From: Candidatus Omnitrophota bacterium
GTDB lineage: Bacteria; Omnitrophota; Gorgyraeia; Pluralincolimonadales; Pluralincolimonadaceae
NCBI GenBank assembly: GCA_041651455.1
Contig: JBAZJG010000001.1
Span: 77,173 to 141,172, forward strand
DNA length: 64,000 nt
Reading direction: 5' to 3'
Below are positions 1 to 64,000 of this stretch, piece by piece. Each line of letters opens with the position of its first letter. Positions within the stretch are counted from its first letter, which is position 1. The translations under genes and the position numbers were made by a program. The notes below the pieces were generated by a model that saw only the letters and a program-made list of their open reading frames with translations, ran no database searches and had not been told where the DNA came from.

Positions 1-3000
1 GCAACTAATGCTTTAGATGATATGAGAACTGCACAAAATTTATTGAAGGAAGTGGAGGAGTTTCTCGGTGTGGGAGTAGTGGCGGTATTGGCAGACGCTG
101 GGGGAGGTAAGACACAAATGTCGGCTCAAATTACTGCGCCTCAAACCGATAGACCTGCTGGTATTCTCCTCCATGGCAGAAATCTCCATAGAGGGCAAAC
201 ACTTAATGACCTTGCACACCATTTTTCCATTAATGGCGTGTCCCTTAACAGTATGGAAAATTTGTTGGCAGCATTGGATGCTGCTGGTAAACGTGCAAGA
301 TGTCGCCTTCCAGTAATAATCGATGGACTTAACGAAGCAGAAAATCCTAGAGACTGGAAAGCACCGTTAGCTAGTCTTGGGGTAACTATGAAACGTTACC
401 CTAATGTTCTGGTGGTTTGCACACTACGTACAGGAGAACGTCGCAGAGATGAACAGCAATGGCAGCCACGACTACAAACAAATAATAGAGAGTCGTTTGC
501 AATTATGGCGCTTCCTGATGAGATGCGAAGAGTCGAGAGTGAAGGGTATGGCGAAGATGTTTATGAAGCTGTCGAGAAATATTTCCGATTTTTTAAAATC
601 AATCCCGGGGATGCCGAGATTCCTTTTGATCTCTTCCAGCATCAGCTTACGTTAAGAATATTTTGTGAAGTTACTAATCCCAGGCAGGAATCTGAAGTAA
701 GAGTTGATTATTTTCAGGCACTCTTGTCGCCACTTTTTGAAAAATATGTCACAAATGCTTGCATCCGTATTTCGGAAATGACTAATCTTAAACGTTCGTA
801 TAGTATTGATGAGTTAAGATCAGTTATCTTTAAACTTGGGGTTGAAATGTGGACCGCCCAACATCGAGAAATTAGCGAAAATCATTTTAGAAATACCGTG
901 TTAGATGCTCCGGATTGGGATAGCAGCGTTGTTAATCTATTCGTGCAAGAGGGGATTATTTTCCGAAATCCGGGAGATACTCCGGATGATTTCTTAATCA
1001 CACCTGCTCATGATGCACTTGGTGGGTATCTAATTGCCAAATCTTTACTTGAGAAGTACCAAAATGACACAACGTTCGAATGGCTTAAGAAACAAGATAC
1101 CATCGCTTTATTTAGCAGTGATAACAGTCATCCGTTAGCAGTGGACATTTTTAAATCGTTAGTTTCACTGACTCCGCGATATTTTCATGGTAGCAATCTC
1201 TGGAGAAAAACTTCAGTCTTTTCTGATGCAGCTTTGAGATTTACAGTAGATATTGAACCAACATACATCGATCAGGATACTACTGAGGCCTTGCTTAAAC
1301 TCTTGAAGGATGAACCTAAGAGGCGAAACTTTCTGTTTTCTCGAATTCGAAGAACTAGAAGTGCTGTCAATCATCCGTTAAATGTCAATTTTCTAGATTC
1401 TGCCCTTAAATTAATGTCTATTAACGAAAGAGATTTAAGTTGGACCGAGTGGATAAGAGAAACTCGAGCGGAGAAATTTAAGGATTTGCTCGCGATGGAG
1501 TTACGTTGGAAGCAAGACTTAAGTATGCGAACTCCAGCAGATCAACTTCGTGCAAAATGGATAATGTGGCTTTTGACTTCTACTGACCACGAACTCCGAG
1601 ACATAGCTACGCGCGCTCTTTATTGGTTCGGACGTGGAAATCCTGAATCACTTTTTGCGGAGAGTTTAAATTCACTTAATATTAATGATCCATACGTTCC
1701 GGAACGAATGCTTGCGGCTAGTTATGGTGTCATGATGGCTAAACAAGTCGATTTGACTAACCAGGCATTTGTAAATACTATTTTGCCTAAATATGCGCGC
1801 AATCTTTACGATTCGATATTTGCAAAGGGCGCATCTTTTAGCACAACTCATCTCTTGATGCGTGAGTATGCAACTAGGGTCATTGAAGTTGCAGTATTAC
1901 ATAATCCGAAACTTTTTAACGCAGAAGAGATCAGGAGAACTCAATCGCCATTCTTGGATGGCGGAATTCGCGAATGGGGAGAGAATACAACTTTGAAGGA
2001 AAGTCACGGGGGAGACTCGCCGTTTCGAATGGATTTCGAAAACTACACGATTGGTAGTTTGGTACGAGAACGCAGTAATTACGACTACAAGCATGAAGGC
2101 TATCAAGAAATACGAGCGAAAATTTTGTGGAGAATCGAGCAACTGGGATGGTCTAGTAATCAATTTAAAAATGTAGATGATTCTATCGCTAGTAGCCAAC
2201 ATTGGGGACGAACAAGTCATGATGCAAAGAAAATTGATCGTTATGGAAAAAAGTATTCTTGGATAGCTTTTTTTGAAATGTCTGGATTCTTGAATGATAA
2301 AAGCATTTTGGAAGATTGGCGAGAACGTACCTCTTCTGTAGACATTGATCCCAGTTTCCCTGAGCGCGTTATTAAGGAACGTTTTATTAAGGCTGATTTC
2401 CTTGGTGATCAGCAAATGGACACGAAAGAGTGGATTGCCAATGGTCCGTTACCAGATGTGGGGCCTTGTTTCCGTGTAGCTAAAGTTCAATCTTTAAAAG
2501 GACCCTGGGTCGCTTTGGATGGATTCGTTGTTCAAGAAGACAAAAAGCGCGGTCGAAGAATATTCTGCTTTATTCGTAGCCTTATCGTTGCTAATCGAGA
2601 TGCTCGATCCATACTAAATTATTTGCGTAAGCAAAACATGGGCGGGCGTTGGTTACCGGAAAAACCATCTGTGATTTATACATTCGCTGGAGAAATACCT
2701 TGGTGCGAGACTTTCCCGAAGAACGGGGCTTGTGAAATGTCATTTGTAACAAAAGAAAAAAAAGTGAAAGTTTTGCAGTCCAATCCGGAGTTATATTTAG
2801 ATGGGAAAAAGTTGGGATTGACTCAAATAGAATTGATCCAACATCGTTTATTCGGAACGATTAATGAAAAAGAGAAAATCTCAAATGACTTAAGTGACGA
2901 AGATATCGAGCGCGTTGAAGTTCGAGAAAGCCAGGTCGAAGTCGAGGAGATAAAAAAAGAATTTAAGAAATTCAATGTTTTAATTCCTGTTTGCGATTTT

Positions 3001-3360
3001 GGATGGGAAGGATATCAAACTGAAGCAAGTGATGCGGGGCATGCTACTACGTTAGCCAAGGAAATAGCTTTTGATTTAGAGTTAATTGGACAACCACAGA
3101 CGTTTGATCTATTTACGAAAGATGGTAAGCGTAGCACGCTTAATGTTTCTGACCAGAGCGGCGATTACAATAATCATCAATCTATGTTTTTTATCCGGGA
3201 AGATTTGCTTAAAACATATCTTAAGAAAAATAATTCTACGATGATTTGGGCAGTTTGGGGAGAACGAGAGTATTCCTATGACCAGCTTGAGAAACTCCGG
3301 AATGATCCAAATCGTCCGGCACAGACATATGCTGTGTATAGTTTCATAAAAAAGTATTGA
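1..3360 (+). CDS. NACHT/STAND-family P-loop NTPase, 5'-truncated. The reading frame is open to the window start with no in-frame stop upstream of the ATG at 22. The product is longer than 1112 aa; the C-terminal repeat/sensor region is unassigned.
   Basis: Walker A ADAGGGKTQ near the visible N-terminus and the NACHT-type Walker B PVIIDGLNEAEN are both present. The protein is large and multidomain, and the segment is strongly AT-rich compared with everything downstream. Confidence 0.5.
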   Translation, partial: ATNALDDMRTAQNLLKEVEEFLGVGVVAVLADAGGGKTQMSAQITAPQTDRPAGILLHGRNLHRGQTLNDLAHHFSINGVSLNSMENLLAALDAAGKRARCRLPVIIDGLNEAENPRDWKAPLASLGVTMKRYPNVLVVCTLRTGERRRDEQQWQPRLQTNNRESFAIMALPDEMRRVESEGYGEDVYEAVEKYFRFFKINPGDAEIPFDLFQHQLTLRIFCEVTNPRQESEVRVDYFQALLSPLFEKYVTNACIRISEMTNLKRSYSIDELRSVIFKLGVEMWTAQHREISENHFRNTVLDAPDWDSSVVNLFVQEGIIFRNPGDTPDDFLITPAHDALGGYLIAKSLLEKYQNDTTFEWLKKQDTIALFSSDNSHPLAVDIFKSLVSLTPRYFHGSNLWRKTSVFSDAALRFTVDIEPTYIDQDTTEALLKLLKDEPKRRNFLFSRIRRTRSAVNHPLNVNFLDSALKLMSINERDLSWTEWIRETRAEKFKDLLAMELRWKQDLSMRTPADQLRAKWIMWLLTSTDHELRDIATRALYWFGRGNPESLFAESLNSLNINDPYVPERMLAASYGVMMAKQVDLTNQAFVNTILPKYARNLYDSIFAKGASFSTTHLLMREYATRVIEVAVLHNPKLFNAEEIRRTQSPFLDGGIREWGENTTLKESHGGDSPFRMDFENYTIGSLVRERSNYDYKHEGYQEIRAKILWRIEQLGWSSNQFKNVDDSIASSQHWGRTSHDAKKIDRYGKKYSWIAFFEMSGFLNDKSILEDWRERTSSVDIDPSFPERVIKERFIKADFLGDQQMDTKEWIANGPLPDVGPCFRVAKVQSLKGPWVALDGFVVQEDKKRGRRIFCFIRSLIVANRDARSILNYLRKQNMGGRWLPEKPSVIYTFAGEIPWCETFPKNGACEMSFVTKEKKVKVLQSNPELYLDGKKLGLTQIELIQHRLFGTINEKEKISNDLSDEDIERVEVRESQVEVEEIKKEFKKFNVLIPVCDFGWEGYQTEASDAGHATTLAKEIAFDLELIGQPQTFDLFTKDGKRSTLNVSDQSGDYNNHQSMFFIREDLLKTYLKKNNSTMIWAVWGEREYSYDQLEKLRNDPNRPAQTYAVYSFIKKY

Positions 3361-3482
3361 TTCTACGGGGAAAACTAAAGGCGCCATTTTTTTATAAAGA
3401 GCCGATGAACGAATAAGATGTTTTGGTCGTTTTTTAACCGAAGGTTATGAAAAACAGAGATGCGCAAAATCATTGAAAACAT

Positions 3483-5519
3483 ATGAACGATAATCAGATA
3501 CAAAGAAATAAAATATTTCTAGTTACCTTCGGCTGCCAGATGAATTTCCGGGATTCGGAGGAGATAGCCGGTTTATTCATGAAGAAGGGGTATGCCCTTG
3601 CGGATTCCCCGGAAGAGGCGGATGTCGCTATATTCAATACCTGCTCGGTCAGGAAGCATGCCGAGGACCGCGCGATAAGCAACATAGGCGAGCTGAAGGC
3701 GCTGAAGAAGAAGCGCCCCGGCATGGTCATAGGCGTAGTCGGTTGCATGGCGAAGGCGCAGGGCGACAAAATAATCGAGAGGCTGCCGATAGTCGATTTT
3801 ATCGCCGGCCCCGCCAACATCTATGATATCCCCGGCATAGCCGAAGGCATACTCGCGGAGAGGAAAGAAGCCGTCATTGCGACGGATAAGAACGCGCGGC
3901 CGTACGTCGGCAACATAGCCTACCATACAAAGGGCATTTCGGCCCTCGTTACGATAATGGAGGGCTGCAATAATTTCTGTTCTTACTGCATCGTGCCATA
4001 CGTAAGGGGGCGCGAGGTCAGCAGGCCGTCCGGCGATGTCATTGAAGAGATCAGGGCGCTCGCGGAGTGCGGCTACAAAGAGGTCACATTGCTTGGGCAG
4101 AACGTGAATTCGTATACGGATTTCACGGGATTGCTCAAAGAGATAAACGGTGTAACGGGCATCGAGCGGATACGGTTCCTGACGAGCCATCCGAAGGATG
4201 CGGGGGAGGATCTCTTCAGGGCGATGCGCGACCTGCCGAAGGTATGTGAGCATCTTCATTTGCCCTTGCAGTCCGGTTCTGATAGAATACTTAAGTCGAT
4301 GAACAGGGGATATACGTCATCTGATTATCTTAAGAAGGTCGAGATGCTGCGCAAACATGTCCCCGATTGCGCGATAACAACAGATGTCATAGTGGGGTAC
4401 CCCGGCGAGTCCGATGAGGATTTCGGGAAGACCAAAAAGCTTATCGAGGATATAGGGTTCAACTCGGCATTCATATTCAAGTATTCGCCGCGGCCTCCGG
4501 CGAAGGCGAGCGGCCTCGAGGATGATGTCCCGAAGAAAACGAAGGAAGAACGCAACCAGGCGCTTCTCAGGCTGCGCGATAAGATATCTGACGCGAAGGA
4601 CAGGGAGTTCGTAGGCAGGCAGACGGAGGTCCTTGTCGAGAGCATATGCAGAAAGGAAAAGCATAAAGTGACGGGCAGGAACAGGCAGAACATAAAGGCG
4701 GTCTTCGAAGGCGGCAGGGAGCTGATAGGGACGCTAAAAAATGTAAAGGTAAGCTCGGTCGTCGGGCATACGCTCGCGGGCGGCGCGCTGATGTTCATGG
4801 TATTATTCGCGGCAGCCGCGGCAGCGGCGCCCGTTTTCGCGGAGACGGTCGAGGAATATTTCGTCGGCGGCGATTACGAGAATACGGTACGAGAAGGCGT
4901 AAAGCAGGTCGGCAATTCAAAGGAACAGGATAAGCTCTATTATATGATAGGCACAAGCCTGAACAAGATCGGCAGGTATGACCTCGCGAGGAAGAACTTC
5001 AACCAGCTCGTGAGCGCATTTCCCCGCAGCAGGTTCTGCCCGCTGGCACAGCTCGGTATCGCGGACAGCTATTACCTTACCGGGGATTATAAGAACGCGT
5101 TCACGGAGTATGAAAAATATATGACGAAATACCCTAACGCCGGGGGCGGCGCGACAGCGTATTTCAGGCTCGCGAAGAGCGCGCAGAAGGAAGGCAAATG
5201 GCAGGCCGCGCGCAACTATTACCAGAAAGTGAAAAGCGAATTCCCGATGAGTTTCGAGGCGCAGATGGCCGCGCAGGCCCTAGGCGATGAGATACTCTTC
5301 TTTACCGTGCAGGTCGGATCCTTCAACAAGAAGTCGAACGCCCTGAAGCTCTGCGATGAGCTTGTGAAAAAAGGGTACGAGGCGTCGATAGTGAAGCCGG
5401 AACAGCCGGGTGAGGGGTCCTACAAGGTCCGCGTAGGAAAGCTCGACGCGAGGGAAGGGGCGGAAGAACTCGCGAAGAGACTGCGCGCCGAGGGCCTGCC
5501 CACCAAAGTCCTGCCTTAA
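3483..5519 (+). CDS. miaB: tRNA-i6A37 methylthiotransferase MiaB. It is fused in-frame, with no stop codon, to a signal-peptide/TPR/SPOR-domain module that begins at ATG 4791.
   Basis: The N-terminal 436 aa have the MTTase N domain, radical-SAM motif CNNFCSYC, and the TRAM ending ...GTLKNVKVSSVVGHTLAGGAL. The next residue starts MFMVLFAAAAAAAPVFA-ETV, a signal-peptide-like stretch with an AxA site. TPR-like repeats follow, then a SPOR-type motif (FTVQVGSF...YKVRVGKL). Confidence 0.85.
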   Translation: MNDNQIQRNKIFLVTFGCQMNFRDSEEIAGLFMKKGYALADSPEEADVAIFNTCSVRKHAEDRAISNIGELKALKKKRPGMVIGVVGCMAKAQGDKIIERLPIVDFIAGPANIYDIPGIAEGILAERKEAVIATDKNARPYVGNIAYHTKGISALVTIMEGCNNFCSYCIVPYVRGREVSRPSGDVIEEIRALAECGYKEVTLLGQNVNSYTDFTGLLKEINGVTGIERIRFLTSHPKDAGEDLFRAMRDLPKVCEHLHLPLQSGSDRILKSMNRGYTSSDYLKKVEMLRKHVPDCAITTDVIVGYPGESDEDFGKTKKLIEDIGFNSAFIFKYSPRPPAKASGLEDDVPKKTKEERNQALLRLRDKISDAKDREFVGRQTEVLVESICRKEKHKVTGRNRQNIKAVFEGGRELIGTLKNVKVSSVVGHTLAGGALMFMVLFAAAAAAAPVFAETVEEYFVGGDYENTVREGVKQVGNSKEQDKLYYMIGTSLNKIGRYDLARKNFNQLVSAFPRSRFCPLAQLGIADSYYLTGDYKNAFTEYEKYMTKYPNAGGGATAYFRLAKSAQKEGKWQAARNYYQKVKSEFPMSFEAQMAAQALGDEILFFTVQVGSFNKKSNALKLCDELVKKGYEASIVKPEQPGEGSYKVRVGKLDAREGAEELAKRLRAEGLPTKVLP

Positions 5520-5520
5520 T

Positions 5521-6438
5521 ATGTCGAATAAGCTGGTGTTCATCGTAGGCCCCACGGCGATAGGCAAGACCGGCATATCGTTCGAGCTCGCTAAGCTGGT
5601 AGAATGCGAGATAATATCGTGCGATTCGATGCAGGTCTACCGGGGCATGAACGTCGGCACGTCCAAACCGGCGAAGGTCCTGCTTAGTTCCATACCGCAT
5701 CATCTCGTCGATATAATAGAGCCGTCCGAGGAGTTCTCGGTCGCGCAGTTCCGCGCGCTGGCGGTAAAAGCCATAGAAGACATAATATCCCGCCGCAAGA
5801 CGCCTCTCCTGGTCGGCGGCAGCGGCCTCTACGTGAAGGTCCTTATAGACGGCATATTCGAGGCGCCCGTGACCGACAGGGAGCTAAGGCAAAGGCTTGA
5901 GCAGGAGGCGGAGGAATTCGGCGTCGGGCAGCTTTACGCGCGATTGACCCAAGTTGACGCGGAGGCGGCGAAAAAGATCCACGCCAACGACCTGCGGAGG
6001 ATAATCAGGGCGCTGGAGGTCTTCGAGAAAGCGTCGGCGCCGATATCCGAACTCAGGAAGAAGACATCCGGGCTCGGGGATAAATACGACGTAAGGATAT
6101 TCGGGCTCGAGATGGAACGCTCGGCGCTGTATGATAAGATAGACGAAAGGGTCGAGCAGATGTTCTCCGAAGGCCTGGTCAACGAGGCGAGGGCCCTGAT
6201 GGAGGGGAAACTCAGCCTGACCGCGTCGCAGGCGCTCGGGTACAGGGAAGCCTTTGGTTATCTTGCGGGCGACTACGACATTGAGGAAGCCAAAAGATTG
6301 GCTAAGAGGAATACAAGGCATTTCGCGAAAAGGCAGATGACGTGGTTCAAGCGCGACCCGCGCATTGAATGGATAATGCTTGAAAAGGATTTCGATACAG
6401 AGGAGAAAGCAAGGGCGATATGGAAAAAGCTCTCTTAG
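5521..6438 (+). CDS. miaA: tRNA dimethylallyltransferase MiaA
   Basis: The P-loop [11 protein letters not shown] and the motifs [17 protein letters not shown] are present; the size is 305 aa and it lies immediately after miaB. Confidence 0.9.
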
Positions 6439-7682
6439 TAACCGTAGAATTCTTCGACAAGAAATATAAGGACACATGGCGGCTCGACGATATCAATTTC
6501 GAGCTCAGGGAGCTTGTGAGGTCGGCGGGACTGCAGGTCGTAGACCTTATAGAATGCTTCAAGGACAAACCGGTTGCCGGGCATTATATAGGGAAGGGGA
6601 AAGCCGAGGAGATTAGTTCTATCTGCAAGGATAAAGGAGCCGATGTCGTGATATTCGGCGATGACCTGACTTCTTCGCAGCAGCAGAACCTCGAGGAGTC
6701 GATAGGTGTAAAGGTCATTGACAGGACGCAGCTCATACTCGATATTTTCGCGCGAAGGGCCCATTCGACCGAAGGCAAGGTGCAGGTAGAGCTCGCGCAG
6801 CTCGAATACCTGCTGCCGCGCCTCAAGGGAAAGGGCATCATGCTCTCGCGGCTCGGAGGCGGCATAGGCACGAGGGGCCCCGGCGAGCAGAAACTCGAGA
6901 TGGACCGCAGGAAGATAAGGGAGAAGATCTCGAGACTGAAAGACGATCTCTCAAAGATCCACGAACGCAGGGGAGAACTCCGGCGCAGGCGCCATGAGGG
7001 CGAGATCTCGATAATATCGCTGATAGGATATACGAACGCGGGAAAATCGACGTTGTTGAACGCGCTCACGGATTCGGACGTGCTGTCGCAGGACAGGCTC
7101 TTCTCAACGCTGGACCCGACCGCGCGCAGGTTCGTGCTGCCGAACAACCAGAAGGTCGTCTTCGTAGATACGGTCGGTTTCCTGCACAGGCTCCCGCACC
7201 ATCTCATAGAGGCGTTCAAGGCTACGCTGGAAGAGGTTGCCGAAGCGGATATAATAATACATGTCCTCGATGCGTCGAGCCCGATGGTGCATGAGCTCAG
7301 CCAGGCGGTATACGAGGTGCTCGAAGAGCTGGATATACGAGATAAGACGATAATAACTGTGCTGAATAAGTCAGATAAGGTAGAGGACAAAGCGGTCATC
7401 TCGAGGTTACTGCGCGAATTCGACAACTCCATAGCGATATCGGCCCTGAAGAAGGAGAACCTGGAAGAGCTCGTCCAACGGGTCTCGATGATTTTGTTCG
7501 CCTCGCTCGTCTATGTAAAAGCCGTAATCCCGCAATCGGAAGGCAAGCTCCTGAGCCAGATCTACAAGGAATCCAGCATAATAAGCCGCGACTTCAAGGG
7601 TGAGTGCGTCTACCTGGAAGCGGATATGCCGGTCCGTCTAAAAAATTTACTTGACAAAAAAGGCTTTTGTGATAAACTCTAG
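6420..7682 (+). CDS. hflX: GTPase HflX
   Basis: It has the HflX N-domain and the G-domain motifs [19 protein letters not shown] and NKSD, and its start overlaps the miaA end by 19 nt. Confidence 0.9.
7651..7678 (+). promoter_or_regulatory. Sigma70-like promoter (TTGACA-16 nt-TAAACT) lying in the 3' end of hflX, directly upstream of CIRCE
   Basis: TTGACA sits at 7651-7656 and TAAACT at 7673-7678. This position is the one expected for the heat-shock operon promoter. Confidence 0.45.
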
Positions 7683-7709
7683 TTAGCACTCGGGCGAAAT
7701 GAGTGCTAA
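7683..7709 (+). promoter_or_regulatory. CIRCE operator (HrcA binding site), a perfect TTAGCACTC-N9-GAGTGCTAA
   Basis: The sequence ttagcactc gggcgaaat gagtgctaa is an exact match to the CIRCE consensus and sits immediately 5' of hrcA-grpE-dnaK-dnaJ. Confidence 0.9.
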
Positions 7710-8769
7710 TGGGGAAAGCCAAATGGTTGTAACCGATTATATATCAAGGAGAAACAACATCCTCGAGGTGGTTGTCGATTCTTATGTATCGACCGCCGCC
7801 CCGGTCGGCTCACTTGCCGTTTCCAAGAAGCTAAGGGAGCGCCTGAGCCCGGCGACAATCAGGAATATCATGTCCGAACTGGAAGAGGTCGGCTATATAA
7901 TGCATCCGCACACCTCGGCCGGAAGGATACCCACGGACAGGGGATACAGGTATTTCGTCGATTCGATAATGGAGCCGAAGCAGCTGACCCAGGACGAGAA
8001 GGAGTTCGTCGAAGGCGCCTTGAGCCAGGAGGCGGATGAGCTTGAGGACCTTATAAAGAGGGCGGCGCGCATAGTATCGGGGCTGACGGGACAGACATCT
8101 ATGGTCAGCTTCCCGAGGGCGAAGAGAAGGACCTTCAAGAGGATAGAGCTTATCCCCGCGACGAGGACGAAGGTATACGCATTGCTCTTCACGGCGCAGG
8201 GGCTCGTGAAGCACTCGATATTCGAGATACACGAGACGCTCGAGGAGTCGGAACTCTCGAAGGTGTCGAAGTTCCTGAACGACGAGCTCGACGGCCTGCA
8301 GCTGAACGAGATCGCGGACCACCTGCTCAGGAGGGTCATAGGGGAGAACGACCCGTTCCACCACCTGTTCAAGGAGGCGACGGAGCTGCTCAACATGTCG
8401 CATATCCTCGAGGACAGCGGCGAGAGGATATTGCTCGACGGCGCGCACCATATGATGGAGCAGCCGGAGTTCAGGGACTCGGACAAGGTCAAGCGCCTGC
8501 TGAAGATACTCGAGGAAGAGGAAGAGATCCTCGATATAATGGACCAGGACATGAACGAGCAGAACGCAAGGATACATATAGGTTCGGAGAACCCCTACGA
8601 TGACATCAGGGAATGCAGCATAGTGATATCGAATTACAGGATAGGCAACAGGAACGTCGGCAGCATCGGCGTGATAGGGCCGACAAGGATGGACTATACG
8701 AGGGCCGTCCCCGCCGTTGAATTCGTAGGCAACGCGTTCAGCAGGCTCCTTACAAGGCTAAGCGAGTAA
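7699..8769 (+). CDS. hrcA: Heat-inducible transcription repressor HrcA. The true start is probably ATG 7723, because ATG 7699 lies inside CIRCE.
   Basis: The wHTH region PVGSLAVSKKL...SPATIRNIMSELEEVGYI...SAGRIPTDRGYRYFVD is typical of HrcA, and the gene sits at the operon position expected for hrcA. Confidence 0.85.
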   Translation: MSANGESQMVVTDYISRRNNILEVVVDSYVSTAAPVGSLAVSKKLRERLSPATIRNIMSELEEVGYIMHPHTSAGRIPTDRGYRYFVDSIMEPKQLTQDEKEFVEGALSQEADELEDLIKRAARIVSGLTGQTSMVSFPRAKRRTFKRIELIPATRTKVYALLFTAQGLVKHSIFEIHETLEESELSKVSKFLNDELDGLQLNEIADHLLRRVIGENDPFHHLFKEATELLNMSHILEDSGERILLDGAHHMMEQPEFRDSDKVKRLLKILEEEEEILDIMDQDMNEQNARIHIGSENPYDDIRECSIVISNYRIGNRNVGSIGVIGPTRMDYTRAVPAVEFVGNAFSRLLTRLSE

Positions 8770-8772
8770 TAT

Positions 8773-9306
8773 ATGGATGAGCATAAGAAGGTAAAGATAA
8801 CCGAGGAAGAACTGTCCGCGCTGAAAGAGAGCGCGGCAAAGGCGGAAGAATGCGCCGAGAAGATGCTGCGGATGCAGGCGGATTTCGAGAACAGGAAGAA
8901 GAGGCAGGATAAGGAGAAACTGGATTTCCTGAGGTTCGCGAACGAGGGCATCATCACGGAGCTGTTGAGGGTAATGGATGATTTCGAGCGCGCTATCGAC
9001 TCGGCGAAGAATACGAACGACACGAAGGTGCTGCTGCAGGGGATCGAGATGGTCAGGCGCGACTTCGAGGATATACTGAAGGAGAACGGGCTTAAGGTGA
9101 TCGACCCCGCCGGGCAGCCGTTCGACCCGGAGAAGCACGAAGCGGTGGAGCACGTAGAGGATGTGGTTCACCCCGAGAATACCGTGCTCGAGGTCATGAG
9201 GAAAGGGTATGAGCTTAACGGAAAGGTTTTGAGGCCGGCGGCAGTGAAGGTCTCGAACAAGAAGGAAGAAGAAACTACGGAAGAAAAATCAGAGGAGGAA
9301 AAATAA
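8773..9306 (+). CDS. grpE: Nucleotide exchange factor GrpE
   Basis: GrpE-like coiled-coil and C-terminal beta domain are present, and it lies between hrcA and dnaK. Confidence 0.88.
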
Positions 9307-9307
9307 A

Positions 9308-11239
9308 ATGGCAAGAGCGATCGGAATAGACCTCGGTACATCGAACTCGGCTGCGGCGGTGATGGAAGGCGACCGCCCGGCGATAATACCGTCCGCGGAA
9401 GGCGCGGGCGTGGCCAGCGGGAAGGCGTTCCCGTCTTATGTGGCTTTCACGAAGGACGGACAGCGCCTCGTAGGCGAACCCGCGCGCAGGCAGGCCGCCA
9501 TCAACCCGGAAGGCACGATACAGGCCGCGAAGAGGAAGATGGGCACCGACTTCAAGTTCGGCGTATACGGCAAGGATTATACGCCGCAGCAGATATCGGC
9601 GTTCATCCTCCAGAAGATCAAGCAGGACGCGGAGGCATACCTCGGAGACACAGTCAACGAGGCGGTAATAACATGCCCCGCTTATTTCAACGATAACCAG
9701 CGCCAGGCGACGAAAGACGCCGGCGAGATCGCGGGGCTCAAGGTCCTGCGTATAATCAACGAGCCTACGGCCGCATGCCTCGCGTACGGGATCGACAAGG
9801 CCGAAAAAGAGATGAAGATAATGGTCTTCGACCTCGGCGGCGGTACGCTCGATGTCACCATCATGGAAATGTGGTACGACAAGGAGCAGAAGGCGAGCGG
9901 TTTTGAGGTATTGTCCACGAACGGCGATACCCAGCTCGGCGGCACCGACATGGATAACGCGTTGATAGAATACCTCGTCGGGACATTCAAGCGCGAGACC
10001 GGCATCGACCTCAAGAACGACAAGATGGCGGTCCAGAGGTTGCGCGAGGCGGCCGAGAAGGCGAAGGTCGAGCTCTCAAGCACCCTGCAGACCGACATCA
10101 ACCTGCCGTTCATCACGGCCGACGCGGGCGGGCCGAAGCATTTCACTCATACGATAACCCGCGCAAAACTCGACGACCTCGTGTCGCCGATAGTCAACCG
10201 CTGCCGCGCCCCGATGGAGAACGCGGTAAAGGACGCGAAGCTGACGATGAACGACATAGCAAGGGTAATACTCGTCGGCGGCCCGACGCGCATGCCGATA
10301 ATCCAGAAGTTCGTAGAGGATTACGTCGGCAAGAAGATAGAGCGCGGAGTGGACCCGATGGAGTGCGTCGCCCTGGGCGCCGCGATACAGGCGGCCGCGC
10401 TGAAGGGTGAGATAAACGACATACAGCTCTTGGACGTCACACCGCTTTCGCTGGGCATCGAGACGCTAGGTGGTGTTTTTACTAAATTAATCGAAAGAAA
10501 CACTACCATACCGACCAGGCAGAGCCAGACATTCTCTACCGCGGCGGACAACCAGCCGGCAGTCACGGTGCGCGTGCTGCAGGGCGAACGGCCTATGGCC
10601 AACGACAATGTTGAGCTCGGACGCTTCGACCTCGTGGGTATCCCGCCGGCGCCGAGGGGCATGCCTAAGATAGAGGTCACCTTCGATATCGACGCGAACG
10701 GAATTGTCCATGTCAACGCGAAAGACGTAGGCACGGGTAAGGAGCAGTCGATAAAGATCACGGCTCCGAAGAAGCTGTCGAAGGAAGAGATAGACCGCAT
10801 GGTCAAGGAAGCCGAGAAGTTCGCTTCCGAAGACACAAAGAAGAAGGAAGAGATTGAGACCGTAAATCAGGCTGATATGCTGGTTTATCAGACCGAGAAG
10901 CAGCTCAAAGATTACGGCGACAAGGTCAGCCAGCAGGACAGGGCCAATATAGAGACGGGTCTCAACGACCTGAAGCAGGCGATAAAGGACAAGAATGTCG
11001 ACCGCATCAAGAAGTCGATGGAGTCGCTGCAGCAAGCGTCGTATAAACTCGCCGAGGAGATATACAAGGCGAGCTCCCAAAAAGGTCCTCAGGGAGGCCA
11101 GCAGGAAGGTCCGCAGGCGGGCCCCGAGCAGCCGCAGGGCGGCCCGGCCGGAGAGGCAGGCCAGGAAGGCGGCACCAAGAAAGACGACATCATCGACGCC
11201 GAGTTCCGCGCGGATGATGAGGATAAAAAGAAAAGGTAA
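9308..11239 (+). CDS. dnaK: Molecular chaperone DnaK (Hsp70)
   Basis: Hsp70 signatures [23 protein letters not shown] and the Gly/Gln-rich tail are present. Confidence 0.97.
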
Positions 11240-11251
11240 TACATAAGAAAT

Positions 11252-11348
11252 CTTGAAATCCGGGTTTCACTTGGCCTTATTTATTACTCGCAGCATGCGA
11301 TAGCAACTGCGTCATAAACCGGCTCTGCGTGAAACACCGGATTTCAAG
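11252..11348. repeat. Long-range inverted repeat in the dnaK-dnaJ spacer, with a nested inner hairpin
   Basis: The 19-20 nt arms are cttgaaatccgggtttcac at 11252-11270 and gtgaaacaccggatttcaag at 11329-11348. An inner cgcag...ctgcg palindrome lies between them. Confidence 0.6.
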
Positions 11349-11374
11349 TATGCTTATGCATTAACATTTTATTT

Positions 11375-12538
11375 ATGGCAGACAAGCGCGATTACTATGA
11401 AATACTCGGCGTGCAAAAGAGCGCCGGGGCGGATGAGATAAAGGGCGCCTACCGGAAGCTGGCGCTCAAATACCATCCCGACAGGAACCCTGCAGACAAG
11501 AAGGCCGCGGAAGAGAAGTTCAAGGAACTTTCCGAGGCCTATGCTGTTTTATCGGATCCGCAAAAGAGGGCGCAGTACGACCAGTTCGGCCACGAGGGCA
11601 TAGATTCGCGCTACACGCGCGAGGATATCTACCGCGGCGCGGACTTCTCGAGCATATTCGAGGACCTCGGTATGGGAGGCATCGACCTCGAGGATATACT
11701 TGGCGGCATATTCGGCGGCGGCCACGGGATGTTCGGAGGGCAAAGGGCAGGCGCTGGAGGCAGGCGCCGCGGGTCGGACCTTCAGTTCGACCTGGAGATA
11801 AGCTTCATAGAAGCGGCTTTCGGCACTTCGAAAGAGTTCGTGGTGCCGCGCCACGAGATGTGCCAGGCATGCAAGGGCGAAGGCACCGCGCCCGGGTCAT
11901 CCCGCCAGGCGTGCTCAAAGTGCGGAGGAAGGGGCCAGGTACAGTCCTCGCAGGGATTCATGTTCTTCTCGCGGCCGTGCGACAAGTGCGGCGGGGAAGG
12001 AAGCATCATAACGAAGCCGTGCCCTAAATGCAGGGGCGCCGGCAGGACGGTCGTAGACAGGAAGATAACGGTCAAGATACCCGCCGGCATTGAGAGCGGT
12101 ATGCGGCTGCGCGTCGCGGGCGAAGGCGAGGCCGGCCAGCGCGGAGGCCAGCGCGGAGACCTTTACGTCCTCGTTTACGTGAGGCCCCACGAGATCTTCG
12201 AACGCCACGGCAGCGACATATTATGCGAAGTACCGATCTCGATGATAGACGCCGCACTAGGTACAGAAGTCGAGGTCCCTACGCTCAAGAGCAGGGTAAA
12301 AATGAAGGTCCCACCGGGTACCCAGAGCGGCAAGATATTCAGGCTCAGGGGCGAGGGGATAGCGGATGTCCATTCCGGAGTCCGCGGAGACGAGCATGTC
12401 CGTGTGATAGTCGAGACGCCGACGGCGGTCAACGAAGCCCAGAAGCGCATCCTCAGGGAGTTCGCCAAGGCCTCGGGCGAGGAGACCTTCCCCAAAGCCG
12501 CCTCATTCATCAAGAAGATAAAGAGCTTTTTCAGGTGA
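11375..12538 (+). CDS. dnaJ: Molecular chaperone DnaJ
   Basis: The J-domain [14 protein letters not shown], a G/F-rich region and four CxxCxGxG zinc-finger repeats are present. Confidence 0.95.
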
Positions 12539-12626
12539 ACGCCTCCTGCAAAGGCAGGTTCCGCAGGCTCCTGATTTTTTGGTTCCCAGTCATAGCATAT
12601 TGTGTTATAATCTTTATCGGTTCCGC

Positions 12627-12906
12627 GATGGAAAAGCCGCTCCCTGAGACACAGATCCCGCAGCTGGACAAATTCCTGCATGTGGTAGAATTCGGGGGGC
12701 TGTGTTTCCTGTTGATGCGGGCGCTTAAAGGAAGCTTCGCGGAGATGCCCCGCAGGATGGTCTTCATCATCGCGGTATCCTGCACAGTTCTGTACGGCGC
12801 CTCGGACGAAGTCCACCAGCTGTTCGTCCCGGGCAGGGTCAGCAGCATTATCGACTTGTTTTTTGATTCCCTCGGAGCGCTTATAATAGGCCTGATAAAA
12901 AAATGA
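12627..12906 (+). CDS. VanZ-like family membrane protein; start uncertain. The conserved N-terminal TM helix is encoded upstream of the first downstream ATG, 12627, in the same frame.
   Basis: Four predicted TM helices are present, together with the VanZ-type motif ...YGASDEVHQLFVPGRVSSIIDLFFDSLGALI. The only other in-frame ATG, at 12223, would overlap dnaJ by 316 nt. Confidence 0.45.
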
Positions 12907-14207
12907 CGATAATCAAACCGTTCAACGGCTACAGGTACGATACCCGCAAGACGGGAAAGCTTTCGAAGGTTATCACCCCTCCTTATGATGTCATAAACCC
13001 CAAACAGCAGGAAGCGTATTACCGCAAACACCCGGAAAATTTCATCCGCCTAGATCTCGGGAAGAAATACGCGAAGGACGACAGGGATGATAACAGGTAT
13101 ACGAGGGCCGCGAAGGCTCTCGAGGAATGGATAAGCAAAGGGATACTCGCGAAGGACCGCGAACCCTCGATATACGTCTACAGCCAGGAATATACGATAG
13201 GCGGGAGGAGGAAGGCGCGGCTCGGTTTCATCTCGCTCGCAAAGCTCGAGGAGGACCGCACGAAAGGGTTCCTGCCGCACGAGCGCACGTTCAAGGGGCC
13301 TAAGCTCGACAGGCTCAACCTGATGAAAGAGACCGGCGCGAACCTGAGCCCGATATTCTCGATAGTCTTCGACGATAACAATAAGATAATGGGTATACTG
13401 AAGCGCGTCTCGAGAAGCCGGAAGCCGGCGATAGACGTCGCGTTCGAAGGGACTAGGAACAAGGTCTGGCGCATGACGGACCCGGCGCTTATCAGGAAGC
13501 TCGAAGGCCTCATGTCGAAGAAGAAGGCGCTTATCGCGGACGGCCACCACCGCTACGAGGTTGCGCTGGAATACAAAGTCCTGAGCGAAGCGAAGGGCAA
13601 GGCCCCGCAGGACTGCCGCAGCGCCCTGAGCGAAGCGAAGGGTTACGTAATGATGTATTTCGCGACATCCGACCCGAAAGGGCTCGCGATACTTCCCACA
13701 CACCGCATGCTCGAAGGCGTATCAGCCAAAGACCTCCTGAAGAATTCCGGCAAATTAAAAGAATATTTCGATATCATAAAGGTATACGGCAGGAAAGGCA
13801 TGCTCGCGTGCATGAAACGCTGCGGCGGGCACGTAATAGGAGTATTCCTCGGAGGGAAGGACTACCTTTGCCTTAAACTGAACAGGGCGGACGCAAGCTC
13901 GCTCATAAGATCGGAGAACTCCTCCTACTGGAGGAACCTCGACGTGGTAATATTGCACCAGCTTGTCTTCGATAAGGTGCTGGGGCTTAAAGGCGAAAAA
14001 GCTGAAAAGGCGATAACGTTCACGAGGGACCCGGAAGTAGCGTTCAAATGGGCGGCCGGCAGGGGCAAGAGGATATCATTCTTTCTGAACCCGCCGTCGC
14101 TGAAAGATATCTATAACATAGTCAGGTGCCGCGAGCGGATGCCGCATAAGACGACGTATTTCTTCCCGAAGCCGCCGTCGGGCCTCGTCATCAACAGGCT
14201 GGAGTGA
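12903..14207 (+). CDS. DUF1015 family protein
   Basis: The N-terminus PFNGYRYD...VITPPYDVIN matches the DUF1015 signature, and the 434 aa size fits. Confidence 0.55.
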   Translation: MTIIKPFNGYRYDTRKTGKLSKVITPPYDVINPKQQEAYYRKHPENFIRLDLGKKYAKDDRDDNRYTRAAKALEEWISKGILAKDREPSIYVYSQEYTIGGRRKARLGFISLAKLEEDRTKGFLPHERTFKGPKLDRLNLMKETGANLSPIFSIVFDDNNKIMGILKRVSRSRKPAIDVAFEGTRNKVWRMTDPALIRKLEGLMSKKKALIADGHHRYEVALEYKVLSEAKGKAPQDCRSALSEAKGYVMMYFATSDPKGLAILPTHRMLEGVSAKDLLKNSGKLKEYFDIIKVYGRKGMLACMKRCGGHVIGVFLGGKDYLCLKLNRADASSLIRSENSSYWRNLDVVILHQLVFDKVLGLKGEKAEKAITFTRDPEVAFKWAAGRGKRISFFLNPPSLKDIYNIVRCRERMPHKTTYFFPKPPSGLVINRLE

Positions 14208-14208
14208 C

Positions 14209-15045
14209 ATGTTCGGAAAACCCAAATATACGATAGTCAAAGTTGCGAAAAAGAAAGACATCCCCGAAGGACTCTGGACAAAATGCGAGGACTGCGGGGA
14301 TATCATATATAACAAGGCGCTCGAGGAGAACATGAAGGTCTGCCCGAAATGCGATTACCATTTCGTGCTTACCGCCCACGAAAGGATCGCGATGCTCATG
14401 GACGAAGGCAGCTTCGAGGAACGTGATTCCGCCCTGAGGCCGATGGACCCGCTTCTCTTCAAGGGCCCGCGCTCCTACGAGGATAAGCTGAAAGAGGACC
14501 AGATAGCCACGGGCCTTACCGAGGCCTGCATAAGCGGCAGGGGTTCGATCGAAGGCAAGAGGGTCATACTGGTAGTCACGGATTCGCGTTTCATAATGGG
14601 GTCGATGGGATCCGTCGTGGGCGAAAAGATAGCCCGCGCGACGGAGCTCGCGACGAACCTCCGCTTGCCGCTGGTCATAGTATCGGGTTCAGGCGGAGGC
14701 GCAAGGATGTATGAAGGGCTCTTCTCGCTGATGCAGATGGCAAAGACCTCGGCCGCCATCGCGAAACTGCATGAGGCCGGCGTGCCGTATATCTCCGTCC
14801 TGACCAACCCGACGATGGCCGGCATCATGGCAAGCTTCGCGTCGCTCGGGGACGTGATAATAGCAGAGCCGAAGGCGCTTATAGGGTTTACTGGGCCCAG
14901 GGTAATCGAGCAGACGATAAGGCAGAAGCTCCCGCCGGGTTTCCAGCGCTCCGAGTTCCTGCTCGAGCACGGGCTGCTGGACATGATAATGCACCGGAAG
15001 ACCCTTAAACCCGGAATTGCCCAGTTAATAGAGTTCTTGACCTAA
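14209..15045 (+). CDS. accD: Acetyl-CoA carboxylase carboxyltransferase subunit beta (AccD)
   Basis: The N-terminal Zn-ribbon CEDCGDII...CPKCDYH is followed by a carboxyltransferase domain. Confidence 0.9.
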   Translation: MFGKPKYTIVKVAKKKDIPEGLWTKCEDCGDIIYNKALEENMKVCPKCDYHFVLTAHERIAMLMDEGSFEERDSALRPMDPLLFKGPRSYEDKLKEDQIATGLTEACISGRGSIEGKRVILVVTDSRFIMGSMGSVVGEKIARATELATNLRLPLVIVSGSGGGARMYEGLFSLMQMAKTSAAIAKLHEAGVPYISVLTNPTMAGIMASFASLGDVIIAEPKALIGFTGPRVIEQTIRQKLPPGFQRSEFLLEHGLLDMIMHRKTLKPGIAQLIEFLT

Positions 15046-15097
15046 TTTAACTTATGTAGTATCATTGACTTAAATATACTTACTTAAGGAGGTTCAA

Positions 15098-16201
15098 ATG
15101 GCTCAGGTAAGTCTCAGGCATGTCTCAAAGATCTATTCCGGCAACGTCAGGGCTGTCTCGGACGTAACGCTCGGCATAGAGAACAAGGAATTTGTGGTCT
15201 TCGTCGGCCCTTCCGGGTGCGGAAAGTCGACGACATTAAGGATGATAGCGGGCCTCGAGGAGATATCCGAGGGCGAGATATATATAGGCGACAAGCTCGT
15301 CAACGATGTCCCCGCAAAGGACCGCGATATCGCGATGGTCTTCCAGAATTATGCGCTCTATCCGCATATGACGGTATACGAGAACATGGCTTTCGGCCTG
15401 CGCCTTCGTAAGTATTCAAAGGCGGAGATAGACCAGCGCGTCAAGGAAGCCGCCCAGACGCTCGGGATAGCCAAGTACCTCAACAGGAGGCCGAAGGAAC
15501 TCTCCGGCGGCGAGAGGCAGAGGGTGGCCGTAGGGCGCGCGATAGTAAGGAAACCGCTCGTCTTCCTGTTCGATGAGCCGCTTTCGAACCTCGACGCGAA
15601 GATGCGCGTGCAGATGAGGACCGACATAAACAAGCTGCATACGCGCCTGCAGTCGACTATGATCTATGTCACGCACGACCAGACCGAAGCCATGACGCTG
15701 GGCAACCGCATCGTAGTCATGAAGGACGGCGTCGTGCATCAGGTCGCAGACCCCATATCCCTCTACGACAAGCCGGTCAACAAATTTGTAGCGGGCTTCA
15801 TAGGCAGCCCTCCGATGAACTTCCTGAACGGCAGGCTCATCAAGACGGACGGGAAGTTCCATTTCGACGAAGGGACGTTCAGGATAAGGATAGTCGATGA
15901 TATGGTGCCGAAGGTCTCGGCCTATGAAGGGAAAGAGATCATTTTCGGAATCAGGCCGGAGGACATTTATGACAAGCTGTTCGTCCAGGAGGCCGCGCCG
16001 GAGAACACGGTCACGGCAAGGGTCGATGTAGTCGAGCCTATGGGTTCGGAAGTCTACCTGCATATGGCGACTCCAAAACAATCGTTCACAGCGCGCGTCG
16101 GTGGCCACGATAAGCCCGAAGTCAACCACGATATAGACCTCGTGTTCGACATGTGCAAGTTTCATTTCTTCGATAAGGACACCGAGAAAGCGATAGCCTA
16201 G
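15098..16201 (+). CDS. Sugar ABC transporter ATP-binding protein (MalK/UgpC/MsmK family), with no adjacent permease
   Basis: Walker A GPSGCGKST, the signature LSGGERQRVA, a Walker B, and a C-terminal MalK-type regulatory (TOBE) domain are present. A strong RBS aaggagg precedes the ATG. Confidence 0.85.
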   Translation: MAQVSLRHVSKIYSGNVRAVSDVTLGIENKEFVVFVGPSGCGKSTTLRMIAGLEEISEGEIYIGDKLVNDVPAKDRDIAMVFQNYALYPHMTVYENMAFGLRLRKYSKAEIDQRVKEAAQTLGIAKYLNRRPKELSGGERQRVAVGRAIVRKPLVFLFDEPLSNLDAKMRVQMRTDINKLHTRLQSTMIYVTHDQTEAMTLGNRIVVMKDGVVHQVADPISLYDKPVNKFVAGFIGSPPMNFLNGRLIKTDGKFHFDEGTFRIRIVDDMVPKVSAYEGKEIIFGIRPEDIYDKLFVQEAAPENTVTARVDVVEPMGSEVYLHMATPKQSFTARVGGHDKPEVNHDIDLVFDMCKFHFFDKDTEKAIA

Positions 16202-16202
16202 T

Positions 16203-17633
16203 TTGAAAAAAATGAAACTCGTTTCAGGGATACTTGCGATAGCAGGTTTTCTCTTCGCGTCTACTCTTATCGTCTCAGCCTGCCATCAATACCCCATAGA
16301 ATACTGGATATACGGGGTCGTAGGTTCCCTGCTCATACTCGTAAACTTCCTCATACTTGCCGCGTGGTTCGCCTTCGGCGAATGGGGGCTCTGGACGTAT
16401 GTAGCCCTCTCCTCGGTGCTTACCCTTTTCGTCACGCTAGTCACCAACGCAAGGTGGCTCAATATCCAGATACTCGTATTCGTGGCACTCGGAGCGTTCG
16501 TGTCGATATTCAAGAACAGCATGGTCTCGTATATCATGTCCATAGACAGGCAGATAGGCACGCTCGAGGAAGAGCGCAATGCGCTGCAGGCGGAATATTC
16601 GTATATGCAGGGGACGAATGACGCGCTGAAGGAGAAAGTGATCAGGTATGCGACGCTCAAGGACCTCACAAGCAGGCTCAGTTCAACGCTTGCTCTGGAA
16701 GGGGTCATCGATATAGTGATCGAGAACGTATCGGACCTAGTCGAGAAGGCCGATGCCTGCATCCTCTACCTGGTCGATGAGGACGCGCACGAGCTCGCGC
16801 TGAAGGCCGCGCGCAGCAAGGAAGGCACGCTCTCGATAAAATCCAAGAAGGGCGACATCTTCGACATGTGGGTGCTGAAACAGAGGCAGCCACTGCTCGT
16901 CTCCGATACGGACAAGGATTTCAGGTTCAACCTCGACCTCGTCCCCGAAGAGTTCAGGAGGGAGTTCAAGTCGGTCATTGCGGCGCCGCTGATATCGCAA
17001 AAGAAGGTTATAGGCATACTGAGGGTCGAATCGAGGGAAGTCGAGGCGTACGTTTCGGATGACCTGAGGCTGTTGACCACGCTCTCCGACCTCGCCGCGA
17101 TCGCGCTTGAGAACGCGAAGCTCTACCGCCGAATAGAAGAGCTCGCGATCAGCGACGGGCTTACCGGCCTTTATTGCCAGCGCTACTTCAAGGAAAGGCT
17201 GGAAGAGGACATCCTTAAGGCCACAAGGCTCAGGCAGCCGCTCTCGCTTCTCATGGTAGACATAGACGGTTTTAAGTCATATAACGACAAATACGGGCAT
17301 ACTGCCGGCGATATAGTGTTGAAGTCGATAGGCGATATAATGAAATACTCGATAGAGCTCGGAGACCTGGCGGCAAGGTACGGCGGCGAGGAGTTCGTCA
17401 TAATACTTTTCGGGAAGAACAAACAGGATGCGAAATCGCTCGGCGAGGCCATCAGGAAAAAGATAGGGTCGCAGAAGTTCATCCTAAGGCAGGTGGAAAC
17501 GCACGTTACCGTCTCCATAGGATGCGCGACGCTTCCCGAGGATGCGGTGGCAAGGGACGAGTTGATCAGGACCGCGGATGCGGCCCTCTATCAGGCGAAA
17601 TCGGGAGGAGGCGACAAGGTATGCCTGGCGTGA
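16203..17633 (+). CDS. Membrane-anchored GAF-GGDEF diguanylate cyclase
   Basis: There are N-terminal TM helices, a GAF-like domain and a GGDEF domain with the active-site sequence RYGGEEF. Confidence 0.8.
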   Translation: MKKMKLVSGILAIAGFLFASTLIVSACHQYPIEYWIYGVVGSLLILVNFLILAAWFAFGEWGLWTYVALSSVLTLFVTLVTNARWLNIQILVFVALGAFVSIFKNSMVSYIMSIDRQIGTLEEERNALQAEYSYMQGTNDALKEKVIRYATLKDLTSRLSSTLALEGVIDIVIENVSDLVEKADACILYLVDEDAHELALKAARSKEGTLSIKSKKGDIFDMWVLKQRQPLLVSDTDKDFRFNLDLVPEEFRREFKSVIAAPLISQKKVIGILRVESREVEAYVSDDLRLLTTLSDLAAIALENAKLYRRIEELAISDGLTGLYCQRYFKERLEEDILKATRLRQPLSLLMVDIDGFKSYNDKYGHTAGDIVLKSIGDIMKYSIELGDLAARYGGEEFVIILFGKNKQDAKSLGEAIRKKIGSQKFILRQVETHVTVSIGCATLPEDAVARDELIRTADAALYQAKSGGGDKVCLA

Positions 17634-19096
17634 ACGCAAATACGCAGATAGGCCCGCAGCCCAGCCCCCGGAAGCGGCTCTTCTCGGGAAAGGGCATATT
17701 CTTCCTGTTCCTGTTCCTTGCGCTTGTCCGTCCGGCATACAGCCTGATCTTCAGCCAAAAGGCGTCGTTCTTCCTTCTCAACGTGAACCTTTCAGTGATC
17801 GCGATAGTCCCGGTCGCGTTCGAGTTCGGCCTTGTTCCCGCATACATTATATCGGGGTCGGTAAGCGCTGTCACGGTCGTGTCGATGTTCTTCAATAAAG
17901 GCGCGGAGCTGCCGTATCTAGCGTCGATACTTTTCATAAACCTTATCCCGCTGCTCCCCTCGTATTATAACGGGATGTATAACGAGTATTTCAAGAAGAA
18001 GAACTCGATTTTCAGCGAATCCAGGGCATCGTACGAAGAGTTCACGACCGAGCTTAAGGTGCTCAAGGACCTCAATATATCCCTGCAGAACCAGGTCCAC
18101 GACATCCTCGACCTCTACGAAGTGACAAAGAAGATGAGCGCCTCGCTCGAAATGGAAGAGATGCTGAGGATATTCAGGGATGCCGTAAGCAAGATATCGA
18201 AGTTCGTGACCGCGAAGGTCATACTGATAGACGAATCCCAGGAGGTCCCGGTCGCGCGGGTGACATATGAGATACATAACCCCACAACGAAGAGGCCGTC
18301 GTCGGCCGATGTGCACAGCGGGCCGCCCGGCAAATTCGACCAGCTGCTGGCGGAATCCATATCGTCGCGCAAGGAAGTCATATACCTTAAGTCCCCGATA
18401 GAACGCAGCCACCCGTTCAGGGAGTTCCTGGGCGGCGGGGACAAGTCGTTCATAGCGCTGCCTTTGCTTTCCGAAGGTATACCCATAGGCATACTTACCA
18501 TAGAGGGTATAGACGAAGAGCATGCCGAGAGCTTCTCTATCCTCGCGGAGCAGCTATCGCTCGAGCTTAAGAAGATAAGCCTGTACGAGAGGGTGCAGTC
18601 GCTTGCGATAACCGACGGGTTGACCGGCATATACGTCAGGAGGCATTTCCTCGAGAGGTACGCGGAGGATTTCGCTCGCTCGAAGAGGCACAACCTGAAG
18701 CTGTCAGTCCTCATGATAGACCTCGACCATTTCAAGCAGTGCAATGACACGTACGGCCATCTCGTCGGGGATATCGTGCTGAAGGAGATAGCAAAGATAA
18801 TGAAGGATTTCGTCCGCCAGGTGGACCTTATAGGAAGGTATGGCGGCGAGGAGTTCGTGCTCGCGCTGCCCGACACCGACAGGAATTCCGCGATAGCCGT
18901 AGCGGAGAGGATAAGGCAGGAGGTCGAAAGGCACAAGTTCAGGGCGTATGACGAAACGATAGCGATGACCATCAGCGCGGGCGTCGCGACATACCCGGAT
19001 AACGGAGACGATGTCCAGGTCCTGATAGACAAGGCGGACCAGGCCCTTTACAGGGCCAAGGAAGAGGGAAGGAACAGGGTGGTAAGTTGGCCCTGA
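17621..19096 (+). CDS. Membrane-anchored GAF-GGDEF diguanylate cyclase, a tandem paralog. Its start ATG at 17621 overlaps the upstream stop (ATGcctggcgTGA).
   Basis: It has TM helices, a GAF-like region and GGDEF (RYGGEEF). The track ORF begins at 17522, inside the upstream gene. Confidence 0.75.
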   Translation: MPGVNANTQIGPQPSPRKRLFSGKGIFFLFLFLALVRPAYSLIFSQKASFFLLNVNLSVIAIVPVAFEFGLVPAYIISGSVSAVTVVSMFFNKGAELPYLASILFINLIPLLPSYYNGMYNEYFKKKNSIFSESRASYEEFTTELKVLKDLNISLQNQVHDILDLYEVTKKMSASLEMEEMLRIFRDAVSKISKFVTAKVILIDESQEVPVARVTYEIHNPTTKRPSSADVHSGPPGKFDQLLAESISSRKEVIYLKSPIERSHPFREFLGGGDKSFIALPLLSEGIPIGILTIEGIDEEHAESFSILAEQLSLELKKISLYERVQSLAITDGLTGIYVRRHFLERYAEDFARSKRHNLKLSVLMIDLDHFKQCNDTYGHLVGDIVLKEIAKIMKDFVRQVDLIGRYGGEEFVLALPDTDRNSAIAVAERIRQEVERHKFRAYDETIAMTISAGVATYPDNGDDVQVLIDKADQALYRAKEEGRNRVVSWP

Positions 19097-19142
19097 AATA
19101 TATTGAAAAATCACGCGTTTTGAGTTAAGATTAACTCCTCAA

Positions 19143-20060
19143 ATGACGAAATTTGCTATAGGCATAGACCTCGGCGGCACGTATACCAAGCTCGCCCTTG
19201 TAAGCCCAAAAGGAAAGATCGTAGAGAGAGGCAGGCTGTCCACATCGGACCACCCGACCAGGGACGGGTTGCTGCGGGCTATTGCTTCCGAGATAGGTAT
19301 CCTCCTTAAGAGGGCCCGGGTACCCCGAAGCCGCGTAAAGGGAGTGGGAATAGGCGTGCCGGGGCTTGTGGATTTCAGCAAGGGCGTGGTTTACAACCTG
19401 ACCAACGTTAAGGGATGGAAGAACACGCCGGTCAAGAGGCTTCTTGAAAATAAGCTTAAAATACCCGTGCTTGCGGATAACGACGTCAACGTCATGGCGC
19501 TCGGTGAATGCAGGTTCGGCGCCGGCAAGGGAGCCGTTAATGCGGTCTGCATAACGCTCGGTACCGGCGTCGGCGGCGGCGTTATCATAGGCGGCGGGCT
19601 TTACCGCGGATCTACTTTCTCGGCCGGTGAGGTGGGGCATATGCCGCTTAAGGAAGACGGACTAAAGTGCAACTGCGGCGGTTACGGATGCCTTGAAAGA
19701 TATGTGGGCAACAGGCGTATTTCGGAAGAGTACAGGTCGATGAAGAAGGGCACAGCGGCCCTTATGAGCCCCGAGTCGATTAGCATCGCGGCAAAAAAAG
19801 GCGACAAGACGGCGATCGAGCTCTGGGACAGGGTGGGCAAAAGGATCGGAACGACGCTCGCGGGTATAGTGAACCTGCTGAACCCGGAGATGATCATAGT
19901 CGGCGGCGGCGTGGCGGAGGCGGGAGAGCATCTCTTTGGCCCCATGCGCGAGACAGTGAAAAGACGTGCGATGAAGATACCAGGCGGTGCCGTAAAGATA
20001 GTAAAGGCGAAGCTGGGCAACGACGCCGGCGTAATAGGGGCTGCGGCCCTTTTCTTTTAA
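19143..20060 (+). CDS. ROK family sugar kinase (glucokinase-like)
   Basis: The ATP site IGIDLGGTYTKLAL and the ROK Zn motif CNCGGYGCLE are present. Confidence 0.8.
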   Translation: MTKFAIGIDLGGTYTKLALVSPKGKIVERGRLSTSDHPTRDGLLRAIASEIGILLKRARVPRSRVKGVGIGVPGLVDFSKGVVYNLTNVKGWKNTPVKRLLENKLKIPVLADNDVNVMALGECRFGAGKGAVNAVCITLGTGVGGGVIIGGGLYRGSTFSAGEVGHMPLKEDGLKCNCGGYGCLERYVGNRRISEEYRSMKKGTAALMSPESISIAAKKGDKTAIELWDRVGKRIGTTLAGIVNLLNPEMIIVGGGVAEAGEHLFGPMRETVKRRAMKIPGGAVKIVKAKLGNDAGVIGAAALFF

Positions 20061-20085
20061 CAATATAAACGATCGGAAACGGGAA

Positions 20086-22356
20086 TTGCATAATAACAGG
20101 AACCTGGCTGTAATCTTTGTTGTTGCCGTTGCGGCGCTGCTAACATGCGCGTGCGCGAACGCGGAAGGGAAAGGCGGCATGACGCCCCTTGACTTCGATA
20201 AGGACAGCAAGGAGCCGGTCATCATCAACGGCGACACGGTCGAGTATGACGAGGCCGGGAAGACCGCCAGCGCTAACGGCAACGTATCGATAATATACCA
20301 GGACCTGAAGGTCACCTGCAAGAAGGCGATGTTCCATTCCGACACGAAGGAAGTCATCGCGGAAGGCGACGTCATCCTCACGCAGGACAAGAACGTGTTC
20401 AAGGGCGAGAAGGTCGTCTATAACGTAGAGACGAAGACCGGAACCGTCGTAAAACCGAATGTCTTCATAGACCCGACGTTCTACGGCGGCGGCGAGAAGG
20501 CGGAGAAGCTCAGCAAGGAGCATTATTATATCAAGCGCGGTTATGTGACCACCTGCGACAAGGAGCATCCGCACTACAGGGTCCAATCGAGGCAGCTTAA
20601 CGTATACCTGGACGACAGGGTGACCGCCAGCAATATCCTGATGTTCGTCGGGGACGTCCCGATATTCTATTTCCCGTATTACAGCCATTCCCTTAAGGAC
20701 AAGCATCCCGGCGTCACCATCGTCCCCGGCAAGAACGACGACTGGGGATATTTCGTGCTGACCTCATGGCGCTACTACTTCAACGATAACCTCAGGGGCC
20801 GTATACATGTCGACTACAGGGAAAAGAGGGATTTCGCCTACGGCATAACGACGAATTACGGCACCGAGGACTACGGAAGCGGCATCTTCAGGTTCAATTA
20901 TTTCGACGAGAAGAAGGAGCGCATCTGGAGCAGCAGGCCCGAGCAGGAATCCGACTCGCCGAAAGGCAAGAAGATCGAACGCTACCGCGCGCAGATGAGG
21001 CACAAATGGCAGATGGACCCGATAACGCAGGGAGTGTTCGAGTTCAACAAGATGTCCGACGCGAACGTGATCAAGGATTATTACATAAAAGATTACCAGC
21101 GTGACATGGTCAACAGCAATTACGCCTCCGTCATAAGGGCGGACAAATACTATACGACAAGCCTCCTCGCGCAGAAGAGGATGAACCGGTTCGATTCGGT
21201 CGTGGAATACCTGCCGCAGGTCAAGATAGAGTCGACGAGCATAAAGATAGGCAACACAAGTTTCTATTATGACGGCCTTGCCTCGGCCTCGAACCTCAAC
21301 AAGCTCGAGCCGTCGCCGGCAAACTCCGTGGCCACCACGAACAGGTTCGACACGAGCAACAAGCTGTCGTACCAGTCGACGCTCTTCGGATGGCTTTCGG
21401 TGACCCCGTTCACGGGCACAAGGCAGACCTTCTACAGCAGGGACCTGGAGGGCGACCGCAATTTCATGCGCGGGATCTTCTTTACCGGGACCGACGTCAG
21501 CACGCGTTTTTACAAGACGTATGATTATGATTCCAGGATGTTTAACATGGAGATCAATGGCATAAGACATGTGATCGCGCCGAAAGTCTCGTATTCATAT
21601 ACGCATGAGCCAACCGTAAACAGATCCAAACTCGGGCAGTTTGACGAGGTCGACGATATCGGCTTCCAGAACGCGATAATGCCGTCCCTCGAGAACAAGC
21701 TGCAGACGAAACGTATGGTAGGCGGCAAGATGACGACGGTAGACCTCGCGAGGTTCATGGTCAGCACTAGCTATAATTTCGCAACCGAGACCGATAAGGG
21801 CGGCAAGCTCGACAATTACAACCTCAGCTTCGAGTCGAAACCGTATAACTGGATGAGGCTCCTGTCCAACGCGGTATATAACCCGCACAGGTCGAGGTTC
21901 GAATCGTTCAGCTTCAACTTCGCGGGCAACCCCGAGCTAGATTTCGACAACCAGGACCTCAGGCAGGAAGTGTATACAGACATAACGAAGAAGAGATGGG
22001 GCTATGGCGGCGGCTACAGGTGGGATAACGACCTTGGAAGCCTCATAGAGAGCCAGTTCATGTTCAACGTGACGCCGAAGTGGAAGATAACCGCGTATAA
22101 CAGGTTGGACCTCAAGAGGTTCGGCACCACGATCGACGGGACGCCGAAGAAGTTCATCAACAGCATGGCAGAACAGGAATACAGGATCAGCCGCGACCTG
22201 CATTGCTGGATAGGCGATTTCGTATACAACATATCAAGGGACCACGGGCATACGTTCATGGTGATATTCAGGGTAAAGGCGTTCCCTGATGTCCCGGTCG
22301 AATTCGAGCAGAACTATAACCCGCCGATGTTCGGTTCGGCGATGCCCCCGGGCTAA
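20086..22356 (+). CDS. lptD: LPS-assembly outer membrane protein LptD (OstA)
   Basis: A signal peptide, an N-terminal OstA/LptA-like domain (VIINGDTVEYD...GNVSIIYQDLKVTCKKAMFHSDTKEVIAEGDVILTQ) and a large C-terminal beta-barrel region rich in aromatic residues are present. Confidence 0.8.
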   Translation: MHNNRNLAVIFVVAVAALLTCACANAEGKGGMTPLDFDKDSKEPVIINGDTVEYDEAGKTASANGNVSIIYQDLKVTCKKAMFHSDTKEVIAEGDVILTQDKNVFKGEKVVYNVETKTGTVVKPNVFIDPTFYGGGEKAEKLSKEHYYIKRGYVTTCDKEHPHYRVQSRQLNVYLDDRVTASNILMFVGDVPIFYFPYYSHSLKDKHPGVTIVPGKNDDWGYFVLTSWRYYFNDNLRGRIHVDYREKRDFAYGITTNYGTEDYGSGIFRFNYFDEKKERIWSSRPEQESDSPKGKKIERYRAQMRHKWQMDPITQGVFEFNKMSDANVIKDYYIKDYQRDMVNSNYASVIRADKYYTTSLLAQKRMNRFDSVVEYLPQVKIESTSIKIGNTSFYYDGLASASNLNKLEPSPANSVATTNRFDTSNKLSYQSTLFGWLSVTPFTGTRQTFYSRDLEGDRNFMRGIFFTGTDVSTRFYKTYDYDSRMFNMEINGIRHVIAPKVSYSYTHEPTVNRSKLGQFDEVDDIGFQNAIMPSLENKLQTKRMVGGKMTTVDLARFMVSTSYNFATETDKGGKLDNYNLSFESKPYNWMRLLSNAVYNPHRSRFESFSFNFAGNPELDFDNQDLRQEVYTDITKKRWGYGGGYRWDNDLGSLIESQFMFNVTPKWKITAYNRLDLKRFGTTIDGTPKKFINSMAEQEYRISRDLHCWIGDFVYNISRDHGHTFMVIFRVKAFPDVPVEFEQNYNPPMFGSAMPPG

Positions 22357-22372
22357 ATAAGGCAGGAGACCT

Positions 22373-23671
22373 ATGAAGATAACCGTGATAGGGGCAGGAT
22401 ATGTCGGGCTTGTGACGGCGGCGTGCCTTGCCGACCTCGGTAACGAAGTCACGTGCAACGATATCGACAGCGCGAAGATCGCCCAGCTGAACAGGGGCAA
22501 GATACCGATATACGAGCCGGGCCTCGACGACCTCATAAAGAGGAACCGCAGGGAGCACAGGCTTAAGTTCACGACAAACCTGAAAGGATGCGTAGAGTCG
22601 AGCGGGATAATCTTCATCGCGGTCGGCACGCCTCCGAAGGACAGCGGAGAGGCGGACCTAACGTATATAGAGGCCGTAGCCAGGGATATCGCGAAATACA
22701 TGAAGTCGTACCATCTCGTCGTCGAGAAATCAACGACGCCGGTCGAGACGGGGACCTGGATAAAGAAGACGCTCGAGGTGTATGCGCGCAAGAACGTGAA
22801 ATTCGACGTCGCGTCGAACCCGGAGTTCCTCAGGGAGGGCTCGGCGATAGGCGATTTCATGCATCCTGACAGGATAGTCATTGGCGTCGAGAGCAAGAAG
22901 GCGGAGCAGATGCTTACGGATCTCTACAGGCCTCTGGGCGCTGAGATAATCGTGACTAACATAAACAGCGCGGAGATAATCAAGCACGCGTCGAACTCGT
23001 TCCTCGCAACAAAGATATCGTTTATAAATGCCGTCGCGAACATCTGCGAAAAAGCCGGGGCCGATGTAGAGGAGGTCGCGCGGGGCATGGGGCTCGACAA
23101 GAGGATAGGCAGGTCGTTCCTTGACGCCGGCATAGGGTTCGGAGGGTTCTGTTTCCCGAAGGATATCGAAGCGTTCATACATATATCGGAGAAGATAGGG
23201 TATAATTTCGAATTGCTCAAGTCGGTTAAGAGGATAAACGAGGCGCAGAGGACACTGCTCGTTAAGAAGATAGAAAAGGCGGTCTGGAACATAAAAGGCA
23301 AGACGATAGCGATGCTCGGGCTGGCGTTCAAGCCGAACACCGACGATATGAGGTTCGCGCCGTCCTTGACGATAGCGGAGAAGCTCAGGCAGGAAGGTGC
23401 GCACATTAGAGCTTACGACCCGCAGTCGATGGCAAGGGCGAAGAAGCTGCCGGAGTTCAAGGGCGTGAAGTTCTGCGAAGGCCCGTACGAGGCAGTGAAG
23501 GGCGCGGACTGCACGGTCATCGTGACGGAATGGAACGAATTCAAGGAACTCGACCTTAAGAGGGCGAAGAAGCTGATGAGGCAGCCTGTCGTCGTAGACG
23601 GCAGGAACATATACGAGCCGAAGAAGATGAGGGAACTCGGGTTCAGGTACAGCTGCATCGGGAGGGCGTAG
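22373..23671 (+). CDS. ugd: UDP-glucose 6-dehydrogenase (UDP-glucose/GDP-mannose dehydrogenase family)
   Basis: The NAD-binding site MKITVIGAGYVGLV and a catalytic Cys region GFGGFCFPKD are present; 432 aa. Confidence 0.8.
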   Translation: MKITVIGAGYVGLVTAACLADLGNEVTCNDIDSAKIAQLNRGKIPIYEPGLDDLIKRNRREHRLKFTTNLKGCVESSGIIFIAVGTPPKDSGEADLTYIEAVARDIAKYMKSYHLVVEKSTTPVETGTWIKKTLEVYARKNVKFDVASNPEFLREGSAIGDFMHPDRIVIGVESKKAEQMLTDLYRPLGAEIIVTNINSAEIIKHASNSFLATKISFINAVANICEKAGADVEEVARGMGLDKRIGRSFLDAGIGFGGFCFPKDIEAFIHISEKIGYNFELLKSVKRINEAQRTLLVKKIEKAVWNIKGKTIAMLGLAFKPNTDDMRFAPSLTIAEKLRQEGAHIRAYDPQSMARAKKLPEFKGVKFCEGPYEAVKGADCTVIVTEWNEFKELDLKRAKKLMRQPVVVDGRNIYEPKKMRELGFRYSCIGRA

Positions 23672-23674
23672 AAG

Positions 23675-24121
23675 ATGATAGAAGGCGTGAAGATAAAGAA
23701 GCTGAAGGCGATCCCCGACGAGAGGGGCAAGCTCATGGAGATACTGCGCAACGACGACGATATATTCGAGAAGTTCGGCCAGGTATATTTTACGACCGCG
23801 TTCCCGGGCGTCGTCAAGGCGTGGCATTTCCACAAGAAACAGGACGACCATTTCGTCTGCCTGCAGGGGAAGATAAGGTTGGGGCTCTATGACGCGAGGG
23901 AGGGCTCGAAGACGAAGGGCGAGGTGAATGAGTTCATCCTTTCTCTCGAAGACCCTTTCATGGTAAAGATACCTAAGGGCGTGTACCACGGGTTCAAATG
24001 CATCGCGGACACCGAATCTATGATCCTGAACGTGCCCACCATGGCGTATAACCCGAAGGAGCCGGACGAGTTCAGGATCGACGCATACGATAACGACATA
24101 CCGTTCGACTGGAGGAAATGA
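23675..24121 (+). CDS. RmlC-like cupin, either a short-form dTDP-4-dehydrorhamnose 3,5-epimerase or an FdtA/WxcM-like 3,4-ketoisomerase
   Basis: This small cupin has the His motif KAWHFHKKQDDHFVCLQGK. It sits directly upstream of the rmlA/rmlB/rmlD homologs, where an rmlC is otherwise missing. Confidence 0.55.
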   Translation: MIEGVKIKKLKAIPDERGKLMEILRNDDDIFEKFGQVYFTTAFPGVVKAWHFHKKQDDHFVCLQGKIRLGLYDAREGSKTKGEVNEFILSLEDPFMVKIPKGVYHGFKCIADTESMILNVPTMAYNPKEPDEFRIDAYDNDIPFDWRK

Positions 24122-24861
24122 TGGCGCCGCGCGGGGTAATACTCGCGGGAGGCCTCGGAAAAAGGCTCGACCCGCTGACGAGGATCACCAACAAGCACCT
24201 TCTGCCCGTCTATGACAGGCCGATGATATATTACCCGATACAGACGCTCGTCGACGCGGGGATCAGGGACATTCTTATCGTGACCGGCGGCAATAACGCG
24301 GGGGATTTCCTGCGCCTGTTAGGAAACGGCTCCGAGTTCGGGCTTAACCACATCAACTACACGTACCAGAGGGGCGAGGGCGGGATCGCGGAGGCGCTGG
24401 GCCTCGCGAAACATTTCGCGCAGGGAGAGAAGATAGTCGTAATACTCGGCGATAACCTCATCGAGAAGAGCATAAAGAAGCATGTGGATGATTTCATAGG
24501 GCAGGCGGAAGGCGCGAAGATACTCCTTAAGAAGGTCCCGGACCCGCAGAGGTTCGGCGTCGCCGAGATCAAGGGCGGAAGGATAATAAGCATAAAGGAG
24601 AAGCCCCGGAAACCGAGGTCCGACCTTGCCGTTACGGGCATATATATGTACGATCCGAAGGTATTCGATATCATAAGGCCCCTGAAGCCGTCTAAGAGGG
24701 GCGAGCTCGAGATAACCGACGTGAATAACGAGTATATCAGGCTCGGAGAGATGACCTTCGACGTCCTCGACGGGTGGTGGACGGATTGCGGTACCTTCGA
24801 ATCGCTCTTCCGGGCGAACAAGCTTGTCGAAGAGGGCCTGAGAAGGAAAGGCGGCAGATAA
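24118..24861 (+). CDS. rmlA: Glucose-1-phosphate thymidylyltransferase (RmlA-type sugar-1-P nucleotidyltransferase, short form)
   Basis: The motif ILAGGLGKRLDPLTRITNKHLLPVYDRPMIYYPI is present. Confidence 0.75.
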   Translation: MMAPRGVILAGGLGKRLDPLTRITNKHLLPVYDRPMIYYPIQTLVDAGIRDILIVTGGNNAGDFLRLLGNGSEFGLNHINYTYQRGEGGIAEALGLAKHFAQGEKIVVILGDNLIEKSIKKHVDDFIGQAEGAKILLKKVPDPQRFGVAEIKGGRIISIKEKPRKPRSDLAVTGIYMYDPKVFDIIRPLKPSKRGELEITDVNNEYIRLGEMTFDVLDGWWTDCGTFESLFRANKLVEEGLRRKGGR

Positions 24862-25856
24862 TGAGGATACTTGTCACCGGAGGCGCCGGCTTCATCGGCT
24901 CGAACTTCATCAGGTACGTGCTCGGCAGGAACAAGAGCTGCGAGATAACGAACCTCGACAAGCTCAGCTATGCCGGGAACCCCGAGAACCTGAAGGATAT
25001 CGAAGGCAACCCGAACTACACGTTCGTCAAGGGCGACATATGCGACCATGACACCGTCGAGAAGGCGATGGACGGCTGCGATTACGTCGTGAACTTCGCG
25101 GCCGAAAGCCATGTAGACAGGTCGATCCATTCCGCCGACGAGTTCATACGCACGAACATCCTCGGGACTAACATCCTTCTCGAGAAGGCGAGGATGAAGG
25201 GCGTCACGAAGTTCATACAGATATCGACGGACGAGGTCTACGGCTCGATAGAAAACGGTTCATTTACGGAATCAAGCATGCTGGTCACGAACAGCCCCTA
25301 TTCGGCGAGCAAGGCGGCCGCGGAGCATATGTGCCACGCTTATTACGTGACCTTTGGCCTGCCGGTCGTTATAACGCGCAGTTCGAACAATTTCGGGCCT
25401 TACCAGTACCCGGAAAAATTCGTGGCTCTGGGCATAACGAACCTGCTCGAAGGGAAGAAGGTGCCGCTTTACGGAGACGGCAAGAACGTGCGCGACTGGC
25501 TCTTCGTTGAGGACAATTGCGACGGCATCTATTTCGTGCTGAACAAGGGCACGGCAGGGGAGGTATACAACATCGCCGGCGGTTACGAGATGATGAACAT
25601 CGAGATGGTGCACGCGATCCTTAAGGCGATGGGCAAAAATGATTCGATGGTCGAATACGTCAAGGACCGCCTCGGACACGACAGGAGGTATTCCCTCGAC
25701 GATTCCAAATTAAGGGCGATGGGATGGAAGCCCGGCCACACATTCGCGTCGGCGCTGGAGAAGACGGTCAAGTGGTACGGCGACAACCGCGACTGGTGGA
25801 TGAAGATAAAGCACAAGGACACATATAAGAGCTATTATAAGAAGCAATATAAGTGA
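24861..25856 (+). CDS. rmlB: dTDP-glucose 4,6-dehydratase
   Basis: [14 protein letters not shown] and the catalytic YSASKAA are present, and the TAATG overlaps the upstream stop. Confidence 0.88.
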   Translation: MRILVTGGAGFIGSNFIRYVLGRNKSCEITNLDKLSYAGNPENLKDIEGNPNYTFVKGDICDHDTVEKAMDGCDYVVNFAAESHVDRSIHSADEFIRTNILGTNILLEKARMKGVTKFIQISTDEVYGSIENGSFTESSMLVTNSPYSASKAAAEHMCHAYYVTFGLPVVITRSSNNFGPYQYPEKFVALGITNLLEGKKVPLYGDGKNVRDWLFVEDNCDGIYFVLNKGTAGEVYNIAGGYEMMNIEMVHAILKAMGKNDSMVEYVKDRLGHDRRYSLDDSKLRAMGWKPGHTFASALEKTVKWYGDNRDWWMKIKHKDTYKSYYKKQYK

Positions 25857-26725
25857 TGGGATCGAAGGTAATCGTAACCGGCGCTACCGGCATGCTGGGC
25901 CGCGATATCTGCCTGGCGTTCTCGGGGACGAATGAGGTAATAAGCGAGCGCGTTGATATAACCGACAGGGAAGCGTTCCTCGAATACGCGAGGTCTCACG
26001 CGCCGAATGCCATAATCAACACGGCCGCGATAGCCGATGTCGACCGCTGCGAGCGAGAGCCGGCGGAGGCGTTCCGGGTCAATGCGGAAGGCGCGAAGAA
26101 CGTCGCGGATGCCGCTTCGGCGGCAGGGGCGATACTAGTCCATATCAGCACCGATTATGTATTCGACGGAGAGAAGGCCGGGGACCGCGCCTATACGGAA
26201 GAGGACAGGACCGCGCCTTTAAGTGTTTACGGCAAATCGAAGTTAGCCGCGGAAGGATATGTCATTTCGGCCGGGTGCGCGTACGCGATTATCCGCTCAA
26301 GCTGGATGTTCGGCGCCGGAGGCAGGAATTTCGTCGACTCTGTAATTGAGGCGGCGCAGAAGTGCGGCAAGGTAAGGGCGATACAGGAAAAATACGGCGG
26401 ACCTACATATACGGCGGACTTAGCCGAGGCCATACGTGCGCTGTCCGCAAAGATGGCCGCAGGAGCCGCAAAACCGGGAATATATAATATATCGAACGCG
26501 GGCGTGTGCTCGCGTTACCAGTTCGCAAAGGAGATCCTTGAGTTCTGCGGCCTTTCCGCGGAGGTCGTCCCGATAACCGCGAAGGATGCGGGCGGGCCTG
26601 CAATAAGGCCAAGGATGACAGAGCTGGACAATTTGAAGATAGAAGGCGTCCTCGGGTACAGGTTGAGGCATTACAAGGAAGCGTTCAAAGAGTACATAAT
26701 AAGAAAGAGGGGGAATAAGGTCTGA
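25853..26725 (+). CDS. rmlD: dTDP-4-dehydrorhamnose reductase
   Basis: VIVTGATGMLG and YGKSKLAAE are present; the ~290 aa size is typical of RmlD. Confidence 0.82.
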   Translation: MMGSKVIVTGATGMLGRDICLAFSGTNEVISERVDITDREAFLEYARSHAPNAIINTAAIADVDRCEREPAEAFRVNAEGAKNVADAASAAGAILVHISTDYVFDGEKAGDRAYTEEDRTAPLSVYGKSKLAAEGYVISAGCAYAIIRSSWMFGAGGRNFVDSVIEAAQKCGKVRAIQEKYGGPTYTADLAEAIRALSAKMAAGAAKPGIYNISNAGVCSRYQFAKEILEFCGLSAEVVPITAKDAGGPAIRPRMTELDNLKIEGVLGYRLRHYKEAFKEYIIRKRGNKV

Positions 26726-28032
26726 TGGCAACCAAGTTCAAGGACAAGATCAAACAGAAGAAAGCGAAGATCGCGGTCATAGGCCTCGGTTATGTCGGGC
26801 TTCCGCTGGCGGTTGAGTTTGCGAAGGAGGGATTCCACGCCCTCGGTGTCGACCTCGACAGGAGGAAAGTGGATTCGATAAATGCCGGGGATTCGTATAT
26901 CCTTGATATCCCGGGTGATGAGATCAAGCCCCTCGCGAAGAAGGGCATACTGAAGGCAACGACGGATTATTCAAGGCTGAAGGAGGTCGACGCGATCATT
27001 ATATGCGTCCCTACGCCCCTGAGGAAGACGAAAGATCCCGACATGTCGTTCATAGTGTCGGCGGCAGAGGCGATCGCCAAGAACCTCAGGAAAGGGCAGG
27101 TTATCGTGCTCGAGTCGACGACATATCCCGGGACCACCGAAGAAGTGATACTGCCGATGCTCGAGGCCACGGGGCTGAAGGTAGGAAGGGATTTCTCGCT
27201 CGGTTTCTCGCCGGAGAGGATAGACCCGGGCAACCCGAGGTATATGACGCATAATATCCCGAAGGTCGTCAGCGGAATGACCGCCGGGTGCAGGGAGAAC
27301 ATTGCGCTGCTCTATTCGCAGATAGTTGAAAAGGTCGTGACCGTCTCGTCGGTGAAAGTAGCCGAGATGGTGAAATTGCTCGAGAACACGTTCAGGTCGG
27401 TAAATATCGGGCTCGTCAACGAGCTCGCGCTGATGTGCGACAGCCTCAAGGTGGACGTCTGGGAGATCATCGAGGCCGCGAAGACCAAACCGTTCGGGTT
27501 CATGCCTTTTTATCCGGGGCCGGGCCTCGGAGGCCATTGCATACCCATAGACCCGATATACCTGGCGTGGAAGGCGAGGATACAGGGTTTTGAGCCGAGA
27601 TTCATCGACCTCGCCTCGAAGATAAACGCGGACATGCCGGAGCATGTGGCCGAGAGGGTATCACGTTCGCTGAACAGCAGGTTCGGCAAAGCGGTCAAGG
27701 GCGCGAAGGTCCTCGTGGTCGGCCTGTCGTATAAGAAGGACGTGACCGATACAAGGGAGTCGCCGGCATACGAGGTCATCGAGAAGCTGGAGGAACGCGG
27801 AGCATCTATATCGTATTACGACCCCTTCGTTCCGTCGTCTATGATAGGCGGGCATAAGATGAAGTCCGTGGCCCTGACCGCGGCGGAGATAAAGAGGAAC
27901 GACTGCGTAGTTATAGTGACCGACCATTCGAACATCGATTACGATCTCATCTCCGAGAACGCGAAGTTCGTGCTCGATACGCGCAACGCGCTCAGGAATA
28001 TAAGAAAACGCGAGAAAATAGAAAGGCTGTAA
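26725..28032 (+). CDS. UDP-N-acetyl-D-hexosamine 6-dehydrogenase (WbpA/WecC/Cap5O family)
   Basis: The motif IAVIGLGYVGLPLA is present; the 435 aa size matches nucleotide-sugar dehydrogenases. Confidence 0.8.
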   Translation: MATKFKDKIKQKKAKIAVIGLGYVGLPLAVEFAKEGFHALGVDLDRRKVDSINAGDSYILDIPGDEIKPLAKKGILKATTDYSRLKEVDAIIICVPTPLRKTKDPDMSFIVSAAEAIAKNLRKGQVIVLESTTYPGTTEEVILPMLEATGLKVGRDFSLGFSPERIDPGNPRYMTHNIPKVVSGMTAGCRENIALLYSQIVEKVVTVSSVKVAEMVKLLENTFRSVNIGLVNELALMCDSLKVDVWEIIEAAKTKPFGFMPFYPGPGLGGHCIPIDPIYLAWKARIQGFEPRFIDLASKINADMPEHVAERVSRSLNSRFGKAVKGAKVLVVGLSYKKDVTDTRESPAYEVIEKLEERGASISYYDPFVPSSMIGGHKMKSVALTAAEIKRNDCVVIVTDHSNIDYDLISENAKFVLDTRNALRNIRKREKIERL

Positions 28033-28036
28033 ACTG

Positions 28037-28987
28037 ATGGCAAGATACCTTGTGACGGGCGGCGCGGGATTCATCGGCTCGAACATAACCGATGAGCTTG
28101 TCCGGCGTAAGCAGGAGGTCAGGGTCTTCGACGACCTCTCATCCGGAAGTAAGGACAACCTTAAGGCCGTGATGAATGATATAGAGTTCATAGAGGGAGA
28201 TATCAGGGACGCGACGCTGCTGAAGAAAGCGCTAAAAGGATGCGATTATGTCATTCACCAGGGGGCGCTGAGATCAGTCCCGAAGTCGATGACGAACCCC
28301 GGGCTTTATGACGATGTCAACGTTACGGGGACGCTGAACGTGCTGTCCGCAGCGGCCGAGAATAAGGTGAAGAGGCTCGTATTCGCGTCCTCAAGCTCGG
28401 TATACGGGGATTCCGAGAAACTTCCCCAGAGCGAGGACCAGATACCGCAGCCGGTCTCGCCGTACGCCGCGACAAAGCTCGCCGGCGAGCATTACTGCAG
28501 GGTTTTCGCGAAGTCATACGGGCTCGAGACGGTAGCCCTCAGGTATTTCAACGTGTTCGGGCCGCGCCAGTCGCTCGAATCCGAATACGCGGTAGTTATA
28601 CCGAAGTTCATAACATGCATACTCATGGGCGAGCAGCCGCCGGTCCACGGCGACGGGAAACAGAGCAGGGATTTCACGTATGTGGATAATGTCGTCGACG
28701 CGAACCTCACGGCCGCGACCCGCGAGGGGATATCCGGAGAGGTCTTCAATGTCGCCTGCGGGAAGGGATATAACCTGCTCGACCTCATAAGGATAATCAA
28801 CGACATCACGGGCAGGGATGTCCGTCCGAATTTCGAGGCCTCGCGCCCCGGCGACGTAAAACATACCCTTTCCGACATAACCAAGATGAAGAAACTGCTT
28901 AAACTCGACCCGAAGGTGGATTTTGTCCAGGGGCTGAGAAAGACGGTCGAATATTTTAGCGTGAAGCGCGCATCCGGGGGAAAATAA
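28037..28987 (+). CDS. NAD-dependent nucleotide-sugar 4-epimerase (WbpP/Gne/UDP-GlcA epimerase-like SDR)
   Basis: [13 protein letters not shown] and YAATKLAGE are present. Confidence 0.78.
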   Translation: MARYLVTGGAGFIGSNITDELVRRKQEVRVFDDLSSGSKDNLKAVMNDIEFIEGDIRDATLLKKALKGCDYVIHQGALRSVPKSMTNPGLYDDVNVTGTLNVLSAAAENKVKRLVFASSSSVYGDSEKLPQSEDQIPQPVSPYAATKLAGEHYCRVFAKSYGLETVALRYFNVFGPRQSLESEYAVVIPKFITCILMGEQPPVHGDGKQSRDFTYVDNVVDANLTAATREGISGEVFNVACGKGYNLLDLIRIINDITGRDVRPNFEASRPGDVKHTLSDITKMKKLLKLDPKVDFVQGLRKTVEYFSVKRASGGK

Positions 28988-28991
28988 TAAT

Positions 28992-30122
28992 ATGAAAGTT
29001 GCGCTGTTCGAGCTCGTAAGGCAGTATAACGCGCTGAAAGGCGAGATCGATCCCGCGATATCGTCGGTCATAAGTAAGGGCTCATTCATCCTCGGAGAGA
29101 ATGTGTCCGGCCTGGAGCAGGAGGTCGCTTCCTTCTGCGGCGCGAAGTATGCCGCGGGAGTCGCCAACGGGACGGATGCGCTCGAGCTGGCGATAAAAGC
29201 GCTCGGGATAGGCCCCGGGGACGAGGTGATAACTGTGCCGTTCACGTTCATAGCGACGACGGAAGCCATATGCCTTAACGGTGCGACGCCGGTGCTCGTC
29301 GATATCGAGCCGGATACGTTCAATATGGACGCATCGCAGATAGAGAAGAAGATAACGAAGAGGACGAAGGCGGTCATACCGGTCCATCTTTTCGGGCAGG
29401 CATGCGACATGTCGGCCGTTGAGACGGCCTCCAAAAAACACGGGATCAAGGTCATCGAAGATTGCGCGCAGGCGATCGGCGCGGAATATAAGGGGAGGAA
29501 GGTCGGCTCGTTCGGGGATATAGGGTGTTTCAGTTTCTTTCCGAGCAAGAACCTCGGATGCTTCGGCGACGGAGGCATGGTGACTACCTCGGACAAGGAG
29601 ACCGCAGACAAAATAAAGATGCTTCGCGTCCACGGGCAGGCACAGAGGTACCGCCACGAGATAGAGGGCCGCAACAGCAGGCTCGACGAACTTCAGGCCT
29701 CGATACTGCGCGTAAAACTGCGCCACCTCGACGGGTGGAACGAGTCACGCAGGAGGAACGCGGCATATTACGACAAGGCGTTCGCGCCTCTTAAGGCGTC
29801 GGGAAAAGCCGTATTACCCGTCGAAGCCGAAGGGCGAAAGCATGTATATAATATTTATAATATAAGGATCCCGGGCGGGAACAGGGACGGGCTAAGGGAA
29901 GCACTTACCGCGAAGGGAGTCGGCACGGCGGTATACTATCCGATACCGCTGCACCTGCAGCCGGTATATGCGAAATACGGATGGAAGAAAGGTGATTTCC
30001 CTGTGAGCGAGAAGGCCTGCGATGAGGTCCTCGCATTGCCCGTATATCCCGAGCTTGAGAAGGAAGAGCTGGAATATACCGCGCGATGCGTAAAGGAATA
30101 CTTAGCAGGGAGCAGGATATGA
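28992..30122 (+). CDS. DegT/DnrJ/EryC1/StrS family PLP-dependent sugar aminotransferase
   Basis: A DegT-type fold is present, with the lysine region [16 protein letters not shown]. Confidence 0.85.
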
Positions 30123-31051
30123 AGGTACTGATAACGGGCGGCGCGGGATTCATAGGTTCGCACTTGTGTGATCACTTGCTGGCAAAAGGCCATTCGGTAA
30201 TATGCGTCGATAACCTGATAACCGGCAAGATCGAGAACATCGCCCACCTCAGGAACTCGCGCACGGATTTCAAGTTCGTCAGGCATAACGTATCCGAACG
30301 GATGAACATAGGCGGGCCCGTCGATTATGTGCTGCATTTCGCGTCTCCGGCAAGCCCGGTCGATTACCATAAATACCCGATACCTACGTTGAAGGTAGGA
30401 AGCCTGGGTACCCACAATGCCCTCGGTCTGGCAAAGGCCAAAGGGGCAAAATTCCTGCTTGCTTCCACGAGCGAGGTCTACGGCGATCCGCTGGTAAACC
30501 CTCAGCCCGAGTCGTATTGGGGCAATGTCAACCCGATCGGCCCGAGGGGAGTATACGACGAGGCGAAGAGGTTCGCCGAAGCAATGACAATGGCATACCA
30601 CCGCGTTCATGGCGTGGACACGAGGATAGTAAGGATATTCAATACGTACGGCCCGAGGATGAGGAAGAACGACGGAAGGGCTGTCCCGAATTTTATCATG
30701 CAAGCCCTTACGGGAAAGGCACTTACAATATATGGCAAGGGCGCCCAGACGCGCAGTTTTTGTTATGTAGATGACCTTGTAAGGGGCATATATGCCCTAA
30801 TGTTTTCAAGGATCAACGAGCCGGTTAACATCGGTAATCCAAATGAGGTCACCGTACTGGAGATAGCCAAGACCATAATAAAGATAACCGGGAGCAAGTC
30901 GAAGATAACCCACAAAGCGCTTCCCGAGGATGACCCGAAAGTCCGCCGCCCGGATATAAAAAGGGCAAAGAAATTCCTGAAATGGGGCCCTAAAGTGCCC
31001 CTTGAAAAAGGCCTCAGGAATACCATAAGTTACTTCAGAAATAACCGATAA
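30119..31051 (+). CDS. UDP-glucuronate decarboxylase (UXS/ArnA-Cterm-like SDR)
   Basis: The motifs [23 protein letters not shown] and FKFVRHNV are typical of UXS. The start overlaps the upstream stop as ATGA, and the track ORF start at 30086 is rejected. Confidence 0.78.
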
Positions 31052-31079
31052 AAACCCCTTCCGATATCATTATTTCCCC

Positions 31080-31113
31080 TTGACACGACATAGGTTATAA
31101 CGTAAAATATAAT
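31080..31113 (+). promoter_or_regulatory. Putative sigma70-like promoter (TTGACA-17 nt-TAAAAT, with an overlapping TATAAT) for the internal regulatory module
   Basis: TTGACA lies at 31080-31085, TAAAAT at 31103-31108 and tataat at 31108-31113, all within an 81-nt AT-rich intergenic gap. Confidence 0.35.
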
Positions 31114-31132
31114 CGTTCATACCTAGAACGTT

Positions 31133-31744
31133 ATGCCTACTAACGACAGTTTCCAAAGACCAACTGAAGACTTGCGAAATCTTCAGTTGCTGGAGGAGAT
31201 CTCCAGGGATTCCACCGCTTCCCAGAGAAAATTGTCCGAGAAGCTGGGCGTGGCGCTTGGCGTTACCAACGCGTGCCTGAAGAAGATGGCCAAGAAGGGC
31301 TATATAAAAATAAAGGGCATAAACCATAAGCGCATCTCGTATTACCTGACCCCGGAAGGATTCACCGAGAAGACGAGGCTCACCTACCATTTCCTCGAAT
31401 ATACCGTCAGCTACTACATAAACCTCAAGAAGAACCTCTCCGACAAGATGAAACACATATCGGGGCAGGGCGTAAAACGCGCCGTATTCTACGGCGCGGG
31501 CGACGTGATGGAAGTCGCGTTCGTGATATCGCATGAGGCGAATATCGAGCTGCTTGGGATAATCGACGATGACCCGCAGAAACAAGGGACGAAGAAGTTC
31601 AATTACACGATCGGCGGCCCCGGCGCGATAAAGGAGCTTAATCCCGACGCGATAATAGTCACGTCGATACGATACAAGGACAAGATAATGAAGAACATAA
31701 ACGCTGACCAGGACCTGTCGAAGGTCCCGGTCTTTTATTTTTAG
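31133..31744 (+). CDS. Winged-HTH regulator with a C-terminal Rossmann-like domain of the CoA_binding_3 / WcaJ-N-terminal type
   Basis: An N-terminal wHTH region (LSEKLGVALGVTNACLKKMAKKGYI) and a C-terminal VFYGAGDV...LLGIIDDDPQKQG...AIIVT are present, the latter resembling the N-domain of polyprenyl-P sugar transferases and PglD/NeuD. Confidence 0.45.
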   Translation: MPTNDSFQRPTEDLRNLQLLEEISRDSTASQRKLSEKLGVALGVTNACLKKMAKKGYIKIKGINHKRISYYLTPEGFTEKTRLTYHFLEYTVSYYINLKKNLSDKMKHISGQGVKRAVFYGAGDVMEVAFVISHEANIELLGIIDDDPQKQGTKKFNYTIGGPGAIKELNPDAIIVTSIRYKDKIMKNINADQDLSKVPVFYF

Positions 31745-31752
31745 GCGGAGAT

Positions 31753-32262
31753 ATGATAGCCCCGGCGCTCAATTGGTACGCGGTAAGGACGAGGTCGAAC
31801 TACGAGTTCAAGGTAAGCTGCCTGCTCGGAAAGCGTTCCGTCAATACATTCTATCCCACCGTACTGAAATGGAGCAGGAGGAAGGACAGGAAGATGAAGG
31901 TCGCAAGGCCGCTCTTCCCGGGATATCTTTTCGTCGAATGCCCTGCGAACCCGAGAGACTGGCTCGGAATAAAACAGACGGAAGGAGTCGTGAGCATACT
32001 AGGCTCGAAAGCAACGCCGCTTCCTATACCTGACGACCAGATAGAAAGCGTAAGGAAGATAGTCGAGTCGGGCATCGACCCCATACCTCACCCGTATCTC
32101 AAGGAGGGCGAGAGGGTAGTCGTCGTTGACGGGCCGATGAGGGGAGCCGTAGGGATATTCAACAGGTTCAACGATAAGAAGGGTACGCTCGTGATAACGG
32201 TAGACCTGCTCGGCAGGTCATTGGCCGCGGAAGTGGACACAAACGTAGTCGAAAGGCTGTAG
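31753..32262 (+). CDS. NusG-family paralog (UpxY/RfaH/LoaP-like operon-specific antiterminator)
   Basis: The NGN domain WYAVRTRSNYEFKV and the KOW motif GERVVVVDGPMRGAVGIF are present. The protein is 169 aa and sits at the head of a long glycan operon. Confidence 0.7.
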   Translation: MIAPALNWYAVRTRSNYEFKVSCLLGKRSVNTFYPTVLKWSRRKDRKMKVARPLFPGYLFVECPANPRDWLGIKQTEGVVSILGSKATPLPIPDDQIESVRKIVESGIDPIPHPYLKEGERVVVVDGPMRGAVGIFNRFNDKKGTLVITVDLLGRSLAAEVDTNVVERL

Positions 32263-32362
32263 AACAGGCAAAAACAGACAAGAATATGGCGCTAAGTTAC
32301 AAGAATGTAACCGAAAGGGACGGAGTCCGCGTAGTGAAACGAAGTGTCCCGCCGCAGCGGGA

Positions 32363-33481
32363 TTGGAGGCTATCATGATCCGTTTAGCATATCCTGACCT
32401 CTCGTTCAAGGAGGTCTCGGCTGAGTTGAAGAAGGTCATCGATTCCGGATGGCTGACAAAAGGGCCTAAGACCGAAGAGCTCGAGTCCGCCGCGAAAAAA
32501 TACCTGAAGGTGAAAGAGGCGGTGGCGGTAAGTTCGGGCACCGCCGCGCTGCATCTTTCCCTGCTCGCGCTCGGTATAGGCAGGGGCGACGAGGTGATAG
32601 TCCCGGATTTCACGTTCCCCGCCGCGGCGAACGTGGTAGAGATAGTCGGTGCCAGGGCGGTCCTTGCCGACATAGACAGGGATACGCTTAACATAGATAC
32701 GGGCGACATGCGCCGGAAGATAAACAGGAAGACAAAGGCCGTCATACCGGTGCACCAGTTCGGGCATCCGGCAGAGATGGACGAGATAAAGGCCGCGGCC
32801 GGGAAGCGCGGGATCCGCGTGGTGGAGGACGCCGCATGCGCGTTCGGCGCGAAATATAAGGGCAGGATGTGCGGATCTATCGGCGACCTCGGGTGTTTCA
32901 GCTTCCATCCGCGCAAAGTCATATCGACAGGGGAAGGCGGGCTTATAACCACAAACGACGCGAAGCTCGCGAGGTCGTTGAGGAAGTTCAGGGAACACGG
33001 GATGGAACTCTCCGGCAGCGAGAGGATATTCTCGGAAGCGGGGTTCAATTACAGGATATCGGAGATATCATCGGTGCTGGGCATAGCGCAGGTCGGGAAG
33101 GTCGAGAAGATAATAAGCAGGAGGCTTGCGCTTGCAGTAAGATTCAGGAAGGCGATATCCGGGATAGGCGGCTTGCGCGTGGTCCCGGAGAAAGTTCCGG
33201 CCGGATACAGGCATATATACCAGTCCTTCATAATAGCGGTAGACGGCAGGAAGGAAGTGCCGGGCCTTATATCACACCTGAGGAAAAAAGGCATAGAGGC
33301 GACGATCAGCAACATAGTGATACACCGCCAGCCATATTACAGGAAGAAATACGCTTTGAAGGACCGGGATTATCCCGGCTCGGTCTGGGCTTATGAGCAC
33401 TGCATCGCGCTGCCGTTCCATACGAAGATGGGCGACGGCGATATCGGGTATATCTCAAAAATATTAAGGGAGGCGATATGA
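32363..33481 (+). CDS. DegT-family PLP aminotransferase (WbpE-like UDP-3-keto-sugar aminotransferase)
   Basis: A DegT fold is present, with FSFHPRKVISTGEGG. Confidence 0.82.
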   Translation: MEAIMIRLAYPDLSFKEVSAELKKVIDSGWLTKGPKTEELESAAKKYLKVKEAVAVSSGTAALHLSLLALGIGRGDEVIVPDFTFPAAANVVEIVGARAVLADIDRDTLNIDTGDMRRKINRKTKAVIPVHQFGHPAEMDEIKAAAGKRGIRVVEDAACAFGAKYKGRMCGSIGDLGCFSFHPRKVISTGEGGLITTNDAKLARSLRKFREHGMELSGSERIFSEAGFNYRISEISSVLGIAQVGKVEKIISRRLALAVRFRKAISGIGGLRVVPEKVPAGYRHIYQSFIIAVDGRKEVPGLISHLRKKGIEATISNIVIHRQPYYRKKYALKDRDYPGSVWAYEHCIALPFHTKMGDGDIGYISKILREAI

Positions 33482-34479
33482 TAACCCTCGCGCAGGCTGG
33501 TCTTGGAAGGTGGGGACAGAACCACTACCGCGTATTTTCGGGCCTCAAGGATTGCCGCATGAAGATATGCTGCGACAAGAGCAAGGATGTGCTCGACAAG
33601 GTCGCTGGCAAGGAGGCCGTAAAAACGACGGAATACGACAACATAATCAGGGACCCGGAGGTGGACGCGGTAATTATTACTACGCCGTCGGAGACTCACG
33701 CCGGGCTGACGGTTAAGGCGCTCTCCGCCGGGAAGCATGTTTTCGTCGAGAAGCCCCTCGCATTGAAGGTGGAGGATGCGCAGGAGATGCTGAAGGCCGC
33801 GGAAAAGAACAAGAAGGTCCTGATGGTCGGCCACCTGCTGTTATACCATCCCGCCGTAGAGAAGATAAAATCCTACATAGACAAGGGCGAACTCGGCGAC
33901 TTGCATTATATGTATTCAACGAGGGTAAACCTTGGTCAGGTCAGGGCGGAAGAGAACGCGCTATGGAGCCTGACGGCCCACGATATTTCGGTCGCGATAT
34001 ACCTGACGGGAAGGATGCCCATAGAAGTATCGGCTACCGGCAAATGCTACATTAGGGATTTCGTCCAGGACGTCGTCTTTGTCTCGCTCGCCTTCGACGA
34101 CAAGCTTATGGCGCATGTCCACGCAAGCTGGCTCGACCCGCATAAGATAAGGCAGTTCACGGTGGTCGGGTCGAAGAAGATGGTCGTCTTCGATGACATA
34201 GAGGCGACAGAGAAGATAAGGGTCTACGATAAGGGAGTGGACTGGACAAAGAATTACGGGAACTATGACGCGTTCCTTACCGTGCGCCAGGGGGACATCT
34301 ATATCCCGAAAGTAGATATGGTCGAACCGCTGAAGGTCGAATGCAGGCATTTCGTGGATTGCGTAAAAGAAAACAAGAGGCCGCTTACGGACGGAGAGAA
34401 CGGCCTCAAGGTACTCAAGGTCCTTGCGGCGGCACAGGAATCGCTTGAGCAAAACGGGAGGCCCGTAAAAATTGGCTGA
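33478..34479 (+). CDS. Gfo/Idh/MocA family oxidoreductase (WbpB-like UDP-GlcNAcA 3-dehydrogenase)
   Basis: An N-terminal Rossmann fold and the EKPLA motif are present. Confidence 0.75.
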   Translation: MITLAQAGLGRWGQNHYRVFSGLKDCRMKICCDKSKDVLDKVAGKEAVKTTEYDNIIRDPEVDAVIITTPSETHAGLTVKALSAGKHVFVEKPLALKVEDAQEMLKAAEKNKKVLMVGHLLLYHPAVEKIKSYIDKGELGDLHYMYSTRVNLGQVRAEENALWSLTAHDISVAIYLTGRMPIEVSATGKCYIRDFVQDVVFVSLAFDDKLMAHVHASWLDPHKIRQFTVVGSKKMVVFDDIEATEKIRVYDKGVDWTKNYGNYDAFLTVRQGDIYIPKVDMVEPLKVECRHFVDCVKENKRPLTDGENGLKVLKVLAAAQESLEQNGRPVKIG

Positions 34480-35044
34480 GAAAAAATATTTGGTTCATAG
34501 GTCCTCGTATATAGACAAGGGCGTCAAGATCGGCGCCGGCACGAAGATCTGGCATTTCTGCCACGTGCTGGAGGGCTCCGAAATTGGCCGCGGCTGCAAA
34601 ATAGGGCAGAACGTAGTGATAGGCCCCGACGCGCGGATAGGCGATAATGTAAAGATACAGAATAACGTATCCGTCTACAAAGGGGTGGTCCTCGAGGACG
34701 ACGTCTTCTGCGGGCCGTCATGCGTATTCACGAACGTATTCAATCCGCGAAGCGCGGTCCCGCGCATGGACGAGATAAGGCCGACGCTCGTAAGGAAAGG
34801 CGCCTCGATCGGCGCTAACGCGACGGTCGTCTGCGGGATCACGATAGGAAGGAACGCTTTTATCGGCGCGGGCGCAGTGGTGACGAAAAACGTGCCGGAC
34901 TTCGCTCTGGTATACGGGAATCCGGCCAGGCAACGCGGATGGATATGCGAATGCGGAGAGAAACTGGTGTTCAAGGCAGGGTCTGCACGTTGCAAGTCAT
35001 GCGGTAAGAAGTATTTCAAACGCGGCCTTTTGGTTAGAAAATAA
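34472..35044 (+). CDS. Left-handed beta-helix sugar N-acetyltransferase (WbpD/WlbB-like) with a C-terminal Cys4 zinc ribbon
   Basis: Hexapeptide repeats (IGAGTKIW..., IGRGCKIGQNVVIG..., IGDNVKIQNNVSV) are followed by CECGEK...CKSCGKKY. Confidence 0.75.
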   Translation: MAEKKYLVHRSSYIDKGVKIGAGTKIWHFCHVLEGSEIGRGCKIGQNVVIGPDARIGDNVKIQNNVSVYKGVVLEDDVFCGPSCVFTNVFNPRSAVPRMDEIRPTLVRKGASIGANATVVCGITIGRNAFIGAGAVVTKNVPDFALVYGNPARQRGWICECGEKLVFKAGSARCKSCGKKYFKRGLLVRK

Positions 35045-35065
35045 AAAGAGAGGTATTTCGCGTTA

Positions 35066-35950
35066 ATGCCGAATATTACTAAAAATTGGGATGCAGATAA
35101 TAATGTGGTATCGGAAAAGACATACAGCCGTCCGGTAATCATAATCAGACCGCCATCTGGAGCATTCTATCTGGACTTAAGGGAATTATGGTCATATAGA
35201 GAGCTGGCATTTTTCTTCGTATGGCGCGATATTAAGATAAGGTACAAACAAACGATAATGGGGGCGATGTGGGCAGTATTCCAGCCATTCTTTGCAATGG
35301 TGGTATTCACGGTATTTTTCGGGAAACTTGCGAAGATGCCATCGGATGGTATCCCGTATCCGGTATTCGTATATGTGGGACTTCTCTTGTGGAATTATTT
35401 TGCATTCGGACTTGCGCATGCAAGCAACAGCATGATCAGCAATTCTAATATAATCCAAAAGATCTATTTTCCCAGACTGATAATCCCCCTTGCATCATCC
35501 CTTATAGGATTAATAGATTTTGCGGTCGCCTCGGTAATCCTGGCTATGCTAATGGTATATTATAGTTATGTACCCAATTTTAGCGGTTTGGTATATGTGC
35601 CGTTCTTGTTGCTTATTGCATTTTTTAGTTCTCTGGGTATAGGCAGTATTCTTGCGTCACTGAACGTTAAATACAGGGACGTCCAGTATATAATTCCATT
35701 TTTCATCCAAATGATGATGTTCCTTACCCCCGTGATCTATCCCGCGAGTATTGTAGGAAGCAAGTACCGGTGGATCCTTTCGCTTAATCCGATGACCGCA
35801 GTAATAGAAACGGCCAGGGCCGCGATTTTCGGTAATAGTCGTGTTGATATACACTCACTTTGCATATCAGGCGCAGTTAGCCTCTTCTTATTCATATTCG
35901 GTGTTGTTTATTTCAGGAAAACAGAAAGGTATTTCGCGGACATAATCTAA
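35066..35950 (+). CDS. wzm: ABC-2 type polysaccharide export permease (Wzm)
   Basis: Six TM helices and the motifs LDLRELWSYRELAFFFVWRDIKIRYKQT are present. The GC content drops sharply starting at this gene. Confidence 0.8.
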   Translation: MPNITKNWDADNNVVSEKTYSRPVIIIRPPSGAFYLDLRELWSYRELAFFFVWRDIKIRYKQTIMGAMWAVFQPFFAMVVFTVFFGKLAKMPSDGIPYPVFVYVGLLLWNYFAFGLAHASNSMISNSNIIQKIYFPRLIIPLASSLIGLIDFAVASVILAMLMVYYSYVPNFSGLVYVPFLLLIAFFSSLGIGSILASLNVKYRDVQYIIPFFIQMMMFLTPVIYPASIVGSKYRWILSLNPMTAVIETARAAIFGNSRVDIHSLCISGAVSLFLFIFGVVYFRKTERYFADII

Positions 35951-35954
35951 AAAT

Positions 35955-37238
35955 ATGGAAAATAACATTATTGAGATAAAAGGGGTCTCGAAAAGGTACA
36001 AAATTGGCAGAGGAGACAGATATCTGGCGCTTAGAGACAAGCTCACGTATTTTATGAACCCGTTGAATATGTTCAGGAAGGGAAAACGAAAAAGTCCAGG
36101 CGAAGAATTCTACGCGCTTAAGGATGTTAACCTTAACGTAAGGAAAGGCGAGATAGTCGGTATTATCGGAAGGAACGGTGCCGGTAAGACAACATTGCTT
36201 AAAATTATATCGAGGATTACTTATCCATCCGGGGGTGAGATAAAGATATACGGAAGAGTTGCCAGCCTGCTGGAGGTGGGAACGGGATTCCATCCCGAAT
36301 TGACCGGAAGAGAAAACGTATATTTCAACGGGTCCATCCTCGGGATGAAGAAGAGTGAAATAACCAGGAAGTTTGATGAGATCGTGGCATTTGCGGAGGT
36401 CGAGAAATTCATCGATATGCCGGTTAAGCGGTACTCAAGCGGCATGCAGGTAAGGCTTGCGTTTGCAGTTGCGGCCCATCTCGAACCCGAGATCTTGCTT
36501 ATAGACGAGGTGCTATCGGTAGGAGACATAACGTTCCAGAAGAAAAGCCTCGGGAAGATGGAGAATGTGGCGAGAGAAGGCAGGACCGTTCTTTTTGTTA
36601 GCCATAATATGGGAGCGGTGCAGAGGCTGTGCAACCGCGCCGTTTTGCTGAATAACGGTTTGGTGGTTGAGGACGGCGACGTAAACGAAGTTACGGAAAA
36701 ATATATGAGCTACGGCTTGAATAAGGCCGGGGAAAGGATATGGAGCGAAGAGAACTCCCCCGGAGATGATGTTGTTCGGTTGAGAAGAATTTGTGTAATG
36801 AACGCGAAGGGCGAAATTAAAGTGGAGTTCAATACACACGAAGGGATATTTGTTTCGGTTGAATATGCGGTCTTAAAAAACAACTATCCGTTAAATACTC
36901 TTCTCTATTTCCTCGATGAAGAGGGGATTACGAAATTCGTTTCCATGGATAATCTTGATTCCCCATGGAAGGATACGGTAAGGCCCGCAGGATTATACAG
37001 GTGCACATGTGAAGTCCCTCCTGACCTGTTGAACGAAGGCACTATAAGGATAAATGTAATCGTAACAACGAGCCCGTATAACCTACACGCGAGGGACTCT
37101 GATGTGCTCGTCTTCAAGGTTATAGACGACATGAGCAACAGCGGGGTAAGGGGGAATTACCCGCGTGAATGGCCTGCCGCGGTAGTAAGGCCGAGGCTTA
37201 ACTGGAAAGTGGAGATGTTGAACCATGGAAAAGGATAA
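35955..37238 (+). CDS. wzt: Polysaccharide export ABC transporter ATP-binding protein (Wzt) with a C-terminal glycan-binding domain
   Basis: Walker A GRNGAGKTT, the signature YSSGMQVRLAFA and a Walker B are followed by a C-terminal extension of about 180 aa. Confidence 0.85.
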   Translation: MENNIIEIKGVSKRYKIGRGDRYLALRDKLTYFMNPLNMFRKGKRKSPGEEFYALKDVNLNVRKGEIVGIIGRNGAGKTTLLKIISRITYPSGGEIKIYGRVASLLEVGTGFHPELTGRENVYFNGSILGMKKSEITRKFDEIVAFAEVEKFIDMPVKRYSSGMQVRLAFAVAAHLEPEILLIDEVLSVGDITFQKKSLGKMENVAREGRTVLFVSHNMGAVQRLCNRAVLLNNGLVVEDGDVNEVTEKYMSYGLNKAGERIWSEENSPGDDVVRLRRICVMNAKGEIKVEFNTHEGIFVSVEYAVLKNNYPLNTLLYFLDEEGITKFVSMDNLDSPWKDTVRPAGLYRCTCEVPPDLLNEGTIRINVIVTTSPYNLHARDSDVLVFKVIDDMSNSGVRGNYPREWPAAVVRPRLNWKVEMLNHGKG

Positions 37239-37980
37239 GGACTCTATAATATTGGTCACCTGCGGCGATTCGATAAGTATGCCGCGCTCCTTCGACGGTA
37301 TCCGTTGCGGTCATACTTATTCCGAGATAGTAAAGAAGAGTCTACAGGAAAAATATAAGGATAAAGAGGTATTTCTGTTCAACCGAGCGCTGGGAGGGGA
37401 GAGTATAGCTACCCTTTTCAGGATATTCCAGACCGACATACAGTATTTTGGAAAAGACGGAAGAAAGATACTTATATTGAGCGCAGGAATAGTAGATTGC
37501 GCGCTCAGGCCAATACCTCTTTGGTTGAAAAGAAAGATAGGCGTCATGCCTTCCGTTGTAAGAGAACCGATTATAAAATTCCTGCATAATAATAGAGCCA
37601 GGTTATTCGGATTGGGGCTTAAATGGAGGGTGACGTCTCCCGGAAGGTTCAAGCGCATATACTGCAATATACTTGCTGAAGCCTCCAAAGCATTTTCGAA
37701 AGTGTATGTCTTTACCATTATGCCGACGACTAAAAAGACAGAGAAGCATTCGCCCGGACTTACGTCAAGTATCGACCTCTATAACAGTATAATAAGGGAT
37801 ATAGTGAGCGTGCTTGCTCTCCCTAATATAGAGCTGATCGACATTAATGAGATGATAAACGAGGAAAAATATGACGTTGAAGATGTGGTTAACAATTCAG
37901 ACGGAATCCACCTGACCGTAAAAGGGCACAGAGTATTTGCGGATAAAATACTGGAAAGAGAAAAAAATGAGATCTTGTAA
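37225..37980 (+). CDS. SGNH/GDSL hydrolase family protein (candidate glycan esterase/O-acyltransferase)
   Basis: Block I VTCGDSISM and block V SDGIHLT are present. Confidence 0.6.
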   Translation: MEKDKDSIILVTCGDSISMPRSFDGIRCGHTYSEIVKKSLQEKYKDKEVFLFNRALGGESIATLFRIFQTDIQYFGKDGRKILILSAGIVDCALRPIPLWLKRKIGVMPSVVREPIIKFLHNNRARLFGLGLKWRVTSPGRFKRIYCNILAEASKAFSKVYVFTIMPTTKKTEKHSPGLTSSIDLYNSIIRDIVSVLALPNIELIDINEMINEEKYDVEDVVNNSDGIHLTVKGHRVFADKILEREKNEIL

Positions 37981-38968
37981 AGCCAAGACGATACACGAGA
38001 GATTGACAGGTTTTGACAAGTTCAGCCGTTCCCTGGAACCTCCGTTCCCGAAAGACATGCTTATTGAGCTAACAAACGCATGTAACAATAAATGCCTATT
38101 TTGCGCGAACAGGAAAATGACAAGAAAAACAGGTCATATCAGGATAGGTATTCTGGATAAGGTGTTGTCTCAGGCATATGCTCTCGGGTGCCGGAACGTG
38201 GGTTTTTATACTACCGGCGAACCTTTTATATCAAGCAAACTGCCGCAATGTATCTCAATGGCAAAAAAGAAGGGATTTACGTACATTTATTTGACAACGA
38301 ACGGTGTTCTGGCGACTCCCTCGCGCGTACGAGAAGTGATCGAGGCGGGCCTGGACAGCTTGAAGTTCTCGATAAATGCGGGGACAAGAAAGACGTACAA
38401 AGAGATACATGGTAGGGACGATTTTGACAAAGTAATAGCAAACCTTAAATATGCCTCGGAGTACAGGAAGAAAGTGTCCTCGCCTTTGACCATTCATGTT
38501 TCATACGTGATCACACGAAAAAACGAGAGAGAGCAGAATCGGTTCCGTGAATTGGTAACGCCTTTTGCGGATGACGTGTTCTTCCTGAACGTGAGCAACC
38601 AGGGGGGCATGATGCCCGAGATAAAGAAAGATCTTGTGCCTGAAAATCCGAATAGGAAATTTACGTATTCAAAAAAAGTGCCGTGCAGTATGGTATTCAA
38701 CAGGTTGCATATTACCCACGAAGGGTACGTGTCTGCTTGTTGTGTCGATTTCCAGAATTACTTGATAGTGGCAGACCTTAACAAAGTTGACCTATGGAAA
38801 GCTTGGCGTAGCAGGGTATTTAAGAAAATTAGAAGACTTCATCTGGAGAATATGCTACAAGGGACTCAATGTTATAATTGCGTTTACGACAAGCAGGATA
38901 CGGTCAAGCCTTTGTTGCCTGAATACGCTGCGGCACCAGATAACATGTCAAAAAAAGGAAGGATGTAA
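37967..38968 (+). CDS. Radical SAM / SPASM(twitch)-domain protein
   Basis: The motif CNNKCLFC (Cx3Cx2C) is followed by a C-terminal Cys-rich region CSMVF...SACCVDF...CYNC. Confidence 0.72.
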   Translation: MRSCKAKTIHERLTGFDKFSRSLEPPFPKDMLIELTNACNNKCLFCANRKMTRKTGHIRIGILDKVLSQAYALGCRNVGFYTTGEPFISSKLPQCISMAKKKGFTYIYLTTNGVLATPSRVREVIEAGLDSLKFSINAGTRKTYKEIHGRDDFDKVIANLKYASEYRKKVSSPLTIHVSYVITRKNEREQNRFRELVTPFADDVFFLNVSNQGGMMPEIKKDLVPENPNRKFTYSKKVPCSMVFNRLHITHEGYVSACCVDFQNYLIVADLNKVDLWKAWRSRVFKKIRRLHLENMLQGTQCYNCVYDKQDTVKPLLPEYAAAPDNMSKKGRM

Positions 38969-38969
38969 A

Positions 38970-40304
38970 ATGAATATAGATATTATCATACCTGCCTATT
39001 CGGAAACCGGAAAGGTATATAGGATAAACAGCGTTTTGATCAAGGGCAGGCCAATAATAGATTACACGCTTGAAGCCGCCATTAACGCGCCGTATATCAG
39101 GGGTATATATCTGATAACTGATGACAGCAGCATGCTTGAAAGATACGGATCATTAAAAAAGATAAAGGTGGTCATGCATAAGCATGAGGAAAACGGCGAT
39201 AATATAAGACTTAAGACGATACTGTCAAGCGCGCTTAAAAAGATAAAAGGCGCGCGGCCTGATCTGGCGGTGTTGTTATTAACGTCGGCACCCTTAAGAG
39301 ATGCGGGAATATTAGAATCGGCACTCAATTATGCCAGGTCGTTTGAGGAATATGACAGTATCGTCGGCGTGACAAGGTCGAGGAAATCGAGATTCGGCGT
39401 ATTGAACGTAGGCGCCAATGGGAAGACGGATTATAGCCAGGACAGGACATGTATCAGTTATACGGGCAAGGGGCAGCATTACACCGCCGCGGTAAACGGC
39501 GCACTGTATATCGTGAAGACAAATAGGCTTGGAAAGTTGAACGAAATGCTGTTATCTAGTAGAACCTACGGGTTTGAAATGGACGAAGAGGCAGGTAAGG
39601 ATATAGACTCTTCGGCGGATGTGGCGGTAGCAGAAGCTTTTCTTTCAATGAAAGAGGAACGCTTCGGACAGCATGCAAGGGGAAGGTTTAATGTGCAGCG
39701 CCTTTATATTCATGACGACAGGCAGATGGGGATAAACAGGAATGTCCTTGATGCCATGGCATACGAACGCCATTTTATGAGATATCGGAAATTCTTAAAG
39801 CGCATTTCCGCGTCGGATGACGTACTTGACATTGCATGCGGGAGTGGCTACGGCAGTGAAATATTGGCTTCGAAAGCCAGGTCGGTGACCGGAGTGGATT
39901 GCGACCCGGTCACCATAAAATATGCAGGTCGCCATCATAAGAAAAAAAACATAAATTTCAAAACATCGGCGATTGAAAAATTCAATCCCAAACGAAAGTT
40001 CGACAAAATAATCAGCGTGGAGACGATCGAACACCTTACCGACCCAGAGGGATACATGAAGAAAGCCAGGGGATGGCTCAAGCCCGGAGGACAGATATGG
40101 TTGACATGCCCGCTTTCTGGAATATGTCGGCAGGAAACCGAAAATCCTTTCCATATAAGTGAAATAACGTATGAAATGCTTAAGAGGATAATGAGGAAGT
40201 ATTTTAAGACTACAAGCTTCTATCGACTATCCGGAAAGAAAATATTCTCGGGTGACACCCTGAACAATAAGACGGCGTATATAGTCGCGAAAGGAGCTTT
40301 ATAA
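38970..40304 (+). CDS. Bifunctional fusion of an N-terminal cytidylyltransferase-like nucleotidyltransferase with a C-terminal class I SAM methyltransferase
   Basis: The N-terminus IIIPAYSETGKVYRINSVLIKGRPIIDYTLEAA has an NTP-transferase fold. The C-terminus has MTase motif I VLDIACGSGYGSEILA. The track ORF start at 38787 overlaps the upstream gene and is rejected; the chosen ATG at 38970 has the RBS aaggaagga. Confidence 0.6.
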   Translation: MNIDIIIPAYSETGKVYRINSVLIKGRPIIDYTLEAAINAPYIRGIYLITDDSSMLERYGSLKKIKVVMHKHEENGDNIRLKTILSSALKKIKGARPDLAVLLLTSAPLRDAGILESALNYARSFEEYDSIVGVTRSRKSRFGVLNVGANGKTDYSQDRTCISYTGKGQHYTAAVNGALYIVKTNRLGKLNEMLLSSRTYGFEMDEEAGKDIDSSADVAVAEAFLSMKEERFGQHARGRFNVQRLYIHDDRQMGINRNVLDAMAYERHFMRYRKFLKRISASDDVLDIACGSGYGSEILASKARSVTGVDCDPVTIKYAGRHHKKKNINFKTSAIEKFNPKRKFDKIISVETIEHLTDPEGYMKKARGWLKPGGQIWLTCPLSGICRQETENPFHISEITYEMLKRIMRKYFKTTSFYRLSGKKIFSGDTLNNKTAYIVAKGAL

Positions 40305-41638
40305 TGAAGGATATAGTCAAGTCACCTATACGGACTGACGATAATGATATGGTGCTGTCCTTGCCGATGACTGTACATATCGAACTGACATCTTCGTGTT
40401 GTTTCACATGTAGGCACTGCTATAATTTTTGGAGAAAAGAAAAGATCAACCACGTGTTCATGACAGAGGAAGGCCTCGATAAGATATTGGATGAGCTAAT
40501 AAAGAACGGGGTGATGCATGTGATATTTACCGGGGGAGAGCCTTTCATGAACAGGAAGGTGCTGTTGCGTGGTATCAAAAGGCTGAAAAGCGCCGGTTTA
40601 AGTTCGACATGCAATTCAACACTGGCCGTTTTCAACTCGATAGAAGAACTTAAGGAACTGAAGGAGGCCGGATTAGAGCACATTCTGACATCACTCAACT
40701 CATGCAGCGAAGAGACGAACGATTATCTTGTTACTAAGCGCGGCGCTCAATCTAAGATCATCAAAGGGATGCAGAACGCGATCTCAGCCGGGATACGCAT
40801 AAGCGTGAATATGATTATCTCGGAAAGTAATATAAATGATATTTACAGGACAGGCGAACTTGCAAGCAAGCTTGGAGCGAAGAAATTTTTCGGAACGAGG
40901 GTGGTACCCCATCTTTCCGGAAAGATAGAAGACCAGAAGGAATTTCTTATCTACCAAAAAGAAGCCAGGGTCATACTGGATGAGCTTATAAAGGTTCAGA
41001 ATGATTTTGCTATTCAGGTCGGGACGCTCGTCCCATTCCCATATTGCTTTGTATTCAAGGAGGAAGACAGACAAAAGTATGCCCGGTTCTATTCGCACGG
41101 TTGCCCCGCGGGGAATAAGATGATATCCATAAACGCAAACGGGGAAGCGCACGCCTGCGTCCACGAAAAACAGGGTTATGGGAACATATTGGAGATCGGA
41201 TTGAGGTCTGCCTGGAAGAACATGGAAAAATGGAGGTCCGGCGAGTATTTTCCTTCTGTTTGTAAGGAATGCGAGCTATTTGATGAATGCAATGGAGGCT
41301 GTCGCCTTGCTACTTTGGCATACAAGGGGGATATTTCATCGACTGACAACCTGAGGGTAGGATGGGCAAAAGGGAAAAAGAGAGTTGAAGATTCTGGCGA
41401 GCGGATGATATTGAAAGCAAGATACGCCGTTCCGCAAACCCTACGTTTTAGGAAGGAGAACGGGTTCTCGGTGGTAGACCGTTTTGGATCGGAAGTCCTA
41501 TGTGTGAAGGACAGGATCGCGAAAGTCCTGATGGATCATAAACTAAAGAAAACCGCATTTATCCCAGAAGAAGAAGGCATCTTGGACATAGAGACGTTAA
41601 AAACGCTCATAAATGAAAAACTTCTGGTGAAGGCATAA
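40304..41638 (+). CDS. Radical SAM / SPASM-domain protein
   Basis: The motif CCFTCRHC (Cx3Cx2C) is followed by a C-terminal SPASM-like Cys cluster CVHE...CKECELFDECNGGCR. Confidence 0.72.
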   Translation: MKDIVKSPIRTDDNDMVLSLPMTVHIELTSSCCFTCRHCYNFWRKEKINHVFMTEEGLDKILDELIKNGVMHVIFTGGEPFMNRKVLLRGIKRLKSAGLSSTCNSTLAVFNSIEELKELKEAGLEHILTSLNSCSEETNDYLVTKRGAQSKIIKGMQNAISAGIRISVNMIISESNINDIYRTGELASKLGAKKFFGTRVVPHLSGKIEDQKEFLIYQKEARVILDELIKVQNDFAIQVGTLVPFPYCFVFKEEDRQKYARFYSHGCPAGNKMISINANGEAHACVHEKQGYGNILEIGLRSAWKNMEKWRSGEYFPSVCKECELFDECNGGCRLATLAYKGDISSTDNLRVGWAKGKKRVEDSGERMILKARYAVPQTLRFRKENGFSVVDRFGSEVLCVKDRIAKVLMDHKLKKTAFIPEEEGILDIETLKTLINEKLLVKA

Positions 41639-41655
41639 CAAAAGGATATTCAAGA

Positions 41656-42339
41656 ATGAAGATAAAGCATTATGCCCTCATTCCCGCAAAGAAGGATTCA
41701 AGCCGGTGTAAAAACAAAAACTGGAGGAAATTCAGTAAAAATTGCAACCTTGTTGATTACACCGTAAAGTCGGTACCCGGGAACATGTTTGAGAAAATAA
41801 TTGTATCGACAGATAAAATAGACTACCATCCTCCGCGGCATGTATTGAAACACCTGAGAGACAGGAAATTGTCGAGAAAGGGTTCGTGCGTAAAGGACCT
41901 GATACGAATAATTATACGCGAATACGGATTAAGGGATGAGGACTATCTTTGGCTTCTTAATCCTACTTCGCCGTTTAGGGAAAAAACCGACTTTACTAGA
42001 ATTGCGGATTATATTGGCAGGTATAAGCCGGATTCGGTAATCTCGGTTATAGAAATACACCCATTCATATGGAAAGGGGCCAGCCCTTTGTTTGAGACGA
42101 GAGGGAAACGCAGGAATACGGAGAGTTTTAAGGAAAGGTATTCTGTTGAGAACGGCATGTTCTATGTGATGAATATCGGTTATTTCCGTTCTAAAAGGTC
42201 GTGGTATGGAAAGCGGTCAATGCTGTATAAGCGGCACGGTATCCTGTCGTTTGTGGACATCGATACGGAAGAGGAATTTATAGAAGCAAGAAAACTGACC
42301 GGAATAAAGGACTTCAAAAACCGGGGGAAAAGAGAATGA
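41656..42339 (+). CDS. Acylneuraminate/ulosonate cytidylyltransferase family protein (CMP-sugar synthetase)
   Basis: ALIPAKKDSSRCKNKN and NPTSPFR match the NeuA/KdsB/PseF-type motifs. Confidence 0.68.
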   Translation: MKIKHYALIPAKKDSSRCKNKNWRKFSKNCNLVDYTVKSVPGNMFEKIIVSTDKIDYHPPRHVLKHLRDRKLSRKGSCVKDLIRIIIREYGLRDEDYLWLLNPTSPFREKTDFTRIADYIGRYKPDSVISVIEIHPFIWKGASPLFETRGKRRNTESFKERYSVENGMFYVMNIGYFRSKRSWYGKRSMLYKRHGILSFVDIDTEEEFIEARKLTGIKDFKNRGKRE

Positions 42340-43205
42340 TAAGATTTAAGGACCTGAAGGATGTCTACCTTATAGGAGAAATAGGCATAAACCATAATGG
42401 CGACCTTCAGATTGCAAAGAAACTAATTGACGCTGTATACGCATGCGGATGGAAATGTGTGAAGTTTCAGAAGAGGAATCCGGATGTATGTGTTCCAGAA
42501 AGTCAGAAAAATACAAAGCGTGACACGCCTTGGGGAATGATGACATACCTGGAATACAAGAAACGAACGGAGTTCGGCAGGAAAGAATACGATTATATCG
42601 ACAAATATTGTAGGGAAAAACCGTTGAATTGGACGGCGTCAGTTTGGGATCTAGGCAGCTTTAAATTCATGAAGAAGTACGATCTTCCCTTTATTAAGCT
42701 GCCTTCCGCCAAGATAAATGACATGGAACTGGTAGAGGCTGTTGCGAAGTCCGGGATACCGGTGCTTGCATCGACCGGTATGAGCTCATTGGGCGAAATC
42801 GACAAGCTCGTTAGTATCCTTAGGAAATATTCGTGTGAATTCGCTCTTATGCATACGAATTCAAGCTACCCCACCCCGTTAGAAGAGCTTAACCTGAATT
42901 GCATCGTTACGCTTAGAAAAAGGTATGACTGTGTTATAGGTTATAGCGGCCATGAGTATAACGTGGAACCTACCGTTTACGCGTGCGTTCTGGGAGCCAA
43001 GATAATCGAAAGGCATATAACCCTTGATCATACGATGTGGGGGACAGACCAATCATCAAGCCTTGAAGTGGGCGCCATGTACCTCCTCAATAGAAGAGTG
43101 CAGCATATCGATATGATGCTGGGGAGCGGAATCAAGAAGATAAGTGCAAGCGAAAGAAAAATTATCAATAAGCTGAAGCATAACCTTTGCGAAAGGAGAA
43201 AATAA
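42336..43205 (+). CDS. NeuB-family ulosonic acid (sialic-acid-type) synthase, a short form lacking the SAF domain
   Basis: YLIGEIGINHNGDLQIAKKLID is the NeuB signature; 289 aa. Confidence 0.72.
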   Translation: MIRFKDLKDVYLIGEIGINHNGDLQIAKKLIDAVYACGWKCVKFQKRNPDVCVPESQKNTKRDTPWGMMTYLEYKKRTEFGRKEYDYIDKYCREKPLNWTASVWDLGSFKFMKKYDLPFIKLPSAKINDMELVEAVAKSGIPVLASTGMSSLGEIDKLVSILRKYSCEFALMHTNSSYPTPLEELNLNCIVTLRKRYDCVIGYSGHEYNVEPTVYACVLGAKIIERHITLDHTMWGTDQSSSLEVGAMYLLNRRVQHIDMMLGSGIKKISASERKIINKLKHNLCERRK

Positions 43206-43864
43206 TGTTGGGGCCGGATTTCAATAAACAATACGAATATGAGAACAGTTTCTACCTTACAGCGCCCATTAACAGGATTAGCAAATTTGTCACTCATCTT
43301 GATCTTTTCAGGAGGATTTCCGGATTGTCAGGAGAGATCGTGGAATGCGGCGTATTCAAAGGAGTGTCGCTGTCCAGATTGATTAAATTCAGAGCATTGT
43401 TTGAAAATCCGCAAAGTAGAAAGATAATAGCATTTGATACCTTCGGAGATTTTCCGGAAGCAAAATACAAGGCTGATGTCAAAAAAAGGCGACAATTTAT
43501 CTCAGAAGCAGGAAGCAAAAGCATAAGCAGGGATGAATTGATCTGCATCCTGAAAAAGCTGGATCTCTACCAGAACATCGAGCTCGTGGCAGGCAATATA
43601 TTGAAAACGGTGCCGCGCTACGTTTCAAGGAACAGACATCTGAAGATAGCCTTGCTGCATATAGATGTTGATCTGTATGAAGCGACGGATATATGCCTAA
43701 AGGAACTGTACCCGTTGGTCGTAAAGGGCGGGATAGTGGTATTGGATGATTACGGCGCCTTTCCCGGAGCTAATAAAGCCATTGACGATTATTTTGTGAA
43801 TAAGAAGGTCAGAATTAAAAAATACCCTTATTCCAACGCCATATCATATGTGCAAGTCGATTGA
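43205..43864 (+). CDS. TylF/MycF-family SAM-dependent O-methyltransferase
   Basis: IVECGVFKGVSLSRL and the C-terminal VVLDDYG are present, and the TAATG overlaps the upstream stop. Confidence 0.62.
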   Translation: MLGPDFNKQYEYENSFYLTAPINRISKFVTHLDLFRRISGLSGEIVECGVFKGVSLSRLIKFRALFENPQSRKIIAFDTFGDFPEAKYKADVKKRRQFISEAGSKSISRDELICILKKLDLYQNIELVAGNILKTVPRYVSRNRHLKIALLHIDVDLYEATDICLKELYPLVVKGGIVVLDDYGAFPGANKAIDDYFVNKKVRIKKYPYSNAISYVQVD

Positions 43865-44379
43865 GAAAGGGCGGTGATAAAATGAGAATACATAAGTATT
43901 ACGATCTTAAGAAGGTAAAATTGATAGTATATGATTTCGACGGTGTTTTTACCGATAATAAGGTCATTCTTATGGAAGACGGGAAAGAAGGTGTTATAGT
44001 AAACAGGTCGGATGGGCTTGCGGTATCAATCTTCAAGAAAATGGGTATTCCTCAAATTATATTGTCTACCGAAAGAAATCCCATAGTTAAGGCCAGATCG
44101 AGGAAACTTGGCATACCAGCCTTGACCTGCGTTAACGATAAGAAGAAGGATCTCTCTTCATATTGCAGGAAACTCAATATCCCGCTGCATTCCGTGGCTT
44201 ATATCGGTAATGATATCAACGACTATGAAGCGATGTTATGCGTGGGATTCCCGATAGCGCCGGCGGATGCGAACAGCCGCATAAAAGGCATAGCGGAAAT
44301 AGTAACTAAAACACGAGGCGGGGAAGGAGTTGCCCGAGAGTTACTCGATATATTTACCCGCGGAATGGGAGTATGCTGA
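43861..44379 (+). CDS. HAD-IIIA phosphatase of the KdsC family (ulosonate-phosphate phosphatase)
   Basis: IVYDFDGVFTD and GNDINDYEAM are present; the protein is about 165-172 aa. Confidence 0.7.
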   Translation: MRKGGDKMRIHKYYDLKKVKLIVYDFDGVFTDNKVILMEDGKEGVIVNRSDGLAVSIFKKMGIPQIILSTERNPIVKARSRKLGIPALTCVNDKKKDLSSYCRKLNIPLHSVAYIGNDINDYEAMLCVGFPIAPADANSRIKGIAEIVTKTRGGEGVARELLDIFTRGMGVC

Positions 44380-46193
44380 AATACGACATGGGAACAATGA
44401 GGTGTGCGGACGGCTCTTCGTTGATTTATGAAGTCGATAAGACCGCATCAATGATCGCGCTTAGGATATCACAAGAGCTTAAAAAAGATCCGATCTTCGG
44501 AGAATTAGATGAAAGGTTGCCAGGCGGGTGGTCCCTGTTTTATTTTCAGATATTAATAAAAGATAAAATATATCCGTACATACGACAAGCACACGTCATC
44601 CGCTGGTATATCGGAAACGGGATAACCATACCTGATAAAGAGAAGACCGTAACGATACCGCAATGCGGTATACTTACAGTTTTAAAAGATCATTGGGATT
44701 TCGATGATGTACCTATACGGTACGGAAGAGGTCCGCTTTCCGGATGGGATAAGGCGCTGAAAAGAACGGTAAAACGGTACAGGGATGGTTTGCTCAAGAC
44801 CTGGGAAGCGTACATATTCGGTCAGGCAAAGGAAAATGCGAAGCAGGACCTCGCCGGGACCGCCCGCACCATAGCCTGTCATTATGCTGAAGGATTTGAT
44901 CCTAACAGGCGAAATGACTTGAACTGGTATGCCGGTAGCGGGATAGACGCGAAAGACGTTTTGATATACTTTGATTGTCCGGATAATATTACCGGTGGTC
45001 CTATCGGCAAGGAAACTATCGACAAACTTGAAAGCAAAGGTTTTAGATGCGTGGCTCTCAAAAATGGCGTCGTAAATAGCATGCATTCGGCATTTTGTAA
45101 AGTACCATGTATACACCCGGACAGATATCTAAAAGCAGGCCGTGTGCGCAACCCGGTTACGGATTGGCTTGTTGAGGAAGGGAACGATCTCATCCGGAGC
45201 GTAGAATATTGGAGGTCATTTTATAAGGAATTTGGCATAAAAGTGAATTATGTAGCGGAAGAGAACCCGTATGTGAACATTCCGCAAAGGATAGCTTTCG
45301 ATGTTGATGGCGAAAACGGCGGCCTTCTTGCAGGCAAGCAAAGGTCGGAGGTGCCGTTCATATACCGTTACCTGAATGGGTATCACCCCAAGCATATATA
45401 TTTTACGTGGAATAGGAGATCCGCGTTAAACATTGAGCAAAAACATGAGAATGTAGGCAGGATAGTGGTTACCGGTTATCCTTATGGCACGCTGTGTCCG
45501 GCGAAAGATGACGCTTCATTATTGAGATCGAGAGGAGCCAAATTCATAATAGCGCTTTTTGATAATATACACGGTTCCGATTATATATATTCAACCGATG
45601 AAATGAGGCGATATTATGAGGCCTTCCTGTCGTTTATGATTGAGGACGAAACGACCGGGATAATAATAAAATCAAAGAAACCGCTTGTTATCCAAAAACT
45701 GCCTGAGATACACACGCTTCTCGAAAAGGCGGTTGCAACAGGTCGGTGCATAAGGCTTGACAGGGAGATTGGCAGGCTTCCTTTTGACGCATCCAGGAAT
45801 GCCGATCTTGCCGTGGGAGTTGGCATATCATCACCTGTGATAGAAGCGGTGATAGCCGGTTGCAAGGGGGTTCATTATGACATCACGCATTATAAAAAGC
45901 ACGTGTTCTATGAATGGGGATACGAGAAAATTATCTTCGATGATATATTGAGGCTTATTGATGCGATAAAAAGATTCAAGAAAGAGCCGTCATCGGAGCC
46001 GGGACTCGGTGATTGGTCCGGGCATATCGAGGAGCTCGACCCGTTTTGCGACAGGAAAGGAGGAGAACGGATGGGGAGTTATATGAAAATTCTCTTCGAA
46101 TCATTCAGGTCAGGCAAAGGTCGTGTGACTGCCGTAAACGACGCGGACAGGACTTATTCTCGCGAATGGGGCGATTATAAGATTGTAAAATGA
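44373..46193 (+). CDS. Hypothetical 606-aa protein; possibly a glycosyltransferase (candidate capsule-type ulosonate transferase), fold unassigned
   Basis: It is a long ORF with good coding appearance inside the operon, but no motif was recognised with confidence. Confidence 0.3.
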   Translation: MLKYDMGTMRCADGSSLIYEVDKTASMIALRISQELKKDPIFGELDERLPGGWSLFYFQILIKDKIYPYIRQAHVIRWYIGNGITIPDKEKTVTIPQCGILTVLKDHWDFDDVPIRYGRGPLSGWDKALKRTVKRYRDGLLKTWEAYIFGQAKENAKQDLAGTARTIACHYAEGFDPNRRNDLNWYAGSGIDAKDVLIYFDCPDNITGGPIGKETIDKLESKGFRCVALKNGVVNSMHSAFCKVPCIHPDRYLKAGRVRNPVTDWLVEEGNDLIRSVEYWRSFYKEFGIKVNYVAEENPYVNIPQRIAFDVDGENGGLLAGKQRSEVPFIYRYLNGYHPKHIYFTWNRRSALNIEQKHENVGRIVVTGYPYGTLCPAKDDASLLRSRGAKFIIALFDNIHGSDYIYSTDEMRRYYEAFLSFMIEDETTGIIIKSKKPLVIQKLPEIHTLLEKAVATGRCIRLDREIGRLPFDASRNADLAVGVGISSPVIEAVIAGCKGVHYDITHYKKHVFYEWGYEKIIFDDILRLIDAIKRFKKEPSSEPGLGDWSGHIEELDPFCDRKGGERMGSYMKILFESFRSGKGRVTAVNDADRTYSREWGDYKIVK

Positions 46194-46196
46194 GGA

Positions 46197-47375
46197 ATGC
46201 ATATGAAACGGATTAATGTGCTTGTGGTCGGTGCGGGTATGTATGTTTGCGGAAGGGGTACAGAGACATTCGGGACCATCATCCCGTCGCTGAACGAATC
46301 AAACAAGTCCGGCGCTTTAGGAAAGATCTTTATAGCCGGAAGGAGCATCTCCGGAATAAGGGCCGCGAAAAAGAAGATTGCCTCACTAAATAAGGCTATG
46401 GGGACCGCGCCGGACCTATCTTTCTATGCCGACGTCAAGAACGGTCCAAAAGGTTATATAAGGGCAATACAGGAGATGCCGAGGCCGGCCTGCGCCATTA
46501 TCGCGGTTCCAGACAACATCCATAAGGATGTAGCAGAGGCTGCGTTGTTGAATGGTATGCATGTGCTGGTCGTTAAACCGTTTGTTGAAACGGTAAAGGA
46601 TGCGAAGGATCTCGAGAAGACGAGGAAAGAACAAGGGCTTTACGGGGCGGTGGAATTCCATAAAAGATACGATGATGCCAACCTGAAATTAAGGGATGCC
46701 ATATCACAGGGTGCTATAGGAGACCCGTTATATTTCCTTGCTGAATTCAGCCAAAGAAAGAGCATGCCGGAAAAAGTATTCAGAAGATGGGCGGCTTCTA
46801 CGAATATTTTCCAGTACCTTGGGATCCATTATGTGGATATGGTCCACTTTGTCACCAAGGCAAAACCGGTACGGGCAATGGCTACCGGCCAGTCGTATTG
46901 GCTGAGATCAAAAGGCATTGATACGTATGATGCCGTTGAAGCCGTTACCGAGTGGAAACTGGAGAACGGAAAAAGATTCGTTTCGCATATACTTACCAAC
47001 TGGATAGACCCCGAGAAGACATCGGCCATGTCAGACCAGAAGATAAAGGTCATAGGCACGAAAGGAAGGTTCGAGTCAGATCAAAAGGCCCGCGGAGTTA
47101 CTATGATTACCGATAAGAATGGCATAGAAGAGATAAATCCGTATTTTTGCAGCCAGTACGGTCCATATGGGAATGTGAGATTCCGCGGCTACGGAATAGA
47201 CAGTATAAAGACCTTTCTCAACGATTCTATAGCGATAGAGTACGGCAGCAAAACCATTGAAGAGCTTGAAAGGGAAAGGCCTACTTTCAATAACTCGCTT
47301 ATACCCACAATGGTGCTTGAAGCTGTTAATACAAGCTTGAAATGCAACGGTAAATGGGTTGAGATAGCCAGATGA
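46197..47375 (+). CDS. Putative NAD(P)-binding oxidoreductase (Rossmann N-terminus)
   Basis: INVLVVGAGMYVCGRG resembles a dinucleotide-binding fold; the rest is unassigned. Confidence 0.35.
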   Translation: MHMKRINVLVVGAGMYVCGRGTETFGTIIPSLNESNKSGALGKIFIAGRSISGIRAAKKKIASLNKAMGTAPDLSFYADVKNGPKGYIRAIQEMPRPACAIIAVPDNIHKDVAEAALLNGMHVLVVKPFVETVKDAKDLEKTRKEQGLYGAVEFHKRYDDANLKLRDAISQGAIGDPLYFLAEFSQRKSMPEKVFRRWAASTNIFQYLGIHYVDMVHFVTKAKPVRAMATGQSYWLRSKGIDTYDAVEAVTEWKLENGKRFVSHILTNWIDPEKTSAMSDQKIKVIGTKGRFESDQKARGVTMITDKNGIEEINPYFCSQYGPYGNVRFRGYGIDSIKTFLNDSIAIEYGSKTIEELERERPTFNNSLIPTMVLEAVNTSLKCNGKWVEIAR

Positions 47376-48415
47376 AAAAGATGTTCGTTCCGCACGAGCG
47401 GTTATCTGTATTTATAAAGAAGGTACTCCTAAATGCCGGGGTACGCGAAGATGTTGCGTATCATGTCAATGAAGGGTTAGTACAAGCGTCACTAAGGGGG
47501 GTCGATTCGCACGGTATAAGGCTATTTCCGCATTATATGGCGTCGGTAAAAGCGGGCAGGATAAATCCCGATCCCGAATATAAGTTCGAGAGGACCTCGG
47601 CCTCTACCGGAAAGTTCGACGCAGACCACACCTTCGGGCACGCCGCCGGCATAGAGTCGGCAAGGAAGGCGGTAGAGCTCGCCAAGGAAGCGGGGACGGG
47701 CAGCATAGCCGTGTTCAATTCGACCCACTTCGGCGCTGCCGCATATTTCACGCTCGAGATAGCAAAGCAAGGGATGATAGGGTTAAGCTTCACTCATGCG
47801 GATTCGCTGATGAAGACATATGCGGGCAAAAGGGCGTTCCTCGGGACGAACCCGATATCCTTCGCCGCGCCGGTGGAGGGCGAAGAACCGTTCTGCCTCG
47901 ACATGGCCACGACGCTTTATAATTTCAACAAGATAAAGCAGCTGAGGGAGCGCAAGCATCCCGCACCTGAAGGCGTAGGCGCGGATACGGAAGGCAATGA
48001 GACGACGGATGCGGATAAGATATCGATGCTGCTTCCAATGGGCGGATACAAAGGATACGGCCTTAGCCTGATGGTGGAGGTGCTTTGCGGGATACTTACC
48101 GGCATGCCATACGGCCCTAATATATCGAGCATGTTCAAGGCGCCGTTGTCGCAGAAAAGGTTCCTCGGACATTTTATCTGCGCGATGAGGATAGACTGTT
48201 TCCAGGAAGAAAAGGTCTTTAAGCGGCGCATGGCCGAATTGTTGAATGAACTGAGGAATGAGCCTCCCATGGAGAAAGGGGTACCGGTGCAGGTGGCGGG
48301 AGACCCGGAGAAGAAGGCCGCTTCGGAAAGGACGAAAGAAGGGATACCGATGGCCGCGCCGGAAGCGGAGGCCTTCATGAAGCTATCCGCCGAATACGGG
48401 GTGGAATTCATATAG
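47372..48415 (+). CDS. Ldh2-family (malate/L-lactate/sulfolactate dehydrogenase type 2) oxidoreductase
   Basis: PMGGYKGYGLSLMVEVLCGILTG matches the Ldh_2 family. The GC content returns to the high level here. Confidence 0.68.
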   Translation: MKKMFVPHERLSVFIKKVLLNAGVREDVAYHVNEGLVQASLRGVDSHGIRLFPHYMASVKAGRINPDPEYKFERTSASTGKFDADHTFGHAAGIESARKAVELAKEAGTGSIAVFNSTHFGAAAYFTLEIAKQGMIGLSFTHADSLMKTYAGKRAFLGTNPISFAAPVEGEEPFCLDMATTLYNFNKIKQLRERKHPAPEGVGADTEGNETTDADKISMLLPMGGYKGYGLSLMVEVLCGILTGMPYGPNISSMFKAPLSQKRFLGHFICAMRIDCFQEEKVFKRRMAELLNELRNEPPMEKGVPVQVAGDPEKKAASERTKEGIPMAAPEAEAFMKLSAEYGVEFI

Positions 48416-50061
48416 TGGAAAGAGCGGACTTCGCGATAATAGTCCCTCCGGCGGGGGTAAGCAATACGGTGTATCCGCCGTACGGGGCGATGTACATCGC
48501 GAGCGCGGCAAGGAAAGCGGGGCTCGAGGTCCGAATAATCAATGTCGATACCGACAGGATATCGAACGCAGAAGTAATTGAACGGCTGAAGGCGCTCAGG
48601 CCGGGATTCATAGGCATAAGCGGGATAGTCGCGCCGTCATATAAATATATCAAGGGCCTCAGCGCGGATATCAAGGCCGCGATGCCGGAGAGCATACAGA
48701 TACTCGGCGGAGGGTTGTCGAGCGCGGCGGAGACGGTCCTGAATAACATGCCGGTGGATTACGTTGTCGCCGGCGAAGGCGATAGGGCAATAACGGAACT
48801 AATCGGCCGCCTGCGGGACGGGAAGGTACCTTCGGACGTCACGGGGCTTTATTACAGGGAGGGTGGCAAATGCGTATTCACGGGCGCAAGGAGACTCATA
48901 GCGAATATAGATGAATTGCCTTATCCGGCGTTCGACCTGGTCGATATGTCCAGGTATATGCCCGACGGGAAGGAGTTCATAGGGTATTTCATCCAGGATA
49001 TAAAGGACAGAAGGATAACGGATCCCGGCCGTAAGGGCGGGATGGTGACGATACCGACGGGCAGAGGATGCTTCGGGAAGTGCTCATTCTGCTTCAGGGC
49101 ATACCCGGGGCTCAGGACCCATTCCATGAAATATGTATTCGACCTCATAGAATACTGCGCGGAGAAATTCGGCACGAGCTACTTCTCCTTCGGGGACGAA
49201 TGCTTCGCGCCGAACAAGGAACATAACCGGAAATTTATCGAGGAGTACAAGAAGAGGAAACTTGACCTTGTCTTCAGGATACTCGGAATGAGGGTCGACA
49301 CGGTCGACAGGGACATATTGCACGCTTATAAGGATATAGGATGCTGGATGATCGAGTACGGTTTTGAGGCCGGCAACCAGAGGATGCTTAATATTATCGA
49401 TAAGAGGGTCACCGTGGAGCAGAACAGGCAGGTCGCGCTCTGGACCAGGGAGGCGGGGATATATACGTCGCCGACGATCGTCCTCGCGATGCCCGGAGAG
49501 ACGGACAGGACAGTCAACGAATCTATAGGGTTCCTTAAATCGCTGAACCTCGGTTATAAGCAGTACCAATGGTCGTACGCCCTGCCGATACCCGGTGCGC
49601 CGCTATATGATTTTGCGAAACTGTCGGGCGCCATCAGGGACGAAGACGAATATCTCGCCTCGCTTGACGGCAGGGTCGCGGGCGCGGGGGTCTTCCATGT
49701 AAACCTTACCGATGAGCCGGACTCAACGGTCGCCGGATGGGCGGACAGGATAAAGGAAGAAGTCGACGCGGATTATTTCAGGAAGGTATACAGGTTCGGG
49801 GCTATCGCCGCGATAGCGCGCCTTCTTAAGAAGATCCGCCTGCACCTAAGGAGGAAGGACCTGAAGGATGTCATCAAAGGAAAATTGAAGAGCATCTGGC
49901 GGGGGCATCCGGGCGGGCAAACCTCTGCCCCTGTCGCGGCCCCGGCAAGGTTCAGGAAGAGAAGCGATATCGTATTCGAGGACCTGATAAAGGGCATGGA
50001 CGACACGGTCATCAACAGGGAGATGGCGCTTAAGAACATAAATACGAGGCTCGCGCCGTGA
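48415..50061 (+). CDS. B12-binding (class B) radical SAM protein
   Basis: An N-terminal cobalamin-binding Rossmann fold (AIIVPP...YIASAARKAGLEVRIINVD) and a radical-SAM motif CFGKCSFC are present. Confidence 0.75.
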   Translation: MERADFAIIVPPAGVSNTVYPPYGAMYIASAARKAGLEVRIINVDTDRISNAEVIERLKALRPGFIGISGIVAPSYKYIKGLSADIKAAMPESIQILGGGLSSAAETVLNNMPVDYVVAGEGDRAITELIGRLRDGKVPSDVTGLYYREGGKCVFTGARRLIANIDELPYPAFDLVDMSRYMPDGKEFIGYFIQDIKDRRITDPGRKGGMVTIPTGRGCFGKCSFCFRAYPGLRTHSMKYVFDLIEYCAEKFGTSYFSFGDECFAPNKEHNRKFIEEYKKRKLDLVFRILGMRVDTVDRDILHAYKDIGCWMIEYGFEAGNQRMLNIIDKRVTVEQNRQVALWTREAGIYTSPTIVLAMPGETDRTVNESIGFLKSLNLGYKQYQWSYALPIPGAPLYDFAKLSGAIRDEDEYLASLDGRVAGAGVFHVNLTDEPDSTVAGWADRIKEEVDADYFRKVYRFGAIAAIARLLKKIRLHLRRKDLKDVIKGKLKSIWRGHPGGQTSAPVAAPARFRKRSDIVFEDLIKGMDDTVINREMALKNINTRLAP

Positions 50062-51104
50062 TAAGGGAAGCGCTGCTCGGCGCGGATTACAGGTTCGACG
50101 GTGCGCGGCCGCCCGCATCGCTTAGCGGCACGCAGAACGAGGCGAGGGAGCTCTTCCTCAAAGAAATCCACGCGAGGGGAAGATACATCGACGTAGAAAG
50201 ATGCCCTTTCTGCGGGGCGGCGGAGTTCACTAAGATATCGGAAAGGGACGCGAGGGGGCTGCCGTGCGAAGTGGCCGTCTGCGACGCCTGCGGCGGTTGC
50301 TTCAAGAACAGGATATTGGACCCGGAGGCGAACAGGTACCTATACGAGAAGATATCATACAAGCTTAGAGGCAAGGACCGTTCTCCCGGTGCGGTAGAAG
50401 CGCTGTTCAGGAAAAGGATAAAGGAATTCGCATACCCGAGATACGGGTTCATAAGGCATTTCGCCGAACTGGAGCAGGATATGGACCTTATCGCCGAATT
50501 CGGCTGCGGCGACGGAGCGAACCTGGTCCCGTGGAGGAATGACGGTTTCAGCGTGACAGGCATCGAGTTCGACGGCGGAATGGCCGAGTTTGGCAAAAGC
50601 AAGGGGCTCGACCTCGTTCAGGGCGATTTCATGACGCACGACCTCGGAGGGGCGCGGCCGAAGCTTATAATACTGTCGCACCTGCTTGAGCATGTATCGG
50701 ACATGGACGCGGTTTTAAACCGCATTCATTCCGTGCTCGACCCTTACGGATACCTATTCATAGAAGTGCCGGGCGTGAAAGGACAAGGCCTCGGAAGGCC
50801 GTTATCTTCGTTCGATGTTGAGCACAATTACTATTTCGACCTCGAAAGCCTTTCGTCGGCGCTGGGGAAGAACAGGTTCTCCGTGGCTTACGGAGACGAA
50901 TATATAAGGGTGATCTGCAGGCCGTCCGGCGCACAAGCCGCGGTACCGCGGAATAAAAAGTCGGGCGCGCGAAGGATACTGGACCTTTTCAGGGAAGAGG
51001 AATCGGGAAACATCAGGGCTAAGGTCATGAACAGGCTGACCGGCGCGTACTTCAAGGCGTATTATTCGGTATTATCGTCAGGAGTCGGACATGGCAAAGC
51101 GTAA
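50058..51104 (+). CDS. Class I SAM-dependent methyltransferase with an N-terminal Cys4 zinc ribbon
   Basis: CPFCG...CDACGGC is followed by motif I LIAEFGCGDGANL. Confidence 0.62.
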   Translation: MIREALLGADYRFDGARPPASLSGTQNEARELFLKEIHARGRYIDVERCPFCGAAEFTKISERDARGLPCEVAVCDACGGCFKNRILDPEANRYLYEKISYKLRGKDRSPGAVEALFRKRIKEFAYPRYGFIRHFAELEQDMDLIAEFGCGDGANLVPWRNDGFSVTGIEFDGGMAEFGKSKGLDLVQGDFMTHDLGGARPKLIILSHLLEHVSDMDAVLNRIHSVLDPYGYLFIEVPGVKGQGLGRPLSSFDVEHNYYFDLESLSSALGKNRFSVAYGDEYIRVICRPSGAQAAVPRNKKSGARRILDLFREEESGNIRAKVMNRLTGAYFKAYYSVLSSGVGHGKA

Positions 51105-51828
51105 ATGCAGGACGGTCGCAATGATACCCGCGCGCATGGGCAGCACAAGGCTCGCTATGAAGAACCTCGCGTTGATAGGCGGGAAACCGATGATCTACTA
51201 CGCGATAAAGGCGGCGAAGGATTCGGGCGTATTCGACAGGGTGGTCATAAATTCGGAAGACAGCGTATTCGCGAAGATAGCGAAGCGTTACGGCGCGGAA
51301 TTCTACCTGCGCCCGCGGGAATGGGCGACCTCGGCCGCGAAATCCGATTTCGTGGTATATGATTTCGTCAGGAATAATCCGTGCGATGTGGTCGCGTGGG
51401 TAAACCCGACGTCGCCGCTGCAGACGGCGGACGAAGTAAGGGGCGCCATGGAATATTTCGTGAAAGAGAAGCTCGATTCGATGATAACCGTCAAGGACGA
51501 GCAGGTCCATTGCGTATATAAGGGAAAGCCGGTCAATTTCAACCTGAAGGAGGTCTTCGCGCAGACGCAGGATTTGGTCCCGGTACAGCCCTTCGTATAT
51601 TCGGTGATGGCGTGGAAGACGGGAAAGTTCATGAAAGAGTTCGAAAGGAAGGGTTTTGCGTTCTTTTGCGGTAAGACGGGGTATTACCCGGTAAGCAAGC
51701 TAGCGGGCATAATAATCAAAAGGCAGGAAGACCTGATGGCCGCGGACCTTATGCTGCGGTCTATCTCAAAAAAAGGCGGGTACAAGCTGCGCTACGACAA
51801 GCTCGCCGTAAAGGGCAGGAGAGGATAA
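51091..51828 (+). CDS. Acylneuraminate/ulosonate cytidylyltransferase family protein
   Basis: VAMIPARMGSTRLAMKNL and NPTSPLQ are present. Confidence 0.68.
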   Translation: MAKRKCRTVAMIPARMGSTRLAMKNLALIGGKPMIYYAIKAAKDSGVFDRVVINSEDSVFAKIAKRYGAEFYLRPREWATSAAKSDFVVYDFVRNNPCDVVAWVNPTSPLQTADEVRGAMEYFVKEKLDSMITVKDEQVHCVYKGKPVNFNLKEVFAQTQDLVPVQPFVYSVMAWKTGKFMKEFERKGFAFFCGKTGYYPVSKLAGIIIKRQEDLMAADLMLRSISKKGGYKLRYDKLAVKGRRG

Positions 51829-51829
51829 T

Positions 51830-53182
51830 TTGGGAAAGCTCGCTTCTATAATAATCAGGACAAAGAACGAGGAGCGCTGGATAACGCAGTGCCTGCACGG
51901 CGTGTTCGAGCAGGAGTACAAGGATCTCGAGGTCATACTCGTGGATAACGAAAGCGATGACAAGACGCTCGAGAAGGCCGGGCAGTTCAAGCTTGCGAAA
52001 GTCGTGAAATGCACAGAATACCTGCCGGGTAAGGCCCTAAACATCGGAATAAGGGAATCGAAGGGGGATTATATCGTATGCCTCTCGGGCCATTGCATAC
52101 CCGTGAACTCGAAGTGGCTCGGGAACCTGCTTAAGGACCTCGATGACCCCGGGGTGGCAGGCGTATACGGCAGGCAGGAGCCGATGAGCTTCACTCCCGA
52201 TTCCGACAAGCGGGATCTTACGCTCGTCTTCGGGCTCGACAGGAAGGTCCAGCAGAAGGACAGCTTTTTCCACAACGCGAACAGCGCCATGAGGAAAGAG
52301 ACCTGGCGGAAATACCCGTTCGATGAGGCCGTCACGAATATCGAGGACAGGGTCTGGGCGAAAAAGGTCCTCGAACAGGGATACAAGATAATATATGAGC
52401 CGGAGGCGAGTGTATACCATTATCACGGTATACACCAGAACAGCAATGAACAGCGCTGTTCGAACGTCGTGAAGATAATGGAGAAGCTCCACGCGGGATT
52501 CAGCAGGAAGCCGATAGACATGGAGAAGATGGATGTCGCGGCGATAATACCGGTAAAGGGCGCGGCCAGATATATCGGGGATGCGCCGCTCATCGAATAC
52601 ACGATAAAGAGAGCGAAGGAATCGAAATATATAAATAATGTGATAGTCTCCACGGATAACGAAGAGACCGGGCAGTTGGCGAGGAAGCTGGGCGCGAACG
52701 TGCCGTTCATAAGGGACCCTTCGCTCTCGAAAGAGAATATCGACCTCGCGCAGGTCCTGCGGTATACGATGAAGAAGCTCGAAGAGTCGCGCATACTTCC
52801 AGACATCGTCGTCCTGCTGGAAGTCACGTTCCCGTTCAGGCCCGAGGGCCTGCTCGACGACATGATCGCGCAGCTCGCGGAAGGCGGGTTCGACAGCGTC
52901 GTCGCGGCGAAGAAAGAGAACAAGGCTATATGGCAGCAGAAGGACGGTGTGATATCGCAGATAGAGGAAGGCATAACCCCTAGGCAGTTCAAGGAGCCCA
53001 CGTACATTGAGTTGAAGGGTGTCGGCTGCGTGACGCATCCGGAGTTTCTCAGGGAAGGCAAGCTCCTCGGTGAGAAGGTGGGCATCTACGAACTGGACAA
53101 CCCGTATTCGCACCTCGAGGTCAGGAGCGAGGATGATTATAAGCTCGCGTCATCGCTCATAAAGGAGGTATTCGGGAGGTAA
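51830..53182 (+). CDS. Fusion of an N-terminal GT2 glycosyltransferase with a C-terminal cytidylyltransferase-like domain; apparent TTG start
   Basis: The N-terminus SIIIRTKNEERWI...VILVDNESDD matches GT2. The C-terminus AAIIPVKGAARYIGDAPL...EVTFPFRP is cytidylyltransferase-like. A TTG lies at 51830, two nt after the upstream TAA. Confidence 0.55.
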   Translation: MGKLASIIIRTKNEERWITQCLHGVFEQEYKDLEVILVDNESDDKTLEKAGQFKLAKVVKCTEYLPGKALNIGIRESKGDYIVCLSGHCIPVNSKWLGNLLKDLDDPGVAGVYGRQEPMSFTPDSDKRDLTLVFGLDRKVQQKDSFFHNANSAMRKETWRKYPFDEAVTNIEDRVWAKKVLEQGYKIIYEPEASVYHYHGIHQNSNEQRCSNVVKIMEKLHAGFSRKPIDMEKMDVAAIIPVKGAARYIGDAPLIEYTIKRAKESKYINNVIVSTDNEETGQLARKLGANVPFIRDPSLSKENIDLAQVLRYTMKKLEESRILPDIVVLLEVTFPFRPEGLLDDMIAQLAEGGFDSVVAAKKENKAIWQQKDGVISQIEEGITPRQFKEPTYIELKGVGCVTHPEFLREGKLLGEKVGIYELDNPYSHLEVRSEDDYKLASSLIKEVFGR

Positions 53183-55032
53183 TGGCTTTTTCCGGAGTTA
53201 AAAAGCTCGTATTCATCAACGGCATAAACGAGGCCGACGCTTACATGGATGGCCTTCCCGCGGAAGATGCAGCCGGCGATACGCTCCTGATAGCGATGAA
53301 CCCGTCCATCCGTGCGCGCCTGAAGAGGAGAGGGTTCCGCGTCGCCGATACCGCGGATTATTTCACGGCGGATTCCCATGTGAACACGCTGAATAAGTCG
53401 GACGAACTTGTCAAATGGTTCGAGGCGAACGCCCGGTTCGCCGATACCGGGATGGGGGTTAGCGGCGCCTACAGGGATTTTTTCATATACTGGGTAAGGT
53501 TCGCGATGCATTACTGCATCTGGGCAATAGACATGGCATCCGCGGCTATAGAAGCGCATAAGCCGGAGTCGGTATGCGCATACGGCGCGGGTGGCAAGCA
53601 GGCTGTATCGAGTTTGTATATAGAGAACAGCGAAGGTTATTTCGGCCGCCTTGTAAGGGATACCGCGAAGGCGAAAAGCGTAAGATTCATAGACCTCGGG
53701 AACGGGGGCATCGGGCCCCGCAGGGAACAGGGGCCGCGCGCGATATACATGCGGTCGCTGGTAAGGTTCATCCTGCAGAATATAAAGTTCTCTTTATGGG
53801 AGGCCTCGGTATGGGCAAAGAACATATTCCCGGGCAAGAAACCGGTATTCTTCACGACGAGGTTCTATAACCTCGACAAGCTCGCGAAGGAAGCGGTAAA
53901 GGACGGCAGCGGCAAGAGGCCGGAGATACTGAGGGGGCCGGTAATATTCACATACGGCCTGTCCGATGCGGTAATAAAATTGTTCGGCGCCGCCCATTCC
54001 GCCGCGATAATATCGCAGAAGAAGAACTTCGCGGAGCTCGTCGAAAAGATAAGGAAGGACCCATCGGTATTCTCCTATAAGGCGGTATCGTTCGCAGAGC
54101 CCGTTTCAGGGAAGATCGAAGATAATCTGGGCGACCATATAATGGGCCTCATGCTGTGGACCGTGAAACTCAATGATTTTGTCGACAGGTCGAAGGCGTC
54201 ATTGTTCGTCTCCAACGGCAACAGGGCGGACGATGTGATACTGGCTGAATTATGCGCGAGGAAAGGCGTAAGGACGTTGCTGATAAGCCACGGTTCGCAT
54301 GTCCGGCCTAAGAACGTCCCTGAGAGGATAGAATGGGGCGAGCATGGAAGGGCGCTTCTCAGGGCGCCGTTCTCGGATATCGCGCTGCAGACGCCCGTCG
54401 CGGAAGGATACGTCGATGCCTTCAAGACGGAAAGCAGGATGATCAGGACCGGCCCTCTCATATGGGGAAAACCGGTGGAGCGCAGGAAGAGCGGCGTGAG
54501 GACTATCGTGCATGCAGGCACGCCGAAGGCGGCGAACAGCTTAAGGCCGTTCGTCTACGAAACACCCGATGAATACATACGCGGCATATGCGAGCTCGCC
54601 GCGGCTGTGGAGGGGATACCCGATGCGGTGCTTATCGTGCGTTTCAGGCCGTCCTCGGATATAGGGATTGAGGATATCAGGGAACTCGTGCCATTTTCCG
54701 ATAAAGTGAAGCTCAGCACAGACGGGCCTTTTTCGGCAGCGCTCGGGGCGGCGGACCTGCTGGTAAGTTTTTCATCTACGACGATAGAGGAAGCCCTGCA
54801 GAACAGGATACCCGTCCTTCTTTACGGAGGTTCTGGGCGCTATATGCACATAGAAGCTGTCGAGGCGGGAAGCAACGGCGAAATGCCGCGGTCGGCGATA
54901 TACCATGTGAGTAAGGCCGGCGACCTTAGGCCTGCAATAGAGAAGATCCTCGGCCTAGGAACGGACGGTAAACTATTCGACGAATATATATACCCTGAAA
55001 ACGAAAGGCAGCCTCTGGAAGTGCTATTATAA
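53182..55032 (+). CDS. Hypothetical 616-aa protein (candidate glycosyltransferase, unassigned)
   Basis: It is a long in-operon ORF with no confidently recognised motif. Confidence 0.3.
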   Translation: MAFSGVKKLVFINGINEADAYMDGLPAEDAAGDTLLIAMNPSIRARLKRRGFRVADTADYFTADSHVNTLNKSDELVKWFEANARFADTGMGVSGAYRDFFIYWVRFAMHYCIWAIDMASAAIEAHKPESVCAYGAGGKQAVSSLYIENSEGYFGRLVRDTAKAKSVRFIDLGNGGIGPRREQGPRAIYMRSLVRFILQNIKFSLWEASVWAKNIFPGKKPVFFTTRFYNLDKLAKEAVKDGSGKRPEILRGPVIFTYGLSDAVIKLFGAAHSAAIISQKKNFAELVEKIRKDPSVFSYKAVSFAEPVSGKIEDNLGDHIMGLMLWTVKLNDFVDRSKASLFVSNGNRADDVILAELCARKGVRTLLISHGSHVRPKNVPERIEWGEHGRALLRAPFSDIALQTPVAEGYVDAFKTESRMIRTGPLIWGKPVERRKSGVRTIVHAGTPKAANSLRPFVYETPDEYIRGICELAAAVEGIPDAVLIVRFRPSSDIGIEDIRELVPFSDKVKLSTDGPFSAALGAADLLVSFSSTTIEEALQNRIPVLLYGGSGRYMHIEAVEAGSNGEMPRSAIYHVSKAGDLRPAIEKILGLGTDGKLFDEYIYPENERQPLEVLL

Positions 55033-55043
55033 AAGGGCTTTAT

Positions 55044-56768
55044 ATGAAAGACAGCAGAAGACGATATAAAGGTTTCGAAATCCTGGATTGCACCGTCAGG
55101 GACGGCGGTTACCTCAACGATTGGAAGTTCGACAAGGCGCTCGTCAGGGAGGTATACAGGGCCGTTTCGAAAGCGGGTGTGCCCGTCATCGAGATAGGGT
55201 TCAGGGGGACGGATGAGCATTTCGACAGGAAGAAGTACGGCCCCTGGAGGTTCTCGGACGAGTCGTTGCTGCGCGAGACGATCGAAGGGATAGACGGCGC
55301 GAAGCTCGCGCTGATGGGTGACTTCGGCAGGATATCGGCGGACGACTTTGTCCCGCGCGACGAGAGCGTTGTCGATATCGTGAGGATAGCGGCCCATAAG
55401 AACGATATAGCGGAAACTATCAAGACCCTCGGCAGGATAAAGAAGAAGGGTTACAAGACCTCGCTTAACGCGATGGGATACAGCAACTACACGAAATCGG
55501 AACGGAAGAGGTTCATCTCGATGGTCAGGAAGGCGGGCCTCGATTATGTATATGCGGTGGACAGCTACGGTTCGGTCTTCCCGAACGAGATAGAAGGGCT
55601 CATCAGCCCGCTGCTCGGCATACGCGGGACGAAGGTCGGGTTCCATCCGCATAACAGCCTGCAGATGGCGTTCGCGAACACGCTTGAGGCGGTCCGCTGC
55701 GGCGCGGATATAGTCGATTCGACGTTCTACGGCATTGGCCGCGGGGCGGGCAACCTGCCGACCGAAATAATCGTGCTCTATAAGGAGCTTTTAGGCGATA
55801 AGAAATATAACGCGATTCCGGTCCTCAATTGCATAGACAGGTACTTCCTGCCGATGAGGAAGGAGATCGACTGGGGATACCAACTGCCGTTCATGCTCTC
55901 AGGGATGTACAAATGCCACCCGAACTACGCGAGCGGCCTGATAAATTACAGGGAATATACGATAGACGAGATATGCAAGGCGATGGAGGCGATAGAGAAG
56001 AAGAACCCGTTAGGATACAAGCCGGAGATATTAAAGGAGATCATCGAGGACGGGCTTATCGGAAAGCTGAAGGCCTCCTCCGTAGCGAAAAAGGCCGGTA
56101 AGGCCAGGAAAGCCGGGATACCGGTACCGTACGCGGGCAGGCATGAGGGAAGGGATTTCCTGGTACTTGCCAACGGGCCCGGCCTGAAGGATAACAGGGA
56201 GAAGATAGAGGCGTTCATAAGGAAGACGGACCCCGTCATACTCGGCGCGAACAACCTCTCGGGGCTGTTCGTCCCGCATTATCACGCGTTCAACAACAAG
56301 AGGAGGTTCACGGATTACGCCGGTACCGTTTCCGGTAAGTCGAAACTCCTCATAAGCGAATATTTCCCGGAGGAGTTCATAAGGGAATACACGGACAGCG
56401 ACTACGAGAAACTGTATTACAACGATGTCCTGAACGCTCATTTCGGCATCGATGACGGGGTCATCCGTACGAATTGCAGGACGATATCGGTCCTGCTTAT
56501 CGGCGCGGCGATAGTGATGGGCGCCAGGAGGATATTCGTCGCCGGGATGGACGGCTACCTCGGCCCGGGCACCGAAGGCAAGGCCCTTTATTACAACGAG
56601 AAAGACGAGAAGACCGATAAGCAGATGATCATAGAGAGGCACATGTGGTGCCAGAAGTTCCTGGAGGAGATAGAGGCATACCTGCAGAAGAACGGCAGGG
56701 AGGGTATCCATATCATAACGCCCACGACCTACAAGGCGTTCTATAAAAGCGTGGAAAATTACATATGA
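55044..56768 (+). CDS. Two-domain protein: an N-terminal HMGL-like (aldolase/pyruvate carboxyltransferase TIM-barrel) domain and a C-terminal GT42/Maf(DUF115)-like ulosonic-acid transferase-like domain
   Basis: The N-terminus ILDCTVRDGGY has the DTTLRDG-like motif. The C-terminus FLVLANGPGLKDNREKIEAFI resembles the Cst-II/Maf motif (AGNGPSL). Confidence 0.4.
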   Translation: MKDSRRRYKGFEILDCTVRDGGYLNDWKFDKALVREVYRAVSKAGVPVIEIGFRGTDEHFDRKKYGPWRFSDESLLRETIEGIDGAKLALMGDFGRISADDFVPRDESVVDIVRIAAHKNDIAETIKTLGRIKKKGYKTSLNAMGYSNYTKSERKRFISMVRKAGLDYVYAVDSYGSVFPNEIEGLISPLLGIRGTKVGFHPHNSLQMAFANTLEAVRCGADIVDSTFYGIGRGAGNLPTEIIVLYKELLGDKKYNAIPVLNCIDRYFLPMRKEIDWGYQLPFMLSGMYKCHPNYASGLINYREYTIDEICKAMEAIEKKNPLGYKPEILKEIIEDGLIGKLKASSVAKKAGKARKAGIPVPYAGRHEGRDFLVLANGPGLKDNREKIEAFIRKTDPVILGANNLSGLFVPHYHAFNNKRRFTDYAGTVSGKSKLLISEYFPEEFIREYTDSDYEKLYYNDVLNAHFGIDDGVIRTNCRTISVLLIGAAIVMGARRIFVAGMDGYLGPGTEGKALYYNEKDEKTDKQMIIERHMWCQKFLEEIEAYLQKNGREGIHIITPTTYKAFYKSVENYI

Positions 56769-57499
56769 AAATAATCGGGGTAATACCGGCGCGTTTCAAG
56801 TCATCGAGGTTTCCCGGCAAGCCGTTGGCGGATATATGCGGCAAGCCGCTCGTATGGTGGGTATACAAACAGGCCGTGAAGGTAAAGGAACTCGGAAAGG
56901 TCTATGTCGCCACAGATGACAGCAGGATAGCCCGGGAATGCAAAAAGCTCGCGATACCGTATGTGATGACATCGGGCAGGCACCCGACAGGCACGGACAG
57001 GGTCGCCGAGGTCGCGCGGAAGGTCAAAGCGGATATTTACGTGAATATACAGGGGGATGAACCCCTGCTGAAACCCGCTATGATAAGAAGCGCGATAGGA
57101 CCGCTTTTGAAAAAGAATTCCGGATTCGATGTTACGAACCTGATGTCTTTAATACGCAACCCGAAGGAAGTACCGAGCCCGACCGTCCCGAAGGTCGCGG
57201 TGAACGCGAAGGGTGACGCCGTATTCCTCTCGAGGGCGCCGATACCTTATCCGAAGAGGGGCGGCAACGCGCAGTATTATAAGCAGGTCTGCGTATACGG
57301 GTTCAGGAGGAAGGCATTATTGGCGTTCGGCGGGCTCCGGAGGGGGGCTTCCGAGCTTATAGAGGATATCGAGCTTCTGCGTTTCATAGAGAACGGCATA
57401 AAGGTCAGGATGATCGAAGTGAAGAGCGGCAGCATGGCGGTAGATACGCCTGAGGACCTCGAGGCGGTAAAAAAGATAATATGCAAAAGCCGGGCGTAA
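56765..57499 (+). CDS. kdsB: 3-deoxy-manno-octulosonate cytidylyltransferase (CMP-Kdo synthetase)
   Basis: IIGVIPARFKSSRFPGKPL, HPTGTDRVAEV and IQGDEPL are present. Confidence 0.85.
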   Translation: MKIIGVIPARFKSSRFPGKPLADICGKPLVWWVYKQAVKVKELGKVYVATDDSRIARECKKLAIPYVMTSGRHPTGTDRVAEVARKVKADIYVNIQGDEPLLKPAMIRSAIGPLLKKNSGFDVTNLMSLIRNPKEVPSPTVPKVAVNAKGDAVFLSRAPIPYPKRGGNAQYYKQVCVYGFRRKALLAFGGLRRGASELIEDIELLRFIENGIKVRMIEVKSGSMAVDTPEDLEAVKKIICKSRA

Positions 57500-58977
57500 T
57501 ATTCATCAACCCGTCGCTCGCGCAGGACGGGGGCAAATGCGACGAAGTGCTGTTCCCGTTCGCCGCCATCATGCTGCTCGCGACGATCCTCGATAAGTCG
57601 GGATACGATGTCACGATCATCGACGGCAATATGTATACGTCGGCGGAATGCATCGAAAAGGTCCGCGCGGCGGTAAACGAGAACACGGTCTTCGCGGGTT
57701 TTTCCGTGATGACCTCGCAGGTCAAATGGGCTTATGAAGTTGCCGGCGCGCTCAAGAAGTCGCATCCGGCCCTTAAGATAGTGTGGGGAGGGGTGCACGC
57801 GACTTTATACCCGGAACAGACGGTTGCGGACCCGCTCATAGACATCATAGCCGTCAATGAGGCGTGCAGTTCGATAGCGATGCTAGCGGAGGCGCTGAGG
57901 AACGGCGGTGATCTCTCGAACGTGCCCGGCATATATTTCAAGAAGGACGGAAAAACGATAAAGAACGCGCCGTACCTGCCGGATGACATCACGAAGATCC
58001 CGCAGATAGATTTCTCGCTCTTCGATGCGCTCCGCTACGCCAGGAACAACCTGCTCCCGAAGGCATACGACCTCCCGCTCAAGGATGCAGTGATGATGCC
58101 TATAATCACGGGGCTCGGATGCGCCTACAAATGTTCGTTCTGCATAAACGTCATCCTGAACAGGAAATACCGGTATATGGAAGCGAAGGAGATAGTCGAC
58201 AGGATAGAATTCCTGCAGAAGGAATACGGAGCGAACTTCTTCCAGCTGCTCGACGAGGACTTCTTCATAAACAAGAAGAGGACGATGGATTTCATCGAGC
58301 TTGTCGAGAAGAGGGGGCTCAAGTTCTATTTCAGGCCGTGGATGCGCGTATCGTATTTCAGGGACAATTACATTTCGGAAGAGGTCGCGAAACGGCTCGA
58401 GAAGATAGGCATGGTCACGGCGGTGATGGGGGCCGAGTGCGGCTCGCAGGCGATGCTGGATAAGATACATAAGCAGATAAAAGTGGAAGACACGGTGAAC
58501 GCGGCAAGGACTCTCTCGAAGACGAGGATCGTGCCGAGATATTCGATGATGGTAGGGCTTCCCGGCGAGACGAAGGATGACATACTGGCGACCTACCGGC
58601 TCGCGCTGAAATTGAAGGATATAGACCGCAGGTCGGACATACCGATACTCAGTTTTGCCGCATATCCCGGTTCGCCGATATACAGCGAAGCGGTCAGGAA
58701 ATACGACCTGAAGGAGCCCGGCAGTCTTGCGGAATGGGCGGTCCTCGACTTCTCGGGTTTCCTAGGTTTCTATTCCGCGCAGGGCAAGCCGTGGATATTC
58801 GACAGGAAGATATTCGAGAGGATGAACAATTATTACAATATCGGTTTCCAGTTCTCTCCGAGGAAGACATTGCGCAACAAAGTGCTCTACCCGTTGCTGA
58901 GGTCGCTGATCAGGTTCAGGTTCATTACGGGATGGTTCGGGTTCCCTGTCGAGGAGTTCATACTCGGATGCCGTTAA
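57481..58977 (+). CDS. B12-binding (class B) radical SAM protein
   Basis: An N-terminal B12-binding fold and the motif CAYKCSFC are present. Confidence 0.75.
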   Translation: MQKPGVIFINPSLAQDGGKCDEVLFPFAAIMLLATILDKSGYDVTIIDGNMYTSAECIEKVRAAVNENTVFAGFSVMTSQVKWAYEVAGALKKSHPALKIVWGGVHATLYPEQTVADPLIDIIAVNEACSSIAMLAEALRNGGDLSNVPGIYFKKDGKTIKNAPYLPDDITKIPQIDFSLFDALRYARNNLLPKAYDLPLKDAVMMPIITGLGCAYKCSFCINVILNRKYRYMEAKEIVDRIEFLQKEYGANFFQLLDEDFFINKKRTMDFIELVEKRGLKFYFRPWMRVSYFRDNYISEEVAKRLEKIGMVTAVMGAECGSQAMLDKIHKQIKVEDTVNAARTLSKTRIVPRYSMMVGLPGETKDDILATYRLALKLKDIDRRSDIPILSFAAYPGSPIYSEAVRKYDLKEPGSLAEWAVLDFSGFLGFYSAQGKPWIFDRKIFERMNNYYNIGFQFSPRKTLRNKVLYPLLRSLIRFRFITGWFGFPVEEFILGCR

Positions 58978-60404
58978 CCGCTTCCACGAAAAGGTTGGTA
59001 GAGGAATGCGCGGGTTTGAACGCACGGACCGCGGGACGGCTCGGACCCGGGCTCGGATTCCTTGTATGGGCCTCCCCGACGGCATACAGGGACCCGGAAG
59101 ACACAAAACTCTGGCATCCGGTATATCTTGAAAAGCCGGTTGCGTATAAGCTTCCCGCGCTTTGCTACCTGTACCTGCGTTATGCGCTAATAGGGATGAT
59201 AAGGTGCTTCGCTTACAGGGGTTTCTCCTACGCATACAGGGAGAAAAGCGCGCCGGTGCTTATCGTGATGGCTGAGGAGATAACGGACCATTCGCAGGAG
59301 TTCAGGACCGATTATATAATCGAAGATACTTCGCATCAGGAAGATAAACTCGTCTTCTCGCGGACAAAAAACATCGGAAAGAACTATACTGCGCTGGGCT
59401 TATGGAAGAAGATAATGATCGGAGAAAAGCTGGAAATGTCGCTGATAGCCGATTTCATCCAAAGATTACTGGCAGGACGCCTGAGCATTGCATACCTGGA
59501 ATCGCTGGCAATATTCCACAGGTGGGTGATATCTTATTCGTGGTGTTTTCATTATGATTTCTACATGCTGGTGCATAAGGTGTTAAGCCGCGAACCTGCG
59601 GAATACCGTTCGGTATTCGTACCGCATGAGATGCATTTCTATTCGAGGATGGTCTGGAAAGCGGCTAAAGCGCTGGATGTAAAAGGCATTACCGCGCAGC
59701 ACGCGATGATATTGCCCGAGAAGCTGTGGTATTTCCCCGAGGCCGCCGAAGTAAAGGCCGGATGCGCCCTTCCGGATATATTCTATGTTTACAGCGAAGG
59801 GACTAAAGCCCTCCTAGGCAGGTATTACCCGGGCACGGACCTACGCCTTTGCTGCAGCCCGAGGTTCAGGAAATGGAAGGACTCCGGGCGGTTGGACAGG
59901 TCGCGCGCCGATGCGGTAACGTTCGTATGCGGGATAATGGAGTACGACACCGCGATAATCGTGAAGGCTGCAAAGGCATTGCTTGCGGAGGAATATAAGG
60001 ATAAGAGGAAGATCAGGCTTCGGCTGCATCCCGCCGGTATAATAGGCAGGGCGCAGAGGGAATGGATAAAAGCGGCTTCCGGGGCGGTCTCGGTAGAGCT
60101 GTCGAAAGTGCCGCTTAAGGAGGAGTTTGAGCTGTCGAGGCTGATAATAGGTTCGAATTCCGCGGTTCTGCAGGAGGCGGTGCTTTCGGGCGTGCCGGCG
60201 CTCGCCCTCACAAGCGGGGAATATATATGCGCGTCCGTCCTTCCCGATGAAGATAAATGGACCATAGACGTATCGCGGTTATCATGGAAACGGGTAGAAG
60301 AGCAATCCGCCAGGACGCCGGACCAGGACACGACACGCCGGTTCAGGGCAAACATGGGGCTCGATAACCCGGACCTGACCACGGCAACGGTGGCCGCGGC
60401 ATGA
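58968..60404 (+). CDS. Hypothetical 478-aa protein (candidate transferase). The ATG at 58968 overlaps the upstream stop, and the track start at 58734 is rejected.
   Basis: It is an in-operon ORF with no confidently recognised motif. Confidence 0.3.
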   Translation: MPLTASTKRLVEECAGLNARTAGRLGPGLGFLVWASPTAYRDPEDTKLWHPVYLEKPVAYKLPALCYLYLRYALIGMIRCFAYRGFSYAYREKSAPVLIVMAEEITDHSQEFRTDYIIEDTSHQEDKLVFSRTKNIGKNYTALGLWKKIMIGEKLEMSLIADFIQRLLAGRLSIAYLESLAIFHRWVISYSWCFHYDFYMLVHKVLSREPAEYRSVFVPHEMHFYSRMVWKAAKALDVKGITAQHAMILPEKLWYFPEAAEVKAGCALPDIFYVYSEGTKALLGRYYPGTDLRLCCSPRFRKWKDSGRLDRSRADAVTFVCGIMEYDTAIIVKAAKALLAEEYKDKRKIRLRLHPAGIIGRAQREWIKAASGAVSVELSKVPLKEEFELSRLIIGSNSAVLQEAVLSGVPALALTSGEYICASVLPDEDKWTIDVSRLSWKRVEEQSARTPDQDTTRRFRANMGLDNPDLTTATVAAA

Positions 60405-61330
60405 GACCGCTGGTCAGCGTCCAGGTCTGTTGTTACAATTCTGAAAAGTATCTAGCACAGACGCTCGAGAGCGTAGCGGCCCAGACGTTCAAGGGATGGG
60501 AGCTTGTGATCGTAAACGACGGTTCCACGGACGGGACCGAAGCGATAGTGGACGGTTTCGTGAAGAAGGGCCTGCCGATAACCTACCACAGCCAGCCAAA
60601 CAGCGGTTTCGCGGCCGCGAGGAACAGGGCGGTAGGGTTGTCGAAAGGCGATTGGATAGCAATACTCGACCACGACGATGTATGGAAGCCGGAAAAGCTT
60701 GACGTTCAGCTTAAAGCGGCCGAAAAATACCCGAAAGCGAAACTGCACTTCTCCAACTCGGAATGGTTCACCGACGACGGGAAGATAGCGAGGAATACGA
60801 TAGAGGACGGCAGGTTCTGCTCCGGCATAATAAAGGAGCCCTTCACTGCGTTGCTGTCCGAGGGTTGTTTCATAGACAGCGAGACGGCGCTGATAGACAA
60901 AAAGACGCTTGAAGCCCTCGGCGGTTTCAACGAGAAATACAAGTATATCGTGGATTACGACATGTTCCTAAGGATAGCGAAGCAGGACGCTGTCTGCTAT
61001 GAGGATAAGGTGCTTGCGGGATGGCGTATGCACCCGTCGCAGGCGACGAAGAAGCTTGAAGAGGAGATGACGAGGGAGTATATCGACCTTTTTGAGAAGG
61101 CGCTGAAGGAGAGCGGCCTGCCGGCGGAAGTAAAAGAGAAGGTGAAGAAGTCGATAGTTTACCACCTCAGCAACTACTCGCTTCTCATGCTGAAGAAGGA
61201 GGGAAAGAAGGCGTTCCTGCGCACGCTGCTTGGCGGGATAAGGAAGAGGCCGATGAGCCCTCACACGTACCTGAAGACGCTGCATACGTTCTGCAGGGCG
61301 TATATGGGCGAGGACGTATCGTCAAGATGA
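60401..61330 (+). CDS. GT2 family glycosyltransferase
   Basis: VSVQVCCYNSEKYL...LVIVNDGSTDGT and DHDD are present. Confidence 0.75.
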   Translation: MRPLVSVQVCCYNSEKYLAQTLESVAAQTFKGWELVIVNDGSTDGTEAIVDGFVKKGLPITYHSQPNSGFAAARNRAVGLSKGDWIAILDHDDVWKPEKLDVQLKAAEKYPKAKLHFSNSEWFTDDGKIARNTIEDGRFCSGIIKEPFTALLSEGCFIDSETALIDKKTLEALGGFNEKYKYIVDYDMFLRIAKQDAVCYEDKVLAGWRMHPSQATKKLEEEMTREYIDLFEKALKESGLPAEVKEKVKKSIVYHLSNYSLLMLKKEGKKAFLRTLLGGIRKRPMSPHTYLKTLHTFCRAYMGEDVSSR

Positions 61331-62835
61331 AGGTGCTGTTCATAAATTTCAATATCGGCTCCACACCGGGGATCAATAACGGTATCGCATGCCTATCTGC
61401 CGTCCTGAAGGAGAAAGGCCACAGCACGGCCCTGATATTCCTCTGCGAGCAGCTGGGTTACGGCTTCGACCCGGACAGGATAAAGAAGGACATATTGTCC
61501 GAGGCGCCCGATATCATAGGGCTGTCGCTTATAGAGACGCAGCTTAAGTATGCCAGGAAACTGATGGAAGGGCTCAGGGACTATTATAAGGGCATCGTCG
61601 TATGCGGCGGGCCGTACCCGACGATGGACCCGGAAGGCTGCCTCGCGATAGATGGCGTCGACGCCGTATGCGTCGGAGAGGGAGAGGACGCGCTCGCCGA
61701 ACTTGCCGAAGCGGTAGAGTCCGGCAGGAAGTACGACGGCATAAGGAACATATGGGTAAGGAAGGGCAATGCGGTCATAAAGAACAAGCTGCGGCCGTTC
61801 AAGAGCTTGTATGACCTGCCTCCGGACGATAAGGAGCTCTTTGACCTGGACAGTATACTGCCGCTGAAGAATTACCAGCTCGAGACGATGATAGGCAGGG
61901 GCTGCGTATACCAGTGCAGTTACTGCATAAACGACTCTTATGTGAGGAAATACCGCGATCTTTGCGAACGCAAGGTCGGGCTCAACGATTACATAAGGTT
62001 CAAGGACGCCGGCAGGGCGGCCGCGGAGATAAAGGATACTGTTACGAAACATCCGCAGATAAAGAAGATAGCTTTTATAGATGATAATTTCATAACCGAC
62101 GAGAAATACCTCGCCAAATTATGCGGGGAATATAAAAAGACCGTGGACCTGCCTTTCATGTGCAACGTAAACCCCGCATCCTATAACGAAAGGAAGGCGA
62201 GGATACTGAAAGAGTCCGGGTGCGATGACGTGAGGTTCGGCATCGAGAGCGGCAGCGAGCGCGTCAAGAAAGAGGTAATGAAACGCCCCGTCCCGAACAG
62301 GAGCGTATTGGAGGCCTTCAGGATAAATAAAGAGCTGGATATGATGACCAGCTCATTCAATATGATAGGGCTTCCGACGGAGACGAAAGAGGAGGTCCTC
62401 GAGACGCTGAAGCTCAACGCGCGGATAATGCCGGACACGGTGAAGGTCATGACTTTCTACCCGTTCAAGAACACGCCGATTTACGGGTTCTGCGAGGAGC
62501 TCGGGCTTATCGATACGGAAGCGAAGGAAGAGCTAGATAATTACGATACGTTCACGTGCCTGAAGTTTCCCGATGAGTACCGCCTGTTTCTGAGGAAAAT
62601 GCAGGTCTGCTTCAACTGGTACCTGAACAGCATGCTGGGAAATGAGGCGTCCGGGGCGTACAGGGAGCTCGTGGAGAAGGCGGAGGGCATGTCCGGCGCG
62701 GAATGGGACGGCTATGATTTTTGCGCGGAGGACAGGAAGATATCCGATTTTATGAAGGCGAAGAAACTGGCGCATTACACGAAATATATGAACAGGAGCC
62801 TCGCGGTCAAATGGCCGAGCAGGCACCTGGAATGA
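61327..62835 (+). CDS. B12-binding (class B) radical SAM protein
   Basis: An N-terminal B12-binding fold (VLFINFNIGS...CGGPYPT) and the motif CVYQCSYC are present. Confidence 0.75.
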   Translation: MKVLFINFNIGSTPGINNGIACLSAVLKEKGHSTALIFLCEQLGYGFDPDRIKKDILSEAPDIIGLSLIETQLKYARKLMEGLRDYYKGIVVCGGPYPTMDPEGCLAIDGVDAVCVGEGEDALAELAEAVESGRKYDGIRNIWVRKGNAVIKNKLRPFKSLYDLPPDDKELFDLDSILPLKNYQLETMIGRGCVYQCSYCINDSYVRKYRDLCERKVGLNDYIRFKDAGRAAAEIKDTVTKHPQIKKIAFIDDNFITDEKYLAKLCGEYKKTVDLPFMCNVNPASYNERKARILKESGCDDVRFGIESGSERVKKEVMKRPVPNRSVLEAFRINKELDMMTSSFNMIGLPTETKEEVLETLKLNARIMPDTVKVMTFYPFKNTPIYGFCEELGLIDTEAKEELDNYDTFTCLKFPDEYRLFLRKMQVCFNWYLNSMLGNEASGAYRELVEKAEGMSGAEWDGYDFCAEDRKISDFMKAKKLAHYTKYMNRSLAVKWPSRHLE

Positions 62836-62860
62836 GCGCAGAAAAAAAGAGAGGTGCCGA

Positions 62861-63805
62861 ATGAAGATAAGCGTGGTCATACCCGTATATCAGGGAGGCC
62901 GTTCCGTGGGCAGGCTGGTCGATGAGCTTGTCAGGAACCTGCACGGGAAAGACGGCCTCGAAATCGTGCTTGTCAACGACGGTTCCACCGATAACAGCCA
63001 CGAGGAATGCCTTGCGGCGTTCAGGAAGCACATGTCTATAGTCAAATATACGAAGTTAGCGAAAAATTTCGGGGAGCATAACGCGGTCCTTGCGGGATTG
63101 AACGAGGCGTCGGGGGACTATGCAGTGATAATCGACGACGATTTCCAGAACCCGCCCGAAGAGATAAGGAAGATGGTCGATAAGGCCGTAGAGGGCGGTT
63201 ATGACGTCGTCTACAGCTATTACGACAGGAAGCGCCACTCGTTATTAAGGAACCTCGGCAGCAGCTTCAACGACCTCGTCGCGCGGTACCTGCTCGATAA
63301 ACCGAAGGACCTCTACCTCTCGAGCTTCAAATGCCTAAACAGGTTCACCGTGGGCGAGATAATAAAGTACAAGGGGCCGTATCCCTACATAGACGGGCTG
63401 GTGCTCAGGACGACCCGGAACATAGGCAAGGTGCTCGTAAAGCACGACAAGAGGAGGGAGGGCCGCTCCGGTTATACGCTTAGGAGGCTCATAAGGCTAT
63501 GGCTTAACATGTTCGTGAATTTCTCGGTCTATCCGTTGAGGGTCAGTACGTTCATCGGGTTCATATTCTTCCTGATAGGGGCCGTATTGAGCTTGCAGGC
63601 GGTCATCGAGCGGCTGGTCAACCCGTCGGTCCCCATGGGGATAACATCGATATTTGTCGCAATACTAATGTTCTCGGGATTACAGATGCTCATGCTGGGA
63701 GTCATAGGGGAATACCTGGGCAAGCAGTTCATGGCCAATAACCAGACGCCGCAATATGTCATACGGGAAACGCACGCCGCTAAAAAAGAGGAAGGTGGCA
63801 GATGA
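62861..63805 (+). CDS. GT2 polyprenyl-phosphate sugar synthase (ArnC/GtrB/DPM1-like), with two C-terminal TM helices
   Basis: ISVVIPVYQGG...LVNDGSTDNS and DDDFQNPPE are followed by a C-terminal membrane anchor. Confidence 0.75.
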   Translation: MKISVVIPVYQGGRSVGRLVDELVRNLHGKDGLEIVLVNDGSTDNSHEECLAAFRKHMSIVKYTKLAKNFGEHNAVLAGLNEASGDYAVIIDDDFQNPPEEIRKMVDKAVEGGYDVVYSYYDRKRHSLLRNLGSSFNDLVARYLLDKPKDLYLSSFKCLNRFTVGEIIKYKGPYPYIDGLVLRTTRNIGKVLVKHDKRREGRSGYTLRRLIRLWLNMFVNFSVYPLRVSTFIGFIFFLIGAVLSLQAVIERLVNPSVPMGITSIFVAILMFSGLQMLMLGVIGEYLGKQFMANNQTPQYVIRETHAAKKEEGGR

Positions 63806-64000
63806 AAAGACGCATGCCGGACGGGTTCTTCCGCGGAAAGAACGTGCTGATAACCGGGGGTATGGGTTTTGTGGGCAGCAACCTCGCCATAGCTCTCGTA
63901 TCTAAAGGAGCCAAGGTAACGCTTGTCGACTCGATGGTAAGGGATACGGGAGGCAACCTTTTCAACATTAAGGATATCGCCGAGAAAGTCCTCATCAACT
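63802..64000 (+). CDS. NAD-dependent epimerase/dehydratase, 3'-truncated by the window end
   Basis: VLITGGMGFVGSNLA is present, and the ATG at 63802 overlaps the upstream TGA. Confidence 0.65.
   Translation, partial: MKRRMPDGFFRGKNVLITGGMGFVGSNLAIALVSKGAKVTLVDSMVRDTGGNLFNIKDIAEKVLIN

Follow-up and report, generated by a model that had tools for sequence, protein, structure and literature searches.

The left end of this 64,000-nt window, the whole stretch of DNA that was analysed, opens within a long reading frame of unusual base composition and closes on the gene miaB, which raises the question of what the encoded protein is and how its gene came to lie there. We put at about 85% the probability that the sequence here is the 3′ portion of avs2 in an AVAST type 2 anti-phage operon of the KpAvs2 type, carried on a 5,855-bp low-GC insert in miaB, with a mechanism assigned by homology. 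The operon that serves as reference is that of KpAvs2, characterised in Klebsiella pneumoniae S_15PV (Béchon et al., Nat Commun 2024, PMC11564622).

The left end of the window holds three quarters of one low-GC gene

The avs2 reading frame occupies positions 1..3360 of the + strand, is open from base 1 and ends with a stop codon at 3358-3360. The 1119 codons inside the window form the 3′ three quarters of the gene and correspond to residues 298-1416 of P0001, a 1416-aa hypothetical protein of a Candidatus Omnitrophota MAG that matches the visible part throughout with 100% identity. The upstream part is supplied by a contig (L001) that agrees with the window at 3674/3674 nt, and in this contig avs2 starts at position 10001, 891 nt upstream of the window.

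The segment 1-3482 has a GC content of 0.404 versus 0.525 for 3483-64000. Windows of 3.48 kb elsewhere have a mean GC of 0.525, with an sd of 0.042 and a minimum of 0.428, and 1-3482 is thereby the lowest-GC stretch of the window, about 2.9 sd under the mean. That the first 3.4 kb is AT-rich had been remarked in an initial reading of the sequence alone (the sequence-only reading). The contrast extends to third codon positions, where GC3 is 0.34 for avs2 versus 0.69-0.73 for miaB, miaA and hflX, the foreign and native values spanning 0.29-0.34 versus 0.68-0.73 overall. A second low-GC region, at about 35-47 kb (GC 0.41-0.46), holds a cluster of polysaccharide genes, and low GC by itself therefore does not set the left end apart within the window.

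The protein belongs to the Avs2 family

The PADLOC Avs2 model PDLC02164 matches the part of the protein inside the window with E=3.4e-89 and the full protein with E=4e-102 (341 bits), aligning residues 2-964 to profile positions 2-967, and all six PADLOC matches of the full protein are Avs2 models. Furthermore, a family profile aligns with chain 9o4e_A of the EcAvs2 cryo-EM structure (E=3e-44) over two segments, profile positions 329-986 and 1002-1207, which take in the ATPase along with the TPR region and a portion of the C-terminal sensor; the PDB sequence search gave no significant match other than Avs2. These matches bear out the proposal of an Avs-like antiviral STAND ATPase, and place the protein, by homology, in the Avs2 family of antiviral STAND NTPases.

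The NCBIfam Avs2 model matches the full protein with E=1e-81 and 275 bits, which lies under the 1000-bit cut-off of the equivalog NF041813. Two KpAvs2-like proteins, L071 (280 bits) and L032 (306 bits), likewise fall under this cut-off, and KpAvs2-type proteins score 394 and 428 bits on PDLC02164; on both models, the protein described here behaves as the KpAvs2 type does. The NF041813 cut-off delimits an EcAvs2-like core and excludes the experimentally validated KpAvs2 subfamily. Because that whole subfamily scores under NCBI's Avs2 cut-off, the protein carries the annotation 'hypothetical protein'. The gene deposited under this name can now be assigned with good confidence, and the practical value of the result is one of annotation: the example is new, the kind of system has already been described, and the current understanding of Avs systems is unchanged.

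The homology extends from end to end. Compared with the KpAvs2-like L071 protein (published KpAvs2 length 1352 aa; K71, K337), identity is 40, 41, 31 and 29% by region, and the architecture of KpAvs2 recurs here in full: an Mrr-like nuclease with QxK71, a helical bundle, a STAND NTPase and a long C-terminal sensor. The two proteins differ in that identity is 29-41% by domain and in that the present protein has 1416 aa versus 1352 aa, the extra residues lying in the C-terminal sensor. They differ also in host, which here is a Candidatus Omnitrophota MAG and not an enterobacterium.

The NTPase module carries invariant Walker motifs

The STAND NTPase module spans positions 73..1056 (+), as delimited by an AF2 model, Foldseek and the profile alignment to the ATPase of EcAvs2 9O4E. 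It consists of an α/β nucleotide-binding domain (aa 25-180 of the visible protein) followed by helical and winged-helix subdomains (aa 187-352). The AF2 model has a mean pLDDT of 75, and its best Foldseek matches are Avs3 8DGC (3e-8), NLRC4, NLRP5 and SAMD9.

In particular, the Walker A motif GGGKT lies at 100..114 (+; aa 34-38 of the visible protein), with its lysine being K334 of the full protein, and the Walker B motif PVIIDGLNE lies at 310..336 (+; aa 104-112), with its aspartate being D405. Both motifs are read from the translation near the visible N-terminus, where they had been pointed out, and both are invariant in alignments of 16 and of 38 sequences. Specifically, the invariant residues are G331, G333 and K334 in Walker A, and I404, D405, G406, L407 and E409 in Walker B. 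K334 is equivalent to K337 of KpAvs2, which lies in GEGK337S in the KpAvs2-like L071 protein, and the substitution K337A in KpAvs2 abolishes defence (PMC11564622).

The label NACHT, which the sequence-only reading had attached to these motifs, does not hold as a Pfam assignment. Pfam searches returned nothing at E<=1 for the visible protein, nor at E<=0.1 for the full protein, and NACHT, AAA_16 and Mrr_cat are therefore not assignable by Pfam. The DGLNE form of Walker B is a resemblance only, and STAND/NLR-like is the safe label for the NTPase.

The N-terminal effector is a predicted Mrr-like nuclease

An effector domain had been expected upstream of the window, and contig L001 places one there: the N-terminus of the full protein is predicted to fold into a PD-(D/E)xK domain of the Mrr-like nuclease kind, after which comes a helical bundle (residues 189-329). 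An Mrr-like dsDNA nuclease is the N-terminal effector of most Avs2 proteins. The nuclease motif comprises E48 and Q69-x-K71, of which E48, Q69 and K71 are invariant in the family alignments. The AF2 model of the N-terminus has an α/β core at residues 36-134, for which Foldseek returns the EcAvs4 nuclease region (E=7e-4), MspJI (1e-2), NucS, Card1 and SPARDA, the two E-values and TM of 0.2-0.3 marking these matches as modestly significant. Pfam Mrr_cat gives no match to the full protein. Fold and motif together point, with moderate strength, to an Mrr-like nuclease as the probable N-terminal effector.

Structurally, the two AF2 models come closest to SeAvs3 and EcAvs4 (PDB 8DGC, 8DGF; Gao et al. 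2022). Like the present protein as predicted, both combine an NLR-like STAND sensor with a PD-(D/E)xK-type nuclease at the N-terminus, which in their case is activated by tetramerisation; unlike it, they have other sensor domains and belong to other sequence families.

avs2 is the third gene of a conserved operon

The gene avs2 is not solitary and stands third in a conserved three-gene operon. On L001 it is preceded by two tightly coupled genes, avap1, encoding a radical-SAM protein (303 aa), and avap2, encoding a DUF6375 protein (131 aa). The operon spans L001 8572-14251; the avap1 stop overlaps the avap2 start at 9603 (L001), and avap2 ends 2 nt before the avs2 ATG. Avap2 matches PF19902 (DUF6375) over its full length with 141.5 bits versus a cut-off of 27.5, and Avap1 matches PF04055 (radical SAM) with 54 bits versus a cut-off of 29.5. 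The Avap1 motif is CDLVCPYC; the pattern CxxxCxxC is present here and in 79/81 copies, the other two being truncated ORFs. The candidate assignment of Avap1 as a prokaryotic viperin (pVip) was rejected, no full-length match exceeding the cut-off. Promoter and terminator scans gave sites no more numerous than in shuffled sequence and were not used.

The KpAvs2 operon has the same three genes (radical SAM, DUF6375, Avs2) in the same order on the same strand. The order avap1-avap2-avs2 on one strand recurs in all 80 related genomic loci fetched, which come from many phyla (one locus, cut by a contig end, has no detected avap1), and in three metagenomic loci. Cyanobacteria, Planctomycetota, Nitrospirota and archaea all harbour relatives, at 56-68% identity. 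Two loci among the 80, Nitrospirae JdFR-85 and Syntrophobacterales Delta_02, have been named as homologues of the KpAvs2 operon (PMC11564622), and the Avap1-Avap2-Avs2 operon is here extended to Candidatus Omnitrophota. The invariance of the three-gene unit across very distant phyla, including archaea, argues that both partners, the radical-SAM protein and the DUF6375 protein, form an integral part of this Avs2 lineage. A scan of viral contigs found only 2 relatives of the operon and thus gives no evidence that it is typically phage-borne.

The presence of a radical-SAM partner invites a different account of the operon, a viperin-like defence by nucleotide analogues made through Avap1, with the STAND protein as regulator only. 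Avap1 indeed has partial matches to PADLOC pVip (E=2e-20) and NCBIfam viperin_w_prok (E=1e-14), but these cover only the generic radical-SAM core (residues 45-187 for PADLOC pVip, 45-185 for viperin_w_prok) and reach 54 bits against the 180-bit cut-off of viperin_w_prok, with MoaA and SPASM maturases scoring similarly. Moreover, Béchon et al. found neither viperin-type nucleotides nor an NTP pocket, and observed that Avap1 is dispensable against SECphi18 whereas the Avs2 nuclease is essential (PMC11564622). We consider such a viperin-like system extremely improbable.

The sensor and the proposed mechanism

The sensor region that follows the NTPase begins with an α-helical, TPR-like repeat part at 1078..1941 (+; aa 360-647 of the visible protein), about 290 aa long, for which the AF2 model is all-helical with block pLDDT of about 75-94, and which aligns to the TPR region of EcAvs2 within profile positions 329-986. 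The C-terminal sensor domain, defined by AF2 secondary structure and the profile, occupies 2095..3357 (+; aa 699-1119). Its roughly 420 aa are helical at the start and β-strand-rich from aa 825 on (the last 300 aa) in the AF2 model. The sequence-only reading had taken the whole region after the NTPase to be probably helical repeats; the repeats are there, but the β-rich sensor follows them.

EcAvs2 (PDB 9O4E, a terminase-bound tetramer; Nat Commun 2026, PMC13601566) likewise joins a STAND ATPase to a helical, TPR-like domain and to a C-terminal sensor rich in β-strands, and the order of its secondary structure is the same as predicted here. It differs in its N-terminal effector, which is of another, non-enzymatic kind, and in lacking Avap partners. 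Over profile positions 1002-1207, the alignment runs to residues 1099-1326 of EcAvs2, in its C-terminal sensor, and the last roughly 200 aa of the present protein have no alignment to EcAvs2. Relative to the KpAvs2-like C-terminus, the sensor is 29% identical over the full length and about 70 aa longer.

What the data establish is which genes are present and in what order, homology over the full length, unbroken catalytic motifs, the folds as predicted, a foreign composition and the precise junctions of the insertion. The mechanism that we propose is modelled on KpAvs2 (PMC11564622) and EcAvs2 (PMC13601566), from which the trigger, oligomerisation, nuclease activity and defence phenotype would carry over by homology. 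Resting Avs2 would be a monomer, with Avap2 bound at the helical bundle between nuclease and NTPase. Upon infection, the TPR-like repeats and the C-terminal sensor would bind a phage protein directly; in the characterised Avs2 proteins, the trigger is the large terminase subunit, or small proteins such as Ksap1 and Ksap2 (PMC11564622, PMC13601566). ATP-bound NTPase domains would then tetramerise and bring together the N-terminal Mrr-like PD-(D/E)xK nuclease domains, which, once assembled, may degrade DNA indiscriminately and so abort the infection. Avap1 would potentially widen the range of phages covered through a radical-SAM reaction.

The trigger is the step at which this scheme may depart from its models, with an Avs2-lineage STAND NTPase responding not to terminase but to another phage protein or to a signal of the host or prey cell, and with the same nuclease output. 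A signal of this kind comes into question because attachment to other cells is the presumed way of life of some Omnitrophota. Because the C-terminal sensor shows such low identity, is longer and is distally unaligned to EcAvs2, the trigger of KpAvs2 or EcAvs2 is not transferable with confidence, and KpAvs2 itself uses Ksap1 and Ksap2 (PMC11564622). On the other hand, co-expressed large terminases elicit a response from each Avs2 that has been characterised (PMC13601566), and the relatives of the operon in distant phyla argue for a general phage target over a lifestyle-specific one. A trigger other than terminase is unlikely, though a serious contender.

The operon was inserted into miaB

Comparison with the empty site in a relative (L083) defines the insert as 5,855 bp long. 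The right copy of an 11-nt direct repeat, ACCTTCGGCTG, lies at 3525..3535 and marks the right insert junction, as located by repeat search, alignment with L083 and a motif scan; the left copy lies outside the window, at L001 8561-8571. The repeat falls inside codons 15-18 of miaB. This gene, at 3483..5519 (+), is the insertion target, lies outside the defence system, and is native from 3525 on. It encodes a 678-aa MiaB-TPR-SPOR fusion (Pfam UPF0004, Radical_SAM, TPR and SPOR) with orthologues of 75-86% identity in other Omnitrophota.

Codons 1-14 of miaB, at 3483..3524 (+), are a surrogate 5′ end, MNDNQIQRNKIFLV, which is AT-rich and derives from the insert. In the alignment with L083, colinearity with the empty site is found not for 3483-3524 but for the remnant at the left junction, and it is there that the displaced miaB 5′ end persists. 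The remnant is of the type MKK..IRTFG, the surrogate start of the type MND..NKIFL.TFG. The non-coding spacer between avs2 and miaB, at 3361..3482, is AT-rich and part of the insert; nothing in the empty site corresponds to it, and other Avs2 loci show no homologue of it. As insert DNA makes up the first 14 miaB codons, the junction is not in the 122-nt gap before miaB, where the switch in composition had been placed; the switch is as sharp as described, and it lies 43-53 nt inside the miaB ORF.

The empty site and the GC3 contrast show that the segment was horizontally acquired, and the insertion, with its 11-nt repeat and a miaB start that was displaced and replaced, is a clean small example of single-operon acquisition. 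The KpAvs2 operon, by contrast, lies in a multi-system defence island, whereas the cassette here is a solitary insert in miaB. A methyltransferase gene of intermediate GC upstream of the operon was considered as part of the island and rejected, since it occupies the same place, with similar GC (about 0.44-0.49), in the empty-site relative L083.

Might the operon be a decaying, non-functional remnant of an acquired cassette that no longer protects its host? Such decay would fit the lack of mobility genes, the pseudogenised miaB fragment at the left junction and the un-ameliorated composition; moreover, the ends of the island coincide, or nearly so, with breaks in two assemblies, and the island could be present in only part of the population. 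However, none of the three ORFs is shortened, each can be aligned with its homologues over its entire length, the catalytic residues and the radical-SAM cysteines are all intact, the gene ends are still translationally coupled, and miaB is restored in frame by its surrogate 5′ end. We therefore judge a remnant highly improbable and continue with an intact operon.

A tRNA or integrase, which would have been looked for at the far boundary of an island, was not found: the called genes of the 5.9-kb insert include no integrase, excisionase or other mobility gene, and no tRNA was found in L001. An integrase-mediated island is therefore not what the locus presents, its 11-nt direct repeats at both junctions coming with neither gene. 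In addition, none of the 80 related loci has miaB beside the operon, and other operon copies share no conserved non-coding cassette ends, so a conserved mobile element with defined ends is not supported.

Integrative elements such as e14 and phage 21 in icd of E. coli insert at a conserved gene end and carry a replacement end. The present insert resembles them in its short direct repeat inside conserved coding sequence, in the remnant left behind and in the in-frame substitute supplied; it differs in having no mobility gene and no conserved ends, and no other Avs2 locus lies by miaB. It is conceivable, though rather doubtful, that the cassette is a discrete integrase-less mobile unit that targets the conserved TFGCQMN-coding start of miaB, carries a substitute 5′ end and is mobilised in trans or by short-homology recombination. 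Were this so, this Omnitrophota group would have a hot spot upstream of miaB, and the unit would be an unusual route for shuffling single defence operons between lineages. In two further relatives (L084 and L085), the corresponding place is occupied by other low-GC DNA, and the miaB start of L085 is similarly AT-rich.

An Avs2 operon at the edge of the window

Positions 1–3360 (+) of the window form a single frame that is open from base 1, ends in a TGA stop at 3358–3360 and encodes 1119 visible residues. Translation places GGGKT at visible residues 34–38 and PVIIDGLNE at 104–112, near the visible N-terminus, where a sequence-only reading had located the Walker motifs of a truncated NACHT/STAND NTPase. 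A database search returned P0001, a 1416-aa protein deposited as 'hypothetical protein WC481_00420' from a Candidatus Omnitrophota MAG, which is 100% identical across the visible part. The ENA contig that carries it (L001) matches the window base for base across the whole 3674-nt overlap, which places window base 1 at L001 10892 and makes residue 298 of P0001 the first visible one. The upstream extension that the reading had proposed thereby recovered the full N-terminal domain and two neighbouring genes on the same strand as avs2. Specifically, avap1 (L001 8692–9603) encodes a 303-aa radical-SAM protein with a CDLVCPYC cluster motif, and avap2 (L001 9603–9998) encodes a 131-aa DUF6375 protein (PF19902, 141 bits against a cut-off of 27.5). 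The avap1 stop overlaps the avap2 start, and a 2-nt gap separates avap2 from the avs2 ATG.

PADLOC matches the avs2 product to Avs2 models only, the best being PDLC02164 (E = 3.4e-89 for the visible part; 4e-102 for the full protein, residues 2–964 on profile positions 2–967), and NCBIfam returns only Avs2 for the full protein (NF041813, E = 1e-81). In addition, Foldseek groups the AF2 model of the visible part with Avs3 (8DGC, 3e-8) and animal NLRs. These searches bear out the call of an antiviral STAND/NLR-like defence ATPase, and the operon is a further member of the already described Avs2 system. The identification will not surprise a specialist; its value lies in annotating a 'hypothetical' gene and in a tidy example of the acquisition of a single defence operon.

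Domain architecture of the Omnitrophota Avs2

The AF2 model of the visible 1119 residues (mean pLDDT 75) comprises an α/β nucleotide-binding domain (visible residues 25–180), helical and winged-helix subdomains (187–352), an all-helical repeat region (360–647), a poorly modelled linker and a C-terminal domain (699–1119). The domain order matches that of EcAvs2 (9O4E), in which the ATPase is followed by an 'elaborate α-helical TPR domain' and a 'C-terminal β-strand-rich' sensor (PMC13601566). A 16-sequence family profile aligns with EcAvs2 chain 9o4e_A (E = 3e-44) in two stretches, profile positions 329–986 and 1002–1207 corresponding to EcAvs2 residues 343–989 and 1099–1326, respectively. The more than 900 residues after the NTPase, expected to be helical repeats, are helical at 360–647 but not throughout, because the C-terminal domain is β-strand-rich from residue 825 on.

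The effector domain, anticipated upstream of the window, lies at the N-terminus of P0001. The AF2 model of residues 1–341 (pLDDT 76) shows an α/β core (36–134) and a helical bundle (189–329), and its best structural match is EcAvs4 chain 8dgf_B (E = 7e-4), followed by the restriction enzyme MspJI (1e-2), NucS/EndoMS, Card1/Cdn1 and SPARDA. Each match is to a PD-(D/E)xK nuclease, with a modest fold E-value; Pfam Mrr_cat has no match in the full protein. Furthermore, E48 and Q69-C70-K71 are invariant in the family. Given these structural matches and invariant residues, the effector is predicted to be an Mrr-like nuclease.

Relation to KpAvs2 and a proposed mechanism

Klebsiella pneumoniae Avs2 (KpAvs2) is encoded third in an operon that also specifies Avap1 (radical SAM) and Avap2 (DUF6375) (Béchon et al., Nat Commun 2024, PMC11564622). 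Its defence is abortive, with DNA degradation, and is abolished by K71A (nuclease), K337A (Walker A) or deletion of 1066–1352; Avap2 attaches at the helical bundle that separates the nuclease from the NTPase, and must be present for protection against SECphi18, while Avap1 is required against some phages only (PMC11564622). A Pseudocitrobacter cyperus protein (L071; 1352 aa, K71 and K337) agrees with KpAvs2 in the length implied by the deletion and in the mutated positions. Aligned end to end with L071, P0001 is 40% identical in the N-terminal part, 41% in the NTPase, 31% in the middle and 29% in the C-terminal part.

P0001, L071 and the protein of Nitrospirae JdFR-85 (L032) score 341, 394 and 428 bits, respectively, with the PADLOC model, and 275, 280 and 306 bits with the NCBIfam Avs2 equivalog, whose cut-off is 1000 bits. 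Since L071 and L032 fall far short of this cut-off just as P0001 does, the low score is a trait of the whole experimentally validated KpAvs2-type subfamily, and hence the 'hypothetical' annotation.

By analogy, the system most likely works as KpAvs2 and EcAvs2 do. The TPR-like domain and C-terminal sensor would bind a phage protein, Avs2 would then tetramerise in an ATP-dependent manner, and the N-terminal nuclease would degrade DNA, aborting infection; Avap2 would sit on the helical bundle of Avs2, and Avap1 would broaden the phage range. That the operon is instead an inactive remnant is an unlikely rival reading in view of its full-length ORFs and intact motifs. The radical-SAM cysteine motif of Avap1 is retained in 79 of 81 copies, the other two being truncated ORFs. 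Viperin-like chemistry is a further, very unlikely rival, against which stands the weakness of the viperin matches of Avap1, confined to the generic core and far under cut-offs.

For the Omnitrophota operon, the data establish anatomy, homology, intact motifs and foreign origin. In the KpAvs2-like mechanism, the trigger, oligomerisation, nuclease activity and phenotype are expected by analogy, with least certainty for the trigger because the C-terminal sensor diverges from both references: it is about 70 aa longer than that of the KpAvs2 type, with just the 29% identity noted, and its last roughly 200 aa are unaligned with EcAvs2. KpAvs2 itself responds, depending on the phage, to large terminase, Ksap1 or Ksap2 (PMC11564622), and a trigger other than terminase is a rival, less likely reading for the Omnitrophota protein.

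Insertion of the operon into miaB

The AT-richness noticed in the first 3.4 kb is real: GC is 0.404 in window 1–3482 versus 0.525 in the rest (remaining 3.48-kb windows: mean 0.525, sd 0.042, minimum 0.428), and GC3 is 0.34 in avs2 versus 0.69–0.73 in the adjoining miaB, miaA and hflX. To map the junctions, we aligned both ends of the low-GC segment to the empty site of a relative (contig L083; MiaB P0122, 86% identical), in which VIT1, amino-acid permease, methyltransferase, miaB and miaA are consecutive, with the start of miaB overlapping the stop of the methyltransferase gene. At its left end, L001 follows the empty site across that stop, an ATG and the codons MKKEDKYIFIRTFG as far as ACCTTCGGCTG (L001 8561–8571), after which colinearity is lost; at the right end there is no relation to the empty site before ACCTTCGGCTG recurs (L001 14416–14426, window 3525–3535), where colinearity resumes. 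The segment is therefore a 5,855-bp insert of foreign origin (GC 0.397), flanked by a perfect 11-nt direct repeat (family D3) inside the T-F-G-C codons of MiaB.

The original miaB start persists at the left junction, 2.3 kb upstream of window base 1, as a 14-codon remnant (L001 8528–8572) in which an ATG overlapping the methyltransferase stop is followed by MKKEDKYIFIRTFG and a stop, matching the intact MiaB start of the relative, MKKDKKTLFIRTFGCQMN. In its place, miaB now begins with an AT-rich start that comes from the insert, MNDNQIQRNKIFLV, so that the composition switch, abrupt as described, lies 43–53 nt inside annotated miaB instead of in the gap before it. The insert holds only the three genes and about 120 nt of non-coding DNA per side, in which no similarity to other operon copies was found. 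A tRNA or integrase, suggested as a marker of the far island boundary, was sought without success: no tRNA was found in L001 and no integrase among the called genes of the insert. The methyltransferase, of intermediate GC, was considered as an island gene and is native, being present at the empty site. None of the 80 related operon loci was found beside miaB.

In two related Omnitrophota contigs, other low-GC DNA (0.32–0.46) lies immediately upstream of miaB (L084 1800–2700; L085 7200–8650) and encodes Methyltransf_24 and small unknown ORFs; the AT-rich miaB start of L085, MNDRIVIKNKIFLK, resembles the surrogate start in the window. The miaB 5′ end may be a recurrent exchange hot spot. A Logan contig (L002) covers almost exactly the insert (L001 8604–14454), and the ENA contig stops 139 nt past the right junction; these breaks might arise because only some members of the population carry the insert, or from a coverage or GC effect on assembly.

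Distribution of the operon

Across 80 related genomic loci, avap1, avap2 and avs2 are adjacent and on one strand, the single locus without a detected avap1 being cut by its contig end; three additional metagenomic loci have the identical arrangement. The set includes Nitrospirae JdFR-85 and Syntrophobacterales Delta_02 (L052), both given as operon homologues in PMC11564622. Relatives with 56–68% identity occur in Scalindua, Methanothrix (archaea), cyanobacteria, Nitrospirota and Verrucomicrobiota, and operon GC lies more than 0.03 under flank GC in 36 of 76 loci; both observations fit frequent horizontal transfer.

Two archaeal contigs (L005 and L029, Methanothrix/Methanotrichaceae MAGs) carry the three genes with an Avs2 62–64% identical to the Omnitrophota protein, nearer than most bacterial copies, which points to recent inter-domain transfer if the MAG binning is right. 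In Altericista sp. CCNU0014 (L040 7001–13017), the avs2 homologue spans 6,017 nt versus about 4,260, divided between two ORFs, which suggests an insertion within the gene of roughly 1.8 kb, e.g. an IS element or intron. On a metagenomic contig (L090 800–5700 and 15100–18500), the operon lies amid a HicA toxin, an HTH protein, a DUF3987 (primase-like) protein and two caspase-like Peptidase_C14 proteins, one with ankyrin repeats, a setting typical of a mobile element or defence island, in contrast to the solitary insert in the window.

Other features of the window

A second low-GC stretch (35000–47400, GC 0.41–0.46) encodes an ABC-2 exporter pair, a GDSL hydrolase, two radical-SAM enzymes, methyltransferases, a cytidylyltransferase, NeuB and an oxidoreductase. 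It is a surface polysaccharide/nonulosonic-acid cluster, so the defence insert is not the only low-GC DNA in this genome.

The miaB gene itself (3483–5519) encodes a 678-aa fusion of a MiaB core (UPF0004 and radical SAM), TPR repeats and a C-terminal SPOR (peptidoglycan-binding) domain, in which no TRAM domain was found. A subgroup of Omnitrophota shares this fusion (60–86% identity), while other Omnitrophota MiaB proteins are ~440 aa long and carry TRAM.

Follow-up and report, generated by a model that had tools for sequence, protein, structure and literature searches.

The tRNA methylthiotransferase MiaB is, in its characterised representatives, a soluble enzyme of about 440–470 aa that ends shortly past the final strand of the TRAM domain. 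The Bacteroides uniformis enzyme (PDB 7MJV–7MJZ) contains a UPF0004 domain with three cysteines, a CxxxCxxC motif and TRAM. The E. coli proteins FtsN, DamX and DedD consist of a cytoplasmic N-terminal part, a single hydrophobic segment and a C-terminal SPOR domain located in the periplasm. The cytochrome b–c1 precursor FbcH of Bradyrhizobium is encoded by a gene fusion of two neighbouring functions; its internal signal sequence is cleaved, so that one ORF yields two mature proteins. Within the MiaB/MtaB/RimO family, the eukaryotic MtaB-type enzyme CDKAL1 is held on the ER membrane by a C-terminal hydrophobic tail, according to the part of PMC7545696 that cites Brambillasca et al. 2012 JBC. A literature search found no publication combining MiaB with 'SPOR domain', and the Omnitrophota genome paper mentions neither MiaB nor the SPOR domain.

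The Omnitrophota DNA analysed here, a stretch of 64,000 nucleotides referred to as the window, contains a MiaB gene adjoining miaA whose product has the same three UPF0004 cysteines, CxxxCxxC motif and TRAM domain, but continues for 245 residues more (Table 1). The ORF contains no in-frame stop codons along its whole length. Its product (P0010) corresponds to NCBI MFA5164016.1 (100% identity, full length), where it is named 'MiaB' only.

Table 1. Features of the miaB–TPR-SPOR locus; nucleotide positions are those of the window.
Feature	Position (nt)	Strand	Details
Whole fused ORF	3483..5519	+	678 aa: MiaB, internal signal-like segment, TPR, SPOR
MiaB N-terminal UPF0004 domain, aa 10–109	3510..3809	+	Pfam PF00919, 103 bits; cysteines C18, C54, C88
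Radical SAM core, aa 157–321	3951..4445	+	Pfam PF04055, 112 bits; CxxxCxxC C162/C166/C169, nt 3966–3989
TRAM domain, ~aa 376–433, final β-strand ..VVGHTLAG	4608..4781	+	TIGR01574, 7MJV alignment, AF2 strands 380–435
Internal signal-peptide-like segment, aa 434–453, GALMFMVLFAAAAAAAPVFA	4782..4841	+	h-region, Pro450, V-F-A; predicted SPase I site after A453
In-frame ATG 4791 and ATG 4797 (M437, M439)	4791..4799	+	Possible internal starts, unconserved
Predicted mature periplasmic part, first half, YbgF/CpoB-like TPR	4842..5288	+	Acidic N-terminus ETVEEYF; helices aa 456–602
C-terminal SPOR domain, aa 607–677, VQVGSF β1 motif	5301..5513	+	PF05036, CwlC 1X60, AF2 pattern
Neo-N-terminal peptide expected from cleavage after A453 (semi-tryptic), ETVEEYFVGGDYENTVR			
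miaA (tRNA isopentenyltransferase)	5521..6438	+	Makes the MiaB substrate; Pfam IPPT, 289 bits; starts 1 nt past the fused-ORF stop
hflX	6420..7682	+	Overlaps the miaA end; member of the conserved backbone

The MiaB part is complete, TRAM included, since both alignments run almost to the end of their references: residues 10–433 match positions 1–434 of the 437 in the TIGR01574 equivalog model with 468.4 bits (cut-off 355.3), and residues 8–433 align with residues 17–452 of the 457-aa B. uniformis MiaB (7MJV). The predicted fold is close to that of MiaB 7MJX (TM 0.93, RMSD 1.9 Å); the Pfam TRAM model gave no match at E<0.01 in the window protein. All six cysteines of the two [4Fe-4S] sites are kept in every fused homologue covering these columns. 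The predicted activity is tRNA methylthiolation, i6A37 to ms2i6A37, in the context of a miaA gene immediately downstream. Both genes belong to a conserved backbone, miaB..miaA–hflX–hrcA–grpE–dnaK, and synteny with miaA is kept at all related loci.

The C-terminal part carries TPR matches at about aa 480–600 (TPR_6, 63 bits; YfiO, 39 bits; TIGR02795 YbgF, 67 bits; also TPR_16, Pfam/NCBIfam) and resembles YbgF (PDB 2XEV) both in sequence (E=4.7e-9) and in fold (TM 0.87, RMSD 1.7). It is followed by a SPOR domain, matched by PF05036 at aa 607–671 with 51 bits against a cut-off of 21 and by the SPOR domain of CwlC (1X60, E=8e-5). The AF2 model of this domain has the order β-α-β-β-α-β (strands 607–614, 634–637, 647–654 and 675–677; helices 617–629 and 657–669). 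As a member of its family, the SPOR part would likely bind denuded (septal) peptidoglycan glycan strands. Both halves fold confidently in AF2, with a mean pLDDT of 89.8, and residues 438–453 alone are disordered. Since each half has strong independent domain matches, read-through from one to the other is far above chance. By the TIGR01574 and 7MJV alignments, the MiaB part ends at ..GHTLAG (aa 428–433), in agreement with the original prediction, which had placed the end of the TRAM domain at ...HTLAGGAL and had described an ORF reading without a stop into a hydrophobic segment, TPR and SPOR, as the translation and the domain matches bear out.

The gene fusion is genuine, conserved and vertically inherited in one Omnitrophota clade. 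The same in-frame junction occurs at nine independent DNA loci (the window and L012–L019, from independent MAGs and metagenome contigs), and at each of L012–L019 MiaB and TPR-SPOR share one tblastn frame; the DNA of the junction varies among the loci in sequence and length and is always in frame. About 30 protein clusters, formed at 90% identity, contain both the radical-SAM and the SPOR Pfam domains and are 59–97% identical; one of them is present on 14 contigs from four sources. Every sequence derives from uncultured organisms. The L012 contig has an evident frameshift elsewhere in miaB. A neighbour-joining tree built on the MiaB core groups the fused sequences that include TRAM (type A) in a single clade. 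The identities of the two halves run in parallel (76/77% in L016, 72/67% in L017, 63/63% in L019) and, together with the conserved Fe-S cysteines and the confident AF2 folds, indicate that both halves are under selection. Matches at L021–L025 (Smithella/Deltaproteobacteria, Cloacimonadota) were set aside as TPR-repeat matches only, with miaB absent nearby. A true fusion was the first of three readings in the original prediction, and it holds across the nine loci and about 30 clusters, down to 59% identity, as a monophyletic group in the MiaB tree; the proposed comparison of orthologues shows that, within the fused clade, they are not uniformly two genes.

In other Omnitrophota, a second architecture (type B) joins a TRAM-less MiaB to the same TPR-SPOR module, and miaB was possibly joined to this partner repeatedly and independently, in type A, in type B and perhaps in P0046. 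MiaB without TRAM is found in many Omnitrophota, which raises a testable question about its mode of tRNA recognition.

Standalone relatives of the TPR-SPOR part are secreted proteins of about 250 aa with classical signal peptides (P0009, P0130 and about 100 representatives of 240–285 aa), homologous to the mature region of the fused protein throughout, with 30–41% identity. At all three loci examined (L004, L005 and L029), their genes occupy the slot between miaB and miaA. In L004 and L005, miaB is separated by a 70-bp gap from a TPR-SPOR gene whose product begins MKRIIIFLL..AYA; in L029, the two genes overlap by 16 nt out of frame and the second has an SD motif and an MCKK signal peptide. The fusion can be traced to neighbouring genes, given that at these three loci the standalone relatives lie immediately downstream of miaB. 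Unlike the fused part, a standalone TPR-SPOR protein is encoded by a separate gene with its own start codon, SD motif and K/R n-region; the h- and c-regions do not differ in size between the two. A K/R n-region is present in 78/78 standalone relatives, where the uncharged run has a median of 14.5 residues and ranges over 10–24, compared with 11–23 aa across the fused sequences. The fused segment is homologous to the signal peptide of the standalone family.

One lineage has split the fusion again, leaving a 62-bp duplication (90% identity). Its MiaB ends in ..FCHTLVGGLIEK, followed by a stop codon, at another locus in the same samples, and its TPR-SPOR protein starts with MVKISSIFCHTLVGGLVAF..NEVNA, then QT, at the miaA locus. 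Here, the same segment serves as an ordinary N-terminal signal peptide. The remnant of the TRAM tail that precedes it is explicable only by a fused ancestor.

The segment at the junction of the window protein, G434–A453 (GALMFMVLFAAAAAAAPVFA), is an uncharged run of 20 residues with V-F-A at its C-terminal end, followed by E-T. Signal peptides are expected to have an h-region of about 7–15 hydrophobic residues and small residues at −3 and −1, and the window segment provides both, in LMFMVLFAAAAAAA, then P and V-F-A before E. The cleavage call is based on the −3/−1 rule and the length of the h-region; it puts the predicted cut between A453 and E454 (nt 4841/4842). A small-x-Ala site, (A/V/L/I)-x-A, is found in 36/36 fused sequences despite variable surrounding residues. 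In the segments of the fused clade, Gly or Pro is frequent, a polar c-region comes next and the mature N-terminus past the cleavage site is acidic. What the segment does not share with a typical signal peptide is the N-terminal position and the charged n-region: it is preceded by 433 MiaB residues, and K/R are absent from H429 to the h-region. A lipoprotein signal was considered and rejected, as the lipobox L-[AS]-[GA]-C is absent, the window segment is Cys-free and LFCG, MFCN and the like in relatives do not fit. The TRAM domain abuts the h-region nearly without a linker, which could hinder tRNA binding or else membrane insertion.

The reading favoured here, with a probability of roughly 0.55, is a genuine fusion translated as one chain, the C-terminal part of which is exported and released by SPase I. 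The ancestral state would have been miaB and a neighbouring gene for a secreted TPR-SPOR protein of about 250 aa with its own Sec signal peptide. In the clade of the window, the stop and start codons would then have disappeared along with the charged n-region, so that the final TRAM strand (..GHTLAG) became continuous with the h- and c-regions of the former signal peptide. The 678-aa chain would be translated whole, with MiaB folding in the cytoplasm; the emerging hydrophobic segment, aa 434–453, may engage SRP/SecYEG in an N-in/C-out orientation, followed by translocation of the C-terminal 225 residues. Once cut by SPase I after V-F-A453, the TPR-SPOR part would be set free in the periplasm as a soluble protein; its TPR module is YbgF-like, and the protein probably binds septal (denuded) peptidoglycan. 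MiaB would keep a short hydrophobic C-terminal tail. It might remain at the membrane on the cytoplasmic side, or else be released once the tail is degraded in the way of a spent signal peptide. Export of the C-terminal part, its cleavage and this fate of MiaB are proposed from sequence features. Release of TPR-SPOR is considered likelier than permanent tethering because the segment has the dimensions of a cleavable signal and a −3/−1 site.

A permanent tether is possible, if clearly less probable: the protein might stay uncleaved and bitopic, with an N-in/C-out transmembrane anchor linking MiaB inside the cell to periplasmic TPR-SPOR, and MiaB could thereby be placed at the division septum. 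In the window, the uncharged run is long and unbroken (20 residues, or 23 with the LAG tail of TRAM) and has no polar c-region, so this particular segment could persist as a transmembrane anchor. The positive-inside rule is obeyed, with K/R-rich TRAM strands on the N-terminal side of the segment and the acidic ETVEEY on the other, and the layout of a cytoplasmic N-terminal domain, a transmembrane helix and a C-terminal SPOR domain is that of SPOR division proteins. The tail anchoring of the related methylthiotransferase CDKAL1, as referred to in PMC7545696, is a further parallel. Against this, in most clade members the run has just 13–17 residues, broken by Gly, Pro, Ser or Cys, which is short for a stable span, and an anchor gives no reason for a small-x-Ala site kept in all 36 sequences while its neighbours diverged. 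Cleavage is also favoured by the homology of the segment with the signal peptides of the standalone proteins, which are cleavable, and by its N-terminal use as a signal peptide in the lineage that split again, and AF2 shows no helix at 438–453, where pLDDT is below 50 and secondary structure is absent. The stable membrane anchor that the original prediction had attached to a genuine fusion probably needs changing for this reason, the segment having the size and the −3/−1 site of a cleavable signal.

Internal initiation at ATG 4791 or ATG 4797 would make a separate TPR-SPOR precursor and leave the MiaB extension useless or degraded; it is improbable as the general explanation. Both codons lie exactly where the hydrophobic segment begins, a Met is present at the junction in 16/30 clade clusters and the type B protein P0085 has M-IKSQ directly before the h-region. 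An AGGAGG-like motif was sought upstream of ATG 4791 and is absent, as the original prediction had noted in reporting no strong SD there; this is not decisive, because SD-like motifs precede only 27 of the 53 window genes and are missing from miaB and miaA themselves. However, a product started at M437 would lack the charged n-region that all 78 standalone relatives have, and the junction Met is missing in 14/30 clusters. L017 and L019 contain no ATG, GTG or TTG from the end of TRAM to the cleavage site, and the 19 codons upstream in L019 are also free of such start codons. An internal promoter was likewise rejected: a consensus scan gave no site near the junction, the + strand matches being at 4260–4288 and 4916–4943, and the total of four promoter-like sites is close to that of shuffled sequence (2.3 ± 1.5). 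The internally initiated second protein of the original prediction is thus disfavoured for the clade, and survives as a possible extra route in the window, where ATG 4791 and 4797 are available. Programmed +1 frameshifting to out-of-frame stops was also discarded, such stops being frequent region-wide and unconserved in position.

An artefact or pseudogene, in which an indel near the G+C-rich run 4775–4790 removed the miaB stop codon from what are really two genes, is extremely improbable. In its favour, an out-of-frame TGA at 4789–4791 overlaps ATG 4791 as TGATG (4789–4793), which would become a typical stop/start overlap if one base were taken out; separate overlapping genes exist in related lineages, and the L012 contig is frameshifted elsewhere in miaB. 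But TGATG is confined to the window and its two closest relatives, L013 and L014, and the re-split lineage retains its TRAM-tail vestige ahead of the signal peptide. The one-base assembly error is rejected because the other fused loci are in frame with different junction DNA, the in-frame junction being shared by nine loci from different assemblers and projects and by about 30 protein clusters. Of the second reading in the original prediction, two genes with a lost stop codon or a sequencing error, the error is refuted by the conserved junction, while the lost stop stands as evolutionary history, the standalone genes being separate and adjacent or overlapping.

Whether by way of a Sec-processed polyprotein or a permanent tether bringing a radical-SAM tRNA enzyme to the membrane, a function for the fusion as such is rather unlikely; with fusion, re-splitting and the loss of TRAM all recurring across the phylum, the fused state may be close to neutral. 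A functional role, for which the recurrent joining of miaB to this same partner speaks, would couple the production or location of MiaB one to one with a protein that binds septal peptidoglycan, and the tuning of translational fidelity by ms2i6A would be linked to envelope growth and division in the ultra-small cells of Omnitrophota. The joining of a cytoplasmic Fe-S enzyme to a periplasmic cell-wall-binding module via an internal export signal is, in either case, uncommon in bacteria. The series of loci, with genes separate, overlapping, fused and re-split (the last with a 62-bp duplication scar), shows gene fusion and fission in a natural setting, and it also illustrates a signal peptide tolerating the loss of its n-region. 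In other MAGs, only a truncated 'SPOR/TPR' gene of 204–224 aa is annotated, with a start past the signal peptide, and the miaB part has no gene; with this truncation and the name 'MiaB' for the 678-aa protein, annotation pipelines miss one of the two, the enzyme or the periplasmic module.

Among known systems, YbgF/CpoB, a cell-division coordinator associated with Tol-Pal, is the best natural match of the TPR part in both sequence and fold (2XEV, as above; CpoB 6G5S at E=1.4e-4). The TPR part has a YbgF-like fold, yet it is not a CpoB orthologue: the fused protein scores 67 bits against a cut-off of 90.1 for TIGR02795 and 28 against 383 for NF008068. The N-terminal coiled-coil domain of CpoB is absent from it, the AF2 model entering the TPR helices at residue 456, and CpoB, in turn, lacks a SPOR domain at the C-terminus. 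The name 'TolA-binding protein' is attached to one JGI fragment of the TPR-SPOR family. With FtsN, DamX and DedD, the fused protein would share an identical topology if uncleaved; these proteins, however, have short, non-enzymatic cytoplasmic parts, uncleaved transmembrane anchors and no TPR module, and the FtsN model TIGR02223 gives 22 bits on the fused protein against a cut-off of 107.65. After cleavage, MiaB would resemble CDKAL1, which differs in belonging to the ms2t6A subfamily, in having a true tail anchor and no lumenal domain and in not being processed by SPase. If uncleaved, the fused protein would be the first membrane-tethered bacterial MiaB, an echo of this eukaryotic enzyme. If cleaved, it would be a rare natural case of one ORF giving, via the secretion machinery, two unrelated proteins in two compartments. 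The products of FbcH are membrane subunits of one complex, whereas the halves of the fused MiaB have unrelated functions and different compartments, and their separation by cleavage is predicted.

One ORF of the window joins a complete MiaB to a TPR-SPOR protein. As originally predicted, the miaB frame continues without a stop; the junction DNA reads ..GGC GGC GCG CTG ATG TTC ATG... Residues 10–433 give a full-length match to the TIGR01574 MiaB equivalog (468 bits against a cut-off of 355), and residues 8–433 align with residues 17–452 of the 457-residue Bacteroides uniformis MiaB, so the enzyme is complete and includes its last TRAM strand, ..GHTLAG, at the predicted domain end. The hydrophobic segment G434–A453, GALMFMVLFAAAAAAAPVFA, is followed by E-T-V-E-E-Y-F. 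The TPR and SPOR regions predicted downstream are borne out by matches to TPR_6, TPR_16, YfiO and TIGR02795 YbgF (67 bits) and then to PF05036 (51 bits, cut-off 21). From its first residue to its last, the protein (cluster representative P0010) matches NCBI MFA5164016.1 at 100% identity; that entry, from a 230,773-bp contig, is annotated by NCBI only as 'MiaB'.

The AlphaFold2 model, based on an alignment of 56 sequences (mean pLDDT 89.8), is confident for MiaB to residue 435 and for TPR-SPOR from residue 456; residues 438–453 alone fall below 50 and have no secondary structure. According to Foldseek, the N-terminal part resembles MiaB 7MJX (TM 0.93, rmsd 1.9 Å) and the TPR part Xanthomonas YbgF 2XEV (TM 0.87, rmsd 1.7 Å); none of the Foldseek matches is a solved structure covering both halves.

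Coordinates of the features in the window and in related loci (L-numbers; loci from MAGs or metagenome contigs, coordinates within each locus)
Feature	Location	Coordinates	Strand	Remarks
ORF directly upstream of miaB	window	22..3360	+	1112 aa
Fused ORF	window	3483..5519	+	678 aa
Hydrophobic segment	window	4782..4841		
miaA	window		+	starts 1 nt past fused ORF stop codon
hflX	window		+	overlaps miaA end
Fused ORF	L001	1327..3417		
Fused ORF	L003	69..2387		
Common 27-residue MiaB start	L003	69..150		MPNQESKKSYEFFAPKVFIRTFGCQMN
Common 27-residue MiaB start	L004	363..443		MPNQESKKSYEFFAPKVFIRTFGCQMN
MiaB without TRAM	L004	363..1553		
MiaB without TRAM	L029	91..1245		
Separate TPR-SPOR gene	L004/L005			70-bp gap after miaB; classical signal peptide (MKRIIIFLLAL..AYA)
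TPR-SPOR gene	L029			overlaps miaB end by 16 nt, other frame; SD motif, MCKK signal peptide
Inositol phosphatase gene	L026/L027			in slot after miaB; TPR-SPOR gene absent
62-bp direct duplication	L031	3655–3716		sample ERZ28563625
62-bp direct duplication	L006	2437–2498		sample ERZ28563625

A conserved Omnitrophota-wide backbone runs miaB ... miaA-hflX-hrcA-grpE-dnaK, with a variable slot behind miaB. A search of the mature part against 1.84 billion cluster representatives yielded about 100 standalone relatives (240–285 aa, 30–41% identity), in which the match begins at residue 25–55, and just two clearly fused representatives, P0018 (type A, fused MiaB with TRAM) and P0194 (622 aa). An evident N-terminal signal peptide is present in 78 standalone proteins, all 78 having K/R in an n-region of about five residues; their uncharged runs measure 10–24 residues, with a median of 14.5. 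Given the separate or overlapping adjacent genes and the standalone secreted relatives, the fusion is a merger of two adjacent genes, in which the stop and start codons were lost together with the n-region.

By origin the segment is the former signal peptide, and it still resembles one. In fused sequences the uncharged run spans 11–23 residues, mostly 13–17, often with Gly, Pro or Ser inside, and is usually followed by a polar c-region. All 36 sequences have a small-x-Ala site, with flanking residues free to vary (VFA, VSA, ARA, AKA, ANA, ADA, AAA, VAA, VKA, ASA and AIA; LFA, AFA and VFA in type B, fused MiaB without TRAM), and an acidic mature N-terminus follows. A short h-region with a −3/−1 site leads to a signal peptidase I cut, and a long h-region to an uncleaved signal anchor.

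A lineage from groundwater has TPR-SPOR alone at its miaA locus, encoded behind an MBOAT gene and beginning MVKISSIFCHTLVGGLVAFTVLFVPAFFNEVNA|QT (P0003, six contigs). The relocated MiaB, whose end reads ..KINSVFCHTLVGGLIEK* (..FCHTLVGGLIEK*), is found at another locus in the same samples (ERZ28563625, ERZ27254763). Both halves carry a common duplication of 90% identity, which indicates that a fused ancestor split and both halves survived. In the re-split protein, the segment now serves as an ordinary N-terminal signal peptide, its n-region being a vestige of the TRAM tail; this natural experiment is the strongest indirect evidence for a cleavable signal. Loci L002/L020 represent a second, independent split with another breakpoint, a vestige ..FGHTLVGS and a different gene upstream.

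The likeness to signal peptides and the re-split lineage favour a scheme in which the fused protein would be translated as one chain and inserted N-in/C-out via the segment, the C-terminal 225 residues being exported and cleaved off after A453. Membrane anchoring by an uncleaved segment, which the original prediction had offered for this signal-peptide-like stretch, is thus not the favoured reading; the conserved −3/−1 site speaks against it, since an uncleaved anchor would need no such site. For the window protein it nevertheless retains substantial weight, because its segment is the least typical: it runs for 20 residues without a charge, contains a stretch of Ala and, save for Pro450, has no polar c-region.

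The second half could also be made on its own in the window, where ATG 4791 and ATG 4797 are both available. As predicted, upstream of ATG 4791 no SD-like motif was found; this tells little, because such a motif precedes just 27 of the 53 window genes, miaB and miaA not among them. The junction has no promoter-like site close by, and the 4 sites found in the region are near the 2.3 ± 1.5 of shuffled sequence. Started at M437, a product would be without the charged n-region that all standalone relatives with an evident signal peptide have. The start, moreover, is not conserved: Met is absent between ..HTLxG and the conserved EEYF in 14 of 30 type A clusters, and in loci L017 and L019 the stretch from the TRAM end to the predicted cleavage site is free of ATG, GTG and TTG, as are the 19 codons upstream in L019. 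In those relatives TPR-SPOR can be made only within the long chain, and the clade, taken together, speaks against the need for an internal start.

The fused ORF is not an error; the feature is real and conserved. Proteins of 60–71% identity to the junction and C-terminal part also run from ..GHTLVG.. through a hydrophobic segment into TPR-SPOR. Stop-to-stop ORFs of 660–776 codons hold both halves in L013–L019 (97, 86, 73, 75, 63, 63 and 59% identity, respectively, over a 278-residue junction query); in L012 the same junction lies inside a frame of just 459 codons, the ORF being interrupted by a frameshift at another place in miaB. The tblastn frames of MiaB and TPR-SPOR coincide in each of L012–L019, which derive from differing projects and assemblers, a UBA6215 contig of 504 kb among them. 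The fused loci vary in their junction codons, and segment length changes in multiples of three. A full-length search adds about 27 clusters (90% identity) in which Pfam domains for radical SAM and SPOR occur together, 59–100% identical and 552–895 aa long; one fused cluster is found on 14 contigs from four sources. The sequencing error originally considered, to be checked by looking for a stop codon in orthologous miaB loci, is dismissed by the in-frame read-through of L012–L019 and the further clusters. A one-base error at TGATG, an out-of-frame TGA overlapping ATG 4791, was rejected, as beyond the window only its two nearest relatives have this motif. Both halves are maintained: MiaB and TPR-SPOR identities move in step (L016 76/77%, L017 72/67%, L019 63/63%), and all six Fe-S cysteines are kept in fused homologs wherever the columns are covered.

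The fused ORFs of L001 and L003 have no gene on record in these MAGs beyond a 204–224-aa 'SPOR/TPR' beginning past the signal peptide, the miaB part being unrecorded; their MiaB parts contain low-complexity insertions within the radical SAM domain, e.g. ..SPFRGQSLKGPQQSGVSPKGTSPF... Beyond their common start, the L003 and L004 MiaB (GCA_043798215.1 and GCA_022013075.1) are about 54% identical; chimeric assembly, recombination or contamination could explain this. An additional GIY-YIG nuclease domain (PF01541) precedes MiaB in one member of the fused clade, P0026 (895 aa, Logan assembly), where it lies within some 200 extra N-terminal residues; either another fusion or a gene call extended too far could account for it.

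Type B (P0039, P0041, P0061, P0070, P0085 with 44 members, and P0115; about 40% identity) occupies the same syntenic locus (L028), and its MiaB meets the h-region straight after the ..RRNQxLLxLQ helix. Its appearance suggests that a small indel merged an overlap of the L029 type. Neighbour-joining on the MiaB core, a rough method although the grouping is clean, places type A in a single clade with type B outside it; the two genes have therefore come together on two or more occasions. P0046, found on a single short contig, keeps TRAM and, in the same frame, an intact MRR signal peptide; it may be a third joining or an error. Many Omnitrophota MiaB entirely lack the RNA-binding TRAM domain, including those of L004, L029 and the type B clusters; they are 384–396 aa if standalone, otherwise joined directly to the signal segment, and all whose loci were checked lie at the conserved miaB-miaA locus.

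All large ORFs of the window (1..64000) resembling real genes are on the + strand and tightly packed, with many 1–20 nt gaps or overlaps, in agreement with stop/start overlaps easing accidental fusions in this genome. The ORF upstream of miaB probably extends beyond the left end of the window. Its GC content is 38–45%, versus 51–59% in the genes after it; it has no Pfam match and matches PADLOC Avs2, an antiviral STAND NTPase, from profile position 348 on (E = 4.6e-89). This is likely a horizontally acquired defence gene.

Since fusion, fission and TRAM loss all recur, the fusion could be a nearly neutral outcome of tight gene packing; alternatively, though with low probability, it could have a function in tying tRNA modification to the envelope. 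Specialists in tRNA modification or protein export would not expect such a fusion, and it is directly testable; it settles no long-standing question. A literature search found no paper naming MiaB together with a SPOR domain.

The fused protein is built from known parts and is not a new kind of system. All sequence and fold criteria applied identify its N-terminal part as a MiaB. The C-terminal part is neither CpoB/YbgF, from which it differs in scoring under both curated cut-offs, lacking the coiled-coil domain and having an extra SPOR, nor FtsN, for which it reaches only 22 bits (cut-off 108); it falls into a family of secreted TPR-SPOR proteins that is as yet uncharacterised. If the segment is uncleaved, the whole protein shares its topology with FtsN, DamX and DedD. 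If cleaved, it resembles Bradyrhizobium FbcH, a cytochrome b-c1 precursor with an internal signal sequence. After cleavage, MiaB might, speculatively, be freed once its tail has been broken down as spent signal peptides are, or be held on the membrane by this short tail; in the latter case it would resemble CDKAL1, which stays on the ER membrane by its tail (as cited in PMC7545696, reference 21).

What the first reader, a model, noticed from the sequence alone, without database searches (positions are those of the whole stretch)
22373..64000. Glycan super-locus with five radical-SAM enzymes (three B12-binding class B and two SPASM/twitch) that has not been described as a system
One co-directional, translationally coupled gene array contains the following:
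- three cobalamin-binding radical SAM proteins (48415..50061, 57481..58977, 61327..62835);
- two radical-SAM/SPASM proteins (37967..38968, 40304..41638);
- three SAM methyltransferases (38970..40304 C-terminus, 43205..43864, 50058..51104);
- an Ldh2-type dehydrogenase.

All of these sit among nucleotide-sugar, ulosonic-acid, glycosyltransferase and Wzm/Wzt export genes. Class B radical SAM enzymes typically C-methylate unactivated carbons. SPASM/twitch enzymes such as BtrN oxidise or epimerise sugars anaerobically. This density of radical chemistry in an ABC-transporter-dependent polysaccharide locus points to a heavily C-/O-methylated or otherwise radical-tailored sugar, probably an ulosonic acid, with no described pathway.
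Basis: partly seen in the sequence, partly recalled or inferred. Interest (0 to 1): 0.9.

Follow-up and report, generated by a model that had tools for sequence, protein, structure and literature searches.

The report
Radical-enzyme-rich surface sugar gene cluster
A gene cluster of more than 50 kb in an uncultured anaerobic bacterium builds and exports a cell-surface polysaccharide and carries six radical-SAM enzymes; these sit in cassettes, conserved across many uncultured phyla, beside genes that make and CMP-activate sialic-acid/Kdo-like acidic sugars, which points to radical tailoring of those sugars that nobody has characterised.

Summary
Window 32363-63805 is one + strand array of 28 genes with gaps of at most 25 nt. 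A UpxY-type antiterminator and a nucleotide-sugar block precede it.

The array holds three B12-domain radical SAM proteins, one full-SPASM and one twitch-type radical SAM protein, all with intact CxxxCxxC. It also holds five CMP-transferase-like domains, NeuB, a KdsC-like phosphatase, KdsB, methyltransferases, GT2s and Wzm/Wzt. The locus runs at least 10 kb past the window and contains a sixth radical SAM gene. None of the five in-window radical SAM proteins reaches a curated NCBIfam cutoff.

It is a mosaic of cassettes rather than one system, and two of them recur elsewhere:
- The SPASM enzyme travels with NeuB (30/39 loci), a CMP-transferase (31/39) and a TylF-type methyltransferase.
- B12 enzyme 57481 travels with an aldolase-MptE fusion (16/25) and a KdsB-like gene (15/25) in Planctomycetota, Omnitrophota, Desulfobacterales and methanogens.

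No precursor peptide, RRE or lipid genes were found.

Best reading: radical tailoring of CMP-activated Kdo/Kdn-type acidic sugars of an exported surface glycan. Methylation, substrates and products are inferred only; the B12b model resembles AprD4 as well as it resembles methylases. No description was found in the searchable literature.

The parts
20086..22356 (+). LptD-like outer-membrane protein (context, immediately upstream)
   Evidence: Pfam LptD_N 21.0 bits against cutoff 20.4, N-terminal hydrophobic segment. No other Pfam hit.
22373..23671 (+). UDP-glucose/GDP-mannose dehydrogenase (Ugd-type)
   Evidence: Three UDPG_MGDP_dh domains, E=6e-69
23675..26725 (+). RmlC-like (23675-24121), RmlA (24118-24861), RmlB (24861-25856), RmlD (25853-26725): dTDP-6-deoxyhexose block
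   Evidence: Pfam dTDP_sugar_isom, NTP_transferase, GDP_Man_Dehyd/Epimerase, RmlD_sub_bind. Start of RmlB taken.
26725..31051 (+). Second NDP-sugar dehydrogenase (26725), epimerase/dehydratase (28037), DegT aminotransferase (28992), epimerase/dehydratase (30086 or 30119)
   Evidence: Pfam
31080..31108 (+). Near-consensus sigma-70-type promoter TTGACA-17-TAAAAT in the 81-nt gap before the regulators
   Evidence: 11 of 12 matches. This is a consensus match only.
31133..31744 (+). Winged-helix regulator, MarR_EPS-like
   Evidence: Pfam HTH_24. NCBIfam MarR_EPS 69 bits, below the cutoff of 88.
31753..32262 (+). UpxY-family NusG paralogue (operon-specific antiterminator)
   Evidence: NCBIfam antiterm_UpxY 108.3 bits, above the cutoff of 100. 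Pfam NusG.
32363..35044 (+). DegT aminotransferase (32363), GFO/IDH/MocA dehydrogenase (33478), hexapeptide acyltransferase (34472): WbpB/E/D-like 3-amino-sugar trio
   Evidence: Pfam. The pathway analogy comes from my own knowledge of WbpB/WbpE/WbpD.
35066..37238 (+). Wzm (ABC-2 permease, 35066-35950) and Wzt (ATPase with a 174-aa C-terminal extension, 35955-37238)
   Evidence: Pfam ABC2_membrane and ABC_tran. Five hydrophobic segments in Wzm. Best NCBIfam hits are TagH/Wzt types, below cutoff. Wzt_C is weak: E=0.0018, 18.7 bits against cutoff 30.4.
37225..37980 (+). GDSL/SGNH esterase or acyltransferase
   Evidence: Pfam Lipase_GDSL_2
37967..38968 (+). Twitch-type radical SAM enzyme (SPASM1)
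   Evidence: Radical_SAM 77.8 bits, SPASM 35.9 bits. In numbering from 37937: C49/C53/C56 plus C250-x17-C268...C312-x2-C315. Best solved relative is BtrN, E=1.5e-8, followed by GDGT-MAS and BlsE. No NCBIfam cutoff is reached.
38970..40304 (+). Fusion of a PseF-like cytidylyltransferase domain and a class I SAM methyltransferase
   Evidence: Pfam Methyltransf_11/25 plus a weak CTP_transf_3 hit. NCBIfam PseF 39.5 bits over 219 residues.
40304..41638 (+). Full-SPASM radical SAM enzyme (SPASM2) with a conserved 95-aa C-terminal extension
   Evidence: Pfam Radical_SAM, Fer4_12, SPASM. C32/36/39 plus seven auxiliary Cys are invariant in 29 homologues. Best solved relatives are PqqE at 9e-15 and BlsE at 1e-8. 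Linked to NeuB, CMP-transferase and TylF in 39 loci.
41656..42339 (+). Divergent CMP-sugar synthetase-like protein (CTP2)
   Evidence: Pfam CTP_transf_3, E=1.4e-7. NCBIfam PseF 43 bits, below cutoff.
42336..43205 (+). NeuB-type ulosonic acid (phosphate) synthase without a SAF domain
   Evidence: Pfam NeuB 215 bits. NCBIfam NeuB 223 bits, below the cutoff of 400.
43205..43864 (+). TylF-family O-methyltransferase
   Evidence: Pfam TylF 76.6 bits. Orthologues at 47-74% identity lie next to SPASM2 homologues.
43861..44379 (+). KdsC/Kdn-9-phosphate phosphatase-type HAD
   Evidence: NCBIfam KDN-9-P phosphatase 104.5 bits (cutoff 180) and KdsC subfamily 97.9 bits (cutoff 107)
44373..46193 (+). Orphan soluble 606-aa protein (unk606), possible transferase
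   Evidence: No Pfam or PDB sequence hit. The C-terminal motif resembles GT-B by eye only. No hhalign link to the other orphan proteins.
46197..48415 (+). GFO/IDH/MocA sugar dehydrogenase (46197-47375) and Ldh_2-family 2-oxo-acid dehydrogenase (47372-48415)
   Evidence: Pfam. NCBIfam hits below cutoffs. The pair is conserved with CTP3 and GT2-CTP in Ca. Scalindua locus L018.
48415..50061 (+). B12-domain radical SAM enzyme B12a
   Evidence: Pfam B12-binding 63.8 bits, Radical_SAM 63.5 bits. C219/223/226. Best NCBIfam hits are BchE at 145 bits (cutoff 481) and HpnJ at 123 bits (cutoff 578).
50058..51104 (+). Class I SAM methyltransferase (348 aa)
   Evidence: Pfam Methyltransf_23/11
51091..53182 (+). 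CTP3 (PseF-like N-terminal half, 51091-51828) and a GT2 + CTP_transf_3 fusion (51830-53182)
   Evidence: Pfam. NCBIfam PseF 86 and 66 bits, below cutoff. The pair is conserved at 58-68% identity in L008, L009 and L018.
53182..55032 (+). Orphan GT-B-fold protein (unk616)
55044..56768 (+). DRE-TIM (HMGL-like) aldolase fused to an MptE/Maf-like C-terminal domain
   Evidence: Pfam HMGL-like 79.7 bits. PDB 3dxi, a putative aldolase, at 8e-39, then 4-hydroxy-2-oxovalerate aldolases. The RDG and HxH motifs are conserved. MptE-like E=0.002 here and 5e-7 in homologue L016, both below cutoff.
56765..57499 (+). KdsB-type CMP-ulosonate synthetase
   Evidence: NCBIfam NF009905 288.8 bits (cutoff 255) and TIGR00466 156.8 bits (cutoff 155.2)
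57481..58977 (+). B12-domain radical SAM enzyme B12b
   Evidence: Pfam. C214/218/221 invariant in 34 homologues. AF2 pLDDT 90; Foldseek top hits are TsrM, MgmA, AprD4, OxsB, TokK and CysS. Linked to the aldolase fusion and the KdsB-like gene.
58968..60404 (+). Orphan 478-aa protein (unk478), remote relative of the 617-aa putative transferase family found next to B12b homologues
   Evidence: hhalign probability 95%, E=3e-8 over 224 columns. No Pfam or PDB sequence hit.
60401..61330 (+). GT2 glycosyltransferase (GT2a)
   Evidence: Pfam Glycos_transf_2 118 bits. Homologues in 15/31 B12b loci, 58-59% identity in L004-L006.
61327..62835 (+). B12-domain radical SAM enzyme B12c
   Evidence: Pfam B12-binding 70.5 bits, Radical_SAM 72 bits. 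C193/197/200. Best NCBIfam hits are MJ_1487 at 98 bits (cutoff 251) and PhpK at 93 bits (cutoff 600). Orthologues at 60-65% identity in Omnitrophota L004 and Planctomycetales L008.
62861..63805 (+). GT2 glycosyltransferase (GT2b); the locus continues beyond 64000
   Evidence: Pfam. Continuation seen on L001 and L114.

Best explanation
This is an ABC-transporter-dependent (Wzm/Wzt) cell-surface glycan locus. It is read as one very long operon under a UpxY-type NusG antiterminator.

Its distal 30+ kb is a mosaic of at least four sugar cassettes. Each cassette contains enzymes that build an acidic or otherwise unusual sugar, one or two radical SAM enzymes plus a conventional SAM methyltransferase that tailor it, a cytidylyltransferase that activates it, and a large orphan transferase.

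- Cassette A (37225-46193, low GC). NeuB-type synthase plus KdsC-type phosphatase plus CMP-transferase would make a Kdn/Kdo-like 3-deoxy-2-ulosonic acid from a sugar phosphate and PEP. The twitch enzyme (BtrN-like) and the full-SPASM enzyme would oxidise, epimerise or otherwise rework it by H-atom abstraction, and the TylF-type enzyme would O-methylate it.
- Cassette B (46197-55032). GFO and Ldh_2 dehydrogenases, B12a, a methyltransferase, two PseF-like nucleotidyltransferase domains and a GT-B-fold protein.
- Cassette C (55044-63805). A DRE-TIM pyruvate-aldolase fusion would make a second 2-keto-3-deoxy acid. KdsB would convert it to the CMP-sugar. B12b and B12c would modify an unactivated carbon, most probably by methylation and possibly on the cytidylylated substrate as Fom3 does. 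unk478 and the GT2s would transfer it.
- Cassette D lies beyond the window.

Shown: gene content, intact cofactor motifs, folds, operon structure, and conserved gene linkage in other genomes.

Inferred: every substrate, the reaction types, and that the products end up in the exported glycan (O-antigen, capsule or S-layer glycan).
For: - Domains and cutoffs.
- Intact CxxxCxxC and auxiliary Cys.
- Tight coupling, with gaps of at most 25 nt.
- UpxY above its curated cutoff.
- SPASM2 family, in 39 metagenome loci of at least 8 kb: NeuB 30, CMP-transferase-like 31, either of these 37, TylF 20 (11 directly downstream), KdsC-like HAD 12, at least one B12 radical SAM 17.
- B12b family, in 25 orthologue-level loci from Planctomycetota, Omnitrophota, Desulfobacterales, Victivallales and Methanomicrobia/Methanocalculus archaea: aldolase fusion 16, KdsB-like 15. 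HAD, an LdpA-like Fe-S protein, an HpcH aldolase, a 617-aa putative transferase and GT2a also recur.
- The same aldolase fusion + KdsB-like (41% identity) + HAD sits in a KpsM/T capsule cluster of cultured Leisingera caerulea without any radical SAM. The radical enzyme is therefore an add-on to a sugar pathway.
- The best solved relatives of the twitch enzyme are sugar enzymes, BtrN and BlsE.
- The B12b model has the B12-radical-SAM fold.
- unk616 has a GT-B fold, and unk478 is remotely related to the transferase-like family that accompanies B12b elsewhere.
- An LptD-like gene lies directly upstream.
Against: - No chemistry is known for any of these radical SAM families. All fall far below every curated NCBIfam cutoff.
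- The window lacks the HAD, Fe-S and HpcH partners that accompany the aldolase/KdsB/B12b module elsewhere. Cassette C may therefore be a trimmed variant, or may depend on genes elsewhere.
- The B12b fold is as close to AprD4, a non-methylating diol dehydratase, as it is to methylases.
- unk616 resembles UDP-GlcNAc 2-epimerases as much as it resembles transferases.
- The NeuB, HAD, CTP2 and CTP3 hits are below equivalog cutoffs, so the sugar could be something other than Kdn or Kdo.
- Linkage was tested for only two of the six radical SAM families.
- The source is a MAG-level contig whose taxonomy is uncertain.
Confidence: 0.55

Rival explanations
1. The setting is the same (sugar tailoring in a glycan locus), but the B12-domain enzymes are not methylases. 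They would carry out other radical chemistry on the sugars: AprD4-type 1,2-diol dehydration or deoxygenation, OxsB-type ring contraction, or HpnJ/BchE-type cyclisation. The adjacent conventional methyltransferases would supply all the methyl groups.
For: - Foldseek gives AprD4, a sugar diol dehydratase with a B12-like domain, the best TM scores for the B12b model: 0.67-0.69 normalised to the query and 0.73-0.75 normalised to the target.
- The A1 profile hits OxsB and AprD4 at E=2e-16 and 3e-16, but TokK only at 1e-5.
- The best NCBIfam matches of B12a and B12b are BchE and HpnJ, which are not methylases.
- B12a is followed directly by a conventional methyltransferase and B12d is preceded by two.
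Against: - Most characterised B12-domain radical SAM enzymes are methylases, according to the review PMC12931638.
- TsrM and MgmA/QCMT are the top Foldseek and PDB-sequence hits by E-value.
- Pfam B12-binding scores lie well above the gathering cutoff.
Confidence: 0.2
2. The cytidylyltransferase-like proteins activate a non-sugar substituent, such as a hydroxy-acid, polyol or amino-alcohol phosphate, as a CDP/CMP derivative. The radical SAM enzymes tailor that substituent, or the finished polymer or lipid-linked intermediate. TagF-like GT-B enzymes then attach it through phosphodiester bonds. This would be teichoic-acid-like decoration rather than ulosonic-acid tailoring.
For: - Four of the five CTP_transf_3 domains are divergent and match only the nucleotide-binding half of the profile.
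- The Ldh_2, GFO and HMGL-type enzymes are typical of small 2-oxo or hydroxy-acid metabolism.
- A related orphan family gives a faint Glyphos_transf hit, E=0.2.
- Fom3 is a precedent for a B12 radical SAM enzyme acting on a cytidylylated non-sugar (my own knowledge; listed).
Against: - 56765 passes curated KdsB cutoffs.
- NeuB and a KdsC-type phosphatase are present and are the most strongly linked partners of SPASM2.
- No PEP mutase, glycerol-3-phosphate or ribitol-phosphate genes were seen in any Pfam scan.
- The top unk616 matches are 2-epimerases and ordinary GT-B glycosyltransferases, not TagF.
Confidence: 0.15
3. The SPASM/twitch and B12 radical SAM proteins are peptide (RiPP) or cofactor maturases, or lipid-modifying enzymes (ladderane, hopanoid or GDGT type), that merely lie inside a glycan locus.
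For: - The best NCBIfam and PDB sequence hits of SPASM2 are PqqE, NirJ2 and AhbD. Those of B12a include the ladderane B12 family at 103 bits and RiPP C-methylases.
- SPASM2 has a conserved C-terminal extension that by eye recalls a PqqD-like fold.
- The source may be a planctomycete.
Against: - All those matches lie 3- to 6-fold below the family cutoffs.
- The radical SAM core starts at residue 32 (SPASM2) or residue 39 from ATG 37967 (SPASM1), which leaves no N-terminal RRE.
- Gaps to the flanking genes are at most 17 nt, so no precursor ORF fits.
- None of 16 C-terminal extensions hits PqqD, even at E up to 10.
- No fatty-acid, polyketide, hopanoid or tetrapyrrole genes were found in 64 kb or in the related loci.
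- Neighbours in 37/39 and 18/25 loci are NeuB, CMP-transferase, aldolase or KdsB-like genes.
Confidence: 0.04

Closest known systems
Fom3 with the Fom1 cytidylyltransferase domain (fosfomycin pathway): a class B radical SAM C-methylase acting on a cytidylylated substrate
   Same: A B12-domain radical SAM gene lies immediately next to, and is translationally coupled with, a cytidylyltransferase: KdsB 56765 then B12b 57481, a pairing seen in 15/25 related loci. This suggests the CMP moiety serves as the handle for the radical enzyme.
   Different: There is no PEP mutase or other phosphonate gene. The partner is a KdsB-type sugar-acid activating enzyme. Fom3 is not among the curated families that are hit, and the PhpK and SD_1168 P-methylase models score 84-96 bits against cutoffs of 575-600. 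The setting is a surface glycan, not an antibiotic.
GenK, GenD1, Fms7 (aminoglycosides) and MoeK5 (moenomycin): class B radical SAM sugar C-methyltransferases
   Same: The domain architecture is the same (B12-binding + radical SAM), and the expected job is the same: methylating unactivated sugar carbons. These enzymes are listed as the sugar-acting members in the 2026 review.
   Different: Those enzymes act on pseudo-oligosaccharide antibiotics in actinomycetes. Here the genes sit in Wzm/Wzt polysaccharide loci of anaerobic uncultured phyla and archaea, next to CMP-sugar genes. No sequence-level membership could be shown. That review does not contain the words polysaccharide, glycan or sugar.
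BtrN, BlsE and AprD4: twitch-type and related radical SAM enzymes acting on sugars
   Same: BtrN is the best solved relative of SPASM1 (E=1.5e-8) and BlsE is also hit. The spacing of the four auxiliary Cys (C-x17-C...C-x2-C) matches the BtrN twitch pattern as I recall it. AprD4 is the best structural match of the B12b model by TM score.
   Different: Sequence similarity is confined to the radical SAM core (residues 42-159). There are no 2-deoxystreptamine or nucleoside-antibiotic genes. The partner genes are NeuB, CMP-transferase and methyltransferase genes.
Kdn pathway of Bacteroides thetaiotaomicron (Kdn-9-P synthase, Kdn-9-P phosphatase, CMP-Kdn synthetase) and the KdsA/KdsC/KdsB Kdo pathway
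   Same: A NeuB-family synthase without a SAF domain, a KdsC/Kdn-9-P-phosphatase-type HAD (the best NCBIfam hit is the Kdn-9-P phosphatase model) and CMP-transferases lie side by side.
   Different: All three score below equivalog cutoffs. The cassette additionally carries two radical SAM/SPASM enzymes, a TylF O-methyltransferase and a CMP-transferase-methyltransferase fusion. Cassette C replaces KdsA/NeuB with a DRE-TIM aldolase-MptE fusion.
ABC-transporter-dependent O-polysaccharide systems with an extended Wzt that recognises a terminal cap (E. coli O9a WbdD methyl/phosphate cap; Klebsiella O12 and Raoultella WbbB beta-Kdo cap)
   Same: A Wzm/Wzt pair in which Wzt has a 174-aa C-terminal extension. 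Methyltransferases and ulosonic-acid genes in the same operon could supply a terminal cap.
   Different: The Wzt_C match is weak (18.7 bits against cutoff 30.4). No WbdD or WbbB homologue was identified. Cap function is pure inference.
UpxY/RfaH-controlled long polysaccharide operons (Bacteroides capsule loci)
   Same: A UpxY-family NusG paralogue above its curated cutoff lies directly upstream of a co-directional operon of more than 40 kb.
   Different: The lineage is different (Planctomycetota-like MAG). No UpxZ partner was recognised; a MarR_EPS-like protein precedes the UpxY gene instead.

Membership tests
Class B (cobalamin-dependent) radical SAM enzymes | N-terminal Rossmann-type B12-binding domain followed by a radical SAM TIM-barrel domain | tested here: met
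   Pfam PF02310 and PF04055 both score above gathering cutoffs for 48415, 57481 and 61327. The B12b AF2 model aligns over its whole length with TsrM, MgmA, OxsB, TokK and CysS.
Class B (cobalamin-dependent) radical SAM enzymes | CxxxCxxC motif ligating the radical SAM [4Fe-4S] cluster | tested here: met
   C219/223/226, C214/218/221 and C193/197/200. The motif is invariant in 34 B12b homologues.
Class B (cobalamin-dependent) radical SAM enzymes | Actual cobalamin binding and methyl transfer through methylcobalamin | not testable with these tools
   AprD4 has the same domain but binds no cobalamin, and it is among the best structural matches. Biochemistry is needed.
Characterised class B subfamilies (BchE, HpnJ, HpnP/R, PhpK, SD_1168, ladderane B12, QCMT/MJ_0865, RiPP C-methylases, BzaD, AprD4, TsrM) | Score at or above the curated NCBIfam cutoff | tested here: not met
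   Best scores: B12a 145 against 481 (BchE); B12b 146 against 481 (BchE); B12c 98 against 251 (MJ_1487).
SPASM / twitch radical SAM enzymes | C-terminal Cys-rich domain: seven Cys for two auxiliary clusters (SPASM), or a truncated set for one cluster (twitch) | tested here: met
   SPASM2 has C248, C267, C285 and C320-x2-C323-x5-C329-x3-C333, all invariant in 29 sequences. SPASM1 has C250-x17-C268, C312-x2-C315 only. Pfam SPASM scores are 35.9 and 21.9 against a cutoff of 21.5.
RiPP (peptide) radical SAM maturases | Adjacent precursor peptide gene and an RRE/PqqD-like recognition domain | tested here: not met
   Gaps around both SPASM genes are at most 17 nt or are overlaps. The cores start at residues 32 and 39, so there is no N-terminal RRE. 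No PqqD hit was found in 16 C-terminal extensions at E up to 10. All peptide-maturase NCBIfam models score far below cutoff.
Wzm/Wzt ABC-transporter-dependent glycan export | ABC-2 permease plus a Wzt/TagH-type ATPase in the glycan operon, with no Wzx/Wzy | tested here: met
   PF01061 and PF00005. The top NCBIfam hits are TagH and Wzt, below cutoffs. No Wzx/Wzy-type Pfam hit was found in 22-64 kb. The Wzt_C domain is inconclusive.
NeuB / Kdn-type ulosonic acid pathway | NeuB-family synthase, sugar-acid phosphate phosphatase and CMP-sugar synthetase encoded together | tested here: inconclusive
   All three domain types are present and co-occur in related loci. However, each scores below its equivalog cutoff: NeuB 223 against 400, Kdn-9-P phosphatase 104.5 against 180, PseF 43 against 206.
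KdsB (CMP-Kdo synthetase) | Score above curated KdsB cutoffs | tested here: met
   56765-57499 scores 288.8 on NF009905 (cutoff 255), 277 on NF003952 (cutoff 193) and 156.8 on TIGR00466 (cutoff 155.2). Substrate specificity for Kdo, as opposed to a Kdo-like acid, is not testable here.
Fom3-like system (radical methylation of a cytidylylated phosphonate) | PEP mutase and phosphonate pathway genes in the cluster | tested here: not met
   No PEP_mutase or phosphonate-family hit was found in any Pfam scan of the 39 genes. Only the logic of the system (cytidylyltransferase next to a B12 radical SAM enzyme) is shared.
UpxY-family antiterminators | NusG-like protein above the NF033644 cutoff, upstream of a polysaccharide operon | tested here: met
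   108.3 bits against a cutoff of 100. The gene lies 100 nt upstream of the 28-gene array.

The most novel reading that the evidence does not exclude
Anaerobic bacteria and archaea from many uncultured phyla share portable cassettes in which radical SAM enzymes rework CMP-activated 3-deoxy-2-ulosonic acids. One family is a full-SPASM enzyme tied to NeuB and TylF. Another is a B12-domain enzyme tied to KdsB-like genes. The products would be C-methylated, deoxygenated or skeleton-rearranged Kdo/Kdn-type sugars not yet seen in any glycan. One of these sugars would be made by a previously unrecognised, KdsA/NeuB-independent route that starts from a DRE-TIM pyruvate aldolase fused to an MptE/Maf-like domain.
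Probability: 0.35. Interest if true: 0.8.

Novelty: new variant of a known kind. Interest (0 to 1): 0.62.

Why it matters
Radical SAM tailoring of sugars is known almost only from antibiotic pathways (BtrN, AprD4, GenK, MoeK5, BlsE). Ulosonic acids (Kdo, Kdn, sialic, legionaminic and pseudaminic acids) are thought to be diversified by conventional enzymes.

If the cassettes found here really modify CMP-ulosonates, three things follow:
- They define new radical SAM reactions and new acidic sugars on the surfaces of abundant uncultured anaerobes: Omnitrophota, Planctomycetota (including the anammox Ca. Scalindua), Desulfobacterales and methanogens.
- They give enzymologists compact 5-6 gene cassettes to reconstitute.
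- They point to a possible third route to 2-keto-3-deoxy sugar acids.

The result also shows that the 'super-locus' is a modular mosaic. This matters for annotation, because at present every one of these genes is labelled only 'radical SAM protein', 'BchE-like', 'YgiQ' or 'hypothetical'.

Tried and rejected
- Curated-family placement of all five in-window radical SAM proteins with NCBIfam: none reaches a cutoff.
- PDB sequence searches of the three orphan proteins: nothing. Pfam at E up to 10 gave only faint hints: DUF6716, Glyphos_transf, PMT_2.
- Paralogy among the orphan proteins by BLASTP: none. hhalign linked unk616, unk478 and two orphan families from other loci, but not unk606.
- Phosphonate (Fom3/PhpK-like) reading: rejected, because no PEP mutase is present.
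- RiPP reading: rejected, because there is no room for a precursor, no RRE and no PqqD hit.
- Phage origin or carriage of the SPASM2 cassette: only 23-28% generic radical SAM hits in IMG/VR.
- Riboswitches (cobalamin, SAM), other Rfam families and tRNAs in the window: none.
- Repeats or IS-like boundaries around the low-GC segment: only short chance matches.
- Literature (eight searches and four papers opened): no paper links radical SAM enzymes to NeuB/KdsB-type pathways or polysaccharide loci beyond bare annotation. One example of bare annotation is the C. jejuni HS:19 capsule cluster (PMC8743553). The heavily methylated Kuenenia S-layer O-glycan (PMC5088730) is context only; that paper makes no gene link.
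- Plasmid search for SPASM2: only PqqE at 26% identity.
- Names of aldolase-fusion relatives: only '4-hydroxy 2-oxovalerate aldolase' or nothing.
- Not done: neighbourhood surveys for B12a, B12c, B12d and SPASM1 as separate queries; a phylogeny with GenK, Fom3 or HpnP sequences, which were not available offline.

Full report

Yes. Between 22373 and 63805 every credible gene is on the + strand. The long minus-strand ORFs overlap + strand genes that have strong Pfam hits, so I treat them as shadow ORFs.

- B12-binding + Radical_SAM at 48415-50061, 57481-58977 and 61327-62835.
- Radical_SAM + SPASM at 37937/37967-38968 and 40304-41638.
- Methyltransferase domains at 38970-40304 (C-terminal half), 43205-43864 (TylF family) and 50058-51104.
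- Ldh_2 at 47372-48415.
- Wzm/Wzt at 35066-37238, NeuB at 42336 and three GT2 genes.

All scores are above Pfam gathering thresholds. The SPASM hit of 40304 is marginal (21.9 against 21.5), but the Cys pattern backs it.

Every radical SAM protein keeps CxxxCxxC.
- The 40304 protein has the full seven-Cys SPASM signature, invariant in 29 homologues.
- The 37967 protein has only C-x17-C...C-x2-C. As I recall it, this is the spacing of the single auxiliary cluster of BtrN (twitch).

From DegT 32363 to GT2 62861 the 28 genes are separated by at most 25 nt, and many overlap by 1-4 nt. Only two larger gaps exist:
- 81 nt before the regulator pair at 31133/31753. This gap contains a near-consensus sigma-70-type promoter.
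- 100 nt before 32363.

**2. What surrounds it?**

Upstream (1-20 kb) lie housekeeping genes: miaB, miaA, hflX, hrcA-grpE-dnaK-dnaJ, accD, two GAF-GGDEF proteins and a ROK kinase. So this is chromosomal DNA. The 756-aa protein just before the locus has an LptD_N hit at the cutoff, which fits a diderm with LPS transport.

A contig 95-98% identical to the locus is binned as 'uncultured Planctomycetia bacterium' (L002). A 93%-identical fragment is binned as Dehalococcoidales (P0009). The taxonomy is therefore not secure.

The protein at 31753 is a UpxY-family NusG paralogue above its curated cutoff. This is the kind of factor that drives read-through of very long polysaccharide operons.

The locus does not stop at the window end. 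Contigs carrying identical proteins (L001, L114) continue with, in order:
- an epimerase, a DegT and two methyltransferases;
- a fourth B12-domain radical SAM gene (489 aa, CxxxCxxC present);
- a 594-aa protein with at least 9 hydrophobic segments and a faint PMT_2 hit;
- another NTP-transferase/epimerase/RmlC-like set and a GT2.

The locus is thus at least about 52 kb long with at least six radical SAM genes.

GC falls from about 0.55 to 0.42-0.45 between about 34.5 and 47 kb. The Wzm-to-unk606 segment therefore has a different history from the rest.

**3. Family placement of the radical SAM proteins.**

None of the five in-window proteins reaches any curated NCBIfam cutoff. Best score against cutoff:

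| Protein | Best NCBIfam model | Score / cutoff |
|---|---|---|
| 37967 | tungsten-cofactor maturase | 92 / 380 |
| 40304 | NirJ2 | 119 / 500 |
| 48415 | BchE | 145 / 481 |
| 57481 | BchE | 146 / 481 |
| 61327 | MJ_1487 | 98 / 251 |

The four B12-domain proteins are only 22-29% identical to each other.

Against solved structures by sequence:
- The twitch protein's best hit is BtrN (1.5e-8), then GDGT-MAS and BlsE.
- The SPASM protein's best hits are PqqE (9e-15) and BlsE.
- The B12b profile hits QCMT/MgmA (9CCB, identified through PMC12931638), OxsB, AprD4 and TsrM.

An AF2 model of B12b (pLDDT 90) matches TsrM, MgmA, AprD4, OxsB, TokK and CysS over its whole length. AprD4 gives the best TM scores. 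Membership in the B12-domain radical SAM class is solid. The reaction type is open.

**4.

*(a) B12b family.*
- There are 195 relatives at E < 1e-20 among the 8000 candidates that were scored. All are unnamed or generically named, and all come from uncultured anaerobes.
- A scan of species-representative genomes returned 32 loci.
- Searching all window proteins against them by tblastn shows that 16 of 25 loci at orthologue level (at least 37% identity) carry the 574-aa HMGL-like protein and 15 carry the KdsB-like gene. These are usually within 3 kb and on the same strand.
- Unbiased clustering of neighbours adds an HpcH/HpaI aldolase (13 loci), an LdpA-like 4Fe-4S protein (11), a HAD_2 phosphatase (14), a 617-aa orphan family with a faint 'putative glycosyltransferase' DUF6716 hit (14), GT2a (16) and epimerases (18).
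- The hosts span Planctomycetota (including Ca. Scalindua), Omnitrophota, Desulfobacterales, Victivallales, Halanaerobium, Hydrothermarchaeota and Methanomicrobia (including cultured Methanocalculus taiwanensis).
- Archaea have no LPS. The KdsB-like gene in this module is therefore not simply the housekeeping Kdo enzyme.

*(b) SPASM2 family.*
- There are 480 relatives at E < 1e-10. A metagenome scan found 347 loci and kept 80.
- In the 39 loci of at least 8 kb: NeuB is present in 30, a CMP-transferase-like gene in 31, one or the other in 37, the TylF-type methyltransferase in 20 (11 immediately downstream, 47-74% identity), a KdsC-like HAD in 12, and at least one B12-domain radical SAM in 17.

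Both families therefore pass the test of conserved linkage to glycan/ulosonic genes. I did not run separate surveys for B12a, B12c, B12d or the twitch protein. B12c orthologues (60-65% identity) do sit next to GT2a in an Omnitrophota locus and a Planctomycetales locus (L004, L008).

**5. The non-radical partners.**

- **56765** passes curated KdsB cutoffs.
- **55044** is a DRE-TIM metallolyase.
  - The D-x-T-x-RDG and HxH motifs are conserved in 17 homologues.
  - Its nearest structures are a Bacteroides 'putative aldolase' (3dxi) and 4-hydroxy-2-oxovalerate (pyruvate) aldolases.
  - Its C-terminal 200 residues carry a GNGP...GANN...GMDG pattern and a sub-threshold MptE-like (PF01973) match: E = 0.002 here and 5e-7 in a homologue. 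This is the domain found in Maf flagellin nonulosonic-acid transferases.
  - The fusion family is large: 1041 cluster representatives at E <= 1e-30. It is named only 'aldolase'.
  - In cultured, aerobic Leisingera caerulea the same fusion, a KdsB-like gene (41% identical to 56765) and a HAD lie in a KpsM/T-type capsule cluster with no radical SAM gene.
  - I infer that aldolase + (HAD) + KdsB-like is a self-standing pathway to a CMP-activated 2-keto-3-deoxy acid, and that anaerobes add the B12-domain enzyme as a tailoring step.
- **Cassette A.** A NeuB without a SAF domain, a KdsC/Kdn-9-P-phosphatase-type HAD and CMP-transferases mirror the Kdn/Kdo logic of sugar phosphate + PEP, dephosphorylation and CMP activation. 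All score below equivalog cutoffs.
- **Ldh_2.** Ldh_2 enzymes act on 2-oxo acids. Ldh_2 recurs next to CTP_transf_3 genes in four SPASM2 loci and, together with GFO2, CTP3 and GT2-CTP, in Ca. Scalindua.
- **unk616.** It has only 67 relatives, all 'hypothetical'. Its AF2 model (pLDDT 91) is a GT-B fold with helical insertions. The best matches are UDP-GlcNAc 2-epimerases/NeuC and GT-B glycosyltransferases, and the longest alignment is with TarL.
- **Other orphans.** hhalign links unk616, unk478, the 617-aa family and a 535-aa family from other loci through their C-terminal domain at 94-95% probability. unk606 remains unplaced.

**6. Mechanism proposed.**

The locus encodes a Wzm/Wzt-exported surface glycan. 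This could be an O-antigen, given the LptD-like neighbour, but a capsule or S-layer glycan cannot be excluded.

Common sugars would come from the proximal block: the Rml genes, two NDP-sugar dehydrogenases, and a WbpB/E/D-like amino-sugar trio.

The distal part adds several unusual acidic sugars, one per cassette:
- **Cassette A.** A NeuB-made ulosonate would be reworked by a BtrN-like twitch enzyme and a SPASM enzyme (H-abstraction leading to oxidation, epimerisation or decarboxylation-type chemistry), O-methylated by TylF, CMP-activated, and transferred, perhaps by unk606.
- **Cassette B.** Oxidoreductions by GFO and Ldh_2, B12a plus a methyltransferase, activation by CTP3 and GT2-CTP, and the GT-B protein.
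- **Cassette C.** An aldolase-made 2-keto-3-deoxy acid would be activated by KdsB, modified by B12b and B12c at unactivated carbon, and transferred by unk478 and the GT2s.

The tight KdsB-B12b pairing suggests that the radical enzyme may use the cytidylylated sugar, as Fom3 uses cytidylyl-hydroxyethylphosphonate (my own knowledge).

The extended Wzt suggests that one of these residues might be the chain-terminating cap read by the transporter, as with the methyl/phosphate or beta-Kdo caps of known systems (my own knowledge). The Wzt_C evidence is weak.

All substrate and product statements are inference.

**7. Rivals.**

- **Non-methylating radical chemistry by the B12-domain enzymes.** This is a serious alternative (AprD4, OxsB, BchE and HpnJ resemblance).
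- **Teichoic-acid-like decoration with CDP/CMP-activated non-sugar units.** This is possible for cassette B and for the divergent CTP_transf_3 proteins. It is weakened by the curated KdsB match and by the NeuB linkage.
- **Peptide, cofactor or lipid maturase readings.** These fail the tests available: no precursor space, no RRE, no PqqD signal, no lipid or tetrapyrrole genes, and sugar genes as the conserved neighbours.

**8. Known or new?**

Within the searchable library I found no paper that ties radical SAM enzymes to NeuB/KdsB-type pathways or that characterises one in a polysaccharide locus.
- The 2026 review of B12-dependent radical SAM enzymes contains no occurrence of 'polysaccharide', 'glycan' or 'sugar'. 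Its list of uncharacterised methylases includes the antibiotic sugar methylases GenK, GenD1, Fms7 and MoeK5, plus Fom3.
- Unstudied radical SAM genes in capsule clusters have been noted in passing, for example in C. jejuni HS:19.
- Anammox S-layer glycans are known to be unusually methylated, without a genetic explanation.

The kinds of parts are known: an ABC-dependent glycan locus, ulosonate pathways and sugar-acting radical SAM enzymes. Their combination into conserved cassettes acting on ulosonate pathways is not described. I therefore rate it a new variant of a known kind.

**9. Verdict.**

Interest is 0.62. The finding offers a concrete, widely distributed and testable set of cassettes for new radical SAM sugar chemistry, and a candidate third route to keto-deoxy sugar acids. 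It rests entirely on gene context and fold.

Noticed in passing
window 55044-56768; L016 6103-7821; L120 (Leisingera caerulea plasmid NZ_CP081095.1) 11986-14988: The 'HMGL-like' gene is a fusion of a DRE-TIM pyruvate-aldolase domain with an MptE/Maf-like domain (sub-threshold PF01973). The fusion family has about 1000 cluster representatives and no functional name. In cultured Leisingera it sits with a KdsB-like gene and a HAD in a capsule cluster that has no radical SAM gene. This may be a KdsA/NeuB-independent route to a CMP-activated keto-deoxy sugar acid.
   Followed up: partly
L002 5784-7589 compared with window 55032-55044: A genome 95-98% identical over this locus (Planctomycetia MAG CAZYUB010000002.1) has an extra MsbA-type ABC exporter (609 aa) inserted between unk616 and the aldolase. 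It also has different genes after B12c. The locus therefore varies between near-identical strains, as surface-glycan loci often do.
   Followed up: partly
window 34500-47000: GC content drops to 0.42-0.45, against 0.55 on either side. The drop covers Wzm, Wzt, GDSL, both SPASM-type genes, NeuB, TylF, HAD and unk606, which suggests a horizontally acquired block. No repeats or mobile-element genes were found at its edges.
   Followed up: partly
window 20086-22356: A 756-aa protein with an N-terminal hydrophobic segment and an LptD_N hit at the cutoff (21.0 against 20.4) lies directly upstream of the glycan locus. It is a possible LptD, which would favour an LPS O-antigen reading and a diderm host.
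   Followed up: no
window 40304-41638, residues 345-444: SPASM2 and its relatives carry a conserved C-terminal extension (motif LRFRKExGF) of unknown function. By eye it recalls a PqqD/RRE-type fold, but none of 16 members hits PqqD in Pfam.
   Followed up: partly
L013, L019, L020 (Methanomicrobia; L020 is cultured Methanocalculus taiwanensis P2F9704a): Methanogen genomes carry the full module: aldolase fusion, LdpA-like Fe-S protein, HAD, HpcH aldolase, KdsB-like gene and B12 radical SAM. It lies next to GT2 and RmlC-like genes. Methanocalculus taiwanensis is a cultured organism in which the product could be looked for.
   Followed up: no
window 3483-5519: A MiaB-type methylthiotransferase (UPF0004 + Radical_SAM) is fused to TPR repeats and a C-terminal SPOR (peptidoglycan-binding) domain. 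This is an unusual architecture for a tRNA-modifying enzyme.
   Followed up: no
window 22-3360: An 1112-aa ORF with no Pfam hit lies in low-GC DNA (0.41-0.43), at the edge of the window and ahead of the housekeeping genes.
   Followed up: no
window 23675-24121 and homologues in 6-7 related loci: A short (148-156 aa) RmlC-like cupin hits dTDP_sugar_isom, FdtA and, oddly, Polysacc_synt_C. It recurs next to B12b-type modules in bacteria and archaea.
   Followed up: no
P0009 compared with L002: Nearly identical copies of B12b are binned in a Dehalococcoidales MAG (93% identity, partial) and in a Planctomycetia MAG (98%). Either the binning is wrong or the locus has been transferred recently between phyla.
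   Followed up: no
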